IMG/VR virus record: IMGVR_UViG_3300028392_000029 | Coordinates: 1-64,000 of that record | Direction: 5' to 3' (one strand) | DNA length: 64,000 nucleotides | Notes under the pieces: generated by a model | Seen by the model: only the letters and a program-made list of their open reading frames with translations | Told to the model about the DNA's origin: nothing | The model's database searches: none | Made by a program: the position numbers and the translations under genes | Shown: in pieces, positions 1 through 64,000 of the stretch | Layout of the letters: each line of letters opens with the position of its first letter | Numbering within the stretch: the first letter of the stretch is position 1

Positions 1-22
1 AAACAACACATAGGAGCGAAAC

Positions 23-373
23 ATGGGTTATTTTACAGATTGCGATTTCGACAGCACACACGAGATGCTGGACTGTATCAATGAAGTGATCGAGCGCAAC
101 ATCCGCAACAACTTCGTACAGCATTCCGCCTCGGACTTGGGACTAGACATTCGCTGTGGGCGAGTACTGGTTGATGCCGCAGACGAGATTATTGCTGTGC
201 CCAATCACAACATCCGGATGCTGGACTACTACGGTGGGTTCGAGTACATTACCGAAGGCGACGGGCGCCAGACAGTAGGCGACTACACTTTCTTTACCTG
301 TGTGAGCGATCGTGTACAGGATTGCTTCGACCACTTGAACGAAAAAGAGTCGGTTGACGAGTCTGAAGAATAA
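23..373 (+). CDS. hypothetical early protein
   Basis: ORF preceded by CA-rich leader and GGAGCGAA RBS at 13-20. Confidence 0.75.
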   Translation: MGYFTDCDFDSTHEMLDCINEVIERNIRNNFVQHSASDLGLDIRCGRVLVDAADEIIAVPNHNIRMLDYYGGFEYITEGDGRQTVGDYTFFTCVSDRVQDCFDHLNEKESVDESEE

Positions 374-382
374 CTGTATAAT
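354..382 (+). promoter_or_regulatory. sigma70-type early promoter
   Basis: TTGACG-N17-TATAAT, then AACACTTACAC leader and AGGAGCGAA. Confidence 0.85.
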
Positions 383-414
383 TAACACTTACACAAACAC
401 ACTAGGAGCGAAAA

Positions 415-909
415 ATGGGTACACGATCAATGATTGCAATCCAAAATCCCTACAACAAAACAGTTCGCGCAGTCTACTGCCACTGGGACGGGTACTTGGA
501 ACACAACGGCGCTATCTTGCACAAGCATTACAGCAACAGCCCTAAAGTCAACAATCTGATTGCACTAGGCGACTTGTCTAGCCTGCGTCAGGACATTGGT
601 GAGAAGCACGCCTTTAGCCAGTTTGAGATTGACGACCCAGTAGAGCGTGCCGCACACGAAAAGCTCACAGAGACCCAGTGTACATTTTACACACGCGACA
701 GAGGCGAAGACGCTCCGTTCAAAGTGTTCCCTACACTTGCTAAGGCAGCTGACTATTATGACGGTTGCGGTGTAGAATACTTGTATGTGTTCAAATACAA
801 GAAGAGCGACGACTATCAGTCGGGTGGGTGGCACTTTAAGAAGCCCGGCGGACGCTGGAAGAAACTTGCACCAGCTATCGCTCGACTCAAAGCAGAGGAG
901 TGCGCATAA
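415..909 (+). CDS. conserved phage hypothetical protein (MGTRS...YCHWDGY family)
   Basis: Recognisable N-terminal GTRS and YCHWDGY motifs; own promoter and RBS. Confidence 0.8.
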   Translation: MGTRSMIAIQNPYNKTVRAVYCHWDGYLEHNGAILHKHYSNSPKVNNLIALGDLSSLRQDIGEKHAFSQFEIDDPVERAAHEKLTETQCTFYTRDRGEDAPFKVFPTLAKAADYYDGCGVEYLYVFKYKKSDDYQSGGWHFKKPGGRWKKLAPAIARLKAEECA

Positions 910-1124
910 TGACAGGGTACCAATCAAAGAAGGCTATGGCCTATGACAAGTTGGCCAGAGGGGACTTGCATGACGAAGTCCTCAATCAAATCGCAGAGGA
1001 TTTGCAGGGTGGTGACTTGACAGCCATTGAAGAGCTGTTGAAGTTTGTCCCCCGTGAAAACTTACTAGCCTATCTATCAGAGAACACAGTAATTGACATC
1101 AACAACACCGGAGGTAAATGGTAA
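909..1124 (+). CDS. hypothetical protein
   Basis: ATG overlaps upstream TAA (TAATG coupling); GAGGAG upstream. Confidence 0.65.
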   Translation: MTGYQSKKAMAYDKLARGDLHDEVLNQIAEDLQGGDLTAIEELLKFVPRENLLAYLSENTVIDINNTGGKW

Positions 1125-1339
1125 TGAAGAAAGTTATCGTACGCACAGAGCTGATGCAGGAACTTGAAGTGCCGGACTCATGGGAACGCGAAGATGTATT
1201 TGATTTCCTAGCCGAGTACCAATCGTTCCGTACAGCGTTCCAGGGTGTGAGCAACGAAGATCAAACAGCCCGAATCATTGACTTGGGTGTGGTAATTGAA
1301 ACAGTAGAACAACTAGGTGAGGAGTGTTTTGATGAGTAA
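1124..1339 (+). CDS. hypothetical protein
   Basis: GGAGGT RBS; TAATG coupling. Confidence 0.65.
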   Translation: MKKVIVRTELMQELEVPDSWEREDVFDFLAEYQSFRTAFQGVSNEDQTARIIDLGVVIETVEQLGEECFDE

Positions 1340-1511
1340 GATGGCAGAACTGGCATATGATATCGAGCAACTGTATATCGAAGGGTACAGCCCTAAGGCA
1401 ATCGCAGTCCAGCTGGAGTGTCCATTGAGTGTAGTCTACGATTGGCTAGAAGCAACCAATGTGGCAGAAGCGCCACAGGATGAAGAGTACAGCCCCTACA
1501 ACGGCGCTTGA
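1332..1511 (+). CDS. small helix-turn-helix-like protein
   Basis: GYSPKAIAVQLECPLSVVYDWL resembles an HTH; GAGGAG RBS. Confidence 0.55.
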   Translation: MSKMAELAYDIEQLYIEGYSPKAIAVQLECPLSVVYDWLEATNVAEAPQDEEYSPYNGA

Positions 1512-1536
1512 CACTTTGGGCTTTTGATTGTATAAT
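1508..1536 (+). promoter_or_regulatory. sigma70-type early promoter
   Basis: TTGACA-N17-TATAAT. Confidence 0.85.
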
Positions 1537-1558
1537 ACATTTATACAGACAGGAGCAC

Positions 1559-1759
1559 ATGATGATCACAGTAGCAAAGATGACAGACGGTAGGATGGTC
1601 GAAGTCGTTCGGACTGCAGAGACTGTGGGCTTCAGCCCTGACAAAGGTTGGGTGATGGTGTGCTTCGACTTTGAAAAGGTTGATCGCAAGCGTGAGCACT
1701 TCAAGTGGGTGCCGGCCACTACCCGATTTGATTGGGTTAGGGCATACGCTTTTGGTTGA
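1559..1759 (+). CDS. hypothetical protein
   Basis: ATG after AGGAGCAC RBS downstream of promoter 1508. Confidence 0.7.
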   Translation: MMITVAKMTDGRMVEVVRTAETVGFSPDKGWVMVCFDFEKVDRKREHFKWVPATTRFDWVRAYAFG

Positions 1760-1784
1760 CAGGGTGTGCTTTTGGTTGTATAAT
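1756..1784 (+). promoter_or_regulatory. sigma70-type early promoter
   Basis: TTGACA-N17-TATAAT. Confidence 0.85.
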
Positions 1785-1809
1785 AAACACATACAGACAG
1801 GAGCACACC

Positions 1810-1950
1810 ATGAAGATTACAATCAAAGTACCAAAGAAGCACAGAGAACACATCATCCTGTTCTGTGCAGGCACACCCTTCAAGCAGAAGGTTGTTCAAA
1901 GTAAAGTTAAATATAAACGTCAACCTAAACACAAAGGCAAATATGATTGA
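1810..1950 (+). CDS. small basic protein
   Basis: AGGAGCAC RBS; Lys-rich, ends PFKQKVVQSKVKYKRQPKHK. Confidence 0.65.
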   Translation: MKITIKVPKKHREHIILFCAGTPFKQKVVQSKVKYKRQPKHKGKYD

Positions 1951-2185
1951 TATCGAACTGCACGGACTGAATGCACGGCAACATGTCATCGCCGACATAT
2001 TGTGGGCCTACGAAGATGGCAAGGATGCTGACCGCTTCATCCGCGGCTTGCCCACTGCAGAGCTTCGCAACGAAGCACAGGGAATTAAAGATCTCATGCT
2101 GATGGCCGCTGTGGAACAAGCCTACGATGGAATCAGTGATAACCCTGAAGCCAACAAGGTCATTGACAGGATCCGGAATCGATAG
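1943..2185 (+). CDS. hypothetical protein
   Basis: Start MIDIELHG overlaps end of upstream ORF. Confidence 0.65.
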   Translation: MIDIELHGLNARQHVIADILWAYEDGKDADRFIRGLPTAELRNEAQGIKDLMLMAAVEQAYDGISDNPEANKVIDRIRNR

Positions 2186-2191
2186 TATAAT
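2163..2191 (+). promoter_or_regulatory. sigma70-type early promoter
   Basis: TTGACA-N17-TATAAT. Confidence 0.85.
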
Positions 2192-2222
2192 TACTACTTA
2201 AACAACAAAAGGAGCGAACCTT

Positions 2223-2489
2223 ATGAACATTAGCACAATCGAAGCCTATGTAGAGCAGAAGAACAAATGGCGTTCTATCTTCAACCAAAAGCCACTGAGC
2301 CTGTTGAACGCACAGGATCGCCAGGCCATTGCCAACTCAATTGATAGCGAACTTAGCCCAGAGAACCTTACCTGCGATGGTGAACTGCGTGGCGCACAAG
2401 TGCGTGACAAGTTCCGTTATCTTACACGAGCCGCTGAGGAATTGCTCAGCATCGATCCTTCAGTAACCTTTTACGAAATGGGAGTCTAA
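2223..2489 (+). CDS. conserved phage hypothetical protein (LSPENLTCDGE motif)
   Basis: GGAGCGAA RBS at 2211; motif recurrent in phage early proteins. Confidence 0.75.
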   Translation: MNISTIEAYVEQKNKWRSIFNQKPLSLLNAQDRQAIANSIDSELSPENLTCDGELRGAQVRDKFRYLTRAAEELLSIDPSVTFYEMGV

Positions 2490-2490
2490 G

Positions 2491-2634
2491 ATGAAAGTCA
2501 TCTTCAATAGCCTGTTAGCAGGTTGGTTCATTGTGCGTGGTAGCCATCAAACGCCCATCTCGGGTCGCTTTGACAGCAAAGAGGCCGCTTTGGCACACCT
2601 TCGTAAACGCAATCCTTTACACACTGGAGTCTAA
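2491..2634 (+). CDS. 47-aa hypothetical protein (not in ORF track)
   Basis: MKVIFNSLLAGWFIVRG...HTGV*, GGAG RBS, fills the gap between neighbours. Confidence 0.6.
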   Translation: MKVIFNSLLAGWFIVRGSHQTPISGRFDSKEAALAHLRKRNPLHTGV

Positions 2635-2635
2635 T

Positions 2636-3220
2636 ATGCCTAATTGGTGCAACAACTATCTAGAACTAGAACACGAAGATCCTGCTATGATTGAGCGGGC
2701 CAAGAAGGCCTTTGCTGATGGCAGACTCCTAGCAGAGTTCGTGCCCGTGCCAGCAGATCTGCATGTGGTTGCAGGACGGGTTGGTAATGATGAGGATCCA
2801 GAACAGATCAAACTGGAAGAAGATACAGCCCGCAACATTGCCACACACGGCTATGCCACATGGTATGACTACTGCGTCAATGAGTGGGGCACCAAGTGGG
2901 ATGTGGGTGGTGAAGGTGATCAAGCCAGCCAGGATAGTCCTACTGACCTCTGTATGAACTTTGATTCAGCCTGGGCACCACCCATAGCCGCAATGGAGAA
3001 GTTCCAGGACTTGGGCTTCAAGGTCAAGTTGGTGTATTGGGAATCAGGCATGTGCTTCTGTGGTCTCTTTGATGAGAACGGTGATGACTACTTCGACTAC
3101 ACCGATATGAGTGCGGCTGAAGTGGCTGAGCATATCAATCCTGAGATCGACGAGTGCATGTGCATCGTTGAGAACTTGGAAACATGGGAAGAAGACAACC
3201 GTGAAGAGGAGGCCGAATAA
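2636..3220 (+). CDS. DUF1281/YubB ferredoxin-like domain protein
   Basis: MPNWCNN start, WYDYCVNEWGTKWD and FDSAWAPP motifs. Confidence 0.75.
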   Translation: MPNWCNNYLELEHEDPAMIERAKKAFADGRLLAEFVPVPADLHVVAGRVGNDEDPEQIKLEEDTARNIATHGYATWYDYCVNEWGTKWDVGGEGDQASQDSPTDLCMNFDSAWAPPIAAMEKFQDLGFKVKLVYWESGMCFCGLFDENGDDYFDYTDMSAAEVAEHINPEIDECMCIVENLETWEEDNREEEAE

Positions 3221-3342
3221 TGGACTTTTGGACATGGCTTGCTTCCTGCCCAGTGAAGTATGAAGTTGATAGCCTACAGGGCTTTGACGGAGTCAGCGTG
3301 GCATTCTACCCACCCTCTGAAGAAGAGGACGAAGAAGAGTAA
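3220..3342 (+). CDS. 40-aa acidic hypothetical protein (not in ORF track)
   Basis: MDFWTWL...EEEDEEE*, TAATG coupling, GGAGG upstream. Confidence 0.55.
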   Translation: MDFWTWLASCPVKYEVDSLQGFDGVSVAFYPPSEEEDEEE

Positions 3343-3345
3343 TGG

Positions 3346-3374
3346 TTGACTGCCTACCAAAAAGGCAGTATACT
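3346..3374 (+). promoter_or_regulatory. sigma70-type early promoter with palindromic spacer
   Basis: TTGACT-N17-TATACT. Confidence 0.8.
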
Positions 3375-3402
3375 TAACACTTAACAACAACAAGGTACAG
3401 CA

Positions 3403-3534
3403 ATGAAAACCACCCGAGAACTTAACACAGCGCATGAGGCCAAACAGGCCGATCGATTGCGTCCCCAGAAACCAGTCTACGACTTTGCGCCCCTGGAAGC
3501 AGTAATGAGGCAATGGATCAAGGCACATGAGTAA
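3403..3534 (+). CDS. 43-aa hypothetical protein (not in ORF track)
   Basis: MKTTRELN...WIKAHE*, directly downstream of promoter 3346. Confidence 0.55.
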   Translation: MKTTRELNTAHEAKQADRLRPQKPVYDFAPLEAVMRQWIKAHE

Positions 3535-3793
3535 GCTGAACTTATTCGGTAGGCCCTGGGTAGTATTCAATCCAGCAAACAAGGCACACCGACTCCATTA
3601 CCATAACTTCGTTATTACAGGTAGTTGGGGGCAGTGTCCATTTAGGTTTGTTGTAGATGAAGATCATGGTGATTTGGTAACAATGATCCAACGAACTCTT
3701 ATCCATTATTACACTGATAAAGAGTTCGGTACTGTGGTAAAAAAGCCACAAGAAACGGTTCGCCAAAAGCGGAAGAAAACGGTTGACAACTAA
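3527..3793 (+). CDS. hypothetical protein
   Basis: ORF; RPWVVF...WGQCPFRF. Confidence 0.7.
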   Translation: MSKLNLFGRPWVVFNPANKAHRLHYHNFVITGSWGQCPFRFVVDEDHGDLVTMIQRTLIHYYTDKEFGTVVKKPQETVRQKRKKTVDN

Positions 3794-3811
3794 CCGAAAT
3801 AGTTGTATAAT
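3783..3811 (+). promoter_or_regulatory. sigma70-type early promoter with palindromic spacer
   Basis: TTGACA-N17-TATAAT. Confidence 0.85.
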
Positions 3812-3866
3812 ATGAACATGGACAAGAAGTTCATATTTTTTAACACACACAGAAGAGGTATTTAAA

Positions 3867-4232
3867 ATGGCTACAGATAAATTGTTTACAGTGGTTGGCG
3901 TTTCTAAACTTGCAGGCGAGTACAAAGTTCGCTTTGCCAATGATACCATGCGTGTCAAGGTGCTCGAGAAGCACGGTCACGAAGACACACGTTTGGTCCA
4001 GTTGGACTCAGCGATGACCAAGTATGATGCGGTCAAGACCATTGCTACATGGCCTGAGTTTGCTGATGCCAGTGCGCAGTCAGCTATTGCAGAGTACTTG
4101 GATGAAAAGGCTCCTAAGACAGCCGCTCCTAAGGCTAAGACTCCAGCAGTTAAAGAGTTGGCAAAAGCCCTTAAGACTAAGGCACCTGCAAAGACAGCTA
4201 AGGTGCTTGAGGACGAAGACGCTCCTTTCTAA
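3867..4232 (+). CDS. hypothetical protein with Lys/Ala-rich tail (possible DNA-binding)
   Basis: GAGGT RBS; KAPKTAAPKAK-type tail; acidic DEDAPF end. Confidence 0.75.
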   Translation: MATDKLFTVVGVSKLAGEYKVRFANDTMRVKVLEKHGHEDTRLVQLDSAMTKYDAVKTIATWPEFADASAQSAIAEYLDEKAPKTAAPKAKTPAVKELAKALKTKAPAKTAKVLEDEDAPF

Positions 4233-4246
4233 TCAATGGTACCACA

Positions 4247-4435
4247 ATGAGCTTTATCCAGTTTGAAGTCTGGGCTACATTCGACGGACATGAACAGTTC
4301 GTCGAGTGTTTTCCAACCCTAAAAGAAGCAGAAGGGTTTGTAGAAGATGAGAGAGAGTTCTGGGATGAACTTTGGATCGTCAAGGATGAAGATGATTTGG
4401 AACCAGTAGAGATTAAACGAGTTCAGGGCCTATAG
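4247..4435 (+). CDS. small acidic hypothetical protein
   Basis: ORF; last codons overlap the tRNA 5' end. Confidence 0.55.
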   Translation: MSFIQFEVWATFDGHEQFVECFPTLKEAEGFVEDEREFWDELWIVKDEDDLEPVEIKRVQGL

Positions 4436-4502
4436 CTCAGTTGGTTAGAGCAGAGGACTCATAATCCTTTGGTCCCTGGTTCGAGTCCAGGTGGGCCCAC
4501 CA
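4426..4502 (+). tRNA. tRNA-CAU, most likely Ile2 (lysidine type)
   Basis: GGGCCTA/TGGGCCC acceptor stem, AGCTCAGTTGGTTAGAGC D-arm, CT-CAT-AA loop, GGTTCGAGTCC T-arm, encoded CCA; resembles ileX-type more than Met. Confidence 0.92.
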
Positions 4503-4507
4503 CACTA

Positions 4508-4537
4508 GAAAGGTGTTGTAGAAATACAACACCTTTC
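4508..4537 (+). other. perfect 13-bp hairpin (GAAA loop) after the tRNA; also an operator-like palindrome
   Basis: GAAAGGTGTTGTA-GAAA-TACAACACCTTTC. Confidence 0.7.
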
Positions 4538-4540
4538 GTC

Positions 4541-4569
4541 TTGACATCTTTACCAAAAGGCAGTATAAT
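4541..4569 (+). promoter_or_regulatory. sigma70-type early promoter
   Basis: TTGACA-N17-TATAAT. Confidence 0.85.
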
Positions 4570-4597
4570 TAACACATACACACAGCAAGGAGACAGT

Positions 4598-4816
4598 ATG
4601 ATGAAATTTGATGCGATATTTGATCGCAAGCATGGTAGCCTCTATGACAGAGGTGCCGCAGACAGTTACTATGGTCGCCCACGCGATCCCCATTGGTACC
4701 CTGAAGGTACTTACCGTGGCGAGCGTATCCAAGCCACCGACGAGCTAGACATCCGTGAGTACATGGAAGGCTATGACTACAATGAGCGGTATGGCGACAA
4801 AAAGAGTTGGGATTAA
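4598..4816 (+). CDS. conserved phage hypothetical protein (HGxLYDRGxADSYYGR)
   Basis: AAGGAG RBS; recurrent phage motif. Confidence 0.75.
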   Translation: MMKFDAIFDRKHGSLYDRGAADSYYGRPRDPHWYPEGTYRGERIQATDELDIREYMEGYDYNERYGDKKSWD

Positions 4817-4819
4817 CGG

Positions 4820-4848
4820 TTGACAGATTAGTCCAAAAGTCGTATAAT
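4820..4848 (+). promoter_or_regulatory. sigma70-type early promoter
   Basis: TTGACA-N17-TATAAT. Confidence 0.85.
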
Positions 4849-4881
4849 TAGCACATGAACACAAACAACACGGAGCACACA

Positions 4882-5340
4882 ATGGATTACGAAAACATAG
4901 TAGACACACAAAAGGGCATGGCACAGATGGTGGGCAAGACTTTTGTGCAGGTCACTGGCTCCGTTGGTGGCGGTGAGATGATGTTCGTAACCGCACAGGG
5001 TGAACGTTTCATGTTTGCTCACCAGCAAGATTGTTGCGAGTCAGTGGACATCAACGACATTGTGGGTGACCTCCAGGACCTAGTTGGCACTCCTTTGTTG
5101 GTGGCTGAAGAAGTCCGGGGTGCTACTGAGCCAGACGAAGAGCACTACGAATCCTACTCCTATACCTTCTACAAGTTCGCTACCCGCAAGGGATATGTGG
5201 ATGTGCGTTGGTTGGGTGAGAGCAACGGCTACTACTCAGAAGGTGTGGACCTGTTCGTAGAGGGTGTGTCAGGAGCACAAGAAGCCACTGGCACCACCAA
5301 CCTGGGCGAACTGCTTCGTATGCGGTTGACTGGCGACTGA
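4882..5340 (+). CDS. conserved hypothetical protein (HxQDCCE ... SNGYYSE)
   Basis: GGAGCAC RBS; conserved motifs. Confidence 0.75.
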   Translation: MDYENIVDTQKGMAQMVGKTFVQVTGSVGGGEMMFVTAQGERFMFAHQQDCCESVDINDIVGDLQDLVGTPLLVAEEVRGATEPDEEHYESYSYTFYKFATRKGYVDVRWLGESNGYYSEGVDLFVEGVSGAQEATGTTNLGELLRMRLTGD

Positions 5341-5354
5341 TTTGGCAGTATAAT
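5326..5354 (+). promoter_or_regulatory. sigma70-type early promoter
   Basis: TTGACT-N17-TATAAT. Confidence 0.85.
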
Positions 5355-5383
5355 TAACACACTAACACAGCAAGGAGCGAACC

Positions 5384-5578
5384 ATGCAAGTACACTTTAT
5401 CAACTCAGGTCTAGGCACTGATAGCGGCTTCAAAGAAGTCGACGTGCAGAGCTTCAAAATGGACCATGACGATGCACCCTACGCCATCGTCAGTAACCCA
5501 TTCTTTCCTGGTGATAGCCTACGTGCTGAGTACAACTACTTCAACGGATGCCTGCAATGGGTGGTTGACTTGGATTGA
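5384..5578 (+). CDS. hypothetical protein
   Basis: GGAGCGAA RBS at 5374. Confidence 0.7.
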   Translation: MQVHFINSGLGTDSGFKEVDVQSFKMDHDDAPYAIVSNPFFPGDSLRAEYNYFNGCLQWVVDLD

Positions 5579-5593
5579 TTTTGGCAGTATAAT
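5565..5593 (+). promoter_or_regulatory. sigma70-type early promoter
   Basis: TTGACT-N17-TATAAT. Confidence 0.85.
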
Positions 5594-5624
5594 TACTACA
5601 TACAGACACACAAAGGAGCGCAAC

Positions 5625-6008
5625 ATGGAATCATTCAAAAGCTGGGAAGAGATGAGCACTTTGGAACAGTATGCCTGCCAATACTGGGATATGTATAAGG
5701 ATGCCTACGGCGTTCGCCCACGCGGTATCGACACTACTGACTGGACAGAAGCCCAGTTTGAAGCTGAGTTCGTTCAGTTGGGCAAGACCATTGATGCCAA
5801 CTACAAAGAGCAGTTGGAGTCTGAGGCTAAGGCTATCCAGCGTTTCGAAGCACAGGTTGAGAGCTTTATCCAGTCGGGTGCTAAGACACGCGAAACAGCT
5901 ATCCGTTGGTTCCATGAGGCAGAGGGTAGCAATGGGGATGACGAGTACCTGTGCTACTTGTTGGGCTTGCCCTACCGCTATTTTGTGGTTGACGCGGTTG
6001 CAGTTTGA
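5625..6008 (+). CDS. conserved phage hypothetical protein (YWDMYKDAYGVRPR)
   Basis: GGAGCGCA RBS; motif common in T4-like early regions. Confidence 0.75.
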   Translation: MESFKSWEEMSTLEQYACQYWDMYKDAYGVRPRGIDTTDWTEAQFEAEFVQLGKTIDANYKEQLESEAKAIQRFEAQVESFIQSGAKTRETAIRWFHEAEGSNGDDEYLCYLLGLPYRYFVVDAVAV

Positions 6009-6017
6009 CAGTATAAT
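5989..6017 (+). promoter_or_regulatory. sigma70-type early promoter
   Basis: TTGACG-N17-TATAAT. Confidence 0.85.
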
Positions 6018-6050
6018 ATACACATACACAGCAACTAAGGAGCGAAACTT

Positions 6051-6194
6051 ATGTTACAAACAATTTTAAATGCATTCTATATAACTATAGAACTGTGGAT
6101 CTTCCTAGCAATCTTGGGCGCGGCCCTGTTAGTTGAAGAGGGCGTAACAGCCTATAACAAACGTAAGTTGGTTGACAACCCTACGCTTTGGTAA
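6051..6194 (+). CDS. 47-aa single-pass membrane protein (not in ORF track)
   Basis: MLQTILNAFYITIELWIFLAILGAALLV...; GGAGCGAA RBS at 6039. Confidence 0.65.
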   Translation: MLQTILNAFYITIELWIFLAILGAALLVEEGVTAYNKRKLVDNPTLW

Positions 6195-6200
6195 TATAAT
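6172..6200 (+). promoter_or_regulatory. sigma70-type early promoter
   Basis: TTGACA-N17-TATAAT. Confidence 0.85.
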
Positions 6201-6232
6201 AGTAACTTAAACAGCAACAAGGAGCGACCCAA

Positions 6233-6616
6233 ATGGCTAAAGTAAATTACGACAACTTCGCAAGTTTTGACCTTAACGAAGCTTGTGACCACTTTGACTG
6301 TACAGATCAAAAGGCCTGGAAGAAGATCCGCCCTTTCATAGTAGCAGACGGAACAGACTACGAGGCAGTGATGACAGAAGGCTTTGACTTCTACGACATC
6401 AGTGAAGAAGAGTACTCAGCATTTGATGCAGGTGTTAAGTATGCTATGACTAAGATGAATATAGCATTTGAAAAGGCAGGCGTAGAGCTTCAGATATGTG
6501 AAGTGGATTTGGTAGATGCCTCAGGCTTTATGATGGTTCGTTGCGATGACGAGCCAGAAGACTTTGTTAAACGAGCCCTTAAGAAGCCTGTCATGATGGT
6601 TGACAGTTGGGTTTAA
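6233..6616 (+). CDS. acidic hypothetical protein
   Basis: GGAGCGAC RBS. Confidence 0.75.
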   Translation: MAKVNYDNFASFDLNEACDHFDCTDQKAWKKIRPFIVADGTDYEAVMTEGFDFYDISEEEYSAFDAGVKYAMTKMNIAFEKAGVELQICEVDLVDASGFMMVRCDDEPEDFVKRALKKPVMMVDSWV

Positions 6617-6628
6617 TTGCAGTATAAT
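6600..6628 (+). promoter_or_regulatory. sigma70-type early promoter
   Basis: TTGACA-N17-TATAAT. Confidence 0.85.
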
Positions 6629-6662
6629 TAACACTTACACAAACACAATGGAGCGAAACATT

Positions 6663-6983
6663 ATGGTAACAGCACAAGAAATCCAAAAAGGCTTTGTCCT
6701 TGCAGAGAACGCAGGGCAAGCCATGTACCAACAGATAGGCGAGCGTGACGCTTGCGGCTTTGGTTGGGTAGACGTCTACGTGGATCGTACCAACTCAAAG
6801 CAGGCCAAAGAGTTGATTGCCGCAGGCTTCCGCAAAGACTACAAGCCCAAGTGCTTGAGCTTCTGGGATCCAGCAAAGGTTCCTACACAATCAGTATCAG
6901 TTAAAGAAGCGGGTGCGCAGGCTTTGGCTACTTACCTGCAGGGCTTGGGCTTGCGGGCCTATGCAGGAAGCAGGTTAGATTAA
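6663..6983 (+). CDS. conserved phage hypothetical protein (CGFxWV ... QS...KEAGA...SRLD)
   Basis: GGAGCGAA RBS at 6650; conserved motifs. Confidence 0.75.
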   Translation: MVTAQEIQKGFVLAENAGQAMYQQIGERDACGFGWVDVYVDRTNSKQAKELIAAGFRKDYKPKCLSFWDPAKVPTQSVSVKEAGAQALATYLQGLGLRAYAGSRLD

Positions 6984-7165
6984 TGATAGAGGCAATCCTG
7001 GGCTTTGCAGTCATAGCAGGCCTGGGCCTCATGTTCATCGAGTTGTTGGGCATGTTGGCTCTACTGTTCTTTGGCTTGATCATATTCATGGGTCCATTCC
7101 TGTGGATGAAGATACTTTTTGGCGTAGGCGTTGTGGTCTACTTGTTAACCAAGGGCATCAAATGA
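6983..7165 (+). CDS. small membrane protein
   Basis: Almost entirely hydrophobic; TAATG coupling. Confidence 0.6.
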   Translation: MIEAILGFAVIAGLGLMFIELLGMLALLFFGLIIFMGPFLWMKILFGVGVVVYLLTKGIK

Positions 7166-7293
7166 AAACATTCTATGCCCTAGCGGCAGTAGGGGCGAGT
7201 CTAGTCTGTTTAGCCACAGACAGTGAAACAGCCTTGTTCATGGCGGTATTGGCTGGCTTGGCATTAGTCCAAAAGACGTTGACTGGCGAGTAA
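7162..7293 (+). CDS. small membrane protein
   Basis: MKTFYALAAVG..., ATGA overlap with upstream ORF. Confidence 0.55.
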   Translation: MKTFYALAAVGASLVCLATDSETALFMAVLAGLALVQKTLTGE

Positions 7294-7307
7294 ATATCTA
7301 GTATAAT
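7279..7307 (+). promoter_or_regulatory. sigma70-type early promoter
   Basis: TTGACT-N17-TATAAT. Confidence 0.85.
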
Positions 7308-7341
7308 TACTACTTAAACAAACACATAGGAGCGACAGCTT

Positions 7342-8205
7342 ATGAGCAGGATTATTAATGCAATGGATTTGGTATCAACTAAAAGCCTAGAGCAAGAAGC
7401 AGTGAACAAAGTACTTACAGAAACAGATGAGCAGATCATGAAGCGTCTTGCAGATCGCTTTGAGATCCTGGAAGACATGACACGTGCCGTTAAGAAGGGC
7501 GATGTCAAGGCTATGATCGTTACAGGCCCTCCAGGCGTGGGCAAGAGCTTTGGTGTAGAGAAGGTCTTAGCCAAACACGATGTGTTCGCTAACGTTGCGC
7601 AAGACGGCAAGTTGAAGAAGTATCAAGTGGTCAAAGGCGCTATGAGTGCGCTGGGCTTGTACTCAAAGCTGTATGAATACTCAGACAAGAAGAGCATCCT
7701 AGTGTTCGATGACTGTGATAGTGTATTGCTTGATGACCTTAGCCTGAACATCCTGAAGGCAGCATTGGACTCAGGTAAGAAGCGTATGATCCACTGGAAT
7801 ACAGACAGCCGCTTGCTCAAAGATCAAGGTGTGCCCAACTCATTCGAGTTCAAAGGCGGTGCTATCTTTATTACCAACATCAAGTTCGAGCACGTTCGTT
7901 CAAAGAAGCTGAAGGATCACTTGGAAGCTATTGAGTCACGTTGCCACTACTTGGACCTCACGATCGATACAGAGCGTGAGAAGCTACTCCGTATCCGACA
8001 GGTTGTACGTGATTGCGGCATGTTGGACGAGTACGAATTGGACGAGTTTGCCACCAATCAAGTGGTAGACTTTGTAGCCAACAATGCCAAGAAGATGCGT
8101 GAGTTGAGCTTGCGTATGGTCCTGAAGATTGCAGACCTGCGCAGAACATTCCCGGACAAGTGGGAAGCTGTAGCAGAAGTAACATGTATGCGTGGCGCTC
8201 GCTAG
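7342..8205 (+). CDS. AAA+ family P-loop ATPase
   Basis: Walker A GPPGVGKS, Walker B ILVFDDCD, sensor-I FITN, Arg finger AIESR. Confidence 0.85.
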   Translation: MSRIINAMDLVSTKSLEQEAVNKVLTETDEQIMKRLADRFEILEDMTRAVKKGDVKAMIVTGPPGVGKSFGVEKVLAKHDVFANVAQDGKLKKYQVVKGAMSALGLYSKLYEYSDKKSILVFDDCDSVLLDDLSLNILKAALDSGKKRMIHWNTDSRLLKDQGVPNSFEFKGGAIFITNIKFEHVRSKKLKDHLEAIESRCHYLDLTIDTEREKLLRIRQVVRDCGMLDEYELDEFATNQVVDFVANNAKKMRELSLRMVLKIADLRRTFPDKWEAVAEVTCMRGAR

Positions 8206-8366
8206 TGCATACAAGTAAGCGGGCCTAGACCCGTAGCAGTAAGAACATGCCCAACGATTCGCTCCCGGCAAGCATGTTCAACTAAGAAACCAAGCCCGCA
8301 AGGCACAGTTTCTTTGCCCTAGTCCAGTAAGCCCGATTCGCTCCCGGCAAGACTAGGGCTTTTTTT
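8206..8366 (+). ncRNA. putative structured sRNA / 3'UTR RNA with two anti-RBS loops
   Basis: Hairpins GAACATGC/GCATGTTC, AAGAAAC/GTTTCTT and GCCCTAGTC/GACTAGGGC+T7; 18-mer CGATTCGCTCCCGGCAAG at 8255-8272 and 8334-8351. Confidence 0.65.
8316..8366 (+). terminator. intrinsic terminator with an unusually large loop
   Basis: 9-bp GC-rich stem followed by TTTTTTT. Confidence 0.7.
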
Positions 8367-8368
8367 GG

Positions 8369-8397
8369 TTGACAGTTTGGGCTAAGTCTAGTACAAT
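8369..8397 (+). promoter_or_regulatory. sigma70-type early promoter
   Basis: TTGACA-N17-TACAAT. Confidence 0.8.
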
Positions 8398-8423
8398 TGA
8401 CACATACACACACAGGAGCGCAC

Positions 8424-8756
8424 ATGTTACAGACTACAGAACTAGACACTAAGCCCGCAGGGTTCTATGCCTATGCTGCCGCTAGAGATGCCAGCATGCG
8501 TAGCTATGCCGCTAGCACAGGCTACACACTAGCAGAGCGCACTAGGGCACAGCGTACACTGCTAGGCTTAGAGCTAGCATACACGTCTACAGCGCAGTAC
8601 ATCACATACCGTAAGAAGTTCGTAGTAGTTAAGCTAGAGAACGCTCGTGTACGCGACCGTGCAAGTCTTAGGGCACTAGAGGCACAGTATGAGGCGGAAG
8701 GAATCTCAAAGACAGTTACTGCACAAGCAGTCAGCTACAGGATCCCAAAAATTTAA
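8424..8756 (+). CDS. hypothetical protein
   Basis: GGAGCGCA RBS; ATG at 8424. Confidence 0.7.
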   Translation: MLQTTELDTKPAGFYAYAAARDASMRSYAASTGYTLAERTRAQRTLLGLELAYTSTAQYITYRKKFVVVKLENARVRDRASLRALEAQYEAEGISKTVTAQAVSYRIPKI

Positions 8757-8940
8757 TTTCTCGCTGGGGGGTGGGGGGCATATAAACAAAATGACTGTTG
8801 CAAAAATGCAACAGCGCATGCAAAATTCACCCATAGGTGCAAAATCACCAGGCTGAATCTATAAGTACTTGTTTATAATTTTTTACGCGGACGAAATTTT
8901 GACCCCACAGGACCCATTCGGCCCAGCACACAGGTTCAAA

Positions 8941-9240
8941 TTATACGGGTATTCCCCATGTGCTTGAGGCATTTTCTCCCACACCAATCACACAGGCTGT
9001 GGCACTAGTGTACTCAATCAGAGTCCATGCGCCAGTTTTAAGATTCACAGTCAGCACAGTACGGGTGCCCGCAGTGGCGTTTGATCCCTGCCATTGCGGT
9101 GTTTCCCCAAATTCTTCCACTATGGCTTTGAACACAGTGACCGTAGCGTCGCAGGTCACAGGCTTGTTTAGAGTGCGTGGTTCTGCTGGTGCAGTGGTTA
9201 TCACACTGCATAACAATACAGTAGCTAAAAAGTTCTTCAT
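8941..9240 (-). CDS. hypothetical secreted protein
   Basis: Signal-peptide-like N-terminus; TAAATA just upstream. Confidence 0.65.
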   Translation of the reverse strand: MKNFLATVLLCSVITTAPAEPRTLNKPVTCDATVTVFKAIVEEFGETPQWQGSNATAGTRTVLTVNLKTGAWTLIEYTSATACVIGVGENASSTWGIPV

Positions 9241-9406
9241 ACGGTATTTATTCAGCTAAGTACATGATATGCGTACTCTATACACTCTCTCAGCTCTACT
9301 GCCATTAGACTACTCTGCGAGCTAAGTATTTTCACCATGGGGCGGCTGCTAAGTACTTGGCAAAAATTTTTTGCGCTGCCGGCTCCGCCGTTATCCTGAT
9401 ACCCTT

Positions 9407-9940
9407 ATGAACCTATCTCCCTTTATACGCGGCTACACTATCAACACTGATCTATGCGATCGGTTGGTCGCTGCCAGTGAGCGTATTGAGTTTACTTCAG
9501 GTCCCAAGGCCTATACACACTGCATGTTGGATCAGTTTGACCAGGATCTACGTGACAGTTATGTTCATGCACTGTTTGCCGCAGTAGAGCAGTACAAAGC
9601 AGAATTTCCCTGGTGCTATCGTGAGATCAATCGTTGGGGACTGTATCCCTTGATTAAACTACAGCGTTATAGTCCCGGACACTACTATGCTGAATGGCAC
9701 TGCGAAAATGGGGGAAACATGCACGGGGATAATCTCCTGCGGCACTTGGTATTCATGACCTACTTGACGGATTGTGAAGTTGGAGGCGGTACTGAGTTTC
9801 TCTATCAGGATCTACAGGTCCAACCCCAAAAAGGACTTACCTTGATATGGCCCGCAGATTGGACACATCATCACAGGGGTATTCCTGCTCCCACAGCGAC
9901 CAAGTTGATCGTTACAGGGTGGTTTACCTTTGCTCCCTAG
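9407..9940 (+). CDS. 2OG-Fe(II) oxygenase (prolyl-4-hydroxylase-like)
   Basis: WHCE, MTYLTD, GGGTEF, WPADWTHHHRG, KLIVTGW. Confidence 0.85.
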   Translation: MNLSPFIRGYTINTDLCDRLVAASERIEFTSGPKAYTHCMLDQFDQDLRDSYVHALFAAVEQYKAEFPWCYREINRWGLYPLIKLQRYSPGHYYAEWHCENGGNMHGDNLLRHLVFMTYLTDCEVGGGTEFLYQDLQVQPQKGLTLIWPADWTHHHRGIPAPTATKLIVTGWFTFAP

Positions 9941-9995
9941 TCTCGCTGTATAAATACACTTATAAAGAGCTTGAGCTCGATTATTGGAGAACATT

Positions 9996-10289
9996 ATGGC
10001 CGGAGTATTAGTAATTTTTAAACGTCAGCGTCAATCAGCTAGCGTACCTTGGTTCCAGCCTATCCCGGAATACAAAGAACAAGAGTTGGCCACTTTAAAG
10101 GGCTACGGCTCCGGGGTTGGAATAGAGTATTTGACCTATATAAGAACAGTGTATTTTGCCACCCTAGCTGACTACACAGAATGGGCCAATTCGCCTGCCG
10201 TTATAGCTCTATCTGAGGCACGCCGCAAATATCATGAGTCAGTGGGCATTGATGAATTCAAAGAAGTAGTTAGCCTAACAGTAGTATAA
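9996..10289 (+). CDS. hypothetical protein
   Basis: TATAAATA at 9949-9956 and GGAGAA RBS. Confidence 0.65.
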   Translation: MAGVLVIFKRQRQSASVPWFQPIPEYKEQELATLKGYGSGVGIEYLTYIRTVYFATLADYTEWANSPAVIALSEARRKYHESVGIDEFKEVVSLTVV

Positions 10290-10330
10290 TAATTTCGCAG
10301 TCACCCAGCCCAGCTGGTTAAATATCCATT

Positions 10331-11191
10331 ATGCAACTACTACCGATATACCCAGAATGGGCCACCCAAGTACAGGTCACTTGGGAAGAAGCCATGGCAG
10401 CAACTCCCGAATTCTGGAGTCAGCTGGTCTTAGACCGTAATCTTATAGTTATACAGGGCTTGGGCAATCAATTGGCCGACGCAGAGTTTTATCAACTAGG
10501 TCAAAAATTTGGCCGAGTGTGGGACCAAACAGACTACAAAAAGCCCGTGGTCAGCAACGGATTTGACCCCACCCTAGCCGACCGAACTGGTGCTACGCCT
10601 GTGAGCTATTTTAAAAGCAACAACAATCATTTTGGTGCTGGCTACATGGACTATCATGCTGACATGGTGCATATTGGAGCCAACTCATATCCCGGGCGAC
10701 TACTCTACATGGTCAACAACACCACTGATGGCTCGGGGCAGACTGCTTGGCTCAATCTAGAACTAGGTTGGAGTTTGCTCACTGATGAAGAACAGGCTCA
10801 GTACAGTGACTGCTGGATTTGGATGCACGACATGTACATACCGGAAACTAGAGTTGAACGCTTGCCCTTGCTCAAAACCAATCCCAAAACCGGACGAGTA
10901 AGCCCCACACTGAACTGCAACTATATGGGCCCACATACTCGGGCCTGGATCAATCATGTGGAACGCAATGGACAACAGCTGAGCTGGGCTGATTCTACCC
11001 AGTTTATCACTGAGCTGTATCAACTGCTAGAAAGCCGTGCCAATACTGTCTATTGGCACAATTGGACCCAAGGTGATATCATAGTCTACGACAATTGGTT
11101 CAATGTGCATAAACGACTAGCTGTGGTTGATGCCAGCACAGCAGATGGCCGAGGTCGACTGCTCAAACGCTTGACCTTTAACTTCCGTTAA
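10331..11191 (+). CDS. TauD/TfdA-family 2OG-Fe(II) dioxygenase
   Basis: YHAD motif, WTQGDIIVYDNWFNVHKR, RLLKRLT. Confidence 0.85.
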   Translation: MQLLPIYPEWATQVQVTWEEAMAATPEFWSQLVLDRNLIVIQGLGNQLADAEFYQLGQKFGRVWDQTDYKKPVVSNGFDPTLADRTGATPVSYFKSNNNHFGAGYMDYHADMVHIGANSYPGRLLYMVNNTTDGSGQTAWLNLELGWSLLTDEEQAQYSDCWIWMHDMYIPETRVERLPLLKTNPKTGRVSPTLNCNYMGPHTRAWINHVERNGQQLSWADSTQFITELYQLLESRANTVYWHNWTQGDIIVYDNWFNVHKRLAVVDASTADGRGRLLKRLTFNFR

Positions 11192-11841
11192 CCCAGTATA
11201 TTTTTACTCTCGGGTCGAGTTTTAACTAGATCTTCTGCTGCCAGATCAAAGAAAAAGTTACCGGCTATACTGACCCTGAGCTCATCACTAGAGTAAAATG
11301 GCATGACTGAATGATTCAAGGCACTAGGGAATATGCATAGTACGCCGCGCCAGTCTTTGTATGAATTTAACATTTCACAGGCCTGTTGTCCTAGTGCGTT
11401 GGTATAGTGAAATGCAAACTGACCCGCATAGTTGACTTCTGGTGGTACATAGGGTCTTGCCGCAATTTCACTTTCACGAGTATATGGTACATTGAGCCAA
11501 ATTACCCAACTCATTACTCCACCATGTGAGTGCATGTTATAGTACTCATGCTTGCTCATCCAATTGACCCAGACCTGATCTAGTTTTAGGCTACGGCCAT
11601 GCTCTAATACCCGCAGGCTGTGTGGATAGCCATAGGTCATGTTGTAACTTTTGATACGTTCGCCAATGGCCCGTTCTAGGTGTGGCACTGTGCGCTTTAA
11701 AAATCCCTTGTGATTGACCAATCCATTGGGTGTATTAAAATCCATTGTTTCACGTATTTCTTCTACTTCTGCCTCTACAGCTTTGATCAGTTCTTCATCC
11801 ATTTGCCACAGATGATAGCCGATATTTTTAAATTCTTGCAT
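11188..11841 (-). CDS. putative 2OG-Fe(II) oxygenase (TIGR02466-like)
   Basis: WVN, HSH..SWVIW, IFPSALNHSV, RVSIAGN. Confidence 0.8.
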   Translation of the reverse strand: MQEFKNIGYHLWQMDEELIKAVEAEVEEIRETMDFNTPNGLVNHKGFLKRTVPHLERAIGERIKSYNMTYGYPHSLRVLEHGRSLKLDQVWVNWMSKHEYYNMHSHGGVMSWVIWLNVPYTRESEIAARPYVPPEVNYAGQFAFHYTNALGQQACEMLNSYKDWRGVLCIFPSALNHSVMPFYSSDELRVSIAGNFFFDLAAEDLVKTRPESKNILG

Positions 11842-11842
11842 G

Positions 11843-12292
11843 TTAACCTTTAGGTCGTGAGTAGTATTTGTAGTTCACCGTGGTTTCGTTGGTCTTGTGT
11901 ACACTAGCACCATTCTTTAGGTGAAAACGTTCAGCCATTTTAGTTTGCGGGCTTAGGGTAACAATATTTTCAACTTCTTTGTTTGTTCCCAAGATCCAAG
12001 CCGCTGCCTGCTTGATCAGTTCGGCACCTGCACCTGGAGCATAACTCCAAATGGTATAGAACACTGCGGTGTTGTGTTCCTTGCCCATATTGACCAAGTC
12101 TTCTTCACTGGTTGGTATGTCACTTAGCCATTGCATACAAGTGGCGGCTAGGATTTCTTCTCCGGCTTTGAGCACAAGAATTTGTGCGGCTTCGTTGATT
12201 CGCTGTTCAAGCGGAATGTGCGGACGTACAGGGTCGTCTTTGATCAATCGAACTAGGGGGTCTGTGATGTCTGTGATGTGGTGTAGTTCCAT
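11843..12292 (-). CDS. conserved hypothetical protein, possible GNAT-like fold
   Basis: DDPVRPHI, FYTIWSY..GAG, AERFHLKNGA. Confidence 0.6.
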   Translation of the reverse strand: MELHHITDITDPLVRLIKDDPVRPHIPLEQRINEAAQILVLKAGEEILAATCMQWLSDIPTSEEDLVNMGKEHNTAVFYTIWSYAPGAGAELIKQAAAWILGTNKEVENIVTLSPQTKMAERFHLKNGASVHKTNETTVNYKYYSRPKG

Positions 12293-12326
12293 GATTTATA
12301 TTAGTATTATATACGTACTTATCTAA

Positions 12327-12917
12327 TTAGTCAAAAATCTTGTTAACAGTATGTCTGTAAATAGTGTTAAATGCCAAACTAACTCGGCGATCAGTTTCAT
12401 TGTTTCTACTGCTATGAGATAGCCAACTTGGAAACAACAATAGTCTTCCGGTAACACATTCTGTTGTGATAAAGTTAGCATTGTAAAAATTAGGTGTTCG
12501 ACTGTGTTCAAACATGCGCAGTTGTTCTAACGGCGAGTGCAGATCTAAGCCAACACTGCCAGGTTCTACGTCTACATAAAATACACCACTGCACACACTA
12601 AGTTCGTGGCGGTGATATTCGATCCTGTCACCTCGACCTAGATTGTTTACCCAACTGTTGGTGATCATAAGTTCATCACAGCCCATTGCACTGGCCCAAC
12701 CGTCTACACATTCTTGTAGTCTATCAGCTAGTTCTTTAACAATGGGATCAGCTAAGATTCCCTTGTCACGACCACTATAGCTACTGGCCGCTACTTTACC
12801 GTGTTGCTTTAGCGGTGTGGCATCTATAACTTTTTTCAGTTGAGCCAGAGCATGATCATTTGGTAAATCGTACTCATGTATTACTGTTGGGAATAGTAAT
12901 ATTTGTTCTGGCGTCAT
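12327..12917 (-). CDS. putative 2OG-Fe(II) oxygenase (TIGR02466-like)
   Basis: HRH..SGVFY, LFPSWLSH, RVSLAFN. Confidence 0.8.
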   Translation of the reverse strand: MTPEQILLFPTVIHEYDLPNDHALAQLKKVIDATPLKQHGKVAASSYSGRDKGILADPIVKELADRLQECVDGWASAMGCDELMITNSWVNNLGRGDRIEYHRHELSVCSGVFYVDVEPGSVGLDLHSPLEQLRMFEHSRTPNFYNANFITTECVTGRLLLFPSWLSHSSRNNETDRRVSLAFNTIYRHTVNKIFD

Positions 12918-14365
12918 AGTTCATCGCCGGGCAGATTGTTAAGTAATTCTCGTAGTTTACTACTGGCTACCTCGGCTTTGATTTTCGGCTTGCCTAGATC
13001 AAACCCTTCTTTAGGAGTAGCACGTTCCCAGCCAGTGCCAGCGGTATCTTCACTGACAGTTTGACGATTCTTAATTGAGTTTAGCAAGCTACTTCCAGCA
13101 CTTTGACTGTTGTGATTACCATAACCGTCTTCTTGCTCGCAGTCAGTAATACGCAGACTATCAATGTTAAACTCTAGATCAATCTTCATACCGACACCAC
13201 TAGATGAACGTGTCTTCATCAACTGAATTTGATAGCGTCCACGCTCACGCATAGCTCTACTGGTAAAGATGCCAAACACATTATCCGCAGTTTGAATCTT
13301 AGATAGTCCGCCTGAAATATGACTGTGATCAAACTCAACTTCTTCAACAGCACCGCGATTCAACTGCGCCGCAGTGACAAATACACAGTTCTTTTCCATG
13401 GCCAAGTTACGTAATTCTTCACTTACATACTTGTCCTTGACAAACAAGTTTTCTGCTGAAATCTTCTTGCCCATTGGCATCAACAAGTCCAGGTAGTCAA
13501 CCAATAGTACATCAACTTTACGTCCTAGTTTGATTTCATATTCTTTCAAATACGCACGGATATCATTTGTAGTTTTACCTGATGGCATATACTTGATCTG
13601 ATACGTGCCAGACTTCTTACCTACCATTTTGACCTTCATCTCAACGTCGTCTAAGTTCTTAAACACATCTTTAGTGGCCATTCCTGTTACCATAGCATCC
13701 ATACGCATGGCAACAAGTTCTTCACTAAGTTCTAAGGTTAAGTAGACTACATTCATACCTTTTTCTGCAAAGTTGATACCTAAGTTGGCTAGGAATAATG
13801 ACTTGCCTGCACCTGAGCCGCCAGCAAAAATGTTAAGTTCACCTCGGTTAAAACCACCAAACAGTTTATCATCAACACTTTTCCAACCAGTAGATACCTG
13901 TCCGTTTTTATCTTTGATCTTCATTAATCGAGCACGGGGATCCAACCAGTAATCTGTGCCTAGGTCACGTTGCAATCCTACTTGTACAGCCAATTTGATC
14001 TTTTCTTCTACACTGCCGTATTCACCTTTTTCAAGTAAGTCGGCACTTTCTAGAATGGCTTTTTCTAAGCCTTTATGTCGAATAAATGTTTCAAAATCAT
14101 TCAACAACCAATCAAAATGCTCATCACGCAAGTCATGGGGTACCTTAAGATTTGTACCAGTGGCAGCATTAATAATTTCTTCTGTGGGCACTACATTATG
14201 CTCTTCAATATACTGACTCATAAATTCAGCCGCAGTCTGTAGTTTACGGTCAAACAGAGTATGGTCAAAGATACCCTGACATCTGCTAAATGTAGCCGCG
14301 TCGGCTAGCATCATTTCTAAATATACTTTTTGTATATCGTATCCGTAATCTGTATTTTGTTTCAT
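12914..14365 (-). CDS. replicative DnaB-like helicase (T4 gp41-like)
   Basis: Walker A GGSGAGKS, TLELSE, VDYLDL, AQLNR, MKTR. Confidence 0.92.
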   Translation of the reverse strand: MKQNTDYGYDIQKVYLEMMLADAATFSRCQGIFDHTLFDRKLQTAAEFMSQYIEEHNVVPTEEIINAATGTNLKVPHDLRDEHFDWLLNDFETFIRHKGLEKAILESADLLEKGEYGSVEEKIKLAVQVGLQRDLGTDYWLDPRARLMKIKDKNGQVSTGWKSVDDKLFGGFNRGELNIFAGGSGAGKSLFLANLGINFAEKGMNVVYLTLELSEELVAMRMDAMVTGMATKDVFKNLDDVEMKVKMVGKKSGTYQIKYMPSGKTTNDIRAYLKEYEIKLGRKVDVLLVDYLDLLMPMGKKISAENLFVKDKYVSEELRNLAMEKNCVFVTAAQLNRGAVEEVEFDHSHISGGLSKIQTADNVFGIFTSRAMRERGRYQIQLMKTRSSSGVGMKIDLEFNIDSLRITDCEQEDGYGNHNSQSAGSSLLNSIKNRQTVSEDTAGTGWERATPKEGFDLGKPKIKAEVASSKLRELLNNLPGDEL

Positions 14366-14383
14366 AGTTGTATTATACGCTAG

Positions 14384-15325
14384 TTAGACTTTTATTTCAA
14401 TATGTTTGACAGGATCCCATCGATAATCCCATACTCGTTGTTTAGTGTGGTACAATACTGCACCGATACTTGAGCTAGGATCACCGGGATTGGGTAGGCT
14501 CCAGCGGTACTTGAATCTGGGCTCTACAAACTTTTTATTAGCGGTACTATTCATAGCACATCCGCCCATGTAAACCAAACTATCTGTATCAATCAGCTGT
14601 TTAGCTTTGAGCATAACAGCTGATACTTGATCTTCAAACACCTGTTGTACTGCGGCCGCAATGTCACATTGATCTTGCAAATTACCGATAGGATAAGGCC
14701 AATCTAAAACTCCCCTATGCAGGTTGCGAGTTAGTTTGACTGTGTAATCTATGTAACTCGTAACCTCAGTCAAATATCTTTTAGGATCACCTTGTTCACT
14801 CATTTGTTGTAGCAAATATTCTTGTTTGATAGGCTCTAGTCCTATTAACTTTGTGAACGCACTGTAAAATAATCCTAAGCTATGTGGATAACTTCGACTC
14901 CACACTTTGGTCATTTCACCGTGTAGCCCTTGCCATATGGAAGCACATTCAAATTCTCCGATCGCATCGAGCACAACAATCGCACAATGATTAAACGGAC
15001 TTGTATAATAGCCAGCGGCAGCATGACTAGCATGATGAGGAGTATAAGAAATGTTTGCATATTTGAATTGTCGCAGGTGATGTTTTGGTAATGTCGACAT
15101 GTCTAATGCTGTTGAATATTGTCCAGCATATACCTGTCTTGCTTTTTTGATCCACGGACGCTCGTACCAAAAAATGCGATCCGGACTTCCATAATTTAGT
15201 GCTGGAACAGTCTGACGACTTGATAGCTCGTCTTCTGCGCTAGTAGTCTGCGATATCAGTTTACCCTCTTTGAATACAGCAAGACTGGAGCCGTGATTAA
15301 GAGCGTTTATCCCCCAGTGTATCAT
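14384..15325 (-). CDS. carbamoyltransferase, N-terminal (Kae1-like) domain only
   Basis: WGINALNHGSS, HHASHAA, LDAIGE, SLGLFYS, GGCAMN, PGD. Confidence 0.8.
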   Translation of the reverse strand: MIHWGINALNHGSSLAVFKEGKLISQTTSAEDELSSRQTVPALNYGSPDRIFWYERPWIKKARQVYAGQYSTALDMSTLPKHHLRQFKYANISYTPHHASHAAAGYYTSPFNHCAIVVLDAIGEFECASIWQGLHGEMTKVWSRSYPHSLGLFYSAFTKLIGLEPIKQEYLLQQMSEQGDPKRYLTEVTSYIDYTVKLTRNLHRGVLDWPYPIGNLQDQCDIAAAVQQVFEDQVSAVMLKAKQLIDTDSLVYMGGCAMNSTANKKFVEPRFKYRWSLPNPGDPSSSIGAVLYHTKQRVWDYRWDPVKHIEIKV

Positions 15326-15435
15326 TTGTAGATAAATGGATCACGTTTCTGTAATTCTTTGATACGTTTTTTCCACTCACGATTTTCCTTCCATTTTCGC
15401 CAGGGGGTTAATAAAAAGTCTATTATTTTTTTCAT
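15322..15435 (-). CDS. 37-aa basic peptide (not in ORF track)
   Basis: MKKIIDFLLTPWRKWK...RDPFIYK*, overlaps both neighbours by ATGA. Confidence 0.6.
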   Translation of the reverse strand: MKKIIDFLLTPWRKWKENREWKKRIKELQKRDPFIYK

Positions 15436-16400
15436 GTTATGTCCTTAAACCATTTCTTCGCTCTTAATTGTATTTTGAGACTATTAGATTCTTTAGCATT
15501 AATAATTAACCATAAAGTAGCTAATCGTCCTAGCTTACATACTGCATCATTTACATCTTTAACACCGGCTGGCCAGTCCGGCATTGACACTGACCATCCG
15601 TATTCTACTGCTTGTTCTACAGTCTTAGGACCTTCGTGATCATAATCTGGAACAAGAATAATTTCTTTGCCTAACTGCTTGAGTAGCCAATTTTGACTGT
15701 CTTTGATCTCTGCTCCGAGTAAAGCACACCCATCAATACTTATCGCATCAAAAGGGCCTTCACACACAATTACGAAGTTGCGATCATTTGATTGCCTATC
15801 TAAATTAAACACATATCCCGGCTGTTGCTCACTGATATACTTAGGTTTAGTGTCGCCTATGGCCCGAGCTGTGTAGCCTACAATGACATTGTCCTTGAGG
15901 AACGGTATGATTACTCTGTTGCTAAACCCTATTTTCGGTGTCCAGTAAAACGGATAATCTTCGAGATATAAACTTCTGCTTGAAAGATATTCAAGTACAG
16001 GAATGAGCTTGTCCGGGATATGGTTCAAACTGGAAATAAGTTCGCTGTCTAATGGTAGCGCACGTTCTTCGAACTTAGGTATTATGCTTTGCACAACTGT
16101 GTTAGAGTTGTCGTTGAGTCGTAATGCTTCTAATCTAAGCTGGCTAATCGTATCGTCACTCATATTGAGCAACCGCATAAATTTACTCATCTTTTGACTA
16201 ATAGTTCTGCCAGGTTGCCAACTACATTTGAACTGACAATTGAAACAATGATAACTTACAGCATCACCGCCGTTGACGATAAATCCGCCACGTTGTCTTT
16301 TATCGTCACAACAGGGCGCATTAAAACTGACCCAGCCACTTGGAGTAGTTTTTCGTTTACCAGGTAAATGTGTAAGTAATGTTTCTGAAATTAGGCCCAT
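15432..16400 (-). CDS. DNA primase (T4 gp61-like)
   Basis: Zn-binding CC...CFNC; TOPRIM VCEGPFDA, PDYD, KDVND. Confidence 0.88.
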   Translation of the reverse strand: MGLISETLLTHLPGKRKTTPSGWVSFNAPCCDDKRQRGGFIVNGGDAVSYHCFNCQFKCSWQPGRTISQKMSKFMRLLNMSDDTISQLRLEALRLNDNSNTVVQSIIPKFEERALPLDSELISSLNHIPDKLIPVLEYLSSRSLYLEDYPFYWTPKIGFSNRVIIPFLKDNVIVGYTARAIGDTKPKYISEQQPGYVFNLDRQSNDRNFVIVCEGPFDAISIDGCALLGAEIKDSQNWLLKQLGKEIILVPDYDHEGPKTVEQAVEYGWSVSMPDWPAGVKDVNDAVCKLGRLATLWLIINAKESNSLKIQLRAKKWFKDIT

Positions 16401-16411
16401 GCCTAATTATA

Positions 16412-17284
16412 CTACGAAACAGTAAAAGATACAACCTTTCCGGGGCCATTAGTTGCGCCATAACCTCCATAAATATCCATATTTGAATAAATTGACGAAG
16501 TTAAGGGCCAGCCGTATGTTAATCGGAAATAGTTATAAGTTCCTACGGGAACGGTAACTGTAACTGTACTTTGGATTGAGGTTGGTGTGTTAGTTGCTTT
16601 GTTATCAAAAATTACAGTTTGTGCGGCATTTAACCAACTATTCACAGATATAGTCATATCAGAAGTGCTTTCTAAATAAATTTTACCTAGAAATCCTTTG
16701 CTGATAATCACTGCAAATGTTAGCTCAGTTGTTGGAACTGCTTCATAAAATTTAGCAGGAACTGCCGAACTATGATTCTGCACATTGCCGGCAAAATCAA
16801 TTTCACCGGTAAAGGTATCATACACTCTGTCATCTCTAAACGTCGGCATTGCATCGCCTACAAGTTCAATTTTACCAATAGCACCGAATCTACTGTCAGC
16901 ATATAACAATACATCTACACCATTTTTTAAAGCACTCACGCTGTAGGTAAGATACTGACTAGATAGCTCTGTCAAATCTTCTTGTGGAATAGTAACGCTG
17001 GCTAGACCCTTGCTAACCGTTTGATTTAGCGGAGTAATAGAGTAAGGACTGTTTGGTAAAGAATTACCCGCCATGTCCATTATATTAAGTTCTATCTGGG
17101 TTAGAGTTGCCAAGTCAATGCGTTTCTGGTCGGCATTCTTAATGTCGAACTCTAAGGTATTATCAATACCGTTATATATTTTTACAGTTCTCTGATACAC
17201 GATTGTATACTCCGTTGTGAATCCTGCCAGATCAGCTATTAGAGTGATTCGATTTGGATATAAATAACTTGAAATTTTTTGCAT
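16412..17284 (-). CDS. hypothetical (probable virion) protein
   Basis: Long beta-rich ORF; TAAATA upstream. Confidence 0.65.
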   Translation of the reverse strand: MQKISSYLYPNRITLIADLAGFTTEYTIVYQRTVKIYNGIDNTLEFDIKNADQKRIDLATLTQIELNIMDMAGNSLPNSPYSITPLNQTVSKGLASVTIPQEDLTELSSQYLTYSVSALKNGVDVLLYADSRFGAIGKIELVGDAMPTFRDDRVYDTFTGEIDFAGNVQNHSSAVPAKFYEAVPTTELTFAVIISKGFLGKIYLESTSDMTISVNSWLNAAQTVIFDNKATNTPTSIQSTVTVTVPVGTYNYFRLTYGWPLTSSIYSNMDIYGGYGATNGPGKVVSFTVS

Positions 17285-17309
17285 CTGGCAGGACCTTTAT
17301 ACTATATTT

Positions 17310-17684
17310 ATGGCAAAACTAAGAGACAACATCGAACAAAATCTACCCTTTATCAGTGTGTTAAACTACGGTGATAATGAATATGTGGGAATCATAATAA
17401 ATCAAGATCAGTTTGTTACCAGCTTCTACGATTTAAACGCTATCAAAACTCCAGAAGAAAAAACACTTTTTTTAGAAATAGGTGAAATTTGGTGGTGGGA
17501 AAGTAATCGACAATTTCCTATTAATATATTTTGTAGGGATCAAATAGGACCATTTGCCTATGCTATTAAAACATTTAATAGCAAGGATACTAGAGTAATA
17601 TTGGGACCTGTAGTTAATTTGATGAATCTTACTCTTAAGCGTGTTAAACGCAAAAGTGTTCAGCTAGTCCGTAGAGTTCGCTAA
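17310..17684 (+). CDS. conserved hypothetical protein
   Basis: ORF with WWWESNR motif. Confidence 0.65.
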   Translation: MAKLRDNIEQNLPFISVLNYGDNEYVGIIINQDQFVTSFYDLNAIKTPEEKTLFLEIGEIWWWESNRQFPINIFCRDQIGPFAYAIKTFNSKDTRVILGPVVNLMNLTLKRVKRKSVQLVRRVR

Positions 17685-18242
17685 TTGTTCACAAATTAAA
17701 TTCATCTGCACAACTATTACATGAGCATAGGCAATAGCATGTGCTTTCTTAAAATAGTATTCGTCAGTCGTTGGTTTCAACCAAACCTCGCTGAGCACGG
17801 TCTCCCAATCTTTCCCTATCAAATATCGTTTGGCCGGTCGAATGATTGCTATCAATGCCGCGAGCTCTTCTACGCTCTTCGGTTTCATTAAGCTCGTTAT
17901 GCTCGCGTGTCCGTTCACGTGAAAGAGCAGATTCACAAACTCTTCCTGTTGTAGTAAGTCCCATATTGGTTCAGTCTCCATTAATTGTTTTAGGTGGGCC
18001 GGATCTCGGACCTTGTCATATACACTGACATTTAAAAAATCTATTTTAAAATATCCTCTATTTTCTGCTGTCTTGTAGTCAATAGTACTTAATTTAGTAA
18101 ATGGATTATACGGAATAGAAGTGCAATATACTCCTGAATTATGCTTTTTAAAAGTGCCATCTTCATCAATTGAAGCTACCACATGCTTAAATTTTTCTAA
18201 AGCAATAGTTCTGTCTGCAAAGTCAATATCAATATCAGGCAT
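17664..18242 (-). CDS. minimal DNA polymerase III alpha (DnaE)-like protein
   Basis: PDIDIDF, KHNSGV, GYFKIDFL, FKKAHAIAY motifs in 192 aa. Confidence 0.8.
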   Translation of the reverse strand: MPDIDIDFADRTIALEKFKHVVASIDEDGTFKKHNSGVYCTSIPYNPFTKLSTIDYKTAENRGYFKIDFLNVSVYDKVRDPAHLKQLMETEPIWDLLQQEEFVNLLFHVNGHASITSLMKPKSVEELAALIAIIRPAKRYLIGKDWETVLSEVWLKPTTDEYYFKKAHAIAYAHVIVVQMNLICEQLANSTD

Positions 18243-18937
18243 TATAAATTACTCTCTTTAATAACTTGTCTAACAAACTCTAGATCAGCAGGCAACTTTT
18301 TAAATTTAGAGGCCCAAAATGACGGATCAATAATGCCAAATACTGCATTAGTTTGTTCGTCATTGAATTTTCTTAACATGTCTTTTCCATGTTTGCTATT
18401 TAATATTACCCAAGGGCTGATTTTTCCATCTTTAATATCATAACAGGCCCGGCTTAGGCTTACATATAAGAAATAATGATTCCACTGCGCATTATTAGTT
18501 TCTGCCCAACCCATCATATGATTGATACTACGTTGCAAGGCAGTTTCTACTGTTTCGGTCCTAATAAGATCTCCAACATACTTTTCATACAGTTCATCTC
18601 TACACCAGTGATCCAGTTTAATACCACTGACGACAATCCAGTCAATGAATCGTTCCGGGTAGAGAGGATTAACATTATTAACAAAACTGCCAAACTTAAC
18701 GAAAGCATTATAATAAGGGCTTTTAGCAAATTCGTCATAGGTTTTATTTTGTTTAAGTTGAGGTTGTGCTCGTCTAAAAAACTTATTAAAGGCATCATAT
18801 CCAATAACCACATGCTTGTCAGTCTTAGCCAACGCCCTACGTTTTTGTTCGCACACATGTACAAACAAAGTTTTTTCCTGCATGAATCCTTTGTTACAAT
18901 GCCCGCAAACGTAAGGTTGTTTTATTAAAGACATCAT
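18242..18937 (-). CDS. hypothetical protein with N-terminal zinc finger
   Basis: CGHCNKGF...HVC. Confidence 0.7.
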   Translation of the reverse strand: MMSLIKQPYVCGHCNKGFMQEKTLFVHVCEQKRRALAKTDKHVVIGYDAFNKFFRRAQPQLKQNKTYDEFAKSPYYNAFVKFGSFVNNVNPLYPERFIDWIVVSGIKLDHWCRDELYEKYVGDLIRTETVETALQRSINHMMGWAETNNAQWNHYFLYVSLSRACYDIKDGKISPWVILNSKHGKDMLRKFNDEQTNAVFGIIDPSFWASKFKKLPADLEFVRQVIKESNL

Positions 18938-19413
18938 TTAAGTTTTTTTGCAATAGTTGCCTCGTCCATCCCATACCCCCTAGCAAGCTCTTTTAGTTCC
19001 TTGTCAGTATGCATTTCAGCAAGCAATTCTAATTCGTCATCTTTATAGTTTGGATAAAGTTCTTCTAAAAATTTAATCTTCTTTCCAGTATTGCCTGTAC
19101 GTTTTTTATTACCCAACCATTGGTGAAAAAACACCTTTTCACCATTATAACTACACATACACAATAACTGCCACATTAACTTAGGATGTTTTTGTAGGCT
19201 ATTCCAATGCTTATTGAAATATTCATTTACTGCTAAAACAAAGTGTTCTTGTATATCTCTGCTCTGCCCTTGCACATTACTAATGTATCGATTAAGGATA
19301 AAGAATTCCTGTTTAAGACTTTTTTGTTGTTCAGCATCCATTGCGTCCCACAATTCTCGAACGTTTTGATCTACTGCCGCTAGCTTTTCTTTTAGTTCAA
19401 TCTTTTCGCTCAT
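18934..19413 (-). CDS. possible clamp-loader small subunit (gp62-like)
   Basis: ILNRYIS, NEYFN, HPKLMWQLL, HQW pattern; replication context. Confidence 0.5.
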   Translation of the reverse strand: MSEKIELKEKLAAVDQNVRELWDAMDAEQQKSLKQEFFILNRYISNVQGQSRDIQEHFVLAVNEYFNKHWNSLQKHPKLMWQLLCMCSYNGEKVFFHQWLGNKKRTGNTGKKIKFLEELYPNYKDDELELLAEMHTDKELKELARGYGMDEATIAKKLK

Positions 19414-19679
19414 ACCTTGTCCTTGGATAGCTTGTATATCATTATAACACGATCTAGAGCCTTTTGTAAAGTCACATTGGTTTTCGCCTCGCGGTGAATC
19501 TCGCCCCACATCTTGCTGTCCATTATGTGATCGTGTAATGGTCTGCCATCACTTGTACGTGGATCATAATTGTACCCAATTTCTTTTCGCGTGCCAGGGT
19601 CGGCCCCAAATTCTCGAGCATAGACCGTGCCTTTGTCACGCTCGTAAATATAATTTGCGCCTGGTTTAAGATTGCCCAT
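19410..19679 (-). CDS. hypothetical protein
   Basis: ORF within operon; YIYER..GTVYARE. Confidence 0.65.
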   Translation of the reverse strand: MGNLKPGANYIYERDKGTVYAREFGADPGTRKEIGYNYDPRTSDGRPLHDHIMDSKMWGEIHREAKTNVTLQKALDRVIMIYKLSKDKV

Positions 19680-20322
19680 TATTAAATTCTGCCATTACTT
19701 CATCTTTCGGAACTAGTCTAGCATCAAATGCTACTACAGTTCGTTCACCGGTACCATTCCAAGGATATACTGTGTGCGGTAAGTAGCTTGGAAATAACAA
19801 CATAGTTCCGGGAGTAGGACTATATTTCCATGTGTCGTTCATTATGAATTTGTTAATATCTCTAGTTTGCGGCATTCTAAATAATATCTGCCCATCAGTA
19901 GCATTGCTATTTGGTTCAAAGTCTGGAGCCTTGATGTACACATTTCCGCTAAAATTTCCAGCAGGATGAGTATGCATCTCTTGATAATCACCCGGCTCTT
20001 GTCGAATAGTCCATATACTAATAATTACAGGTTTACATAGTTTTAAATCATCAGTGCCGCTTTGTTGATTAATAATCTCCATATATCCTTCACACACAGT
20101 CTCCAGCCATTTGACAAGCCACGTAACATCTAAACTAATGGTGTTTGGATAAACTTGTATTTGCTGGCCACCGCGAATACTGAGAAATGGATTTAACGCA
20201 TCGTTAAGCTCAGGATGGGCGTGTAATGTTTCTACTAAATTATAAAGTTTACTAAATTCAACCGGCGGCACGTTATCAACAGCAATAACAACTGGTTGGA
20301 AGTAGGCGATTTTTAATGTCAT
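19666..20322 (-). CDS. putative 2OG-Fe(II) oxygenase (TIGR02466-like)
   Basis: HTH..SGNVY, LFPSYLPHTV, R..VAFD. Confidence 0.8.
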   Translation of the reverse strand: MTLKIAYFQPVVIAVDNVPPVEFSKLYNLVETLHAHPELNDALNPFLSIRGGQQIQVYPNTISLDVTWLVKWLETVCEGYMEIINQQSGTDDLKLCKPVIISIWTIRQEPGDYQEMHTHPAGNFSGNVYIKAPDFEPNSNATDGQILFRMPQTRDINKFIMNDTWKYSPTPGTMLLFPSYLPHTVYPWNGTGERTVVAFDARLVPKDEVMAEFNNGQS

Positions 20323-20331
20323 GATAAATCC

Positions 20332-20838
20332 TTATAGTATTTTATCTAATTGTATAATTTCACTTTGTCGACTAATTTCTTTAACAACATATACACAATC
20401 TGGCTTAGATCCAAATCTAGTAGGACTAGCTAATAGTTGTCCGTTTTTCATCTTTGGAAAGTACCATTTAACATCATTGTAAAAATTTACAATTTCAATC
20501 TTTTTAAACTCTACCCTAAACGAACTTAATGGATTAAAAACTAATGCTTCAAACCCTCGGTCATTTAAACTGGTTAAAGGTAAAATTTCAATATCACATG
20601 CACTGCTACTATCGCCTACTGCAATACTCCAATCAATCGGCATAGCAATCTCATCATTGCCAATACGCAGTACCATCGCTGGTGCGTTAAAACTTTCTAA
20701 GAAAATCAACGGCATGAAGAAAAAGTCTGGGTCATTAGGATTACTGTTATCTAGTACTGCAAATCTAGTGCTTTCATCCACCTCATCTGGTAAATTGTTC
20801 AATGAGAACGTTGTGTTATCTAATGTTAATATTTGCAT
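20332..20838 (-). CDS. conserved hypothetical protein
   Basis: ORF immediately downstream of the UvsW-like gene. Confidence 0.7.
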   Translation of the reverse strand: MQILTLDNTTFSLNNLPDEVDESTRFAVLDNSNPNDPDFFFMPLIFLESFNAPAMVLRIGNDEIAMPIDWSIAVGDSSSACDIEILPLTSLNDRGFEALVFNPLSSFRVEFKKIEIVNFYNDVKWYFPKMKNGQLLASPTRFGSKPDCVYVVKEISRQSEIIQLDKIL

Positions 20839-20844
20839 AATTCC

Positions 20845-22311
20845 TTATTTTTGCCAGTCTATCTTTTCAATGGTGAAAGGATACTTAGCGTCCTTGTAAA
20901 ATTTCTTTCTTTCTGTAAGATGCCGTTTTGCATACTTGCAGGTACTTGTTAAGTCCCATATTTGGACAAAATCCTTGTCTTCTGCCTTACGAATACCACG
21001 GCCTATACTTTGAATAACTCTAACAAACGATTTGCCAGGCTCCAACAGTACCATGTTAAAGATGCGAGGAATATTAATTCCAACAGCCGCGACGCCGTAA
21101 GTCGCAACAATAATTTTGTTATCGCTGGTTTTAATTTCGTCATATTCTTCTTTACGATCTTTAGTTTTGACTTCACCTGATACAAATACTGCTTCTGGTA
21201 ATTCGTTTATTATAAATTTGCCTGAATCAATTCTATTGACTAGAACTAGAGTGTTGCCTGTAAGCGATACTTTTTTAATAAGTTTACTGATGTAAATCAT
21301 TCGATCATCATCAGTAACAAGATATTTTAATTCGTCGGAATAACTGCTAAATTCTGGTAGATCAATCATTTGTACAACATTCACGTGACATGTGGATAAC
21401 ACTCCCATGGTCTGCAATTCATGCGCTTTGATACCTCCAACAACTGGCCCAAGGCTTGCAAAAATTTGTTCAGATTCGAATTTTTCTTTAGGAACTGTTC
21501 CAGTCAACCCCCAACGAATTGGCGCATTACACAAGTTTTGTGTGAGTAAATTCTTCAATACCTCGGCTTTAGCCATGTGTACTTCATCAACAATAACAGT
21601 TCGTACTCCATCAAGAAATTCTGCCAAGGTGACAATTTCATGTTCGTGGTTTTTACTTTTCTTGTCTAAAATGTTAAGACTTTGCCATGTACAAATAGTG
21701 TGTGTCTTGTTAAGATCTTTGCGATCTCCGTAGTAAACACCAACATCTAACCCAACTGCAATAAAGTCTTCTTCTGTTTGTTCTACTAGACTTTTGTTAG
21801 GAACGATTGTGATCGTACGTCCATATTTTTCTGCAAGTTGCGATAAAGTTGCAGTTGTAATAGTTTTACCTGCGCCTGTGGCGATTTCTTGCAGTGCTTG
21901 GGTGTTGGCTAAAAATGTATTAATCGCATCAACTTGATAATCTCGCAACATGATAGGTTGGCCTTCTTGTTGATGCCCCTTTGGCCATACTTTGCCTTGG
22001 TCAGCCCAGTAGGATTCTGTTACAGGTACAAAATTAATTTGGGGAGTTGTTCTCTGATCATCAACATCATCAATATTAATACCTTGTTTAGATAATATCT
22101 CTAAAATCTTCTCTAGCTGGCTTAGATAGCCATTACCACCGAGCCCAAATAAACTAACCATTCCGTCCCAACGTCCTAACTTAAACGCAGGATGATATCT
22201 AGCATACGGAATCTCATACTTAAATGCGTTGGCTAACTTCTTACGAGCATCAAGTGGTAAGTTTTCAAGTTTTATATTAACTTCGTCGCGAATTACTAAT
22301 TTTACGGCCAT
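20845..22311 (-). CDS. uvsW: SF2 DNA helicase, UvsW-like
   Basis: LRDYQ, ATGAGKT, DEVH, GLTGT, QSIGRGIR. Confidence 0.9.
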   Translation of the reverse strand: MAVKLVIRDEVNIKLENLPLDARKKLANAFKYEIPYARYHPAFKLGRWDGMVSLFGLGGNGYLSQLEKILEILSKQGINIDDVDDQRTTPQINFVPVTESYWADQGKVWPKGHQQEGQPIMLRDYQVDAINTFLANTQALQEIATGAGKTITTATLSQLAEKYGRTITIVPNKSLVEQTEEDFIAVGLDVGVYYGDRKDLNKTHTICTWQSLNILDKKSKNHEHEIVTLAEFLDGVRTVIVDEVHMAKAEVLKNLLTQNLCNAPIRWGLTGTVPKEKFESEQIFASLGPVVGGIKAHELQTMGVLSTCHVNVVQMIDLPEFSSYSDELKYLVTDDDRMIYISKLIKKVSLTGNTLVLVNRIDSGKFIINELPEAVFVSGEVKTKDRKEEYDEIKTSDNKIIVATYGVAAVGINIPRIFNMVLLEPGKSFVRVIQSIGRGIRKAEDKDFVQIWDLTSTCKYAKRHLTERKKFYKDAKYPFTIEKIDWQK

Positions 22312-23504
22312 TTTACAATTATCTTATGTTCAAGTAGTGCGGGTTGTTCTGCGTATTCAACTATCAAATCACAGCAATTGGTATACACTGAAGTTTTGCC
22401 GTGTCGCATACCCATGCGTGTATCGACAGCAATAACACTCATAGGCTTCCAGGGGTTTTTTAGGAAAAATTTCGGTATTTTTCCACCTAACAATGAAGCA
22501 ACTTTTGTGTCAACATCTAATGGATAATTGTACTGCTTGGATGAAATAAATGAATTGAATTTTTTGCCAGCGTCGTCGTTTGGTAGTCGAAAATAAATTC
22601 CTACGTGATCAAAAATACCATTATTTTCCAACGCTTCCGACAAAATTTCGATATTTTCTTGGAATTTTGAAGTAGCATTTGGATCAAACACAACTAGTAG
22701 CGGCAGTCGTTTTAATTGTACCAATGCCTTGATGACATCAGTCAGTGTATGCTGTTTTTGATCAACCCACACTCTAGGAGTTGATCTATTAGCCAAATAC
22801 TCTACCAAATTTTCGCCTGGATTTTTCACATTTTCTGTGAAATATTGATAACGCATACTTCGATCGTTTATGACGTTTTGATCAAGTGCTGTTTCAATGC
22901 CAAGGTCGGCTGTGATAGCCCTATGAAAGTTTGGATATTCAATATTGGTCAATAACATCCGATTACGGATCTCAGTTTCTGACCAAGATTTTATGGTATT
23001 GTAGTGGTTTTCTATGGAATCTGAAATTTCAAAGTTTAGTGGAGTCAACAAGTCGGTCAACATTACAATGTTTTTTTCAGTTAGGTCTGCATGGTAGTAT
23101 TTTCCGGGAGACAACTGTATTAAGTTATCAACCGTCTTAGTTGCATCCAGCAAAATCTTCCGAATTTTACCAGAAGCAGTTACTTCTAGCTGTAATACTA
23201 ACTCATCTTCGGAATTTTTGACAATACTAAATTTTAGCACTTGTTCGATATGTCGAAATGGTCTAGACCATGTTGGAGATTCTAATACTTCGTAAATACT
23301 GTTATCAATAGTTGACAATTTTTCTTTATTATCTTTAAGAATTTTTAATAATAGATTAGATTGCGATTCTGTTATGAACTGATAACCAGTCATCGACGTC
23401 GCTAGGCTATTTAATACTCTTATGTCTCGTTTTGAAATCAAAGTATCAATGGCTGGATTAGAAAAATTTATAATTTGTAATAGAAGATTATCAACAGTTA
23501 TCAT
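22302..23504 (-). CDS. hypothetical protein
   Basis: 400-aa ORF; likely start MITVD just after promoter. Confidence 0.7.
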   Translation of the reverse strand: MITVDNLLLQIINFSNPAIDTLISKRDIRVLNSLATSMTGYQFITESQSNLLLKILKDNKEKLSTIDNSIYEVLESPTWSRPFRHIEQVLKFSIVKNSEDELVLQLEVTASGKIRKILLDATKTVDNLIQLSPGKYYHADLTEKNIVMLTDLLTPLNFEISDSIENHYNTIKSWSETEIRNRMLLTNIEYPNFHRAITADLGIETALDQNVINDRSMRYQYFTENVKNPGENLVEYLANRSTPRVWVDQKQHTLTDVIKALVQLKRLPLLVVFDPNATSKFQENIEILSEALENNGIFDHVGIYFRLPNDDAGKKFNSFISSKQYNYPLDVDTKVASLLGGKIPKFFLKNPWKPMSVIAVDTRMGMRHGKTSVYTNCCDLIVEYAEQPALLEHKIIVKWP

Positions 23505-23510
23505 AAAGTA

Positions 23511-23539
23511 AGTATACACTAATTTGTTCCATAGATCAA
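23511..23539 (-). promoter_or_regulatory. sigma70-type promoter
   Basis: TTGATC-N17-TATACT on minus strand. Confidence 0.65.
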
Positions 23540-23549
23540 CCTTTTAGAC

Positions 23550-23584
23550 AAAAAAATAGGCCTCAATATTATTTAAGACCTATT
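23550..23584 (-). terminator. intrinsic terminator after uvsY-like gene
   Basis: AATAGG..CCTATT stem with U-tract on minus strand. Confidence 0.55.
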
Positions 23585-23606
23585 AGTCACCGTTTGGTGA
23601 AATTGA

Positions 23607-24059
23607 TTATAGCGTTGCGTCTTCCATTCCTGCAACACGTAATTTTACAATGTTAGTGAGTTGCCATTGTTTTTGATCGAGGGCTTTGGTAATACCTAAC
23701 CATTTGTTTCTAAGCAGAGCAAACTCGTTGATAATTTTTTCAAAGTCGACTACATCTGATTCGCCTTCTACATATTTTTCGCAATCTCGGCTACTTAGAG
23801 CACGTTGATAGTTTTCTAAGTATTTTCGAAAATGCTGACTTTTTAAACGCCTAAGTTCAATGTTTAAGTATTCTAAAATAGCCTCAATTTCTTGAAGTTG
23901 GCTAAATCGTTGTTCAACAACGCCTGGCATACTTGCCGAAGCCTTCTCAATATTTCCGACGATGCGGCATTCTAATCTTGCTTGGTCTAACTCAGCATTA
24001 TAGAATTCAACAGCGTCAGGGATATAAGAAATATCCTTGGCTATTTTATTATACCACAT
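23607..24059 (-). CDS. uvsY: recombination mediator, UvsY-like
   Basis: Helical 150-aa protein ending KQWQLTNIVKLRVAG; lies between UvsX and UvsW. Confidence 0.7.
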   Translation of the reverse strand: MWYNKIAKDISYIPDAVEFYNAELDQARLECRIVGNIEKASASMPGVVEQRFSQLQEIEAILEYLNIELRRLKSQHFRKYLENYQRALSSRDCEKYVEGESDVVDFEKIINEFALLRNKWLGITKALDQKQWQLTNIVKLRVAGMEDATL

Positions 24060-24298
24060 TAAAACTCCAATTCACCGTAGTCTTCGTCGTCTTCTTCTAC
24101 TTCGTCTTCGTTTAGATAATAACCAATTGCTTGATCTAAAATTTCATCAACGCCAACTGCTTCTTGCAACACCTTGTCTGGTACACCGAAGTCTGCCAGC
24201 ATGTCAATATAACGCTCTGCTACAGTTTCTAATTGCTTCTTATCCATATATTCAACGAACATTAACCATATGTCGCCAACTTGAGTTTCATTCAACAT
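24059..24298 (-). CDS. small acidic protein
   Basis: ORF with an acidic tail. Confidence 0.65.
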   Translation of the reverse strand: MLNETQVGDIWLMFVEYMDKKQLETVAERYIDMLADFGVPDKVLQEAVGVDEILDQAIGYYLNEDEVEEDDEDYGELEF

Positions 24299-25343
24299 TT
24301 TCTTCTGTCTCCTCAGGAATAGTAGTTGTTAAAGGTTTGATATGAAAATTCTTCACTATCATATCTAATTTATCATCTTTCCATTCTTTTCGGTAGAATA
24401 AGAATTCTTCACCTGTAGTCGGATCTACATACTTTAGTCTGTTTCCTTGCTGTACAAGTAATCCTGCTTTCTCAAACAAATCAACTAGACCGCTGTAAGG
24501 ACTCATACCGGTTGAATATGGAATTTCAATTTGCAATGTCTCAAAAGGCTTTGCATACCGAGTTTTCATAATCTTACAGGCAGCACGGATACCATGCACT
24601 TCGCTGGTCTTAGTACCGTTTTCATCAGTCTTAAGTTTAAGTTTTTTCATAGCAACAACAATACTAGAAGCATAAACGAAACCTTGTCCACCTGAGATTT
24701 TGTCGTCTGGATCAAACATGTCTTGACTTGCGTATGTATGATTTGTACAAACCATACCTACATTTAAATTGCCAAACATGTTAACACAATTACGAACTAG
24801 TGCTGTAAGTGCTTTAGGTTTACGACCCATATCGCCTTTTAGATCCCCCGCTTCAAACTGATTGATATCAGTAGGAGTGAGCAACATACCTAGGCTGTCT
24901 ATGACAAATAAGACCTTAGGACGATCTGCCATTTCTTTATACTCTTTAGTAAACTCGTGAATGGTTTTTGCCACATCATCGATCATTGCCATATTGAGTT
25001 TGAGAAGTTTTTCTTCGCTTGTATCTACACCTAAGTCGTGTAGCCATTTTTCATCAAGTGCGTTTTCGCTATCAATTAAGATAACATAAATGCCTTGTTC
25101 TTGTGCATTACGTACTAGATTGCCTGAACAGATAAAACTCTTACCTGCACCGGATTCTCCAGCAAAAACAGTAACTTTACCCAATGGTACACCTTTGTTA
25201 AAGTCTCCGCTAATGAGATAGTTCAAAGCATAATTGCCTGTGCTGATCCAATCTGTAGGGTCGTTAAATCCTACACCTAGACCATCGATCGACTTGGTCA
25301 AGGTTTTTCTAAATTTCGATAAATCGAACGCCTTTGTGGCCAT
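24288..25343 (-). CDS. uvsX: RecA/UvsX recombinase
   Basis: GESGAGKS, IDSENA, VIDSLG, SGGQG motifs. Confidence 0.92.
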   Translation of the reverse strand: MATKAFDLSKFRKTLTKSIDGLGVGFNDPTDWISTGNYALNYLISGDFNKGVPLGKVTVFAGESGAGKSFICSGNLVRNAQEQGIYVILIDSENALDEKWLHDLGVDTSEEKLLKLNMAMIDDVAKTIHEFTKEYKEMADRPKVLFVIDSLGMLLTPTDINQFEAGDLKGDMGRKPKALTALVRNCVNMFGNLNVGMVCTNHTYASQDMFDPDDKISGGQGFVYASSIVVAMKKLKLKTDENGTKTSEVHGIRAACKIMKTRYAKPFETLQIEIPYSTGMSPYSGLVDLFEKAGLLVQQGNRLKYVDPTTGEEFLFYRKEWKDDKLDMIVKNFHIKPLTTTIPEETEENVE

Positions 25344-25404
25344 ATATTTCTCCTAAATTATAGATAACCTGGGCGTACAACTAGATTGCAGAGGCCCAAG
25401 CCGT

Positions 25405-26397
25405 TTATGCTTTTTGACGGTTACGAATCATTGCCAAGATGTCTTGGGCACGTGAGTCACCACCTTCACTTGCTTCAGCTTTTGGTGCCGGAGCAGGAGT
25501 AGCTTTTACCGCTGGTGTAGGATCTACATCAAACGGTGCATCATCACTTGCTGTCGGAGCAGGTGCTGATTTAGGAGTTGCTGACTTTTGTGGATCGCCA
25601 GTGTTCTGGCTCATACCCGCTGGTTTGAAGTATTGTCCCCAACGTTCCATATCATATGGCTCGCCGTCAACTGAAGCTTCAAACATCTCTTTCATGACTT
25701 TGAGCTCTACTTCGCTTGGCTTCTTAGGCAAAAAGTCATTTAGATTAAACAGCCCGTGTTCTTTAATAGCCGCTTGTTCTTGATCGTTTAGCGGACGCTC
25801 ACGACGTGCCCAGCTTGAAGTTGAGTAGTCAGCATACCCGCCTTTTGAACCTTTCTTCATACGATAGTCTAAGCCATGCACAAAGTCAGTTGGCAAATCT
25901 TCCAACTCTGGGTCTACCAAAGCGGCACGAATGCTTGTAAAGATTTGAGGGCCAATAATGAAACGGCGGATTGGATTTGTTGCTGTTTCTTTTTCCTTCA
26001 GGCCGTCTTCAACGACAAAACCTTGGAAAATGTAACTACGTTTCTTCCAATACTTACGACCCATATCTTCTAGTGCTGGGTCTTTAAACCATGCACGTAC
26101 TTCAGATAGGATTGGGCAAGTATCGCCATACATTTCTACGCATGGCACTTGAACGATAGTTTGTTTGCTTTCTGATTCACCTTTGATTCCGGCGAATGGC
26201 AATTTGATCATTGCACGTTCTACCCAGAAAAATGTGTTATCGGCGTTACCATCTGGTAAGAATCGCAGTACGGATTCGTCGCCTTCTTTTAGATTCCAGA
26301 ACGGATAAATGGAATTGTCTCCACCTGTTCTGTTATTGTCTGAACCTTTCGATTCTGCTGCCTTAAGTTTTGCTCTGATTTCTGCTAAAGATGCCAT
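25405..26397 (-). CDS. single-stranded DNA-binding protein (gp32-like)
   Basis: LRFLPDG, CPI, GYADYSTS motifs; acidic/Pro tail; next to UvsX. Confidence 0.85.
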   Translation of the reverse strand: MASLAEIRAKLKAAESKGSDNNRTGGDNSIYPFWNLKEGDESVLRFLPDGNADNTFFWVERAMIKLPFAGIKGESESKQTIVQVPCVEMYGDTCPILSEVRAWFKDPALEDMGRKYWKKRSYIFQGFVVEDGLKEKETATNPIRRFIIGPQIFTSIRAALVDPELEDLPTDFVHGLDYRMKKGSKGGYADYSTSSWARRERPLNDQEQAAIKEHGLFNLNDFLPKKPSEVELKVMKEMFEASVDGEPYDMERWGQYFKPAGMSQNTGDPQKSATPKSAPAPTASDDAPFDVDPTPAVKATPAPAPKAEASEGGDSRAQDILAMIRNRQKA

Positions 26398-26493
26398 GTT
26401 AGTTCTCCTATTAATAGCCTTTGTGTTTGCATTTCTGCTTTTATTTGCCTATATTCCTTTAAGATCTACTTAAAGAAAAAGCGCATACATGTT

Positions 26494-26522
26494 ATTGTAT
26501 ACGCTTTTATTTATCAGAGCAA
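26494..26522 (-). promoter_or_regulatory. promoter for SSB (sigma70-like with embedded TAAATA)
   Basis: TTGCTC-N17-TACAAT; spacer contains TAAATA. Confidence 0.55.
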
Positions 26523-26558
26523 GAGAAATCTTGCTTAAATGTGAGTATATTTTGCCAA

Positions 26559-27506
26559 TTAGCCTCTTGCCAGGCGGATAATACGAGCTAAACTTTCTTC
26601 TTGTCCAAATACTACATGTTCGCTAACTGGAGCATTAGGGACTGCCTTTCTCATTCTAGCAAGAATGATCGGATCAGTTTTATCAGCGCCGCCGAGCCAT
26701 TTTAATTGTTCCGGAGTAGCTGCCGGGCCTCCATCGGCCATCTTAGCCGCCGCAGGGGCTGCCGCAGGGGCTGCCGCTGGTGCTGCCGCTGGTGCTGCCG
26801 CTGGTGCTGCCGCTGGTGCTGCCGCTGGTGTAGCTTTTCCGCCGTTAGGTAATGGCTTGCCGTCTGGACCTAATACGCCAGTCACTCCAGCCGCATTAGT
26901 TACCATAGTATTGCCGTCATCATCTGTCATTGTAGTTGCGGCAGGGGCTGCCGCAGGTGCCGCAACAGCATTTTTATTAAACTGTGACATATCGTTTTCT
27001 GGGGTATCCGGTTCAGTCATTCCTTGAGCGGCGGCCGCTGGTGCCGCTGGTGCTGCCGCCGCAAACTGTTTCTGAGCCGCTTGTGTAGCAGGTCCCATGA
27101 TACCGTCAGCTTTGATTTTTGCACCCTTAGCAATTAAGTCTTGTTGAATTTTCATAACAGCTGGATCTGGTTTCGCCGCTGGTTTCGCAGGAGTTGCTCC
27201 TTGCCCGCCTGCTGCCGGTTTGCCGGCGTATGCTTGTTGAGCACCTTGCGCTACACCACCAGCAAAGTTTTTAACACCTTGCACAGCACTACTAGCCGCA
27301 TTACTAACAGCATTGCCAACTGCACCGGCGGCATTGCCAACTGCATTTACAGCCTGCTTACCATAGTTACCAACTGTGCCGGCAATATTACCGATTGTCT
27401 GGCCAACTGACTGTGCATCTTCATTTTGTTGTTCAACAATAGACATGTACTCACGTAAACCGTTTACACGATTTTTTAATTCTGTTTCATTGATCATTTT
27501 TTTCAT
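26559..27506 (-). CDS. Ala/Pro-rich protein with peptidoglycan-binding-like domain, putative internal head protein
   Basis: VMKIQQDL..G..ADGIMGPATQAA PGBD-like motif; PAAA repeats. Confidence 0.7.
   Translation of the reverse strand: MKKMINETELKNRVNGLREYMSIVEQQNEDAQSVGQTIGNIAGTVGNYGKQAVNAVGNAAGAVGNAVSNAASSAVQGVKNFAGGVAQGAQQAYAGKPAAGGQGATPAKPAAKPDPAVMKIQQDLIAKGAKIKADGIMGPATQAAQKQFAAAAPAAPAAAAQGMTEPDTPENDMSQFNKNAVAAPAAAPAATTMTDDDGNTMVTNAAGVTGVLGPDGKPLPNGGKATPAAAPAAAPAAAPAAAPAAAPAAAPAAAKMADGGPAATPEQLKWLGGADKTDPIILARMRKAVPNAPVSEHVVFGQEESLARIIRLARG
26749..26830. repeat. 12-bp tandem repeat encoding (PAAA)n
   Basis: GCTGCCGCTGGT / GCTGCCGCAGGG units, about 7 copies. Confidence 0.85.
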
Positions 27507-27515
27507 AATAATTCC

Positions 27516-30419
27516 TTATCTTAATCCTGCAATTTTTAGCATAGCTGTTAGTTCAGCATCTTCGTTCATTCCAGGCATGTTCATGCCCTTCATCATTGAT
27601 CCCATATCCGGCATTCCGCCTTGACCTGCGCCTTTCGGTATCTTACTCATTATGCCATTCATCATATCTTTTGGATTCATGGTAGCGCCAGGCATGCTCA
27701 CTGTTTGGTTGGGCATATTTCCAGCCATTTTGCCCATCTTTCCGTGCAACTTCTGGAACATAGCCTGTGGGTTTGAAAAGTCCATCTCGTCTTCGGTATC
27801 GTCATCACCCATAGCCGGCAATTTAAATTTCATACCTTTAGCTTTGGCCATTGCATCATCATAGCTAGCAGGCTTACCATCTATGGTACCTGTACTTGTA
27901 TGATTTTGTGTAACAGTTGCTCCTGGATTATCTTTTTGGAATTGTTGTAGCAATGCTCCTGGATTAGCACCCTGGTGATTTTGCATGAACTGTTGCATTA
28001 GTGCATTAAAGTCTCTAGTATCATCTTGCCCAGCTTCGTCAATTTCGTGTTCATGATGTACGCCAGCTAAATGTGTAATATGATTGATTTCTGGATGTAC
28101 ATCACTGCTTGGATCCATTTTTTCAATCATGTCGATTACATGTTTAACATGCTCGGGCTCTGCCCCTGGAAATGCTCCATCTTTAAAATCTTTTAATACT
28201 TTGATCTTAGTGCGTGTTCCGCCTAGTGTAAAGTTCTTTTCTTGTGGATTCCAAAATCCACTGATTGATTTCAGGATCTCGTGTGTCGGGTCTTCGTGTT
28301 CTTGTTTTTCGAATCCAAAATCATCTGGGCTCATTCCGCACTCTTCAATACAATCGTGTAAGGTCATTTCTTTATGACCAAAATCTAATTTAGTATCTAG
28401 TTTTGCACCTGCTTTCTTAGCATTATGGATTGCTTTGATCATTCCAGACTTAGCCAAGTGTTTAGCTTGGCTGTGTCCAGTGTGGGTAGCACCGCTTTTA
28501 TCCGTAATATTGCCTTTGGCTTTTGTGTAAGGACCGTCGAACGGTGGTTCTTCATCTTGTCCTTCTGCAACCGGTGCCGGTGGAGCATCTGGTGGAGGAG
28601 GAGCACCTGCTGCCGCATCTGGGGCTGGTGGAGGAGGAGCACCTGCTGCCGCATCTGGGGCTGGTGGAGGAGGAGCACCTGCTGCCGCATCTGGGGCTGG
28701 TGCTGGTGCAGTATCTGCACCGCCAACTTGTCCGTCACCGCTGAAATCTAATTGGTTTTCAAGTCCTGGGTCACGCTGTAATACATATTGTTGTATCATT
28801 GCTCGTGCATCTAAATCTGGATCTAGTTCTTTAAACATACTTAAAAATTCTGGATCGTCAATAATGTGCTTGTTAGTTAAACTACCTATAACATCGTCAC
28901 CATTTGTGCCAACTTTTAATTCAGCACCCATGATACCATTTAGGTCATCAATCGCTTGCTTTTGAACTGTTAAGTTATCGCTAAACAAATTATCGCGTTC
29001 TTCTGATTCGTCGTCTTCATTTACTATGCTATCCATGAAGTTTTCAAATGCATTCATAGGATCATAACTTTCGCGCTCCATACGGTCGTCAAATTCTTGA
29101 CGGCGAGCTTCGTCTCGTTCTTCAGCGTGTTTTAACATTGCTTTTGCACGCTCGTCACCGGCTTCTGCTTTCTTTTTAAGTTCTGCTCTTTGATGAGCTT
29201 TTAAATCTCGTGCGTGTGTTGCGGCTACTGAGTTTGGATTGTAACTGTCTTTTAAATTGCCCTCTTTTTCTGCACGGTTCAATATATCGTAACGATCTTT
29301 GAAACCTTTAGTTCCAGGTTTGATATTTGCGGCATCTGCCTTATCACCGTAGCTAGCTTTCTTTAAATGCTTTAATGTTGTCTTAGCTTGATGACTGTGA
29401 GGAGTACCCTCTGTATCGTCTTCACCAAGAATATCTTCAGGATTCAATCCTTTAACTGGAATAGATGTTTCGTCTACTAGTCGAAAAATATATGGAAATG
29501 CTGTTTTTAATTCTTCATTGAATGTGCGAATTGTTAGTCGATCAATCCAGTCACTCATAATGTCTTCTGGAATCATTTGATCTTCACGATCCTCAAATGC
29601 TTCGGCAAATTGTTCGTAGTATGATTTACGAGAAAGACTTGCTACTTCTTTTTTAACCTGTTCAATACGCTCGAATACCTTGGTTGTAATGTCGCCCATT
29701 GCTTCTGCTAATGTTTCATTACGACTAACATAACCTTTGAATTTACGTAACTGAGCTAATTCTTCTGATAAACTTGTAATGTGTTTGCCAATACTGTCGT
29801 ATGGAATTCCGCCGTGTTTCAAATGTTCTGCTAGAGCACGAGCACCACTTAGATGTTTGAAAGGATATTTAAAGCGTTCACCTTGAGCGTTTTCAACGTA
29901 AATTGCTTCGATGTGTTGTGTACGTCCTGCGGCTAAATCTGTATTAACAGGTTGGCTGTGTTTGACTACAAGCCTTGCCTCGCCTAAGTCTTGGTAACTG
30001 ATCTTAGCAGTACCGTACATTTTACTTTCCATCATAGGTTCTTCCTTGGATTTGGTCTGGAAATGATAATCTCTTTTATCTAAATTATTCTTCCCTATAT
30101 TTATCTCATCATAATTTAACAATCTTGATCGAGCAAAATCTCTCAAAGAACGTATAAATTTAAAAGCCTTGGGATGTCTAGAGTCAACTAGATCTCCGCT
30201 TAATTGTACAAACACGCCCTTCTTTTGGCTAAGTGTAATAGTAACTGTGCCTAGTACTTCGCCGTGATCTTTGTATTCAAACTCAAAGAATCTTGCGTTG
30301 GGTATATCTTCTTCGCGACTAAGTATTTTCCCCTCTTCATCACCAAAGGTAACGTCAGAAAATCTAGTACGGATTTTACCGTATAGTTCTTGCGCGATTT
30401 TGTCTAAGTTAATGTCCAT
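27516..30419 (-). CDS. large acidic protein, putative head/core (scaffold-associated) protein
   Basis: About 967 aa; many [ILVM]xE sites; C-terminal MLKIAGL; directly downstream of terminase. Confidence 0.7.
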   Translation of the reverse strand: MDINLDKIAQELYGKIRTRFSDVTFGDEEGKILSREEDIPNARFFEFEYKDHGEVLGTVTITLSQKKGVFVQLSGDLVDSRHPKAFKFIRSLRDFARSRLLNYDEINIGKNNLDKRDYHFQTKSKEEPMMESKMYGTAKISYQDLGEARLVVKHSQPVNTDLAAGRTQHIEAIYVENAQGERFKYPFKHLSGARALAEHLKHGGIPYDSIGKHITSLSEELAQLRKFKGYVSRNETLAEAMGDITTKVFERIEQVKKEVASLSRKSYYEQFAEAFEDREDQMIPEDIMSDWIDRLTIRTFNEELKTAFPYIFRLVDETSIPVKGLNPEDILGEDDTEGTPHSHQAKTTLKHLKKASYGDKADAANIKPGTKGFKDRYDILNRAEKEGNLKDSYNPNSVAATHARDLKAHQRAELKKKAEAGDERAKAMLKHAEERDEARRQEFDDRMERESYDPMNAFENFMDSIVNEDDESEERDNLFSDNLTVQKQAIDDLNGIMGAELKVGTNGDDVIGSLTNKHIIDDPEFLSMFKELDPDLDARAMIQQYVLQRDPGLENQLDFSGDGQVGGADTAPAPAPDAAAGAPPPPAPDAAAGAPPPPAPDAAAGAPPPPDAPPAPVAEGQDEEPPFDGPYTKAKGNITDKSGATHTGHSQAKHLAKSGMIKAIHNAKKAGAKLDTKLDFGHKEMTLHDCIEECGMSPDDFGFEKQEHEDPTHEILKSISGFWNPQEKNFTLGGTRTKIKVLKDFKDGAFPGAEPEHVKHVIDMIEKMDPSSDVHPEINHITHLAGVHHEHEIDEAGQDDTRDFNALMQQFMQNHQGANPGALLQQFQKDNPGATVTQNHTSTGTIDGKPASYDDAMAKAKGMKFKLPAMGDDDTEDEMDFSNPQAMFQKLHGKMGKMAGNMPNQTVSMPGATMNPKDMMNGIMSKIPKGAGQGGMPDMGSMMKGMNMPGMNEDAELTAMLKIAGLR
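28585..28700. repeat. 36-bp tandem repeat encoding APDAAAGAPPPP
   Basis: GCATCTGGGGCTGGTGGAGGAGGAGCACCTGCTGCC, about 3 copies. Confidence 0.85.
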
Positions 30420-30429
30420 ACTATATTTA

Positions 30430-32025
30430 TTAGATATTACTAGAAATAAATATCGGGAGTGGAGCTTCCCAATCTTCATCTAGATGTGAATTTATGCTGA
30501 GAGTTTCAAACACTCTAGGATCCCACTCTGCTAGTACTACACTCATGCGTACAACTAGCAATAACGCAGAAACTAAGTCATCATGCTGTCCTGTTTTTGC
30601 TTTAAAACTGGTGCCTGCCGCAATAAAACTTTTAAGCTCACTGAGTAAAGGACGACTGTGAATTTTCATCTTATCTTCCTCAATTAAGAACTTTACTCTG
30701 GCGCATGCTGATATTTTATTACCAAATGTAGTGTTAAATCCTTTACGGAATTTACGTACATGCCCTTTTCTCACCGGTTCACTTACAAATAATCCGGGGA
30801 AGTTTTCTTCTCCTAAATCCTTAATCACTACTAGAGCCGCTTCGCCCACAGTGTTGTTTTCACAACTCCAGTAGATACTGTTAGGGTATTCTTGTCCAAT
30901 TTCGTCTTGAATATAGCGCAATAAATCTCTAAATATTTTGACTTGATCTTGTATAATTGTTAAGTTGTGTTGCCATTCTGCTACCTGTATCATGCTGGGT
31001 AATTCAAACACTTCTATGGCAGCATAGTCACCACCTGTGCCTAGGCTAGGATCTAGGGCCGCGGCATAGAGTAATCCGGGTTGAGGTTTTTTATACCAGC
31101 GCACTTGCCCCATACGGAATGCTGGTTCTTTACCCACAAGTTCTGCAAGTTTAATACTGTTAATTAGTGTTTCGTCAAATACTAAAAACTCGCAACCGTA
31201 CTCACGACGGAAACGTTCTTCACCAATACGACCCATCTCAGTTCGCTTCCATTCTTCATCACGATCCGGATGTTCGTGCCATTCAGCACGGAATCCGTGG
31301 AATCCGTTGCGTCCTATACCTTCTTGATTTTCGTTGCCGAACTCATCAAAAAGATCTTTGCTTTCTTTCCAAATAATAGCAAACGTATCTTCGTCACTAT
31401 TAGGAGTTGAAGTGATAATTGCTCGTCCACCAGTTGCTAGTGTTGGTGATATTGAAGTCCAAAATTCTTCAGCAATGTTAGGTTGTACGAAAGCAAACTC
31501 ATCGCAATATAGTAAGGATATGGACATACCACGACCGGTGTTACCAGTAGTAGTAGCTGAAACAATTCTTGATCCGTTCTCAAATTCAATACTCCCTTTG
31601 TTATAGTTAACCACACCTGCACGTATGTAGTCTGGGCATAGTTCGTATCCATAGCGAATACGTTGCATGATTTCTTGTGAGCCTGTATATTTGTGCGCGG
31701 CCACTAGGATAGTTTGATCCGGATGAAACATGGCATACCACAACAAGTATGCTGATGCACAAGTTGTTTTACCACTTTGTCGTGGCAACATGTTTATGTT
31801 GAATCGATAATCGTGATAAGAATTTAATAACCCTACTTGATAGTCATACGGCTGAAACAGCATCTTGCCTTTAACAGGATGCTGAATATAAAAGAAGGTT
31901 TTAGCAAAGTGCAGATACCCTGTAGTAGGATCTGAGCAGGCTAATAAGTGCTGAACTTGTTCTTCAGTAAATGATTCTTTGGTGTGCGCTTTTTTGGTTA
32001 AGACGCCGTCTAGTGATTTTGCCAT
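30430..32025 (-). CDS. terL: terminase large subunit (gp17-like)
   Basis: PRQSGKT, LYCDEFAF, ITSTPN, ALDPS, HDDLV motifs. Confidence 0.93.
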   Translation of the reverse strand: MAKSLDGVLTKKAHTKESFTEEQVQHLLACSDPTTGYLHFAKTFFYIQHPVKGKMLFQPYDYQVGLLNSYHDYRFNINMLPRQSGKTTCASAYLLWYAMFHPDQTILVAAHKYTGSQEIMQRIRYGYELCPDYIRAGVVNYNKGSIEFENGSRIVSATTTGNTGRGMSISLLYCDEFAFVQPNIAEEFWTSISPTLATGGRAIITSTPNSDEDTFAIIWKESKDLFDEFGNENQEGIGRNGFHGFRAEWHEHPDRDEEWKRTEMGRIGEERFRREYGCEFLVFDETLINSIKLAELVGKEPAFRMGQVRWYKKPQPGLLYAAALDPSLGTGGDYAAIEVFELPSMIQVAEWQHNLTIIQDQVKIFRDLLRYIQDEIGQEYPNSIYWSCENNTVGEAALVVIKDLGEENFPGLFVSEPVRKGHVRKFRKGFNTTFGNKISACARVKFLIEEDKMKIHSRPLLSELKSFIAAGTSFKAKTGQHDDLVSALLLVVRMSVVLAEWDPRVFETLSINSHLDEDWEAPLPIFISSNI

Positions 32026-32039
32026 ATGTTTATTTAATC

Positions 32040-32067
32040 AAAAAAATAGACCCCGGAGGGTCTATTT
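32040..32067 (-). terminator. intrinsic terminator
   Basis: AATAGACCC-TCCG-GGGTCTATT-TTTTT on minus strand. Confidence 0.8.
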
Positions 32068-32081
32068 GGCAAATTTAACCT

Positions 32082-32693
32082 TTATCTGTTTTTAACTTCT
32101 TGATATAATTCGTCTAGGCGACTAACTAATGCTTCTTGTAGTGGGTTCTCGCCGCCGTTTACTTTCAGTCTTTTTACATCGCCCTTGCTGTGCATGTCAG
32201 TACCGTGTTTAGTAATAGCATCAACACCATAGGTAACACGATGGGGTCTATTTCGTACTCGGTCATTCTTGTCAGCATCAATTTTATCGCCGTGCTGTTC
32301 GTCTAACTCGATGTCAAACTCACCGTCTATAGGATGCGGAGCACTGACCACTGCATCATGGTGTTGGTCACCTGCTTCAATACTTCTAATGATGTCCATT
32401 AGGTCTTTGATACCGCCAGCACCGCTACCATTCATGCTGACATTCATAGTAACTGAATCTTCTTGCTTGTGCGGCATACCCATCATACCGCTTGGCATTG
32501 GGCCGCCTAAACTGATCATGCTTTCCTCAGTAGGCGGAGTGTCAGTGTTCTTAGGAGCAACTGGTGGTTGTTGTGGCTCCATCGCACCTAAGCGTTTAGC
32601 TTCTTCTGGACTGCTTGCACCTGATGGATTTGGATGAACTGTTAAGTTCTCGTCTATGGCACGTATCTTTGTATATAATTCAGTGAAATTCAT
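32082..32693 (-). CDS. hypothetical protein, putative internal head protein
   Basis: IDEN, LDEQ and LQEA sites; head-module context. Confidence 0.65.
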   Translation of the reverse strand: MNFTELYTKIRAIDENLTVHPNPSGASSPEEAKRLGAMEPQQPPVAPKNTDTPPTEESMISLGGPMPSGMMGMPHKQEDSVTMNVSMNGSGAGGIKDLMDIIRSIEAGDQHHDAVVSAPHPIDGEFDIELDEQHGDKIDADKNDRVRNRPHRVTYGVDAITKHGTDMHSKGDVKRLKVNGGENPLQEALVSRLDELYQEVKNR

Positions 32694-33358
32694 TTTACTT
32701 TTCCTTTTGCTTTGGCAGCGACATTTAAGCTGTTATGTACGCTGTCAGCGTATGGGGTTAGTTTAACTTTTTTAGTACCTACAGGACTTGTCATTCCTTG
32801 TTTTTCTGTTACTGTTGATTGTTCAGGCTGTTCTTTAGATTTCTTTGCTTTGGGAAACAACGGATCATTAATACCTTTGTACTGCTCAGGAAGATGCTTT
32901 GCCTTGCTTAGATCTTTTAGTAAACTAAACTTTCGTTTTTCTCCAACTAGGTCTTGATGATTTACTTTTTCGTAATCAGTGCCGACAACTGCTTCGCCTG
33001 TTGGTTCATCGTTTTCATGGTTAAGATCAATTTCTGCTTGCTCATGCTCGTTGTGAACTCGAACATCACCTTGCGGAATATTTAATAAGTGTGCTACTTT
33101 TGAAAGTACTTGTTTGCTAGTTGTAGGATAACTAGTAACAGCGTCAAACACTGTTACTGAAATATTCTTGTGTTCTGGAAATTCAATATGTGTTGCTTGG
33201 ATCGGTGAGGATTTTCCGCTTGATACAGATTGCACACCAAACTCTGCAAGAGCGCCTTTGATTTTGCTAGCGCAATCTTTTGGGCAGTCGCAGGCAAGTT
33301 TAATCTTAAATTCGTAGCGTTTTTGATTTTCTGTTAGGTATTGTTTAAATGATTTCAT
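32690..33358 (-). CDS. hypothetical protein with capsid-targeting-like N-terminus
   Basis: MKSFKQYLTE resembles the T4 internal-protein CTS MKTYQEFIAE. Confidence 0.7.
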   Translation of the reverse strand: MKSFKQYLTENQKRYEFKIKLACDCPKDCASKIKGALAEFGVQSVSSGKSSPIQATHIEFPEHKNISVTVFDAVTSYPTTSKQVLSKVAHLLNIPQGDVRVHNEHEQAEIDLNHENDEPTGEAVVGTDYEKVNHQDLVGEKRKFSLLKDLSKAKHLPEQYKGINDPLFPKAKKSKEQPEQSTVTEKQGMTSPVGTKKVKLTPYADSVHNSLNVAAKAKGKVK

Positions 33359-33379
33359 AGTGAATTCCTGATGTAGTAT

Positions 33380-33868
33380 TTATTTTAAATTCTTCAATTT
33401 TTCCAACAAGCTATTACGATCAGTAATAATAACCCCGTCTCCGTGTATGTTAACACTGTCATCTACACCAGCCGCTTCTTGATCTAATTTTTGTTTCTTA
33501 AGCTGTAAATCAATCATTTTTAGCTTTTTATCTAATTTGGCAGTTTTAGCTGTAATAGCATTGCCTAGCATACTAGCGGCTACTTCGAACAAACGACCAC
33601 TATATCTAGCTTCAACATTCATACCTAGATCCATGATGTCATCGTAGGCATCTACAGCTTTTTTAGCCAACTCGTCTAGCTCAGAATCTGCTAAATCCCC
33701 TAGTCCTTTAACAGCTGGTAAGGCAGCGGCGATTTTATCAAATTCACTGATATCGCGCAATAACGGTTGTGCTTGAGCAACCATTTCTTTTTTCTTCTTT
33801 TTTTCTTCTTGCTTGATAACTTCTTTGCTAGAAGGAAGATTTAGTAATTCTTCAAGTTTCTTGGTCAT
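33380..33868 (-). CDS. possible terminase small subunit
   Basis: Helical; GRLFEVAASML resembles the PRAYEV motif of T4-like TerS; near TerL. Confidence 0.5.
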   Translation of the reverse strand: MTKKLEELLNLPSSKEVIKQEEKKKKKEMVAQAQPLLRDISEFDKIAAALPAVKGLGDLADSELDELAKKAVDAYDDIMDLGMNVEARYSGRLFEVAASMLGNAITAKTAKLDKKLKMIDLQLKKQKLDQEAAGVDDSVNIHGDGVIITDRNSLLEKLKNLK

Positions 33869-33882
33869 AACACTACTTATGC

Positions 33883-34311
33883 TTATGTTTGAGTGAATAT
33901 ATCATTTTCATTAAGTATACGGAATCTAATACCTTGCTGTCTGCACCAAATATTAGCACTGGCCCATTTGGCTTGATTTTTAACAAATTGTGCTTGATTA
34001 TACTTGTTTTTACCCACACGCTCTAATATAGTTTGACTAGCTGGTTTTATCTCAACTAGTTCAACTATTAATTTGTTGTGTTTATCTAGGTACTGGATAA
34101 AGAAATCGGGGACATACACCGTTTGTTTACCAGTTAACGGATCGCGATATGGTATCTGGATTGCTTCGCTAGCCCATTTATGTACTCGATCGTTTTCATC
34201 ACAAAATCGCATAAATGTCCACTCCCATGAACTTCGATATGTTGGAATTTTTGTTCCAACATACTTCTCGGGATGGCGCATGACGAATTTACCTCGAGCA
34301 AATTTAGCCAT
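33883..34311 (-). CDS. head completion nuclease (gp4-like, TnsA-type PD-(D/E)xK)
   Basis: KYVG, YRSSWE, WASE, YVPDF, VEIKP, NQAKW. Confidence 0.88.
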   Translation of the reverse strand: MAKFARGKFVMRHPEKYVGTKIPTYRSSWEWTFMRFCDENDRVHKWASEAIQIPYRDPLTGKQTVYVPDFFIQYLDKHNKLIVELVEIKPASQTILERVGKNKYNQAQFVKNQAKWASANIWCRQQGIRFRILNENDIFTQT

Positions 34312-34312
34312 G

Positions 34313-34684
34313 TTAGATTAGAATATTACGTGCTTCGTAACTATTTTCAACAGTTGATACTTTATAGCCTAAGATGCTTGTTTTTTCTCTATACCCATTT
34401 AAAATTTGAGCTACTACCTGCCCTAGTTGTACATCAGTAAGAGATTTCAACATATCTAGTAATTGGAATACTGATACTCCGTCGATTCTTGCTTGATTCA
34501 ATAATACAATAGTTGTACTGGCGGCACTGGAATGATCAAAACCTCTTTTAGTAAAAAATGCAACCGTGCTGTCAATTTCATTTGCTGGGAAACTAACTGG
34601 TGCAACAAAATAGTTGTCAAAAAATGTTTTTACATCTTGAACATTTGTATTTTCTTTTGTAGGAAGGTTTGTAATGATACTCAT
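34313..34684 (-). CDS. hypothetical virion-module protein
   Basis: ORF within operon. Confidence 0.65.
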   Translation of the reverse strand: MSIITNLPTKENTNVQDVKTFFDNYFVAPVSFPANEIDSTVAFFTKRGFDHSSAASTTIVLLNQARIDGVSVFQLLDMLKSLTDVQLGQVVAQILNGYREKTSILGYKVSTVENSYEARNILI

Positions 34685-34685
34685 A

Positions 34686-35678
34686 TTATGCTCCTAGTTT
34701 TGTAGGTGTAGCTACTGTTGTATTCGTAGCATTATTTGCCACCGGAAACACTACACCCGGTACTCCGCCTATAGTTTGCGGTAAGACCCCTCTTGACAAA
34801 CCGACAGTGCCAGCCTGGGGAGGAACTTTTGAGTTCTGATACCTATTTACGCTATTGATTGCATTATTAAGGGTCGACACTGCTACACTAGTCGAATTTA
34901 GATTATCAACAAAACTTGGATGTATAGTAGTAGGGTCGGGATTAATACCCTGTAGCGGTGACGGATTCACATCATAATGTTCTATACCAAATCCTTCGGG
35001 TGCTCCGGCTGAAACTACACCATTGCCATACGTTACAGTTTCGTAGGCAAGTTGCATGGTAAAATCATGTGTAGTAGATTTAGCATAATCTAAATTGTTG
35101 CCATTCCAAGTTTTGATTATGGGGTTGATTAATTTAATACTGATATACTCATGTCGAGCCATCTGATAAATTGTAATATAATTAAAAAAGGGGTTTGTAC
35201 TTTTATTATCTAAGCCATACGGTGTGGTAATAAAATTACTGCTTCGAGTGGCGTTTCTATTGTAAGCGCCTGCTTGTGTTGCACTGGTTGGGTCGGCATA
35301 ATAATACGTGTAATAATTCTGCCATAGTTGATTAATCAACCCCATGTTGTCGTCGTGAAATGCAATGGTAACGTCTTCAGCATTGATGTGGGTTTGTATA
35401 TTCTTTTTTCTATTGTACTGATTAGCAGAATCAAGAGTAACTGTAAATTTAGGTAATGTTACATTCTTAACCAACATATTAATTTCGTTAGAGTATCGTT
35501 GCGCAAGTTCGGCATTTTTCAATGCGGCTTTGTTAATACTGAACGCTACATGGAACTGAAAGTCAAATTTAGGTGCCAGCCTAAACTGATTATCAGAAAA
35601 CATCCTGGCGGCATGTTGCCAGTCACGTAGATTGGTTGTAGTGTTGCTAGTTAGATTGTTGTTTGCAGTAAAGGCCAT
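34686..35678 (-). CDS. tail-tube-like / baseplate tube initiator protein
   Basis: Tube-fold pattern (LVKNVTLP, YNRK, FHDD, LDY..FTMQLAYE); follows tube gene. Confidence 0.6.
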   Translation of the reverse strand: MAFTANNNLTSNTTTNLRDWQHAARMFSDNQFRLAPKFDFQFHVAFSINKAALKNAELAQRYSNEINMLVKNVTLPKFTVTLDSANQYNRKKNIQTHINAEDVTIAFHDDNMGLINQLWQNYYTYYYADPTSATQAGAYNRNATRSSNFITTPYGLDNKSTNPFFNYITIYQMARHEYISIKLINPIIKTWNGNNLDYAKSTTHDFTMQLAYETVTYGNGVVSAGAPEGFGIEHYDVNPSPLQGINPDPTTIHPSFVDNLNSTSVAVSTLNNAINSVNRYQNSKVPPQAGTVGLSRGVLPQTIGGVPGVVFPVANNATNTTVATPTKLGA

Positions 35679-35727
35679 AACAATATTTATTAAAAAAATA
35701 AACTACGCATATTATGAATACCTATAA

Positions 35728-35752
35728 TAAAACCCACCGAAGTGGGTTTATT
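35728..35752 (-). terminator. intrinsic terminator after tail tube gene
   Basis: AAACCCAC-TTCG-GTGGGTTT(TA) on minus strand. Confidence 0.75.
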
Positions 35753-35753
35753 A

Positions 35754-36377
35754 TTAAGAACCTAAAGCGTTTGTACCGCGTACTTGCGTGAATCCTGGAG
35801 TACCCAAACCTGCAGTAGCACCTGTCTGAACAGCATTATCATACTGGATAGTCAAGTCGATCATCACGGGAGTTTGATCTGAATACTTGATGTCATTCCA
35901 GTTGGTCTTTTGCAAGTAGCAACCGTATAGTTCCCATGTTTCTAATACATTAGGAGTTTCTGCGCCGTTGCCGCCGTCTAGCATTTCAATGCGTAGTGTA
36001 AATTTGTAGTCACCTGCAGATGCCGCTGAAGCCTGCTCAAAGAAGTCAAACTGTCTTTGATTTTGTTCACCGATCAACTTGCTGACATTACCAAGTACAT
36101 CGTCACGTAACTTAATAGTGATTGGACTCCACTTGGTTTTACCTGCATAGTAAATTCTGCTGTTGTAGACATCAATAGTTTGATTTTCAAACTCAACACT
36201 TGGTCGAGCCGCTTCTGCAACTTGTTTAGTCATCTCTGTTGTGCTACCACTTACACCAAAGTTTTCAAAGTTTAATCTAAAACGATACTTCAACTTAGGC
36301 ATTAACTGGCCTTGTGAAGCGGCGCTCTGATCAGACGCTAATGGTACTGTAAATCTTGATAAGGCTGCGATTGACAT
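35754..36377 (-). CDS. tail tube protein (gp19-like)
   Basis: PKLKYRFR, YYAGK..W, WELYGC, LTIQYD; follows sheath. Confidence 0.88.
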   Translation of the reverse strand: MSIAALSRFTVPLASDQSAASQGQLMPKLKYRFRLNFENFGVSGSTTEMTKQVAEAARPSVEFENQTIDVYNSRIYYAGKTKWSPITIKLRDDVLGNVSKLIGEQNQRQFDFFEQASAASAGDYKFTLRIEMLDGGNGAETPNVLETWELYGCYLQKTNWNDIKYSDQTPVMIDLTIQYDNAVQTGATAGLGTPGFTQVRGTNALGS

Positions 36378-36391
36378 TTAATATCTCCTAA

Positions 36392-39300
36392 TTATTTTCC
36401 AAGGCCTTTGACTCCACCAGTGTTCTCTAAGCGCAATGGAATGTAAATAAATTCTACTGCCTTAACTGGTTCGATCGCTATATCTAGATATAGCTCGTTG
36501 CGATCAATTCTAGCTGGTGTATTGTTTGAAGTATCGCATACTACGATAAAGTCATACAACGCACGTTGACCTACTAATTCTAACATTAATGCTTCTGCTG
36601 CCTGTTTGATTTCATTACGTGTAATAGTATCATTCGGCTCAAACACATATGGCTTAGCTAGTTGTGCTAGTTGTCTACGTAGATACACTACCAAACGTGC
36701 CACGTTGATACGATCTAACGAACTTGCTACAAGTTGACGTGTTTTCTGTCCGTAGCATACTAGTCCTGTGCCACCAATGTATGTTAATGGATTAACATGG
36801 ATGCTGGCTAAGGTATCACGCTGGCCGATGTTTAATGCTGTTGCATTGAATTCACCAGTCATTGGATCAACATAACCTACTGAACTGGCATTGGTAATTC
36901 CACCGCGACGTACACCAGCTGGTGCAAACCATGGATAACTAACGTTGTCACTTAGGGCGATTGTACGCAACATGATATGGCTTGGTGGAACAACAATGTT
37001 ATTACCAATCAAGTCAACTGTGTAACCCCATGGATAGTACACACCCAAATACGCATTGGTTGTAATCAATCCTTGATCACCGTCTTGCACAGCTGAGCTA
37101 ACATTGTTACCCCAGTTGCTCAATGTAGTAGCATCTGGTGTTAAACGTGCAGGTGTATCACCTACAATAAATGCTGTTTCACCGCGATCAGTATTCAATC
37201 CAACTAGTAAAGACAGCATTTCTGGGTAACCAGGGCATGCCATTAAGTTGAATATTCTGCTGTCTGTATCACGGATCTGTTGGTTCTCTTGGATAGTTGC
37301 ACCGAGAGCTTGTAGTACAACTTGACGTTGTGCTTTGCGACCAAATGTACCAGCACCATTAACTTGGTTAGCGGCATCAGTTAACCAACGATGTGGATAG
37401 TATGTATTCATCAAACCGTTGCTTTGGCGTATGTTACGTCCAGTAGTGTCAATATAGTTCTTTGCAAATTTCAATACATTATTACCTGAACGACGTAGAT
37501 TCCATAGTAACATACCTTTTGGATATAGTGCAGGATCTGGTGCATCTGGGTCTAAGAAATTGCTCGATAGCAAACTAGCAATGCTAGAAGCAGTTGCGCT
37601 AGTACCGCCAATGCTCCAACGTGCATCGTGGAATAACACACCGTTTTCTGTAGTTTGGTCAGTATTGTCTAACAGCACCCATTTCTTGGTCAAGTAGTTA
37701 AACTTGTAGATCATTGGATAGTTTTCAGTATCGCTAGGATCAATCCATAGATCACCGTTGGCTAATGGTGTGCCATCGCTTTGTACTGTTGGTTGTGTGG
37801 CTGTTACTAACGGGCCTGCTGGGTCAGTAGCTGTGCTCACAGCACCTAATGTTTGATTGTAATTTAGATAGCCTTTCCATCCTGTGCCGTCATTGACCAT
37901 AATGTCAATGTCGTCAAGGTAGCTGTTAAACCACAATGTACCATCTAGTGGTATTGTTGTTGGCGGTGTGTCACTTGCCACAGCAAATGCACTACCGTTA
38001 ACTGTTGGGGTCCACAAGCTGGCAACATAATTCTTAGCTGTACCTGCTGGATTTGTATAGAAGTTAGAAGTAACACCTACGCTAAACAACTTGCTTACTG
38101 GGTCAGCTGTTACGTCTACTAGTCGAATGTCTCCGCCTTTAGTATGAGTAATAGTTAATTGGCCAGCGGCAGTAGTTGATGCAACAATATTAGCAAACGG
38201 ATTGCTGTTGGCGTCAACTGCATTGTTAATTGCACTAGCAATTAAAGCAAGATCGCTTGCGGCACTAGTAGCAGTAAATGTTATAGTGATAGCAGTACCT
38301 AAAGTTCCGCTTCCGACTAAACTTTCTTGCAAAGTAAAAGAGTTACTGCCTGCGGTAAATGTACCAGTACTTACTGGTACTGATGTAATGCTGGTAGGGC
38401 CAACGCCACTACGACCGTAGATTTTAAAGTTTGCATTAGTAGGACTGCCTTCATCATCGTTGTATTTTACATAAGTTGCACCAATCGCTAGATTTAATCC
38501 ACCGCCTGTTGCATCTAATCCTGCTAGGGCACTTTGGCCGTTAGCATACAATTTAACTTTTTGCTGAATCCATGAGCTTGTTGCTGAGTTATACTTCTTG
38601 ATAAACCAGTCAGCACCATTATTAACTGCGGTAGTCTTGATCCAAATTGAACCAGTTGGGCGACCGTTAACTACAGCAACATCGTCAGTGGCACGCCATA
38701 GCGGCACTGAATAGTGTGGAGAAGCTGTAACTGCCGGAGCCTTATATGTTCCAGATACGAGTCCAACTTTAGCAACTGTTGTTCCAGAAATAACAACGTC
38801 AACACCGGTTGAATATAAGTTTAGATAACCGTTGATTACTGCGGCTTTAACACCAGTTACGTTACTACCAACTGCTGTAACAAAAGTAGCTAATGATGTT
38901 GCGCCTGTAACAGCATAACCATTAATAGTCATTGTATCGCCAACTAACAGTGTTGGGCTTGCTGTAGTACCAGTAGCTGTAGGCCAGCTAGCGGCCCATG
39001 CAGATGAACCAACTGCTACCCAAGTTCCTGCGGCTGTATCTGTTTGATATTTTTTCATCCACAGCTTGTGCAATGTAGTTGTAGAAACTATTGCATAAGC
39101 ACCAATAGATCCATAACTGGCTATTGGAGCTCCAGTCACACTAACAACTTTAGTGCTGTCAGTAATTACTGTAAGACTGCCGTCGGCTTGTTGATCTGAA
39201 AATGTTTGCCCGTCTGTGACTGTAGCAGGTGCTGAGTTCCATTCAAATACACCGAACATTGAATCTGCTGTATCAAACCAGAATGTTCCATCTTCTGGAT

Positions 39301-39688
39301 CACCTACTGGAGCTGATGTTTTGCCTTCTAGTTGTGCCACATCCAAATCTGCACGTACTACATAAGCACGATTGCTCACACCTAAGAAACTGTAGGCAGC
39401 TTCTAGGCCGTATTCATTCTGTTCTCCAGCATGAATTGGGTTATTGTTTGCATCAGTATAAAATTTCGGAACACCAAAGGTGCTCGATAAATCCATCTGA
39501 CTTGTTAGTAAATAAACTTTACCAGCATTTGCTTTTAATGTGCCCGGGGCAATACCTGTGTTTGCACCGTTCATTTTGCTTTCAGCTGATGCAACGATTA
39601 TTAGTGGTACGGTACCTGGGGCTGCGGGTGTATAGAATGATTCATCTATAACTGTTACGCTTACGCCTGGTGAACTTAGTTGAGCCAT
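36392..39688 (-). CDS. contractile tail sheath protein (gp18-like) with large insertion
   Basis: LSSPGVSV start; PWFAPAG.RRG, RINVARL, FEPND, PVKAVEFI. Confidence 0.92.
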   Translation of the reverse strand: MAQLSSPGVSVTVIDESFYTPAAPGTVPLIIVASAESKMNGANTGIAPGTLKANAGKVYLLTSQMDLSSTFGVPKFYTDANNNPIHAGEQNEYGLEAAYSFLGVSNRAYVVRADLDVAQLEGKTSAPVGDPEDGTFWFDTADSMFGVFEWNSAPATVTDGQTFSDQQADGSLTVITDSTKVVSVTGAPIASYGSIGAYAIVSTTTLHKLWMKKYQTDTAAGTWVAVGSSAWAASWPTATGTTASPTLLVGDTMTINGYAVTGATSLATFVTAVGSNVTGVKAAVINGYLNLYSTGVDVVISGTTVAKVGLVSGTYKAPAVTASPHYSVPLWRATDDVAVVNGRPTGSIWIKTTAVNNGADWFIKKYNSATSSWIQQKVKLYANGQSALAGLDATGGGLNLAIGATYVKYNDDEGSPTNANFKIYGRSGVGPTSITSVPVSTGTFTAGSNSFTLQESLVGSGTLGTAITITFTATSAASDLALIASAINNAVDANSNPFANIVASTTAAGQLTITHTKGGDIRLVDVTADPVSKLFSVGVTSNFYTNPAGTAKNYVASLWTPTVNGSAFAVASDTPPTTIPLDGTLWFNSYLDDIDIMVNDGTGWKGYLNYNQTLGAVSTATDPAGPLVTATQPTVQSDGTPLANGDLWIDPSDTENYPMIYKFNYLTKKWVLLDNTDQTTENGVLFHDARWSIGGTSATASSIASLLSSNFLDPDAPDPALYPKGMLLWNLRRSGNNVLKFAKNYIDTTGRNIRQSNGLMNTYYPHRWLTDAANQVNGAGTFGRKAQRQVVLQALGATIQENQQIRDTDSRIFNLMACPGYPEMLSLLVGLNTDRGETAFIVGDTPARLTPDATTLSNWGNNVSSAVQDGDQGLITTNAYLGVYYPWGYTVDLIGNNIVVPPSHIMLRTIALSDNVSYPWFAPAGVRRGGITNASSVGYVDPMTGEFNATALNIGQRDTLASIHVNPLTYIGGTGLVCYGQKTRQLVASSLDRINVARLVVYLRRQLAQLAKPYVFEPNDTITRNEIKQAAEALMLELVGQRALYDFIVVCDTSNNTPARIDRNELYLDIAIEPVKAVEFIYIPLRLENTGGVKGLGK

Positions 39689-39794
39689 ATTTTTATCTCC
39701 AATGAGTACATGTTCTTGTATGTATTTAGTGGTTTTGGATAATTTGTGGCTATAATAGCCTATCAAAAAGGTTCTAAAAAGGCTTAAATATAAT

Positions 39795-40121
39795 ATGAGA
39801 CCTTTATGTTCTTGCGGAAGAGCACCTGTTGCTATAAACTACTATAAAAATAAAAAAGCATTCTATCGAAGCCAGTGCGGGTCGTGTAGCCGCGGTGTAA
39901 AACTACCAAGGTGGTACTCTAGCGGATATCGTCCTAAATCCGCTTGCGATAAATGTGGATTTAAATCGCCTCACACTGAAGTATTCTCAGTGTTTCATGT
40001 AGACGGTGATTTAAATAATTGTAGACTGACTAATTTAAAAACAGTGTGTTCTAACTGTGCTCGTGTTCTACATAAGGAAGGGATTCGCTGGCGGCAAGGG
40101 GATCTTGTACCAGACCTTTAA
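39795..40121 (+). CDS. small Zn-binding HNH-like protein
   Basis: CDKCGF, HVDGDLNN, NLKTVCSNC. Confidence 0.7.
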   Translation: MRPLCSCGRAPVAINYYKNKKAFYRSQCGSCSRGVKLPRWYSSGYRPKSACDKCGFKSPHTEVFSVFHVDGDLNNCRLTNLKTVCSNCARVLHKEGIRWRQGDLVPDL

Positions 40122-40731
40122 CCTGTGCAAACAAGTCGTCAATAGTAGTATTATTGTCCATGATTGCATCAAACTTTGTGCCGACCCAAGCGGTTTCGCT
40201 TGCATGGATGCCTAGCTTTTTGATACGTTCTTTAGCTATGGCATAGTTCATACAGCGATCGCCGGCATTCATATCTGCGGCATCTTGATACCAATCAGGT
40301 TCAGGCCCGCGGACAACACGAACTACAATGCCGCCTGCATCTTTAATTGATTTAATTTCATTAGGAAACCGGCAGTCACTAATAACAATGTCGTCTGTGC
40401 TATTACGTAGTTTATTTTCTAAGCTGGCGATCCAAATGTCATCGTGGAATGCCTTGCGACATACCTCTGTACCCCAATATTGCAGGACCCAGCGTGGAGT
40501 AAGATTAGGCATGTTCAAGCGTTCTGCCCACCACGGATCTACTTGTTCGCGCCATGCACGAGCCTGTGTAGTGCGACCCTCTAGCATGGTTCGATCCCAA
40601 CCGAACACGTGAGCCACCGCATCTTTAAGGGAATTTGCAAAACTTTCTCGACGAAATCCGTGAAAGTTAACGAGATAATCAGCAATAGTATCTTTGCCTG
40701 AACCAATAAAACCGCACACACCAATAATCAT
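40051..40731 (-). CDS. deoxynucleoside monophosphate kinase (gp1-like)
   Basis: GFIGSGKDT, FANSLKD, TPRWVLQYWGTE, SDCRFPNE, HASE. Confidence 0.9.
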   Translation of the reverse strand: MIIGVCGFIGSGKDTIADYLVNFHGFRRESFANSLKDAVAHVFGWDRTMLEGRTTQARAWREQVDPWWAERLNMPNLTPRWVLQYWGTEVCRKAFHDDIWIASLENKLRNSTDDIVISDCRFPNEIKSIKDAGGIVVRVVRGPEPDWYQDAADMNAGDRCMNYAIAKERIKKLGIHASETAWVGTKFDAIMDNNTTIDDLFAQVKGLVQDPLAASESLPYVEHEHS

Positions 40732-40752
40732 AGAGCCCCCTAAGTTAGCTCT

Positions 40753-40781
40753 AGTATATAACAGTTTTATTACAAGGTCAA
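40753..40781 (-). promoter_or_regulatory. sigma70-type promoter for dNMP kinase
   Basis: TTGACC-N17-TATACT. Confidence 0.7.
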
Positions 40782-40788
40782 ATTATTT

Positions 40789-41577
40789 TTAACCGATTAC
40801 AAAATAATAGCCTGTACCGCCGGCTGTTAAATCGATAATTTCTTTATCAAGTGCCGCCATTTCTTCTTTAGCTTCAGAAATTAGAGCTGTACCGTTTAGT
40901 GTAATTGGTGATCCCGGGCCGGCGATCGACCCAAATTTAGAGCGTGCTTGCCCTAGAATTTGTTTGCATACTGCAAGTGAATAATTTCTTAACCACTGTT
41001 TAGCATAGGTATCTTGTAGTAGTACCCAATCTGGGCGATAATTATAACTCTGTATCAATATTTGCTCGCCTTGGGCAAACGGTCGCTGTAGCACATTTAA
41101 AATGTGAGTGGTAGGTTTCCAACTAAATTCTATATAGCTACCAAACATTTTACCTACTAGTTTTTGATACCCAGCAAACATGTCGTAGGTTGCTAGGCCA
41201 CCCATCATACTGCCTGACATCATGTAGGTGTTTGTGTAGGCTAAGTTAAACGGCTCAAATAACGTGCCGCCTGCACCCATACCAGTTCTTGAGCCAATAG
41301 CTCTACGAAACACTTGACGCACTGTGATAATTTCATCAGGTAATCTGTATTCATTTTGGTCCTGTATAAGTTCTAAAAAGCTGTAACTTTCTTCCACAGC
41401 ATTGCTACTACGCTGACGATAATGCGTAAGAGCTCGATCTAGTGCTAGTTCGTAGTGCGCAGGATCTAACTCAATATCAACCATGCCGTCGCCTAGCATT
41501 AGTTTAATAAACTCGAATACTTTATTACGCTCTATAGTAGAGTTGCTTTGGGTAGTTGATGGTAGGGAATCTGACAT
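40789..41577 (-). CDS. neck protein (gp13-like)
   Basis: LGDGMVDIEL, WLRNYSLA..K..LGQARSKF, LNG. Confidence 0.8.
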   Translation of the reverse strand: MSDSLPSTTQSNSTIERNKVFEFIKLMLGDGMVDIELDPAHYELALDRALTHYRQRSSNAVEESYSFLELIQDQNEYRLPDEIITVRQVFRRAIGSRTGMGAGGTLFEPFNLAYTNTYMMSGSMMGGLATYDMFAGYQKLVGKMFGSYIEFSWKPTTHILNVLQRPFAQGEQILIQSYNYRPDWVLLQDTYAKQWLRNYSLAVCKQILGQARSKFGSIAGPGSPITLNGTALISEAKEEMAALDKEIIDLTAGGTGYYFVIG

Positions 41578-41621
41578 TTTTTGTTCTCCTAGTATATTTA
41601 GCTATCGATAAATATGTTACT

Positions 41622-43055
41622 ATGCCAAGACTATCTCTCTATAAACCAGAAAAAGGTAACGACTATAAATTTATAGATCGTACAGCTTCAGAAATGTTCC
41701 AGGCTGGCGGAACAGATGTATATTTGCACAAATATCTAGGGCCTACGATTAAAACTTCGGGCACTGCGGATCAGCCGGTTTATGGCGCACTAAGTCCTAC
41801 TAATATACAAGACCTATTATTTTTAGAAAATCGTGATAGAAAATACGATACAGAGATTTATCGATTACGCGGTATGTATAATGTTGCAAATATTGACTTC
41901 AATCTAAGCCAATTTGGGTTATTCATTGATAATGATACCATATATATGACTGTACATATTAACGATATCATCAATACTATTGGTAGAAAACCAATAAGTG
42001 GGGACGTTTTTGAACTGCCGCATTTGCGTGATGACTTTGCTCTTAATGATTTTGATATAAGTCTGCCTCGATACTATGTTATTGAAGATGTGGGCCGGGC
42101 TAGTGAAGGATTCTCAGTAACTTGGTTTCCACATTTATATAGATTAAAATGTAAAAAAGTAGTAGACAGTCAACAGTTTGCTGATATACTAAGCAAGCCG
42201 GCTCTTGATGCCAATGGCGATCCGATGGCAAACACTAGTTTGCGAGATTTAATTAGTACACATAATAAAGAATTGCAAATTAATGATAGTGTTGTTGCGC
42301 AAGCAGAAGCCGATGCTCCTAAAAGTGGATACGAATCTAGACAATTTTGGACCATGGCTGTTGATCCTCAAGGTAAGCCAGTTATACAGACTGCCGACGA
42401 AACAACAATCGATGCCAGTACTAGTAGTATTCTTGCAAGTGATGTTAACGGAGTTCCTGTTAGAGCTGGCTATAGCGGATATCTACTAGGAGACGGTTAT
42501 CCTGTCAACGGGCACGAATTTGGTCACGGTATACAATTTCCAAGTGCTCCGGCACAAAATGATTTTTTCCTGCGTACAGATTTTATGCCAAACAGATTAT
42601 TCCGATTTGATAACTCAAAGTGGCTCATGGTTGAAGATGCTGTTAGAATGAATATGACTAACAATGATACCAGAAGCACATTAAAAACTGGATTCATTAA
42701 TAATACATATTATACCTACAATGAAGAAGTTGGATCTGATATTATAACACTTGCTAGTGGAGATACTGTTATCAATACTGAAATTAATTATATTACTTCA
42801 TCGTATATTGTACTAAAACAAGCGCCGACATTAATTGCATACACTGTTGCTGATTATCCAAGTATGATTAGTTCGTATAATTATACAAGCCCGATAGGTG
42901 TAATGTCAGCCAAGGTTAGAATAACATTACCTGTGGTAAATGGTGTGCAACAAACTGTTCCAGTCGGCGGTGTATGGACTATTAGTTTGTACAACTATAG
43001 GGAATCACAACGACAGAGTTTATCAGAGGCTCTTAAACCAAAGGCGGATTTCTAA
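41622..43055 (+). CDS. neck protein (gp14-like) with C-terminal extension
   Basis: DLLFLENRDR, LSQFGLF, GDVFELPH; lies between gp13 and gp15. Confidence 0.7.
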   Translation: MPRLSLYKPEKGNDYKFIDRTASEMFQAGGTDVYLHKYLGPTIKTSGTADQPVYGALSPTNIQDLLFLENRDRKYDTEIYRLRGMYNVANIDFNLSQFGLFIDNDTIYMTVHINDIINTIGRKPISGDVFELPHLRDDFALNDFDISLPRYYVIEDVGRASEGFSVTWFPHLYRLKCKKVVDSQQFADILSKPALDANGDPMANTSLRDLISTHNKELQINDSVVAQAEADAPKSGYESRQFWTMAVDPQGKPVIQTADETTIDASTSSILASDVNGVPVRAGYSGYLLGDGYPVNGHEFGHGIQFPSAPAQNDFFLRTDFMPNRLFRFDNSKWLMVEDAVRMNMTNNDTRSTLKTGFINNTYYTYNEEVGSDIITLASGDTVINTEINYITSSYIVLKQAPTLIAYTVADYPSMISSYNYTSPIGVMSAKVRITLPVVNGVQQTVPVGGVWTISLYNYRESQRQSLSEALKPKADF

Positions 43056-44551
43056 TGCAGTTTTTCTATGACGGTCAAATAAGACGATATATTACTCAAG
43101 TTGTACGAGTATTCAGTAACTTTGTAGTTAGATACGGCGACGGAACTTTGGTTAGAATCCCTGTAATGTATGGTGATGCTGATCGACAAGTAGCTAGTAT
43201 CATTCGAAATAACAGTGAAAATAAAATTAATAGTGTTCCACGAATTTCAGTATATGTTACTGCACTGGCATTAGATAGAGAAAGATTAAGTGACAGTACA
43301 TATATTGGAAAAGTGAATGTTAGAGAAAGAGGTATCGACCCAACCACTGGCGAGTATAATCAAACCTCGGGAAGGAATTACACAGTTGAACGGATAATGC
43401 CTACTCCGTTTAAGTTGACCTTAAAGGTTGATATTTGGAGTTCTAATACCGAACAGAAGTTACAAATTTTAGAACAAGTTCTTGTACTGTTCAATCCCAG
43501 CTTAGAGCTACAGACCACTGATAATTTTATAGACTGGACTAGTCTAACTGTTTTAAATCTAAATGACATCGCTTGGTCTAGCAGAACAGTACCAGTCGGC
43601 GTTGATACTCCTATAGAAATTGGTACACTTACGTTAGAAACTCCTATCTGGATCAGTCCGCCTGCTAAGGTCAAACACTTAGGTGTTATTACAAAAATTA
43701 TTACTAGTATGTACGCCGGAGCATCTACAAGTGACACCGGGTATATCGATGGACTAGGTGCTGATCTTGCAGATCCCACAACGACTATGTCGGATAATCT
43801 GCTTACTAGAGATGCAACCACTGTTACTGATTATCGAATACAGGTATACAACAGTAAAGCCTATCTAATGACCCATTCAGAAAGTTCAAGTCCTCGGGAG
43901 CCTACATTAGATATCCCAATAAGATTAGGCCCTCCGATCAATTGGGTTGATATTTTTAATCTATATCCGGGGCAGTATACTGCTGGTGCCAGCACACTAT
44001 ATTTGATGCAACCTAACGGCACTGAAGTCAAAGGTACAATTGCAGTAGATCCATTAGATAATTCCATACTTCAGGTTAACTGGAACACAGACACCCTGGT
44101 CAGCAATACCGGTATTGATAGTAGTGGTTATTTAGATTCAGATGTAGCATACAACGCCGCAGGTAGTTACAGGGCAAGAAGTCCTGGTACTATCGATGCT
44201 ATTATAAATCCTCTAACTTTTAATCCAAAAAGACCTACAGGCACTGAAGAAAATGATCAAGCAGTAGCTGCCGGTATGCGATTTTTAATTATAGAAGATA
44301 TCGGCGATCCCCAGTCAATTACAGATGGCAACTATGCTAGTGCATGGGGACCATTAGTGGCTAAAACTAATGACATAGTTGAATACACTGGCACTGCATG
44401 GCATGTTATATTTCACAGTGCTCAAGAAACTACTACTATGATCTGGCAAACGAATATATACACAGGAGTTCAATACCTATGGAACGGAGTTCAATGGGTT
44501 AAGAGCTTTGAAGGTGACTATAAGCCAGGATCATGGAGAATCGAACTATAA
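43055..44551 (+). CDS. tail sheath stabiliser/terminator (gp15-like) with extension
   Basis: FFYDGQIRRY, PVMYG, PTPF.L, QILEQ...FNP. Confidence 0.8.
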   Translation: MQFFYDGQIRRYITQVVRVFSNFVVRYGDGTLVRIPVMYGDADRQVASIIRNNSENKINSVPRISVYVTALALDRERLSDSTYIGKVNVRERGIDPTTGEYNQTSGRNYTVERIMPTPFKLTLKVDIWSSNTEQKLQILEQVLVLFNPSLELQTTDNFIDWTSLTVLNLNDIAWSSRTVPVGVDTPIEIGTLTLETPIWISPPAKVKHLGVITKIITSMYAGASTSDTGYIDGLGADLADPTTTMSDNLLTRDATTVTDYRIQVYNSKAYLMTHSESSSPREPTLDIPIRLGPPINWVDIFNLYPGQYTAGASTLYLMQPNGTEVKGTIAVDPLDNSILQVNWNTDTLVSNTGIDSSGYLDSDVAYNAAGSYRARSPGTIDAIINPLTFNPKRPTGTEENDQAVAAGMRFLIIEDIGDPQSITDGNYASAWGPLVAKTNDIVEYTGTAWHVIFHSAQETTTMIWQTNIYTGVQYLWNGVQWVKSFEGDYKPGSWRIEL

Positions 44552-44982
44552 AAGAACAGATTGTATGTAGCGGAGCATTGCTATACGCTAAATCAACACG
44601 ACGTTTTTTATTGTTACAGAAAGCACATGGTAAACACGCTGGCACATGGGGCTTAGTAGGTGGTACTACTATCAGCGGTGAAACTCCTTGGCAGGGATTA
44701 CAGCGTGAAATCACTGAAGAAATAGGAGCCATACCTCCTATTATAAAAACAATCCCATTAGAAACATTTGTCAGCAACGACAACGTGTTTAACTTTCACA
44801 CATATCTCTGTGTGATTGAAGATGAATTTATTCCTGTACTAAGCGACGAGCATAGTGCGTGGGCATGGGCTGTAATAGACCATGCACCAAAACCCTTGCA
44901 CCAAGGCCTGAGGAATAGTTTTTCAAACAAGACCATTCGTACCAAGCTACAAACGGTCTTTGATTTGATCGCTTTGATTTAA
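44533..44982 (+). CDS. NUDIX hydrolase
   Basis: Nudix box GG..ISGETPWQGLQREITEEIG. Confidence 0.85.
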   Translation: MENRTIKEQIVCSGALLYAKSTRRFLLLQKAHGKHAGTWGLVGGTTISGETPWQGLQREITEEIGAIPPIIKTIPLETFVSNDNVFNFHTYLCVIEDEFIPVLSDEHSAWAWAVIDHAPKPLHQGLRNSFSNKTIRTKLQTVFDLIALI

Positions 44983-47900
44983 GCCTGTGCTTCACTCCAG
45001 CGCAACAACACGTTGGTATTAATGTTACCAGTACCCGACGCACGATACAAGTTAATACACAATACGTCTGGACCATTTGGATAGCAACCTCTGCCACCTA
45101 AGGTAGTATTAGTCAATTCTTTCAGTCCTGACAGATCTAAAACAGCTTCTGTACCAGGCGCCGCAATAAACGAGAATACAGTTTCACCTGGTTGCGCATA
45201 TGCCGGCAAACCAAAGGAGAACGTAATTGTTGTGTTGTTTGGTACACTAATCAACGCACTCTGTGTAAAGTTAATTCGATAATAGCTTGTGCCACCAAAC
45301 GAACTCAATACACTTACACTAGATATAGTTGTTCCAGATGGAAAGTATGTAGGAGTTACAACTAATGTACCAACACCAGCTCCATTGCTAGCAACTAGTG
45401 CTTCCCATGATGCTTGTGAGAAATACTGGAAGCTAGATGTTGCTGATACAATAGCAGGTGTTACAGCAAAGTACGGAGTTGCAGTAATAGCAATACCCGA
45501 CAATGTCGACTGCGTTGGCGCTACAGTCCAAGTTGTTCCACTACCGCTGACTATTTTTGCATCAGCTGTTAAACCTGAGCCAGTTAGAGCCATACCTGCT
45601 GAAAAAGTACCTGTAACAGTTCCACCAATAGTTAGTGTAGTTGTGCTAAAGCTACAGCTTGATGCCGTAGCATATGTAACAGCCACGCTTGAAGGTTTAC
45701 TCATTGTTAACGCATAATACGCTATGGCTGTAAATGTCACTTGAGTTCCGCTTGGAACATTTATTAGTAAAGGATTACTAAATGTTACAATATAATAACT
45801 TGTACTATTAAATGTTTGAATACTACTAATTGTACTAATTGTAGTACCAGCAGTTAGTTTGAACGGATCATTAGTGCTATTGCCTACAACAGGAGTACCA
45901 ATCGGTAATGAGTTCCACGATGCTTGTGTAAAATATAGTGTGCTAGTTGTGGCAGCGGCAGTACCACCCACTGACAATGTAATTGTAGATAAACTATTAT
46001 TGTTAACAACACGCGGAGTACCGGCTAATACTGTTCCAAAATTAGAAGCATTGACCTGTACCCCAGTTGTTGAACAACTTACCACGGTATAGGTACCATT
46101 GTAACCCGAAGCTACACCAGTTAATCCTGACACAGTAATACTATCACCATTACTATACGGAGCATAAGTCTGTGCGGCAAATGTAAATGTTGCTGTTGGG
46201 TTAGTGTAAACAATTCCAGTAATTGTTAAGTTTGACACTACTGGATTGTGTGCAGTATTAGTACCAGCACTAAATGCCACGTTATAATATGAATAACCAG
46301 CTGAGCTAAACGGTCCAGTAACACCAGTCACTGTTGTGTTAGCAGGGAAGTCTGTACTGTAGACATTGTTACCTACGCTTCCGCCTAGTGTTGTCCAACT
46401 AGTTTGTAATATAGCTATTGTAGTAGCACCACTTGCTGTTTTAAAAAATGCACTCGGCGGTATTGAAATGCTACCAATAAGTTGAGCCAGTGTTGTAGCA
46501 ATTGGTGATGGGTTTGCAATCACAGTACTAATTGTAGTACCTGCTGGAAACTTAGTTTCTGCAGAAGACAACGCATATCCAGCTTGAGCTCCTAAAGTGT
46601 CCCAGCTGGTTTTAGTTACATACACGTTAGATGAACCAATTGCTTGGTTAAACAACGCACTTGACGGCATTGCTGCCGTACCAGTTGGTGCTGAAATTAC
46701 TGTTGCTGTTGCTGTTGTAGTTGAACCACCACCTGCCCAGCTAACAGAACCGCCCGGTGCTACTTGTGTAAAGCTAGGTTGTCCACCGGCTGCCTGACTT
46801 GCTAGACCTGCCCATGTAATAGAGCCTGGATCTGTTGGATAGTTGGCAGGATTTAGTACACCCTGAACAATGATACCACCAGTACCCGAGTCTGATGTAA
46901 CTTGAATTTCTTGTAACAATAATTGCGCACGATTAATAAGTTCTCTGTCGCCCAAGTCGCCAATAATAGCGTTTGATACGCTAGGTGCTAGTCGAATTAA
47001 GAACGCTGTTGCTACTGTAGTTGAAACTTGAATACCAGTAGATGCATAGTTAAACAAATATCCTCGGTCATCATCAAAGCGTCCGTCTGTTAAGAAAGCT
47101 GAACCCCAATGACTAATGTTTGGACTAATAGTATTACTAACTAAAATAACTCCAGTATTAATTTCATGGACTGCGGCTGCGCCGGCAGTAAATGAACGAT
47201 TTGCACCACCTACATAGTTAAGCATTGGACTAGCACGTGAACAACCTGTTAAGTTGTTACCAGTCTTGCCAGTAAAACTGATTAGTTCGTTGTCAATGTA
47301 AACTTGTCCTGAATCATTTGGAAAATAAGTTCCATCGGTTAACGGTATTACTGTGGCAGTAGCAGTGATACTACTTGCTAGTTTGCTCACAGCACTTTCA
47401 TTAATAACTTCGTAACGCACAGGCATGTTACCAGTACGCATATAAGCCTCGGTGTTTACGTTTGAGTTACGAATACGATGTGCAAACACATAGTTACCGT
47501 CAGAACCGCGTAGCATAAAATCAATAAAACCAGCACCATACCATGACCATTGTAATCCGATCATCTGCATTTTGCCAATGTCTAAGTTATATCCGCTTGG
47601 GCCTGTACCATCTAAATGATCTAGGTTAAACTCGCTTTGTTTTACAATTACGTCTTGTACCAAACATGCTTTACTTGACACACAGGCAGTATTACCTCGA
47701 TAGTCAGGAGTCACTGTCATAGTTGTTTGAGTTGGTACACTGCTTACCACGTGCGTCATACCTTTGATAGTAATCCTATCTCCGGCTTTGACTTGATCTC
47801 TAAATCTTGTATTAACTCCCGTTAATGTATTACTGTTTGGACTAATACTAACAGTACCGGCTAGTTTAAGCGTACTTGATCTACGTACTACGCTAAGATA

Positions 47901-50900
47901 TTGTCCGTCATACTGCCAGAACATACCGTTTTGGTCGTCAAATGTTCCTGCACGTACTGTGGCACCATGCCACCTAATTACAGTCATCTGCGCACTAGTT
48001 GTGATAGTTGCATATATGTTAGTTAATACAGTAGTAGCTCTAACCACTAGCACACGTTCACTAATTACACTATCAACAATATAGGTGCCGTTATAGCCAG
48101 CTGTATCAACACCAACAATTCTAATGTATCCCCCTGGTTGGCAACCGTGATCAACATCGTCTGTAGTTAATGTTATAAATGATCCGACAGCAGTTCCGGT
48201 TGACGACATGCTTTGAATATCAAAACTTGGTGCAAATAACGCACCGGTAGTATACATAATACCCTTACCAGACTGATAACGAATATATTTCTTACTCATA
48301 CGAATTGCTTGCGCAGAGTGTTGCGGGCCGCCAGTACCTAAAATAACTCCACCGTCAAACGGTCTATGTTGGAAGAAACTATTTGGTCTAGCGTAAACTG
48401 TACCAATTAAAGCTGTGCCTGTATCAATAGTGCCGGCAGTTCTAGCAGTATAAATTATTGTTGTCGGTGTTGGAACTTGTTCAACAAAGAAAGGACCTTT
48501 GGCAAAAGAGTGATTTGTTCCTGTTGAGCTTATGTCGCACAACATACTCATGCCTGGCACAAGACCGTGATTTGAACTAAATGTGATTAATATTTTTGAA
48601 ATTGCCGCAGTAGTTATTGTAGTACTATCTGGTATGTTTGCTGTTACAAAATCAGTTAACGAAACTGTTGAGTAAAAAGCAATTGTAGATGCACTAACTG
48701 AGGTCCCGGAGAAAGTAAATCCGCCGATGGATCCACCAGTTACTGTTGTTATAACAATAGTTAAATCGTTAGCCGCAGTTGCACCTTCTAATGCAGTTCC
48801 TAATATTTTAATTCTATCGCCAACTTGGTAATTAGTACCTAATTGATTAGATACAACTGAATAAGATCCAGCTGACCTAGTAATGTCAAAAGTACCGCCG
48901 GTACCAACACCTACTGAGCTAGTACTTGATAACCCAGTATATGTTGCATCTGGATTTCGAGCAACTCCACTTGTTGTAAAACTGTTAATTGCTCCTTGAG
49001 CGTTTACACCTGTAACTGTAATCGTTAAATCGTTGCCAGGCGTTGTTCCGCCTAAACTAGTACCCAATACTGTAATCGTTTCGTTTAATACATAGCCAGT
49101 TCCAACGGCACTTATTAACACATTATATGCTGTGGCATTTGTAGTAACTGAAAATTTAGCATTTGTTCCTGACCCAGAAGTGCTAGATTGACCTACGTTT
49201 GTAAATGTAGCTTCGCCGCTAATACTAGTTCCAGTATAGCTTAATGTCGCTACTCCACCGCTGCCGTCAATAGTAGATACGGTTACTGTAATGTCGTTTG
49301 CTGGAGATGTTCCGCCTAATGCAGTACCAAGAATAACAATCTGTTTTCCAACAACATAACCAGTACCTGCAGTTGTTGCAGTTACAGATCCATATGCGCC
49401 GCTTGTTCGTACAACAGTGAATATTGCGCCAGAACCAACTCCAACAATATTAGTACCACCTACATTAGTATATGTTGCTGTTGATCCAATTCTAACAGTG
49501 GTCAATGGATTATTAACATAGACTGTTGTACCAATAACCGAGTTTACAAATGTAGCAGTACCTGTGCCGTTGTCTATGCCTAGGCCTTCAACAATACCGG
49601 TTGCATCAGTAACTACAAAACTAATATCATTTAAAACTGTAGTAGTAAGAACTGTAGCTGTGGCTATTAATCCACCTGTGCCAATAGTTCCCGACACTTG
49701 AGTACCAGACGGAATTCCAGTTCCAGAAATTGGTACACCTGCCGGCGGTGCAGTTCCTGTGTAGGCTATCTGTTGACTGCCCAACGGTGTAATAAATTTG
49801 CTGGTTAATGTGCCTACAGCACCGTTAGAGTTAACGCTAAAAATTGGAGTGCCAATTGATGCACCTGTATAAAAATTACCTTTGCGCAACTGTGTATAGT
49901 TGCTACTTAGTACATCTCCGTTATTTGTACCAACTTTACTAGTTGAATAATACGTAAATGTAGTTAAGGTAGGTGCAGAGAATACAATAAACGAGCCTTC
50001 AGCACGAGCGAAGCCTGCTACAGAATTAGCAAACGCTGAAATAGTAAATGGTGTTCCAACGGTTAATCCATGACTACTTTGAGTTGTAACAGTAATCAAG
50101 CTAGAACCAACACCAGCTGTACCAGATGAAGCATCTGTAACTACTGATACTACACTTATATCTGTTCCAGGCAATTCATAAATTGACGGATATCCACGTG
50201 CAATACCAATAGCCTGCCACTTAGTAGGCTGTAGTCCGTACTCAAAGTCAGCATCAAGCATTGACTGTGGTTGTGCCACACGTTGACGTTCAATGGCATC
50301 TGTACCAAAGTCATAAGGACGGGTACGCATTTCTTTATCTTCAACAAATATTTGTACATCGTCTGTAGTAGAACCTGTTGAAGTATCAATATCAAATGTA
50401 ATTGAAGTTACATAATCAGCCGTTTGTATAAACTGCGGAAAATCTAAATCTGGGAACGTACCATTACTATCGTATGTTCCAGCATATGAAACTCTCGCTG
50501 AATGTTGATTATCAGCAAAGTTATATAAAATTGTATTGCTTGTGGTATTTGTAATTAATAAAAGAGTATCAAGTTTTTGTTTACCTTGAACCTTAACTGT
50601 AGTAACACCGTTAACTAGTGTTGGTAATGCTGAAGTACCGTTTGTTATTACATTAGTTAATATTCCAGACAGTGTATTAATTCGTCCAACTGCACCTGCT
50701 TCGTATGTAATTCCTCCAATTCGAACAATTGGGACTGCTGATTGTTTTGGATTTGCATACGCGGCTTGTGGTAAGATATATGTGTTGATCAGCGTGGCAA
50801 TAAATTGATGCGTTAGTATTTCTGATCTACGATCACCGGTAATCTGAGGATAACCACTGCTCCAATATCTACTAGAAATTAAACTAATTTGATAGTTTCC

Positions 50901-51656
50901 GCCGTAGCGTAGATCATTCAAGTAGGCATTCAATACAAATCCAATATCACGTTGACATTTTGCACTGTCATAGATATAATTTGTAAATGCGTATGTTGGA
51001 TATACTATTGCTGGTAATGTACTTAATCCGCCGCTAATCACTCCGCTAATGTATGTTGACAGTCCAGTGACTTGAGTTTGCGCGGCTGTTTCTGCAACTG
51101 TTCCAGTTAAGTTTTGTGTGCTTGTTACAGGACTTTGTTGGCTAGTATATGCTACTTTCTTTAGAATATAATTGCTGATAATATTCCAAAGTTGAGTTTG
51201 TATTGCAAGCTCAACAGGTGAGTTAACAATTTGAATAACACCGCTTAGATAATACTGGCTGGCAACATAGCTAACATTTTCATTTCCGCCCCATTGCACA
51301 TCTTGAGTCAATGCTGTAACCAAGTAGCCAACATCTCGTTTGCATTTTGCAATTAACGTTGCAGTATAAGAATAATTGTAAAAGGTTGTACCAACACCTG
51401 CACTGGCTATCTGTGCAGTAGTCCAAGCTGAAATTTCATCTGCAATAAATGTAGCATTGTTTTTTAATAGTGCAACGGCATTTGGATATATGCTTTGCGC
51501 AGAATTTGCTGTTACTTGGCTGGCAATCCATGCTGTTGCTTCTTTGGTAATAAAGTTTAAATTACTGTTTATTAATGAGTACGCATTTGGATACGCATTA
51601 CTACTACTTGCAACTCCCGGTAAAAAAACATAATTCTGTATTCTTTTCTTAGCCAT
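44979..51656 (-). CDS. very large virion structural protein (baseplate/fibre-like)
   Basis: 2225 aa, Thr/Gly/Ser-rich; KCxRD repeats; three LGG/LEG..NDxT repeats. Confidence 0.75.
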   Translation of the reverse strand: MAKKRIQNYVFLPGVASSSNAYPNAYSLINSNLNFITKEATAWIASQVTANSAQSIYPNAVALLKNNATFIADEISAWTTAQIASAGVGTTFYNYSYTATLIAKCKRDVGYLVTALTQDVQWGGNENVSYVASQYYLSGVIQIVNSPVELAIQTQLWNIISNYILKKVAYTSQQSPVTSTQNLTGTVAETAAQTQVTGLSTYISGVISGGLSTLPAIVYPTYAFTNYIYDSAKCQRDIGFVLNAYLNDLRYGGNYQISLISSRYWSSGYPQITGDRRSEILTHQFIATLINTYILPQAAYANPKQSAVPIVRIGGITYEAGAVGRINTLSGILTNVITNGTSALPTLVNGVTTVKVQGKQKLDTLLLITNTTSNTILYNFADNQHSARVSYAGTYDSNGTFPDLDFPQFIQTADYVTSITFDIDTSTGSTTDDVQIFVEDKEMRTRPYDFGTDAIERQRVAQPQSMLDADFEYGLQPTKWQAIGIARGYPSIYELPGTDISVVSVVTDASSGTAGVGSSLITVTTQSSHGLTVGTPFTISAFANSVAGFARAEGSFIVFSAPTLTTFTYYSTSKVGTNNGDVLSSNYTQLRKGNFYTGASIGTPIFSVNSNGAVGTLTSKFITPLGSQQIAYTGTAPPAGVPISGTGIPSGTQVSGTIGTGGLIATATVLTTTVLNDISFVVTDATGIVEGLGIDNGTGTATFVNSVIGTTVYVNNPLTTVRIGSTATYTNVGGTNIVGVGSGAIFTVVRTSGAYGSVTATTAGTGYVVGKQIVILGTALGGTSPANDITVTVSTIDGSGGVATLSYTGTSISGEATFTNVGQSSTSGSGTNAKFSVTTNATAYNVLISAVGTGYVLNETITVLGTSLGGTTPGNDLTITVTGVNAQGAINSFTTSGVARNPDATYTGLSSTSSVGVGTGGTFDITRSAGSYSVVSNQLGTNYQVGDRIKILGTALEGATAANDLTIVITTVTGGSIGGFTFSGTSVSASTIAFYSTVSLTDFVTANIPDSTTITTAAISKILITFSSNHGLVPGMSMLCDISSTGTNHSFAKGPFFVEQVPTPTTIIYTARTAGTIDTGTALIGTVYARPNSFFQHRPFDGGVILGTGGPQHSAQAIRMSKKYIRYQSGKGIMYTTGALFAPSFDIQSMSSTGTAVGSFITLTTDDVDHGCQPGGYIRIVGVDTAGYNGTYIVDSVISERVLVVRATTVLTNIYATITTSAQMTVIRWHGATVRAGTFDDQNGMFWQYDGQYLSVVRRSSTLKLAGTVSISPNSNTLTGVNTRFRDQVKAGDRITIKGMTHVVSSVPTQTTMTVTPDYRGNTACVSSKACLVQDVIVKQSEFNLDHLDGTGPSGYNLDIGKMQMIGLQWSWYGAGFIDFMLRGSDGNYVFAHRIRNSNVNTEAYMRTGNMPVRYEVINESAVSKLASSITATATVIPLTDGTYFPNDSGQVYIDNELISFTGKTGNNLTGCSRASPMLNYVGGANRSFTAGAAAVHEINTGVILVSNTISPNISHWGSAFLTDGRFDDDRGYLFNYASTGIQVSTTVATAFLIRLAPSVSNAIIGDLGDRELINRAQLLLQEIQVTSDSGTGGIIVQGVLNPANYPTDPGSITWAGLASQAAGGQPSFTQVAPGGSVSWAGGGSTTTATATVISAPTGTAAMPSSALFNQAIGSSNVYVTKTSWDTLGAQAGYALSSAETKFPAGTTISTVIANPSPIATTLAQLIGSISIPPSAFFKTASGATTIAILQTSWTTLGGSVGNNVYSTDFPANTTVTGVTGPFSSAGYSYYNVAFSAGTNTAHNPVVSNLTITGIVYTNPTATFTFAAQTYAPYSNGDSITVSGLTGVASGYNGTYTVVSCSTTGVQVNASNFGTVLAGTPRVVNNNSLSTITLSVGGTAAATTSTLYFTQASWNSLPIGTPVVGNSTNDPFKLTAGTTISTISSIQTFNSTSYYIVTFSNPLLINVPSGTQVTFTAIAYYALTMSKPSSVAVTYATASSCSFSTTTLTIGGTVTGTFSAGMALTGSGLTADAKIVSGSGTTWTVAPTQSTLSGIAITATPYFAVTPAIVSATSSFQYFSQASWEALVASNGAGVGTLVVTPTYFPSGTTISSVSVLSSFGGTSYYRINFTQSALISVPNNTTITFSFGLPAYAQPGETVFSFIAAPGTEAVLDLSGLKELTNTTLGGRGCYPNGPDVLCINLYRASGTGNINTNVLLRWSEAQA

Positions 51657-51669
51657 TCACAATTCTCCG

Positions 51670-52188
51670 TTATGCACCTAGCGCAATTGCTAGCGCAGAT
51701 GCTTTACTATCTACGTATTGTTTGTTTGTTGCCTGGGTAGACAATGTAGGGGTTGGAACTGTTATTGTTCCGTTTGCTGTAATCGATGTTGCAATTATTG
51801 ATGTAAAATTACCAGCGGCTGGTGTTGTAACACCTATTGTCATGTTGTTGATATTTCCAACACCGTTAGAAGAAATTGAAACAGTAGTTCCTGAAAACGT
51901 TAAATTAGAGCCTGCACTTATTGCTACAACACCGGTTGCACTAATAGCCACTGTGCTTCCGCCCGATATCTGTGTATTGCCGCCAACTATTAGATTACTT
52001 AGTGTTCCTAATCTTGTTAAACTACTGCTTACAATACCACTACCTAAAGTAGAACTACTAAGAACCGTAGCTCCCGATATTAAAAAATTTGATAGGGTAT
52101 TAACGTTACCATTAGAGTCAACAGTAAATCCTGGACTTTCAAACCCAGCTTCTGATCTTAGATATTTTTGATTTACAATAAATGTCAT
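51670..52188 (-). CDS. virion structural protein
   Basis: ATNKQYVD motif and AIALG C-terminus typical of fibre-associated proteins. Confidence 0.65.
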   Translation of the reverse strand: MTFIVNQKYLRSEAGFESPGFTVDSNGNVNTLSNFLISGATVLSSSTLGSGIVSSSLTRLGTLSNLIVGGNTQISGGSTVAISATGVVAISAGSNLTFSGTTVSISSNGVGNINNMTIGVTTPAAGNFTSIIATSITANGTITVPTPTLSTQATNKQYVDSKASALAIALGA

Positions 52189-52238
52189 CTCTATTCCTGT
52201 TAGTATGTATTTACCCGAATTTTAAAGCACACGGTTTA

Positions 52239-53810
52239 TTACCTAGCCCCTGTTGTACGTCTAGGATAAGTCTGACCCGAAGCTGGTCTAAATCCATAGT
52301 TTAATTTAGGAAATGTAGATCCTGTATGAAAATATTTGTAAATTTGATCCACCTTTGGAGTACCCATACCAGTTACTGGATCCCATCCTGCTGTTGTTGT
52401 ATATCCAGTAGCGTAACCGTTACGGTTATCACCGCTGGTAATGTCATTAAATAATGCGCTGTTGGCATACCAAGTGGCCATATTAAACGGTATTCTAAAT
52501 CCTAGTAATCCAGATAATCTTGCCCATATGCCGGCAAGCAATGGAGCTGATGCGCTGGTACCGCCATATTGCACTAGACTATTGTTTACATAGAATTGAA
52601 AACCTGTGTTAGGATCGGCAGGGGCACTTATATCCGGAACTCCGCGACGCGGTAGTGCAGTTACAGCTCCAGTTGTAGTTGAAGTTTGTGTTCTAGTTGT
52701 TAGGCCGTTTTGCCAACTTGGGCGTGGAACTGTGCTACTAATTCCGCCGCCACTTCCACTCCAAGCAACTTCGCTAGTAATTTGATTACTGCCGTTAAGT
52801 ACTACAGTAGTTCCGCCTGCAGAAACCATGTATTGACTACAGCAAGTATACTGCATATTCAAATCATTTGCTCCGCTATCGCCACTACTGACAAAAACTG
52901 TTATACCCTTGGCAATACAGGCTTGTAGTGCAGTATCATATTGGGTGCCGTCGCCGATGCCCCAGCTGATATCTAGTACACAGGGGTTATTCACAGTATC
53001 AGTAGCAGTGGTATTGATATTATCTATAATATTTTGAGTGCCGCCGTTTGGTGCTGTATAGTAGGCTATTTTTGCTCGGGGTGCGGCTGCGCCGGCACAA
53101 TAGATGTCTAACATACTTTCTGCATCACTAGTGTTACTGGCTGTAGCACCATTAACATTTATTCTAGTAATTGAGGGAGCAGATAATCCAATTCGACTAA
53201 AAGTATTTGTTACATCACTGGCACTATAACCAGTAACATAGCCGCTGTAGGTCAATTCAAAAATACCAATGCACACTCCGTAGCCGTCACCTGTGGGAGA
53301 TTTGTAAGCTGTATTCATTTGAACTGGCGTCACAGCAATTGCCGGTGTCACTGCCATGGGGTCTATATTATGTTTAATTGCATGTTTAACTGCAATAAAA
53401 CTTTCATCAAATCCCGGAACTTGTTCAATCATACTTGCAATGTCTGTTGGTATCGTCGGAGTAACATCGGGCATCATAAAAGTTCTGCCGTCAGCTGTTA
53501 CATCTTGTAGCGTAATTTTAAATAGCCTGTTAAAAACTTCCACAGTTCCTTCGACTTTGACCACACTTTGTCCGTGGTGTGCTTCTGTTACTGTAAGATT
53601 ATTTGATCTAGCCCACGCTGTTACCCTATTTAGATTATCGTCTGTTGCACCAAATTGATAAACAAACTCACTGTGCCCTAAAATTGGTTCGCTCCCGGCA
53701 AGCACATTGTCAGCATACTGTTTTAAAGTCATTCCGTTTTCATGTGTATCTCTAATAAGATACAAACTAATCTTAATAACATCGGTAATATTTTTATTAA
53801 TTGAAGACAT
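52239..53810 (-). CDS. S53 (sedolisin/kumamolisin-like) serine protease with pro-domain
   Basis: ESMLD (Glu/Asp), SSGDSG, GGTSASAP, WDPVTGMGTP; N-terminal activation domain. Confidence 0.9.
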   Translation of the reverse strand: MSSINKNITDVIKISLYLIRDTHENGMTLKQYADNVLAGSEPILGHSEFVYQFGATDDNLNRVTAWARSNNLTVTEAHHGQSVVKVEGTVEVFNRLFKITLQDVTADGRTFMMPDVTPTIPTDIASMIEQVPGFDESFIAVKHAIKHNIDPMAVTPAIAVTPVQMNTAYKSPTGDGYGVCIGIFELTYSGYVTGYSASDVTNTFSRIGLSAPSITRINVNGATASNTSDAESMLDIYCAGAAAPRAKIAYYTAPNGGTQNIIDNINTTATDTVNNPCVLDISWGIGDGTQYDTALQACIAKGITVFVSSGDSGANDLNMQYTCCSQYMVSAGGTTVVLNGSNQITSEVAWSGSGGGISSTVPRPSWQNGLTTRTQTSTTTGAVTALPRRGVPDISAPADPNTGFQFYVNNSLVQYGGTSASAPLLAGIWARLSGLLGFRIPFNMATWYANSALFNDITSGDNRNGYATGYTTTAGWDPVTGMGTPKVDQIYKYFHTGSTFPKLNYGFRPASGQTYPRRTTGAR

Positions 53811-53811
53811 A

Positions 53812-54957
53812 TTAGACCTCTAGCTGAACAAATGTCAGTGTAACTGTTATTATAACACTACTAGAACCATTATTATAAATTCTTAACGGAATTGCAGTAG
53901 TTGGCGTTGGTGTTTCTGCACTATAACCAATGATCGCTGGGCTAAAATATTGTGTTGCACCTGTAGTGGTTATAGCTTCTGCAATTACGCCTGTGCCAGG
54001 TGTTGGATCTGTAGTAATACTTCGTCCAGCATCAGATGCCATAGTTGCCGCACTGTTGTAAATTGTCACCCATGCGGCACTTGATGTTTGTATGCTGTAT
54101 AATGCATAGCCTTTAAATCCAGTAATAGTATAAGTGCCACTAGTGCCTGCAGGTAATGTTATTGAATTAACTGACGCTGATGTTCGACTAACTAGGCCGT
54201 TACCTGACCCTCCGCTACTTGAAGCACTAATGACTCCACCAACAATAGTAATACTAGTACCGTCTACTTTGACACCACCTAATGTACTAGTTGTTGCCGC
54301 TGGTAGAGCATATTGTAATGCCCCAATAACGCCATTATTAATTGTAATAGTTGTTCCATCTATCTTGACACCGCCTAATACACTTGTGCTAGCTGTTGGT
54401 AGAGAGTATGAGTTAACTGTACTAATAACACCATTGCTAATAGTAATACTAGTACCGTCTACTTTAACACCGCCTAATTGTCCGCTTGAACTAATTCCTG
54501 CAATAGGTAATGAATACGAACTACTGTCAACAGTTATTGTAGCAACACCGCCTGACACTACAGCACGAGTTAATCCAGTTCCTGTAAAATTTAAAGTAGT
54601 TACAGCATTAGCAGATCCTTGAGTAACTCCTGTATTTTGTACAGTAACTCCTGATATACCTGCTTGCTGTTGAGTGCCTGAAACTGTACTAGTTAATACA
54701 CCAGTTCCGCTATTGTAACTAAACGTTATGCCAGTTGATGTGCCATTTGTTAGTAAGGCTGCGGCAACTGATTTTATATTACTAGAACTTGCACTAAGTA
54801 CATTGCTAGTGTTAATAATACTAGTACCGTCTGCGCTAAGTAGACTACCGGCAGAGCTGGCTTGAACACTCCAAGCTGATCCGTTATAGACCCATGTCGT
54901 ACCGCTATACGTGTATGTTTGATTTGTTATAGGACTTAACGGAAAACTAAAACTCAT
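53812..54957 (-). CDS. tail-fibre-like protein with LPxA...LGGVK repeats
   Basis: Three LGGVK[VI]DG repeats. Confidence 0.65.
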   Translation of the reverse strand: MSFSFPLSPITNQTYTYSGTTWVYNGSAWSVQASSAGSLLSADGTSIINTSNVLSASSSNIKSVAAALLTNGTSTGITFSYNSGTGVLTSTVSGTQQQAGISGVTVQNTGVTQGSANAVTTLNFTGTGLTRAVVSGGVATITVDSSSYSLPIAGISSSGQLGGVKVDGTSITISNGVISTVNSYSLPTASTSVLGGVKIDGTTITINNGVIGALQYALPAATTSTLGGVKVDGTSITIVGGVISASSSGGSGNGLVSRTSASVNSITLPAGTSGTYTITGFKGYALYSIQTSSAAWVTIYNSAATMASDAGRSITTDPTPGTGVIAEAITTTGATQYFSPAIIGYSAETPTPTTAIPLRIYNNGSSSVIITVTLTFVQLEV

Positions 54958-54972
54958 AAGATATCCTTAATA

Positions 54973-55476
54973 TTACCAAGTGCTTAAAGCCGCACGTTTC
55001 CATGTGTTTGTAGCGATACATACATAGACGTAAGTACTATCATAAGCAATTTGGCCTTGAATTCCTACACTGGTTGCAGTTGCCGGGGCAGAAATTAAGC
55101 CGCTACTGATAACACCATTGTTGATTGTTATTGTAGATCCGTCAACTTTGACACCTCCTAATACACCCAACGAACTAATACCCGCTTGCGGAAGAGTGTA
55201 GGTGTTGTTGGCTGTGATAACTCCACTGCCGTTTATAGTAATGCTAGTGCCGTCAATCTTCACTCCGCCTAATATACTGGTAGTAGCGGTGGGTAATGTA
55301 TAACTGTTGCCTGTTGGATTACTTGCATAGCTTAGACTATTCCAGGCACTGCTACCATTACCGTATTTTACTTTTAGTGTATCGGTTTCAAGACCTGGTT
55401 CACCACTAGCAAGTGTTGGGTTTACACTAGCCCAGTTTGCGGCTGTGTCTCTTCGTAATTTAATTTGTACTGACAT
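54973..55476 (-). CDS. fibre protein with Mtd-N/hyaluronidase-N-like head domain
   Basis: IKLRRDTAANW..NPTLASGEPGLETDT; LGGVK repeats. Confidence 0.7.
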   Translation of the reverse strand: MSVQIKLRRDTAANWASVNPTLASGEPGLETDTLKVKYGNGSSAWNSLSYASNPTGNSYTLPTATTSILGGVKIDGTSITINGSGVITANNTYTLPQAGISSLGVLGGVKVDGSTITINNGVISSGLISAPATATSVGIQGQIAYDSTYVYVCIATNTWKRAALSTW

Positions 55477-55491
55477 GTTTTCTCCTAATTT

Positions 55492-56502
55492 TTACCCGGC
55501 AGCTGATCCGCCATCTACACTACTTATAGATACAGAGTCTACAGGTTGTATCCATTGAGTACCGGTATATATAAACAATTGGCCAGTAATAGTACTAAGC
55601 CATAAATTTCCAGTCACTGGCGTTGATGGGGCTGTGTCACTTAAAACAGCACTACTTCCTCCGCCACTACTGCTTGTAATTGCTATGTTTGCAACACTAC
55701 CAGAAACAACAGTTGATACACCTGCTCCTGTAAAATTTAATGTAGTCACGGCGGCTGTTGAGCCAGCGGTTACACCTTCATCTTGTACAGTAACTCCAGT
55801 TATACCAGTTCCGCCAACACCACCACTTACAATGCTGGTCATAGTACCTGTACCAGCATTATATGTAAATGAAATTCCAGTTTGTGTTCCGCCAGTTAAC
55901 ATTGCGGCTGCGGCTGCTTTTATTGCGCTTGATACTGTGCTAATTTTTCCAGTAATGTCAACTGTGATTGTTGTACCATCGATAATTACTCCGCCTAAAG
56001 CTGTAGTAGTTGCTGGTGTTAAAACTGTTCCAGAACCTCCACTACCTGCTCCAGCTCCGCCGCCAACTACTGGGCTTGCAACAATTTGTGTTGGTATTGC
56101 TAACGGAAATATTGTTTCTGCGTAGGTAGCAGTAAAACTAACTTTTGCGCCTGCAAAGCCTGTATTTGGTGTTGCATATAAAATTAAATAACTGTCATTT
56201 ACAGTAGCTGATAAAGTGACAATTTGACTAGTGAGTGTAGTTCTTCCAAAGATTGTATACGCGGCACCTTCTGGGCGAGCAGTAACTAGTACATGCATAC
56301 TTTCTTTGTTATTACTATCTGCTTCTGCATGTAAAAAATACGTAGCACTGGCAAAATTTCCTACATACCAGCGATCAATCTCGATAGATGTTGAAACCGA
56401 TGGGAGCAATGTTCTATTTCCCTTGTAAGAGAAATTAGATCCGGGCAACAACGATAACGAATGTTGTGGGCCTTGTGAAAAATAAGTAGTTAGATTTAAC
56501 AT
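55492..56502 (-). CDS. virion structural protein
   Basis: Shares repeats with 53812-54957; GNLW motif. Confidence 0.65.
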   Translation of the reverse strand: MLNLTTYFSQGPQHSLSLLPGSNFSYKGNRTLLPSVSTSIEIDRWYVGNFASATYFLHAEADSNNKESMHVLVTARPEGAAYTIFGRTTLTSQIVTLSATVNDSYLILYATPNTGFAGAKVSFTATYAETIFPLAIPTQIVASPVVGGGAGAGSGGSGTVLTPATTTALGGVIIDGTTITVDITGKISTVSSAIKAAAAAMLTGGTQTGISFTYNAGTGTMTSIVSGGVGGTGITGVTVQDEGVTAGSTAAVTTLNFTGAGVSTVVSGSVANIAITSSSGGGSSAVLSDTAPSTPVTGNLWLSTITGQLFIYTGTQWIQPVDSVSISSVDGGSAAG

Positions 56503-56617
56503 AGATTAACCAGAATGTACATGCTTTTAGCCATTATGTATATTTAGCTATTTCAAAACTCTTGCTCGCAACCGCAAAATATGCTAAATTACTGTATATT
56601 TCACTATAGGACTATCT

Positions 56618-57628
56618 ATGACTCAAAGAGCAAAGGCCTTTTTTATCAACGGTGGAGCCGGCAGAACACTATGTTCAATTCCAGCCCTTGAAAAATACGC
56701 AGAAGAAAACGGCAATGATTTTATCATTGTTTGCGAAGGTGGCACCGATTTTTATAAAGGGCACCCGCTACTACATCCCAGAGCCTACGATCATTGGCAC
56801 AAAAACTTATTCGAAGAAAAACTCATTAATATGGAATTAGTAACCCCTGAACCTTATAGAGTTTGGGAATACTACAATCAAAAATGTAGTATTGCGCAGG
56901 CATTCGATATTGCTATTAACAACAAAGGAGTCCGTGAATTACCAAGACCCAATGTTAGATTGTCAAATGAAGAGCTATTTTTAGGTCATAGTCTAGTAAA
57001 AGAAGTCCGTGAAAAAACTAAAAAAGACAAAATCATTGTATTTCAACCATTTGGTCGTGGTACACACTCCGAAGGTGGCGTTATATTTGATACTTCTGGT
57101 AGAAGTTTTGAAGGCGAGCACGTTCTTAATATTGTTAAAAAGTTGCAAAAGAACTACGGGATTATAATGATGAGTGAAATTGGTATTGATTTCCAAAAAC
57201 ATGGTTGTAAAGATCCAGTAGCACACCCACAAAATGTTAGCCTACGCCAGTGGTGCTCAGTTATTGGTAACGCTGATTACTTCTTAGGTTGTGACAGCGT
57301 GGGACAACACTTGGCGTATACTCTTGATCGCCCAGCTACCGTTGTATTAGGATCGACTTTTGATATCAATGTAACTTATCCACAATACAACAAGTTTGAT
57401 GTACTTGATATGGGCGGTGATATGCGCAGATATAGTCCTATCAGAATTACCATGGACGAAGTTGCTGATCGCGGCAATGACGGTATCATGCGTATGAATG
57501 AAAAAGTAGAAGATGCCATTGTTAAGTCTGTTCAAAACGGCATTAAAACTTGGAGTCAAACGGCAATCAAAGGCCCGATCGAAGTTAAACAAATTGCCAG
57601 CAAAAAAGAAATGCCAAAAGAAGCATGA
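56618..57628 (+). CDS. GT-B glycosyltransferase (GT9/heptosyltransferase-like)
   Basis: GGAGR..C, FQPFG, FLGCDSVGQHLA motifs. Confidence 0.7.
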   Translation: MTQRAKAFFINGGAGRTLCSIPALEKYAEENGNDFIIVCEGGTDFYKGHPLLHPRAYDHWHKNLFEEKLINMELVTPEPYRVWEYYNQKCSIAQAFDIAINNKGVRELPRPNVRLSNEELFLGHSLVKEVREKTKKDKIIVFQPFGRGTHSEGGVIFDTSGRSFEGEHVLNIVKKLQKNYGIIMMSEIGIDFQKHGCKDPVAHPQNVSLRQWCSVIGNADYFLGCDSVGQHLAYTLDRPATVVLGSTFDINVTYPQYNKFDVLDMGGDMRRYSPIRITMDEVADRGNDGIMRMNEKVEDAIVKSVQNGIKTWSQTAIKGPIEVKQIASKKEMPKEA

Positions 57629-58521
57629 GTAGACTGTTTACGTTTGGGTGTAGTTACACACATTACGCCTGGCCCAGCTGGGCAGATTTCTTAGGCCTTG
57701 AGTTTACTCAGCATGAAAATTGGGGATATCTTGGTTTAGGAAATCGTGCCATTGCAGAACGAGTCGCTGAATGTAATGTTAAAAATAAATTTACATCTGA
57801 TGATGTAGTCATAGTTCAATGGTCCAGTCATCTACGCAACGACTATCATACTGAGCGCAGGCGAATAAATTATCAGCAGTCTGGACCATTTGTAGGACAA
57901 GGTGGCTGGAAAACTGGTGGCAGTATGTTCAACTACATCAACAACACTATCTATGATAATCAATGGATCAATCAATTCTTCGACGAAAAATCATATTTTT
58001 TACACACACTTAACAACATCTTGTTAACACAAGGACTGTTAAAATCTACTGGATGTAAATGGTACATGACTAGCATGGCAGATCTTGATGCGCTAGGTAC
58101 AGACATTGGCATCATGCATGGCGAAAACATCAACAAAGCCACAGCAGGTTATAGTGTGTGGGAAGATCCCAAGTATGAATCAGTATGGGATTATAAAGAT
58201 GCAATTTGGACCAACAATGCAGAAATGTGGCTACCTAGTATAGGACCCTATGTATGGAATAAGTTTCCAGAACTGCAATGGAGTTTTCAAGATGTAAACA
58301 GTCCTAGATTAGTGTTTCCAGAATTGCATCCTAGTCCAAAGCAACATGCGGCCTATGTTACAGAAGTTATTAGACCCGAGTTAAATCTAACTGATAATAC
58401 CGCTGAATTATATGCTCCTTGGTTTTCACTAACAGATAAAGCTAAAGAATTAGCACAAGATCTTAAAACTTGTGATAGTATGCTGTCGCAATACTGGAAC
58501 TTGCCGTACATGGGGATTTAA
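57625..58521 (+). CDS. SGNH/GDSL-like hypothetical protein
   Basis: FGCSYT block I, G.GN block II, C-terminal HPS...H. Confidence 0.6.
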   Translation: MSRLFTFGCSYTHYAWPSWADFLGLEFTQHENWGYLGLGNRAIAERVAECNVKNKFTSDDVVIVQWSSHLRNDYHTERRRINYQQSGPFVGQGGWKTGGSMFNYINNTIYDNQWINQFFDEKSYFLHTLNNILLTQGLLKSTGCKWYMTSMADLDALGTDIGIMHGENINKATAGYSVWEDPKYESVWDYKDAIWTNNAEMWLPSIGPYVWNKFPELQWSFQDVNSPRLVFPELHPSPKQHAAYVTEVIRPELNLTDNTAELYAPWFSLTDKAKELAQDLKTCDSMLSQYWNLPYMGI

Positions 58522-58524
58522 TAT

Positions 58525-59448
58525 ATGTCAAGACTTTTTACATTTGGATGTAGTTACACCAGTTACAGCTGGCCTACTTGGGCAGATCTCGCTGGTATGA
58601 ATTACAAACTGCATAAAAATTGGGGCATGAGTGGCCTAGGTAATCGTGCCATTGCAGAACGAGTCGCCGAAGCTCATGCCAAGTATAACTTTGGGCCGGG
58701 CGATACTGTTATAGTGCAATGGTCCAGCCACTTGCGCAATGATTGGTGGCACCAAAATCCCACAGTTAGCAAATACCCAGGCTGGCAAACTTGTGGTAGT
58801 ATTTTTAATTATATTAATGAAAAAATATACACACTAGAGTGGATTAAAACTTTCTTTTTCGAGCCTGCTTGGATCATGCATACTCTTAATCATATACTGC
58901 TGACCCAGGGATTATTGAAATCTACAGGTGCCGATTGGTATATGACCAGCATTGGTGATATTAGAAATATAGGTGCTGACATCCGTGACAATGACGGAAT
59001 TGGTGAAGACACTGGCTTTTTAACCCCTAGGGATAAAGAGATACTACATGTGCTATGGCGTAAAATTCCAGAAATGTGTGTATACGACAAACCCATATGG
59101 GGCGACAATCAGGAACACTGGTTAGAGCCTCTGGAGCTATTTGCACAAAAACATGCAGAACTTACGTTTCAGTTTGATGATACTAGAAAAAAAGGTAAAA
59201 CATTTTATGATACACATCCTAGTACACGACAACACGCCATGTGGCTTGACAATCAGTTGAAAGAGAAGTTACAATTGAGTGATGCAACTATGAAAACTTC
59301 TTGGGAAATTGCTGATAGTGTAGATGCATTACAAAAGAAGTTTAGGTTTAATAAGAATTTATTTGAGCTTAATCTAGCAAAGAGAATGGGATTTCCGGCT
59401 TCCGCCCAGCGCACACTTAGATGGCCGTTTCCCTCAGAAGGTTTTTAA
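58525..59448 (+). CDS. SGNH/GDSL-like hypothetical protein (paralogue of upstream gene)
   Basis: Same MSRLFTFGCSYT start; DTHPS. Confidence 0.6.
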   Translation: MSRLFTFGCSYTSYSWPTWADLAGMNYKLHKNWGMSGLGNRAIAERVAEAHAKYNFGPGDTVIVQWSSHLRNDWWHQNPTVSKYPGWQTCGSIFNYINEKIYTLEWIKTFFFEPAWIMHTLNHILLTQGLLKSTGADWYMTSIGDIRNIGADIRDNDGIGEDTGFLTPRDKEILHVLWRKIPEMCVYDKPIWGDNQEHWLEPLELFAQKHAELTFQFDDTRKKGKTFYDTHPSTRQHAMWLDNQLKEKLQLSDATMKTSWEIADSVDALQKKFRFNKNLFELNLAKRMGFPASAQRTLRWPFPSEGF

Positions 59449-59461
59449 ACAAGGATTAATT

Positions 59462-61252
59462 ATGAACAACAAAGATATTTGGATTGCCGCGATAGCCCGT
59501 GGTCACAACGGCAGTGTATGCTTGCTTAAAAATGGCGAAATTATTTTTAGCATTGAGGAAGAACGCCTAAGCCGTAAAAAGTATGACGGTGGGCCGTTGG
59601 CTGCCATGCTAAAGATTCTAGATTACACTGATAAAATTGATTATCTAGTGATTGCACACACTCAAAAGTTAAGTGAAACTGCTGGTCGTATTGACTTTAG
59701 TGGTGATGATATCTATACCGGACTTGCTAGGAAATTAGGACTTATCAGTCGCCATGAAAATCCCTACGATCATCCGCAGGTTGTCGACATGAGTCATATA
59801 CACCACAAATTGCATGCGGCTTGTGCATTTTATCGTTCAGGTTTTGACGAAGCCGCTGCCTTAATTGTTGACGGTGCTGGTACATTTATACCATTAATGA
59901 TCAACAATGAACAAGTTATTGGCTGGGAAACTGAATCAATTTATGACTGTTCTTATCCTGCAAAGTTCACAACAGTATACAAACACATTGGATTGCGTGG
60001 ACCATTGCAAGGTACATTCATTGAAAACTTTGACAGCACTCCGCAAGATGAGCCTGGATATACACACGAAGCATTGATTACAGATCGTGCTGGTATTACT
60101 AAAGTGTATGAAGCTGTTACTAGATATTGCGGTTGGGATTCTATCGAAGCAGGTAAAACCATGGGATTATTTCCATATGGGAAAGAAAACTCAAAGATTC
60201 CTAAGTTGTTCGACGACTCAAGTATCTTTCCTTTAGCCAATCGTAATCTCATTGTACCTACATATCCTAATGGTGCTCAAGTAAACTATGGTTTATTCCC
60301 GTACTTAGACAGTGTTGATAAAGATATTACACAATTAGAAAATCGTAGAGACTTGGCATATGCTTGCCAAACACAAACTCAAGAACAGGTAGTTCGATTG
60401 ATCCGCATGGCTGTTGAAAAAACTGGTCAAAAGAATGTTGTAATTAGTGGCGGCTATGGGTTGAACTGTGTTGCTAACTATCATTATTTAGAAGCATTAA
60501 AAGAAGAAGGCATTAACATCTATGTAGAACCTATCAGCAATGATGCCGGAACTGCTATTGGTGCTGGATTGTTGTATTACAAAGATATCATTGATCAGGA
60601 CAGCAATATTGATTATACTAAAAATAGATTGTATCTAGGTTTTAAATATGATTATACTACTGATGACCTGGCCAAGTACGCAGATACCGGTGTTGAAATT
60701 ACTGGTGCGACTAACGATGATATTGTTGAGTTGTTGTTGAATAAGAACATTGTTTGTTTTTATCAAGGACGCAGTGAAAACGGGCCACGTGCATTAGGTA
60801 ATCGTAGTATATTGTTTAATCCAACTTACGAAGATGGCAAAGACTTTGTTAACGAAGTTAAACATCGTGAATACTTCCGGCCGTTTGCAGGATCTATTCT
60901 ACAAGATCATGTGCATGATTGGTTTGATCTACGCGGAATGGCAGATAGTCCATACATGATGTATGCTGTAAATTGTCAAGATGGCGTTGCAGAAAAGATC
61001 CCAAGTATTATTCACGTTGACGGTACATGCCGTATACAAACTGTTACTCAAGAAGAAAACGGTCATTATTATGATTTGATCAAAGCGTTCTATGATCGGA
61101 CAGGGGTTCCTATCTTGTTTAATACTAGTTTTAACCTAGGTGGAGATCCACTAGTAGAAACACTAGATGATGCTGTTGATACACTAGTGCGCAGTGATAT
61201 TGAATACTTGTATTTGCCGGAATTAGGCAAGTTACTTAAAGTAGCAAACTAA
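59462..61252 (+). CDS. carbamoyltransferase, NodU/CmcH family, full length
   Basis: EEERLSRKK, HHKLHA, GGYGLNCVAN, GPRALGNRS, RPFA, HVDGTCR, NTSFN. Confidence 0.92.
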   Translation: MNNKDIWIAAIARGHNGSVCLLKNGEIIFSIEEERLSRKKYDGGPLAAMLKILDYTDKIDYLVIAHTQKLSETAGRIDFSGDDIYTGLARKLGLISRHENPYDHPQVVDMSHIHHKLHAACAFYRSGFDEAAALIVDGAGTFIPLMINNEQVIGWETESIYDCSYPAKFTTVYKHIGLRGPLQGTFIENFDSTPQDEPGYTHEALITDRAGITKVYEAVTRYCGWDSIEAGKTMGLFPYGKENSKIPKLFDDSSIFPLANRNLIVPTYPNGAQVNYGLFPYLDSVDKDITQLENRRDLAYACQTQTQEQVVRLIRMAVEKTGQKNVVISGGYGLNCVANYHYLEALKEEGINIYVEPISNDAGTAIGAGLLYYKDIIDQDSNIDYTKNRLYLGFKYDYTTDDLAKYADTGVEITGATNDDIVELLLNKNIVCFYQGRSENGPRALGNRSILFNPTYEDGKDFVNEVKHREYFRPFAGSILQDHVHDWFDLRGMADSPYMMYAVNCQDGVAEKIPSIIHVDGTCRIQTVTQEENGHYYDLIKAFYDRTGVPILFNTSFNLGGDPLVETLDDAVDTLVRSDIEYLYLPELGKLLKVAN

Positions 61253-61277
61253 AAAAAGCACCCTAGGGTGCTTTTTT
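61251..61277. terminator. bidirectional intrinsic terminator
   Basis: AAAAAAAGCACCC-TA-GGGTGCTTTTTT between convergent genes. Confidence 0.85.
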
Positions 61278-61286
61278 ATTGTCTTC

Positions 61287-62219
61287 TTACGTACCAAACG
61301 TGCCGTCTGGGCTTGGTATTGGTTGCCACTTAAACGCAGGTGTTGTAGGTTCACCGTGGAACTTAATTGTTTTATTTGTTTCTTCAACTTGACGTATAAT
61401 AGGTGTACTCAACGTAACTAACTTGGTAGCTGGGTCAACACTTACTACAGTAGTAATTGACGCAGGTTCGAATAATGTATTTTGTAGTTGCCAGTCACTA
61501 TTGCTTACCCACATGCCGGCTTTGATACCGGTAACATCATACATTTTAATAACATATTGATGCGGAGTATTAGCAGGGCCTGTCGCACTAACATCTGCAT
61601 TTTGTTCTACGTTAACAGCACCGTGTACTTGTGGCATGTCGCGTAGTTTCTGTCGGAATTCTACCCAAGGTGCAGTGTGGCTTTCTGGTGCATCATCAGG
61701 TACCAATGAATCAGTTGCTCCTAATGCGCCGTTACGCCATTTTCTAAGATCATGCCATGTAACATGCGGCTCTCTAAATCCAGGTAAAATCCAACCTTGA
61801 TTTTCCGAACTCCACTCTAGCTCTTCATGATCATGTGTGTGATCTGGTGGAGTATCTTTTACACGAGTATAGACACTACCGCATGGTAATGTTTCCGAAT
61901 GTTGTTCGAGATCATCATACGGTGTGCGATGAAGTATATCTGCACCGATAATTTGACAAATGATAGGATCAGTTTCGCAGTCAACCATTACTTTAGTTTT
62001 ATGCAATGGAGTTGGAACATCAGCACCATCTTCTGCTTCGGTAAGCCACGGGCCCACATATTTGTTTGTTTCGTTATCTATGAATACCCAAATTTTGTTT
62101 GGGCCCGTATACGTATGGGTTGCTGTTTTATTTAAAGTACGTTCTGTACTTAGATAATCGTCTGGCACATCATACGTGAATGTTTTTTCGATAATTGTAT
62201 TTTTGCTTAAATCTGCCAT
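61287..62219 (-). CDS. tail fibre assembly chaperone-like protein
   Basis: LRKWRNGAL..TD...W..FRQKLRDMPQ motif. Confidence 0.7.
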   Translation of the reverse strand: MADLSKNTIIEKTFTYDVPDDYLSTERTLNKTATHTYTGPNKIWVFIDNETNKYVGPWLTEAEDGADVPTPLHKTKVMVDCETDPIICQIIGADILHRTPYDDLEQHSETLPCGSVYTRVKDTPPDHTHDHEELEWSSENQGWILPGFREPHVTWHDLRKWRNGALGATDSLVPDDAPESHTAPWVEFRQKLRDMPQVHGAVNVEQNADVSATGPANTPHQYVIKMYDVTGIKAGMWVSNSDWQLQNTLFEPASITTVVSVDPATKLVTLSTPIIRQVEETNKTIKFHGEPTTPAFKWQPIPSPDGTFGT

Positions 62220-62223
62220 GTTT

Positions 62224-62982
62224 TTATCCGTATGTAATTGAAACTAAGCCGCCGCCACCCATGCCGCCGCACCAACAGTTTCCACCGTGTGCTTGAGCAC
62301 TTAGGCCTCCGCCGCCTGGGAATGGCGTACAACCAAACCAGCCGCCGCAACCATTACTTTGCTGGCTTCCGTTAATACAGCCGCCTGGTCCGTAAAACGG
62401 TCCAGACTGTGCTGCCGGAGCTGTGTGAGCATGTTGTTGTGGATACTGTGCGCACCATGTACTACCAGTATAACTACTGTTAATTCCGTGAATATTTACA
62501 TCTCCGCCATAAGCACAACAGCAGTATGGCGATTCTGTATTACAGGTGTAACAAGAATAGTATAACCAGCAAGTTGCATTGCCGTATGATCCGCCGTTAG
62601 CGCAGAAGTTACTTAGTCCATAACCTGTTACATAACTGGTATAGCCGCCGCAACCGATACAGTTAACTGATTGGTAAGTTGTTGATGCCGCGCATACAGT
62701 GTATGAGCATCCTGCTAGCGCAGAGCTGTATACTGTCTTAACTGAATAGCTTCCACCGCCGCCTGGCCATGACTGCATACAGCAACATGCTCCGGATCCA
62801 CCACCACCACCGCCCCACATTTCAAATGTAACAAAAGTTGACCCAGCTGGCACTACAAAGTTACAGCATTGTCCACCATTTGATCCCGAGTTAACGCTAG
62901 TGTTGTATACTAGAATTTCTGTAGGGTAATTTGTTCCGCCGGGATAATTCAGCGTGTACATTAATGATCTTAAATCTGACAT
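62224..62982 (-). CDS. Cys/Gly-rich tail-associated protein
   Basis: FEMWGGGGGG glycine-rich domain; about 22 Cys. Confidence 0.7.
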   Translation of the reverse strand: MSDLRSLMYTLNYPGGTNYPTEILVYNTSVNSGSNGGQCCNFVVPAGSTFVTFEMWGGGGGGSGACCCMQSWPGGGGSYSVKTVYSSALAGCSYTVCAASTTYQSVNCIGCGGYTSYVTGYGLSNFCANGGSYGNATCWLYYSCYTCNTESPYCCCAYGGDVNIHGINSSYTGSTWCAQYPQQHAHTAPAAQSGPFYGPGGCINGSQQSNGCGGWFGCTPFPGGGGLSAQAHGGNCWCGGMGGGGLVSITYG

Positions 62983-62995
62983 AGTTATTTGCGCC

Positions 62996-63751
62996 TTATT
63001 TGTAAGTTACTTGAACTAGGCCGCCGGATCCCCAACCACCCCAGCAACAACCGCCATAACTAATAGCTGTGCCGCCGCCTCCGCCGGGCCAAGCGTTAAA
63101 GTTACCGCTCATTGCGCAACCCATCCATGACTCGCCACATGTTGTAAATGATGTACGTGTACCAGCACCAATATAAGTAGGTGATCCCATCATGTGCCAA
63201 GTGTCGTATCCACACCATCCTTCGTGGGCGGCACCAGTAACTCCGCAAATTGCTAGGTCATATCCACATGCACATCCGCAAACGTTGGTAGCACAGTGAT
63301 AGTTACCGCCAATGGCGGCCCAGCAACAGCTCTGGCCGCCGTAGCCGCCGCTTGCGCATAGATTTAATGCATAGGTAACTGTACCAGCACCTTGTGCAAA
63401 ACTTGGGAATCCGTTAGTACCCTTGGCATCTTGAGCACAGCATCCCGAGCCGGCTGCACAAATCACATAACATTGCCCTGCAACAACTCGAATAGTTTTT
63501 CGAGCATAAGTTCCCGAGCCTCCGCCTTGACTTGGTTGTTGGCAACAACAGGCTCCGCCGCCGTCACCACCTGCGCCCCAGAGTTCAAATTTAGCCCAAA
63601 CTACGTTGGCTGGAACTACCCACAAACAACATCTACCGCCGTCTTGTACCGCGTTACCAGTGTTGCCGTTATAAACATATAACTGACCAAAGGTTTGCGG
63701 AATATTAAATGTATATCTGCTGTCTGGGAAAAACTGTGTTAAGGAACTCAT
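62996..63751 (-). CDS. Cys/Gly-rich tail-associated protein (paralogue)
   Basis: FELWGAGGDGG, ACCC, GLVQVTY. Confidence 0.7.
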   Translation of the reverse strand: MSSLTQFFPDSRYTFNIPQTFGQLYVYNGNTGNAVQDGGRCCLWVVPANVVWAKFELWGAGGDGGGACCCQQPSQGGGSGTYARKTIRVVAGQCYVICAAGSGCCAQDAKGTNGFPSFAQGAGTVTYALNLCASGGYGGQSCCWAAIGGNYHCATNVCGCACGYDLAICGVTGAAHEGWCGYDTWHMMGSPTYIGAGTRTSFTTCGESWMGCAMSGNFNAWPGGGGGTAISYGGCCWGGWGSGGLVQVTYK

Positions 63752-63769
63752 ATTATAATATTCTCCGGA

Positions 63770-64000
63770 TTATAGTTGAGGACCAAGGTCGCCCGGGTTA
63801 GTTGGCATTACCACATCGGTTGGATTTGCTGGAAATGGAACTTTCCATGGATCAATCCCTGCGAATGTCTTTGGAAGGTCGCGTAATTTTTGACGATACT
63901 CTGATAACTTTTGTTTGATAACTGGATCAGTAGCCTGATGGAATGACTGGTCAGTACCTTTGAGAATCGAATCACGAGCTTTAGTCAATGTTTCCCAGTC
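63770..64000 (-). CDS. tail fibre assembly chaperone-like protein, truncated by window edge
   Basis: RDSIL..TD...YRQKLRDLP motif. Confidence 0.65.
   Translation of the reverse strand, partial: DWETLTKARDSILKGTDQSFHQATDPVIKQKLSEYRQKLRDLPKTFAGIDPWKVPFPANPTDVVMPTNPGDLGPQL

Follow-up and report, generated by a model that had tools for sequence, protein, structure and literature searches.

The first 64,000 nucleotides of the 223-kb uncultured viral contig IMGVR_UViG_3300028392_000029, hereafter the window, encode a large tail sheath, a DnaB-like helicase, and other myovirus genes. Positions 1-8400 form a plus-strand early region with 17 perfect or near-perfect TTGACA-17-TATAAT promoters, each followed by a CA-rich leader of about 22 nt, a ribosome-binding site (RBS) of the form GGAGC[G/A]NA, 2-5 nt of spacer, and ATG. 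The last but one gene of this region encodes an AAA+ ATPase of the T4 NrdC.10 type that matches phrog_1250, with its best cultured hit in PA5oct at 47% identity. The phage is not a T4-type phage in the strict sense, which qualifies the reference to T4-like systems in the first-pass annotation. The predicted structure of the ATPase is a generic AAA+ fold resembling NorQ/CbbQ, Cdc6, and RFC in a PDB search (TM about 0.5), with no sign of RNA binding. The gap after this gene is a 3' UTR and terminator that folds into four successive hairpins, whose features are collected in the table below.

Table. Features of the early region and of the candidate RNA (window coordinates)
Position	Strand	Feature	Sequence or detail
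13-20, 405-412, 2211-2218, 5374-5381, 6039-6046, 6650-6657	+	Early RBS tag	GGAGCGAA
6221-6228	+	Near variant of the tag, RBS	GGAGCGAC
5615-5622	+	Near variant of the tag, RBS	GGAGCGCA
1552-1559, 1800-1807, 4872-4879	+	Further variant of the tag	GGAGCACA
7279-7307	+	Sigma-70-type promoter of the ATPase gene, presumed source of the transcript that ends in the RNA	TTGACT-17-TATAAT, 11 of 12 consensus positions matched
7329-7336	+	RBS tag of the ATPase gene	GGAGCGAC, 7 of 8 nt complementary to the loops
7342-8205	+	AAA+ ATPase gene, stop codon at 8203-8205	T4 NrdC.10-like, phrog_1250
8206-8366	+	Whole candidate RNA	From the ATPase stop codon to the U7 of the terminator
8220-8233	+	Small 5' hairpin	CGGG/CCCG, not conserved in sequence in relatives
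8243-8279	+	Hairpin A, 8-bp stem plus inner C8255-G8267 / G8256-C8266 helix	GAACATGC (8243-8250) pairs with GCATGTTC (8272-8279)
8255-8272, 8334-8351		Repeated 18-mer	CGATTCGCTCCCGGCAAG
8257-8265	+	Apical loop A	AUUCGCUCC, 8258-8265 being the reverse complement of GGAGCGAA
8284-8314	+	Middle hairpin with inner GCC/GGC helix, in only a subset of relatives	AAGAAAC (8284-8290) pairs with GTTTCTT (8308-8314)
8316-8359	+	Hairpin B, doubling as the terminator hairpin, 9-bp G+C-rich stem (6 G-C pairs) plus inner CCG/CGG helix (8333-8335 with 8345-8347)	GCCCTAGTC (8316-8324) pairs with GACTAGGGC (8351-8359)
8336-8344	+	Apical loop B	AUUCGCUCC, 8337-8344 being the reverse complement of GGAGCGAA
8360-8366	+	U7 tract of the intrinsic terminator	
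8369-8422	+	Next early cassette, for gene 8424-8756	TTGACA-17-TACAAT, CA-rich leader, and RBS GGAGCGCA (at 8415)
53685-53702	-	Possible extra target specific to this phage, codons 37-42 of a 523-aa gene	Complementary over 17 nt to loop A plus the start of its 3' stem

The first-pass annotation described this gap as a candidate sRNA with two loops antisense to the early-gene RBS, acting as a class-specific translational off-switch, and all of its sequence statements were confirmed. The two stems are unrelated, but each presents the same 9-nt apical loop, A-UUCGCUCC, and shuffles expect only 0.02 matches to the 18-mer at up to three mismatches. The tag GGAGCGAA was found nine times in the window against 0.74 expected; six of these are plus-strand RBSs, two are the loops read on the other strand, and one is a coding site at 53688 inside a late gene. 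The complementarity at this last site is not conserved in homologues of 75% identity or less, and it is retained only as a lineage-specific curiosity. In total, GGAGCG occurs in the RBS of 10 early genes, while GGAGCACA, a variant not listed in the first-pass annotation, serves three more. By contrast, none of the 41 minus-strand ORFs of at least 120 aa carries GGAGCG.

Hairpin B and its U tract constitute a bona fide terminator-like structure, which a simple terminator scan missed because the loop exceeds 8 nt. No promoter-like site was found on the plus strand between 7490 and 8369. The single-sequence fold z-score is only -1.8, and the support for a structured RNA therefore comes from comparison with relatives and not from folding energy. 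An exact search for the 17-mer in IMG/VR returned 35 loci, of which about 30 are homologous elements behind the same ATPase gene with the same loops but entirely different stems, while about four look like chance or coding matches. To avoid selection on the loop itself, relatives were retrieved through the ATPase protein, and all 54 non-redundant loci with an ATPase at least about 71% identical carry UCGCUCC hairpins directly after the stop codon (105 loops; two in 49 loci, one in four, and three in one). A T run of at least 5 follows the last loop in 50 of the 54.

Among these relatives, 86 distinct hairpins with 83 different 5' stems of 6-17 bp display UCGCUCC in the loop, against a mode of 5 bp when the flanks are shuffled. 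In an alignment of 18 distinct type-A hairpins, 20 loop columns are invariant and all eight stem pairs show compensatory changes, with 89.6% of cells paired against 22-34% when the partner is slid. RNAalifold independently recovered hairpins A and B together with a short inner helix (CG/CG or CCG/CGG, with the variants GUG/CAC, GCG/CGC, and CUG/CAG) that closes the 9-nt apical loop; 15 of 22 predicted pairs are compensatory. The anti-RBS 8-mer is therefore exactly the apical loop, which explains part of the wider invariance of the loop region; the remainder is only partly explained by the inner helix, and something else, such as a protein, may also bind there. The most reduced version (locus L095 of the retrieved set) has two 7-nt loops consisting of UCGCUCC alone. 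A covariance model of hairpin A scored it at 57 bits and found only the two known loops in the window. Ordinary terminator and stabilizer hairpins, with a loop complementarity that is coincidental or left over from a local duplication, would fit the terminator-like form of hairpin B and the modest z-score, but this explanation is contradicted by loops that stay invariant while the stems turn over completely, and by the different loop motif that matches a different RBS in the sister lineage described below.

The strand of the RNA was examined from isolated non-Watson-Crick pairs inside the stems across two lineages, which are G.U 19 times and A.C once; the count was restricted to isolated internal mismatches, as one with over-extended helices was flawed (66 against 71). 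Together with the position of the T run and the plus-strand orientation of all neighboring genes and promoters, this shows that the RNA is the plus strand and displays the complement of the RBS, not a copy of it. A minus-strand RNA displaying GGAGCGAA in its loops as a decoy or sponge for a protein or for 30S subunits, in the manner of CsrB/RsmZ, is thus very unlikely, although hairpins fold on either strand and CsrB-type sponges appear to display RBS-like motifs in their loops; no minus-strand promoter lies nearby. Similarly, a DNA-level signal, with GGAGCGAA/TTCGCTCC as a protein-binding site read in either orientation, is suggested only by the occurrence of the 8-mer in both orientations. 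It is contradicted by the fixed Shine-Dalgarno distance of the motif from the ATG and its GGAG or GAGG content in every lineage, and 83 covarying stems have no purpose for a duplex-DNA site.

The energetics are consistent with pairing between loop and tag. The median loop/leader duplex energy is -12 kcal/mol for early genes and -7 kcal/mol for other genes (p = 6e-4), while opening loops A and B costs 0.1 and 1.1 kcal/mol, respectively. Net pairing is -9 to -12 kcal/mol for GGAGCGAA leaders and -5.6 to -8 kcal/mol for GGAGCACA leaders, so that the GGAGCACA cassettes, about a quarter of the early cassettes in the window, are predicted to be weaker targets. A canonical 16S 3' tail, assumed because the host is unknown, reaches only -7.7 kcal/mol on the same leader, as the CGAA extension does not pair with it. 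Complementarity is essentially limited to 7-8 nt, and pairing beyond 8 nt is rare.

The decisive comparison came from more distant ATPase relatives. In two loci with ATPases of 63-69% identity (L103 and L115), the early RBS is GAGGGC, and the post-ATPase RNA has two hairpins with GCCCUC in their loops. The L115 ATPase used as a query gave 45 more loci of this lineage, whose post-ATPase RNAs carry one to five GCCCUC motifs (two to four in 31 of 37 loci; one has none), mostly in hairpin loops. There are 78 distinct hairpins, the commonest being GGAY-GUGCCCUC-GUCC, with a loop complementary to GAGGGCAC. Lineage 1 (54 loci) has 105 UCGCUCC and no GCCCUC loops, and its 378 cassette genes include 182 with GGAGCGA, 296 with GGAGC, none with GAGGGC, and two with AGGGC. 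Lineage 2 (37 loci) has no UCGCUCC and 101 GCCCUC motifs, and its 272 cassette genes include none with GGAGCGA, nine with GGAGC, 159 with GAGGGC, and 202 with AGGGC. The two-by-two comparison of loop motif and RBS motif has no discordant cell, although roughly half of the early cassettes carry only GGAGC and not the full 7-mer.

A third lineage, with ATPase identity of 58-60%, shows looser (CUCC)n or CUUGCUCC loops: it has one hairpin whose loop is a (CUCC/CUCU)n tract or CUUGCUCCUC, matching the RBSs GGAGAGAG and GAGGAGCAAG and often the RBS of the ATPase itself. A few loci have single-stranded UUGCUCCUU or UUACUCCU matching AAGGAGCAA or AGGAGUAA. The enrichment there is weaker, as 25 of 247 genes have a 7-mer complement against eight with shuffled tracts. 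In loci L106-L111, where the RBS is AGAGGAA, no matching hairpin was found in the limited sequence examined. Loop and tag have therefore changed together, which is the result that the first-pass annotation had named as the test of its idea. However, the main tag switch is essentially one evolutionary event, plus the looser third lineage, and not many independent events.

Autoregulation of the ATPase only, with the loops pairing in cis or in trans with the RBS of its own mRNA and other early genes sharing the tag merely through a common leader, is plausible but not favored. The element sits directly after the ATPase gene in three lineages whose ATPases are down to 58% identical, and in lineage 3, the best complement is often the ATPase's own RBS, for example, GAGGAGCAAG against CUUGCUCCUC and GGAGAGAGAG against CUCUCUCC. 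However, the ATPase RBS is not a markedly better match than those of other early genes (63% against 48% carry GGAGCGA in lineage 1, and 58% against 58% carry GAGGGC in lineage 2), and in the window, it matches at 7 of 8 positions while six other genes match at 8 of 8. Furthermore, in loci L098-L105, an ORF separates the ATPase from the hairpin, which persists further downstream, and pairing in trans with every tagged mRNA is hard to avoid on physical grounds.

The best reading, held at a probability of about 0.6 and supported by comparative evidence without expression data or a cultured relative, is a trans-acting anti-RBS RNA that shuts off translation of the tagged early mRNAs. That the element is a structured plus-strand RNA is close to certain, action of its loops by pairing with the tagged early RBSs is likely, and class-wide repression is somewhat more likely than not. 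In this model, the ATPase transcript ends at the terminator formed by hairpin B, and its 3' part, either as a processed fragment or as part of the mRNA, would present two open loops to the extended Shine-Dalgarno tag GGAGCGA(A) in unstructured leaders, the CGAA extension serving as an address and not as a stronger ribosome-binding site. The RNA would accumulate as early transcription proceeds, occupy the tagged RBSs, block 30S binding, and give delayed negative feedback on the early class, including the ATPase mRNA itself, with exposure of the mRNAs to decay as a likely consequence, whereas middle and late mRNAs, which lack the tag, would be spared. Stoichiometry is a concern, since one RNA with two loops would have to titrate mRNAs from about 15 or more consensus promoters. 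That the RNA accumulates, pairs in vivo, and represses translation, and with what timing, is inferred, and nothing in the sequence fixes the direction of the effect. The RNA could instead protect or buffer tagged mRNAs, for example, by masking GGAG from a RegB-like nuclease, since T4 RegB cuts GGAG in early RBSs (PMC3014915). This outcome cannot be excluded from sequence alone but is considered improbable, as no RegB or RegA relative was found among the 10 early ORFs scanned against Pfam or the 10 scanned against PHROGs, and occupation of a Shine-Dalgarno sequence is generally expected to block initiation.

No Rfam family describes the element: a covariance-model scan of the whole window at gathering threshold found only tRNA-Met, and a scan of 8100-8450 at E up to 10 gave only two chance-level hits. 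Megablast and blastn of the region against GenBank phages gave no match, and PA5oct has only a 43-nt gap after its ATPase and cannot serve as a model. The 17-mer gave 114 single hits scattered over all phyla in 596 Gb of bacterial and archaeal genomes, against roughly 70 expected by chance, with no host counterpart and no sign of rRNA or tRNA mimicry. Literature searches found no description of such a system, and a 2025 review of phage sRNAs lists nothing similar.

The closest mechanism is the c4 antisense RNA of phages P1 and P7 (Rfam C4 family), which is made from the same transcription unit as its target and whose loops pair around an RBS and block translation, with sequence variants giving specificity between phages (PMC12197685). 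There is no covariance-model match to c4, which controls one operon (icd/ant) in temperate phages to maintain immunity, whereas here the complement is a tag shared by most genes of a temporal class in large lytic-type myoviruses and the RNA is embedded in a 3' UTR and terminator. The closest in design are the C-rich-loop sRNAs of Gram-positive bacteria, such as S. aureus RNAIII and RsaE/RoxS, in which several hairpins appear to display a short UCCC loop against the generic GGGA/GGAG core. No homology was detected, and the loop here extends over a non-16S-complementary extension (CGAA, or GC in lineage 2) that is private to one gene class and changes with it between lineages. T4 RegB and RegA, which are proteins, are the closest functional analogs for class-wide early shut-off at the Shine-Dalgarno region; RegB cuts GGAG mainly in early RBSs, including its own, with the consensus GG*AGRAYARAA (PMC3014915), which the tag does not fit because it has C at position 5. 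The position immediately after a stop codon and ending at the gene's own terminator is that which 3'-UTR-derived sRNAs of the CpxQ/SroC type appear to have, but the seed lies in apical loops, one of them inside the terminator hairpin, instead of in a single-stranded 5' seed. The element is not a member of any of these families, and what it adds is a class-wide address tag that co-evolves with the regulator.

A more speculative extension, doubtful at present, is that each lineage marks its early mRNAs with a private extension of the Shine-Dalgarno sequence (GGAGCGAA, GAGGGCA, GGAGAGAG, or GAGGAGCAAG) and encodes a multi-loop anti-tag RNA that reads this address, as a natural orthogonal translation-control channel. 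Acting in trans, such an RNA would also silence the early genes of a superinfecting phage that shares the tag, giving kin-specific exclusion comparable to P1/P7 heteroimmunity, which would explain why tags and loops diversify together.

The element is real, widespread, and strongly selected, and it defines an uncurated RNA motif in more than 100 uncultured viral contigs that could be added to RNA family databases and used to annotate early regions in metagenomic phage genomes. It also supplies at least two clear natural, mutually orthogonal tag/anti-tag pairs, plus looser ones in a third lineage, which are 7-9 nt long, have simple hairpin scaffolds, and have been validated by evolution, making them of direct interest for synthetic translational control. 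Temporal shut-off of early genes in large lytic phages is known from protein factors such as T4 RegB, RegA, and Alc, while an RNA that addresses an entire gene class through a dedicated Shine-Dalgarno extension has not been described in the literature searched and would add a new layer to phage developmental control.

The middle hairpin, which lies between the two anti-RBS hairpins, has its own semi-conserved loop, which is ACGCCAACAAGGCAA in many relatives and GCCCGCAAGGC in the window (alignment columns 40-80). It is present in only part of lineage 1. In a third lineage of ATPase relatives (loci L307-L358), the hairpin after the ATPase is characterized by a long polypyrimidine loop, (CUCC/CUCU)n or CUUGCUCCUC, the best complement of which is often the ATPase's own RBS; for instance, it was located in L318 and L326. 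The more distant members of this lineage (L337-L349) keep only a UUCG-tetraloop terminator.

In addition to the loops themselves, a 17-nt stretch identical to loop A plus the start of its 3' stem was identified inside a gene on the minus strand, so the mRNA of this 523-aa late gene (codons 37-42, LAGSEP) is perfectly complementary to the RNA over 17 nt, against a chance expectation of about 1e-5. However, the match is present only in relatives of at least 94% identity and is absent at 75% and below. Two further features were noted among the minus-strand ORFs of the window: a perfect 36-bp tandem repeat of 3.2 copies that lies inside the 987-aa virion-protein ORF, and an ORF of 2225 aa in the structural region.

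Coordinates of additional features in the window and in third-lineage loci
Feature	Coordinates	Strand
Array of sigma-70 promoters	1-8400	+
tRNA-Met gene	4426-4502	
Middle hairpin	8284-8314	
Gene preceding the conserved non-coding module	8424-8756	
Conserved non-coding module	8757-8900	+
Hairpin GGTGCAAAATCACC of the module	8836-8849	
36-bp tandem repeat	28589-28702	
987-aa virion-protein ORF	27516-30479	-
2225-aa ORF	44979-51656	-
523-aa late gene	52239-53810	-
17-nt stretch identical to loop A plus the start of its 3' stem	53685-53702	
Hairpin after the ATPase, L318	L318:2086-2200	
Hairpin after the ATPase, L326	L326:3906-4020	

The beginning of the window contains an unusually dense array of 17 consensus or near-consensus sigma-70 promoters, each heading a small gene. 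Nearly all of these genes have unknown function, one is a DUF7448 protein, and a tRNA-Met gene lies among them. A conserved non-coding module, having no match in Rfam, comprises three elements, namely, a G-rich box ending in CATATAAA, a hairpin TGTTGCA/TGCAACA, and a hairpin GGTGCAAAATCACC. The same three elements follow the anti-RBS RNA in most lineage-1 relatives, and the module could be a promoter of another class with its leader, another RNA, or an origin.

What the first reader, a model, noticed from the sequence alone, without database searches (positions are those of the whole stretch)
9240..41622. Many middle/late genes appear leaderless: -10 element only 4-7 nt before ATG
Seen: TAAATA/TAAGTA lies 4-7 nt upstream of the start codon, with no room for an SD, for genes starting at 9240, 10331, 30419, 32025 (TerL), 33868, 35678, 39795 and 41622. 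TATAAT/TATACT lies 5-6 nt upstream of helicase (14365), primase (16400) and 23504. Established: transcription starts about 5-7 nt downstream of a -10 box. Inference: these mRNAs begin at or next to the AUG and would be immune to any anti-SD shut-off, which fits the sRNA model.
Basis: partly seen in the sequence, partly recalled or inferred. Interest (0 to 1): 0.6.

Follow-up and report, generated by a model that had tools for sequence, protein, structure and literature searches.

The report
Promoters fused to start codons
In this uncultured freshwater giant phage and hundreds of its relatives, about one gene in ten (including the DNA-packaging enzyme, a tail tube protein, the helicase and the primase) has its promoter placed so close to the ATG that the mRNA should begin at the start codon, a known but uncommon way of making protein without a ribosome-binding site.

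Summary
All 11 claimed sites are in the sequence. I added two in the window, 4855 (strong) and 17310 (weak), and six more in the rest of the 223-kb contig.

There are two promoter types. One is a T4-like late box, (A)TAAATA; the phage encodes a gp55-type late sigma factor. The other is a sigma-70 type, TTGnnn-17-TATAAT. Each occurs in two geometries: far from the ATG with a Shine-Dalgarno (SD) sequence between, or 4-5 nt (late) and 5-7 nt (sigma-70) from the ATG with no SD.

The short distances equal the known box-to-start-site distances, so the A of the ATG falls at or next to +1.

About 240 related metagenomic loci give the strongest evidence. The box and its distance to the ATG are kept across 30-60 distinct orthologues per gene, while the spacer sequence varies. 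TerL also has a conserved, covarying terminator ending 3 nt before the box. T4 and PA5oct lack this geometry.

No transcription start site data could be obtained, because only metatranscriptome contigs were available. Leaderless expression is therefore well supported but inferred.

Most late genes keep an SD, and the candidate sRNA matches only the early-gene SD.

The parts
4820..4857 (+). TTGACA-17-TATAAT-N6-ATG in front of gene 4855-5340 (161 aa, phrog_2650). A full-consensus sigma-70 promoter abutting the start, inside the early gene cluster.
9238..9250 (-). TAAATA-N4-ATG in front of gene 8941-9240 (99 aa, unknown function).
   Evidence: All 3 orthologue sequences (68-100% aa identity) keep (A/T)TAAATA-N4-ATG.
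10319..10333 (+). TAAATA-N6-ATG in front of gene 10331-11191 (286 aa, unknown function). Weakest case: no informative orthologue, and a TATAAT lies 40 nt upstream.
14363..14400 (-). TTGAAA-17-TATAAT-N6-ATG in front of the DnaB-like helicase gene 12914-14365.
   Evidence: In 32 of 45 distinct ATG-aligned orthologues a -10-like hexamer lies 5-7 nt before the ATG. In further relatives with a different N-terminal extension, an ATG still sits 5 nt after TATAAT.
16398..16434 (-). TTGTAT-17-TATAAT-N5-ATG in front of the Toprim primase gene 15432-16400.
   Evidence: In 50 of 60 distinct orthologues the -10 box lies 5-7 nt before the ATG; some distant ones have a roughly 25-nt leader.
17298..17312 (+). 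TATACT-N6-ATG in front of gene 17310-17684 (124 aa). Weak candidate: no good -35, and its ATG overlaps the minus-strand late box of the divergent gene 16412-17284.
23502..23539 (-). TTGATC-17-TATACT-N6-ATG in front of gene 22302-23504 (400 aa, unknown function), just after a terminator-like GGCCTATTTTTTT.
   Evidence: In 26 of 34 orthologues the -10 box lies 6-7 nt before the ATG.
30417..30429 (-). (A)TAAATA-N4-ATG in front of gene 27516-30419 (967 aa, virion structural protein). The box overlaps the stop-codon region of TerL.
   Evidence: In 61-63 distinct orthologues (42-100% aa identity) ATAAATA is 100% conserved and always 4 nt from the ATG. In-frame stops upstream of the ATG in 30 of 64 rule out the longer ORF.
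32023..32036 (-). TAAATA-N5-ATG in front of the large terminase gene 30430-32025.
   Evidence: In 59 of 62 distinct orthologues the distance is 4 or 5 nt, with 19 different spacer sequences. The 3 exceptions carry an SD.
32044..32067 (-). Intrinsic terminator hairpin (10 bp, then 7 T) that ends 3 nt before the TerL late box. It leaves about 14 nt between the T-run and the ATG.
   Evidence: It is conserved in 60 distinct relatives with 27 different stem arms, mean dG -14.6 kcal/mol and mean z -4.1.
33866..33879 (-). TAAGTA-N5-ATG in front of gene 33380-33868 (162 aa, weak resemblance to the small terminase subunit).
   Evidence: ATAAGTA-N4/5-ATG is found in all 46 ATG-aligned distinct orthologues, and the G variant itself is conserved.
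35676..35689 (-). (A)TAAATA-N5-ATG in front of gene 34686-35678 (330 aa, tail tube protein family).
   Evidence: The distance is 4 or 5 nt in all 55 ATG-aligned orthologues (the 12 scored as d=9 are overlapping-match artefacts). The ATG is the first possible start in 57 of 57.
39785..39797 (+). TTAAATA-N4-ATG in front of gene 39795-40121 (108 aa, HNH-like), divergent from the tail sheath gene.
   Evidence: The distance is 4 or 5 nt in 31 distinct orthologues.
41609..41624 (+). GATAAATA-N7-ATG in front of gene 41622-43055 (477 aa, virion structural protein). It sits back to back with the SD-led late promoter of gene 40789-41577(-) in a 44-nt intergenic region.
   Evidence: The distance is 4-5 nt in 26 and 7-8 nt in 8 of 34 distinct orthologues.
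41578..41600 (-). Comparison case, an SD-led late gene: TAAATA-N17 (containing AGGAG)-ATG in front of gene 40789-41577. This is the usual late geometry in this phage.

Best explanation
The window is the first 64 kb of a 223-kb contig of an uncultured freshwater jumbo myovirus. Its closest cultured relative is Pseudomonas phage PA5oct (TerL 54% identical).

The phage uses two promoter types. One is a host sigma-70 type, TTGnnn-17-TATAAT. The other is a T4-like late type, (A)TAAATA, presumably read by the phage's own gp55-like late sigma factor.

For most genes the promoter lies upstream of a short leader that carries an SD. For about one gene in ten the -10 element sits exactly one box-to-start-site distance before the ATG: 5-7 nt for TATAAT and 4-5 nt for TAAATA. 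Transcription should then start at, or within 0-2 nt of, the A of the AUG. The resulting leaderless mRNA would be translated by recognition of the 5'-terminal AUG, without an SD.

Shown here: the motifs, their spacing, the absence of an SD, the correctness of the start codons, the presence of the late sigma gene, and strong purifying selection on box and distance across the clade.

Inferred: that the boxes fire as promoters, where the start site lies, and the mode of translation.
For: 1. The same two motifs occur in a promoter-typical position before other genes. TAAATA lies 17-23 nt before the ATG with an SD between in 16 genes. TATAAT with TTGACA lies 27-34 nt before early genes with the SD AGGAGCGA. 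ATAAATA is 37-fold enriched in -40..-1.

2. A gp55-type late sigma gene lies at contig positions 106897-107724(-). It matches phrog_12791 at E 1e-70 and T4 gp55 by tblastn at E 2e-6, and it sits next to gp46/gp47 homologues as in T4. The late-box leaderless genes have late functions: TerL, tail tube and virion proteins.

3. The spacing matches the known geometry. The T4 late box occupies -13 to -6 (PMC1524935), so 5 intervening nt put the A at +1. A sigma-70 -10 box at -12..-7 needs 6 nt (established knowledge). The observed modes are 5 and 6 nt.

4. Comparative evidence. Across about 240 related IMG/VR loci, the box and its distance to the ATG are kept in 30-60 distinct orthologues per gene while the spacer sequence varies, with 7-28 different spacers per gene. 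For gene 30419, ATAAATA is invariant in 63 sequences while neighbouring positions vary. In the clade-wide histogram, TAAATA to the first ATG gives 100 cases at d=4, 140 at d=5, none at d=10-11 and only 2-3 each at d=12-15, then a second mode at 16-22 nt that carries an SD.

5. TerL has a covarying intrinsic terminator that ends 3 nt before the box. The promoter must therefore lie in the last ~14 nt before the ATG. It is also kept in a relative at 72% identity.

6. When the distance grows, an SD appears. This is seen in TerL of L073, L027 and L058. Conversely, PA5oct gp262, which weakly resembles (tblastn E 0.002) and shares primase-adjacent position with the SD-led gene 16412-17284, has TATAAATA-N5-ATG.

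7. The adjacent ATG is the first possible start after an in-frame stop in most orthologues. Downstream SD-led alternatives are absent, and every candidate except one doubtful case outside the window (contig 145895, TTG) starts with ATG.

8. None of the 15 candidates at first-start positions has an SD core, against 88 of 181 other genes (Fisher P 1.5e-4).
Against: No start site was measured. The only RNA data were low-coverage assembled metatranscriptome contigs, which cannot show 5' ends.

One such contig (35649-35956) reaches 30 nt into gene 35678 from upstream. Read-through transcripts or DNA carry-over may therefore exist there.

Several candidates follow an upstream gene without a terminator (30419, 33868, 35678). 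They will probably also be present on polycistronic RNA, where the AUG is internal.

With d=4, the T4 rule places +1 on the T of the ATG, so a 1-nt shift of the start site has to be assumed.

A gp45 clamp and gp33 were not identified.

The host is unknown, so its ability to translate leaderless mRNA is unknown.

The related loci are homologous, so their counts are not independent events.
Confidence: 0.8

Rival explanations
1. The genes are translated from longer, read-through or polycistronic transcripts. Initiation would be SD-independent: termination-reinitiation coupling with the upstream gene, or S1-dependent loading on an A/U-rich unstructured region. On this view the conserved A/T-rich box acts as a translational element or as an internal promoter of little consequence.
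For: Genes 30419, 33868 and 35678 follow an upstream gene closely with no terminator. The TerL stop lies 8-10 nt before the 30419 ATG. An RNA-library contig runs from the upstream gene to 30 nt inside gene 35678. Some distant primase orthologues have a roughly 25-nt leader with no SD, so SD-independent internal initiation may exist in the clade.
Against: TerL and gene 23504 sit directly behind conserved terminators. Helicase, primase, 4855 and 23504 carry complete -35/17/-10 promoters. The box is the same sequence that marks SD-led late genes at promoter distance. A translational enhancer would not need the exact 4-5 or 5-7 nt spacings, which differ by promoter type just as start-site distances do. 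Divergent gene pairs such as 41577/41622 have no upstream gene to couple to.
Confidence: 0.1
2. The AU-rich motif is an RNA-level processing site, for example for an RNase E-like or phage endonuclease. Cleavage would trim longer transcripts to near-leaderless forms. The mRNAs would then be leaderless but processed rather than primary.
For: AUAAAUA is A/U-rich and single-stranded in character. Phage endonucleases that cut at defined mRNA motifs are known, for example T4 RegB (own knowledge).
Against: This does not explain the sigma-70 class with correctly spaced -35 elements. It does not explain the identity of the box with the T4 late promoter consensus or the presence of a gp55 homologue. It does not explain TerL, where a terminator precedes the box.
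Confidence: 0.05
3. It is a chance co-occurrence in AT-rich upstream DNA, or the start codons are mis-assigned and the true starts are downstream with an SD.
For: In the single genome the raw pattern TAAATA-N4-5-ATG is no commoner than its reversed control (12 versus 16). The late class alone beats shuffles only at P=0.03. My gene calls are home-made.
Against: 6 or 7 of the 12 pattern matches open full-length conserved genes. Orthologue conservation of box and distance is near total. There are no downstream SD-led starts, and in-frame stops lie upstream. tblastn alignments reach residue 1, and TerL codon 4 switches between TCA and AGT, both serine, which shows it is translated.
Confidence: 0.03

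Closest known systems
Leaderless middle and late genes of Thermus phage phiYS40 (Sevostyanova et al. 2007, cited in PMC12340547; its content is recalled from my own knowledge because the paper was not held), and the '-10 region adjacent to ORF' expression mode of Deinococcus-Thermus (PMC12340547)
   Same: A -10 element lies a few nt before the ATG with no SD, the promoter-to-ATG distance matters, and a sizeable set of genes is affected. In the phage case these are non-early genes.
   Different: Here the late class uses a T4-type box with no -35, read by a gp55-like sigma factor. Leaderless and SD-led genes coexist within the same promoter class. The phage belongs to a different lineage (PA5oct/Rak2-like jumbo myoviruses from lakes), and the host is unknown.
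T4 late transcription (TATAAATA box, gp55/gp33/gp45)
   Same: The box sequence is shared, there is no -35 conservation, it is used for structural and packaging genes, and a gp55 homologue is encoded next to gp46/gp47 homologues.
   Different: In T4 no TAAATA lies 4-6 nt before the first ATG of an ORF of at least 80 codons (0 of 225); the mode is 22-29 nt. Here 8 of 179 do. The leading T of the box is not conserved. The clamp and gp33 were not identified.
Pseudomonas phage PA5oct (Arenbergviridae), the closest cultured relative
   Same: Related TerL (54% identity), the same GATAAATA-type boxes before late genes, and sigma-70-type TATAAT(A)/TTGAC promoters reported from RNA-seq.
   Different: PA5oct late genes are SD-led and its TerL has an SD-like leader. 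Only 1 of 611 TAAATA motifs has the leaderless geometry; this is gp262, a virion protein. Leaderless mRNAs are not mentioned in the paper.
Classical single leaderless phage genes (lambda cI from PRM; own knowledge, and cited in PMC12340547)
   Same: A 5'-terminal AUG, no SD, and a promoter abutting the start codon.
   Different: Those are isolated regulatory genes. Here it is a conserved set of about 19 genes that includes abundant virion proteins and replication enzymes.

Membership tests
Leaderless mRNA genes (promoter -10 element adjacent to the start codon) | A -10 element lies at one start-site distance (about 5-7 nt) upstream of the start codon. | tested here: met
   TATAAT at 5-7 nt and TAAATA at 4-5 nt, with modes at 6 and 5 nt.
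Leaderless mRNA genes (promoter -10 element adjacent to the start codon) | No Shine-Dalgarno sequence, and no room for one. | tested here: met
   0 of 15 candidates has an SD core, against 88 of 181 other genes; no SD among the clade-wide cases at d=4-6.
Leaderless mRNA genes (promoter -10 element adjacent to the start codon) | The start codon is AUG and it is the true start. | tested here: met
   ATG in the aligned orthologues, first possible start after an in-frame stop in most, and no SD-led downstream alternative.
Leaderless mRNA genes (promoter -10 element adjacent to the start codon) | The primary transcript's 5' end lies at, or within a few nt of, the AUG. | tested here: inconclusive
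   only assembled contigs from three lake metatranscriptomes were available, and they carry no 5'-end information.
Leaderless mRNA genes (promoter -10 element adjacent to the start codon) | Translation from the 5'-terminal AUG (70S or IF2-dependent, SD-independent). | not testable with these tools
   Needs a reporter, toeprinting or Ribo-seq in the unknown host.
T4-type late transcription system | A TATAAATA-like box at -13..-6 without -35 conservation, upstream of late genes. | tested here: met
   (A)TAAATA is enriched before structural and packaging genes. In TerL a terminator hairpin occupies the -35 position.
T4-type late transcription system | A gp55-family late sigma factor is encoded. 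| tested here: met
   phrog_12791 at E 1e-70 and phrog_234 at E 8e-25; tblastn against T4 gp55 at E 2e-6.
T4-type late transcription system | A gp45 sliding clamp acts as activator. | tested here: inconclusive
   No hit by tblastn or by Pfam PF02916/PF09116. A 251-aa ORF beside the clamp loader matches phrog_7084 of unknown function. Its single-sequence model was unusable, with pLDDT 32. The contig is only about 60% of the genome.
T4-type late transcription system | A gp33 co-activator is encoded. | not tested
   No query for this small, fast-evolving protein was run.

The most novel reading that the evidence does not exclude
The split between SD-led and leaderless genes could be a regulatory device rather than mere compaction. 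Late in infection the phage might change the translation apparatus or the pool of SD-bearing mRNAs. Possible means are the conserved anti-SD-like sRNA at 8206-8366, or a nuclease acting on SD or anti-SD sequences. A fixed subset (TerL, a tail tube protein, virion proteins, helicase, primase) would then be translated by a separate, SD-independent route with its own timing or stoichiometry.
Probability: 0.1. Interest if true: 0.8.

Novelty: new member of a known kind. Interest (0 to 1): 0.5.

Why it matters
Leaderless mRNAs are thought to be rare and weakly translated in most SD-using bacteria. The literature I could search reports no T4-type late promoters fused to start codons.

Here a large, abundant lake phage clade (more than 590 IMG/VR relatives) keeps this arrangement under clear purifying selection. 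The genes involved are essential and in part abundant.

Three things follow.
- The arrangement gives a clean natural data set on how far a -10 box may sit from an AUG: 4-5 versus 5-7 nt, according to sigma type.
- It warns that gene callers which rely on an SD will mis-start these genes. Three of the 11 sites lie inside longer mechanical ORFs.
- It suggests that the unknown host translates leaderless mRNA well, or that the phage helps it to do so.

Tried and rejected
- Near-identity search against cultured phages found nothing.
- RNA evidence was uninformative. Coverage was patchy and there was no 5'-end information. No contig crosses the TerL or 30419 starts, but a hole proves nothing.
- RNAalifold on a MAFFT alignment of the TerL upstream regions gave no structure, because the hairpins were aligned out of register. 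I folded each sequence separately instead.
- Host inference failed. TerL relatives sit in MAG bins labelled Polynucleobacter, Flavobacteriales and Zixibacteria. These are mutually inconsistent and probably reflect binning carry-over.
- The gp45 clamp was not found by tblastn or by two Pfam models. A single-sequence fold of the candidate beside the clamp loader failed, with pLDDT 32.
- The raw pattern count TAAATA-N4-5-ATG against its reversed control shows no excess in this genome, PA5oct or T4. The signal appears only when one asks which matches open real genes.
- The phiYS40 paper and the T4 genome review were not held.
- Rfam found only the tRNA.
Another (79) had wrong coordinates and was corrected.

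Full report
**What the window is.** The window is the first 64 kb of a 223,176-bp linear IMG/VR virus record that CheckV estimates to be about 60% complete. It encodes a T4-type large terminase, a tail sheath, a gp15-like sheath stabiliser, a DnaB-like helicase, a Toprim primase and several giant ORFs. It has no near-identical cultured relative. By TerL the closest isolates are the Pseudomonas jumbo phage PA5oct group (54% identity), followed by Rak2-like phages. I made my own gene calls with a codon-usage model (196 genes) and listed every upstream region.

**The observation.** All 11 sites are as described.
- TAAATA or TAAGTA ends 4-7 nt before the ATG at 9240, 10331, 30419, 32025, 33868, 35678, 39795 and 41622.
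- TATAAT or TATACT ends 5-6 nt before the ATG at 14365, 16400 and 23504.
- The same scan added 4855 (TTGACA-17-TATAAT-N6-ATG) and, weakly, 17310.
- Beyond the window it added starts at contig positions 105893, 139809, 145895 (a doubtful TTG start), 161565, 165532 and 214058.
- None of these genes has an SD core, against 88 of 181 other genes (Fisher P 1.5e-4).

**What the motifs are.** Three upstream architectures are visible.
- Early genes on the plus strand of the first 8 kb have TTGACA-17-TATAAT followed by a 27-34-nt leader ending in AGGAGCGA.
- Structural genes typically have (G/A)TAAATA(C/T) 17-23 nt before the ATG, with GGAG or AGGA between.
- A third group has one of these same two boxes abutting the ATG.

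ATAAATA is 37-fold enriched in the 40 nt before genes. It is the T4 late consensus TATAAATA without its poorly conserved first T (PMC1524935; PMC2988020). The contig encodes a gp55-type late sigma factor at 106897-107724(-). It matches phrog_12791 at E 1e-70 and lies next to gp46/gp47 homologues, as in T4. The genes with the late box at the ATG have late functions: TerL, a tail tube protein, two virion structural proteins and an HNH protein. The four strong sigma-70-type cases all have TTGnnn exactly 17 nt upstream of the -10 box. The boxes are therefore promoters, not merely A/T-rich DNA.

**Is the short spacing more than chance?**
- At 4-7 nt before called starts, the 20 commonest hexamers are all SD fragments except TATAAT and TAAATA.
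- The distance distributions are multimodal. For TAAATA the groups are 4-7 nt, none at 8-12 nt, and 17-23 nt. For TATAAT they are 5-8 nt, 13-19 nt and 27-34 nt.
- An annotation-free test asked for the first ATG of an ORF of at least 80 codons. It found 8 of 179 TAAATA motifs at 4-6 nt in this contig, 1 of 611 in PA5oct and 0 of 225 in T4.
- Shuffling gives 7 versus 1.3 expected for TATAAT/TATACT (P<0.0005) and 6 versus 2.3 for the late box (P=0.03).
- The bare pattern count is not above its reversed control. What is unusual is that half of the matches open real genes.

**Comparative evidence.** Three scans of IMG/VR returned 569-597 confirmed relatives each, of which I kept 240 loci. For each gene I took the orthologues whose tblastn alignment reaches the N-terminus and read the upstream DNA.
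- Gene 30419: 61 distinct sequences at 42-100% amino-acid identity, all GATAAATA-N4-ATG. ATAAATA is invariant while neighbouring positions vary between 30% and 94%.
- TerL: 59 of 62 have TAAATA-N4/5-ATG, with 19 different spacers.
- Gene 33868: all 46 ATG-aligned orthologues have ATAAGTA-N4/5-ATG, and the G variant itself is conserved.
- Gene 35678: all 55 are at N4/5.
- Gene 39795: all 31 are at N4/5.
- Gene 41622: 26 at N4/5 and 8 at N7/8.
- Helicase: 32 of 45 are at N5-7. In relatives with a different N-terminal extension, the new ATG still sits 5 nt after TATAAT.
- Primase: 50 of 60 are at N5-7.
- Gene 23504: 26 of 34 are at N6/7.

Pooled over the clade, TAAATA to the first ATG gives 100 cases at d=4 and 140 at d=5. 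There are none at d=10-11 and only 2-3 each at d=12-15. A second mode at 16-22 nt carries an SD. The loci are homologous, so these are not independent events. The many different spacer sequences at constant length nevertheless show selection on distance.

**TerL is the clearest case.** A strong intrinsic terminator (10-bp stem, 7 T) ends 3 nt before the box. In 60 distinct relatives the hairpin is kept with 27 different stem arms, a mean dG of -14.6 kcal/mol and a mean z of -4.1. It is also present in a relative at 72% identity found in a MAG bin. Transcripts from upstream should stop there, and only about 14 nt remain before the ATG. Any TerL promoter must therefore place its start at the ATG. 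A gp55-type promoter needs no -35 element, which fits the hairpin occupying that position. In the three TerL orthologues that break the pattern, an SD is present: AAGGAG in L027 and L058, and TAAATA moved to 25 nt with AAGGAA in L073. The reverse flip is also seen. PA5oct gp262 is a mass-spectrometry-verified virion protein that weakly resembles (tblastn E 0.002), and shares primase-adjacent position with, the SD-led gene 16412-17284. It has TATAAATA-N5-ATG at its annotated start.

**Start codons.** In most orthologues the ATG beside the box is the first possible start after an in-frame stop: 57 of 57 for 35678, 62 of 62 for primase, 62 of 66 for TerL and 30 of 64 for 30419. The last figure rules out the longer mechanical ORF. 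Downstream in-frame starts with an SD are essentially absent. TerL codon 4 alternates between TCA and AGT, both serine, so it is read as protein.

**Mechanism.** The T4 late box lies at -13 to -6, which leaves five nt before +1. A sigma-70 -10 box at -12 to -7 leaves six (established knowledge). The observed modes are five and six. The A of the ATG is thus at +1, or within one or two nt of it, and the mRNAs are leaderless. They should be translated by recognition of the 5'-terminal AUG. Compaction probably contributes. At 41577/41622 and at contig 214058/214101, two late promoters sit back to back in intergenic regions of 44 and 42 nt, with one gene SD-led and the other leaderless. I put 0.8 on this explanation. 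The promoter activity, the start site and the mode of translation remain inferred.

**What argues against it.** No start-site data could be obtained. The three lake metatranscriptomes are held as low-coverage contigs. One contig runs from the upstream gene to 30 nt inside gene 35678. Genes 30419, 33868 and 35678 have no terminator before them, so they are probably also carried on polycistronic RNA where coupling could operate. With d=4 the start must shift by one nt from the T4 rule. The clamp and gp33 were not identified, and the host is unresolved.

There is a plausible sRNA at 8206-8366(+). It forms two hairpins whose loops read GAUUCGCUCCCGG, followed by a terminator. It is conserved in at least 24 related loci with different stems. 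Its loops are complementary to GGAGCGAA, the extended SD found in seven early leaders and one other site. Late SDs such as TAAGGAG or AGGA lack the CGAA extension, and most late genes keep an SD. Leaderlessness is therefore not needed to escape this sRNA. In addition, the leaderless set mixes sigma-70-type and late-type genes. I found no evidence for a general anti-SD shut-off.

**Novelty.** Leaderless genes with the -10 box next to the ORF are known. Examples are lambda cI, the middle and late genes of Thermus phage phiYS40, Deinococcus-Thermus generally (PMC12340547) and mycobacteria. Searches found no report of leaderless late genes in gp55-type phages or in the PA5oct group. phiKZ and AR9 were reported to have no leaderless phage transcripts. 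This is a new, well-conserved member of a known kind. Its unusual combination is a T4-type late promoter with no -35 element fused to the AUG of essential and abundant late genes.

Noticed in passing
window 8206-8366 (+): Candidate small RNA directly after the early gene cluster. It has two hairpins whose loops both read GAUUCGCUCCCGG, the second being a terminator hairpin followed by a T-run. The loops are complementary to GGAGCGAA, the extended SD of seven early leaders. It is conserved in at least 24 related loci with different stem sequences. The fold z-score of the whole region is only -1.3.
   Followed up: partly
window 377-7341 (+); also contig 183104 (-) and 220192 (-): A repeated early expression cassette: TTGACA-17-TATAAT, then a 27-34-nt CA-rich leader (ACTTAAACAACA...) ending in AGGAGCGAA, then the ATG. 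AGGAGCGA occurs 7 times in the first 7.4 kb and once elsewhere.
   Followed up: partly
window 41578-41621; contig 214059-214100: Back-to-back divergent late promoters packed into intergenic regions of 44 and 42 nt. In each pair one gene is SD-led (box 17-19 nt from the ATG) and the other has the box 5-7 nt from the ATG.
   Followed up: partly
L027, L058 and L073 (TerL upstream); L163, L151 and L146 (primase upstream): Lineage-specific switches of the same gene between the leaderless geometry and a leader. TerL gains AAGGAG or AAGGAA when the box is moved or absent. Distant primase orthologues have a roughly 25-nt leader with no visible SD.
   Followed up: partly
PA5oct NC_071039 144974-144987 (locus L276): PA5oct gp262 is a virion protein seen by mass spectrometry. 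It has TATAAATA-N5-ATG at its annotated start, making it a candidate leaderless late gene in a cultured phage with published RNA-seq. It weakly resembles window gene 16412-17284 (tblastn E 0.002), which is SD-led.
   Followed up: partly
window 17284-17312: The ATG of gene 17310 (+) is embedded in the minus-strand late box (CCATAAATA) of the divergent gene 16412-17284. The conservation of this stretch may therefore serve the other strand.
   Followed up: no
contig 65929-78057, 78112-84000, 117119-131863, 201039-212843; window 44979-51656: Very large ORFs of 4042, 1962, 4914, 3934 and 2225 aa. The 2225-aa one has no Pfam match.
   Followed up: no
L272, L273, L274: Contigs with TerL relatives (72%, 48% and 80% identity) sit in MAG bins labelled Polynucleobacter, Zixibacteria and Flavobacteriales. 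The labels are inconsistent and probably reflect binning carry-over, so the host stays unknown.
   Followed up: partly
window 4426-4502 (+): A tRNA-Met (CAT) gene lies inside the early region. A mechanical ORF (4469-4816, TTG start) overlaps it and is probably mis-started.
   Followed up: no
window 1-8000 versus 12000-64000: A compositional step. The early plus-strand region is about 47-49% G+C with positive GC and AT skew. The rest is 36-42% G+C.
   Followed up: no
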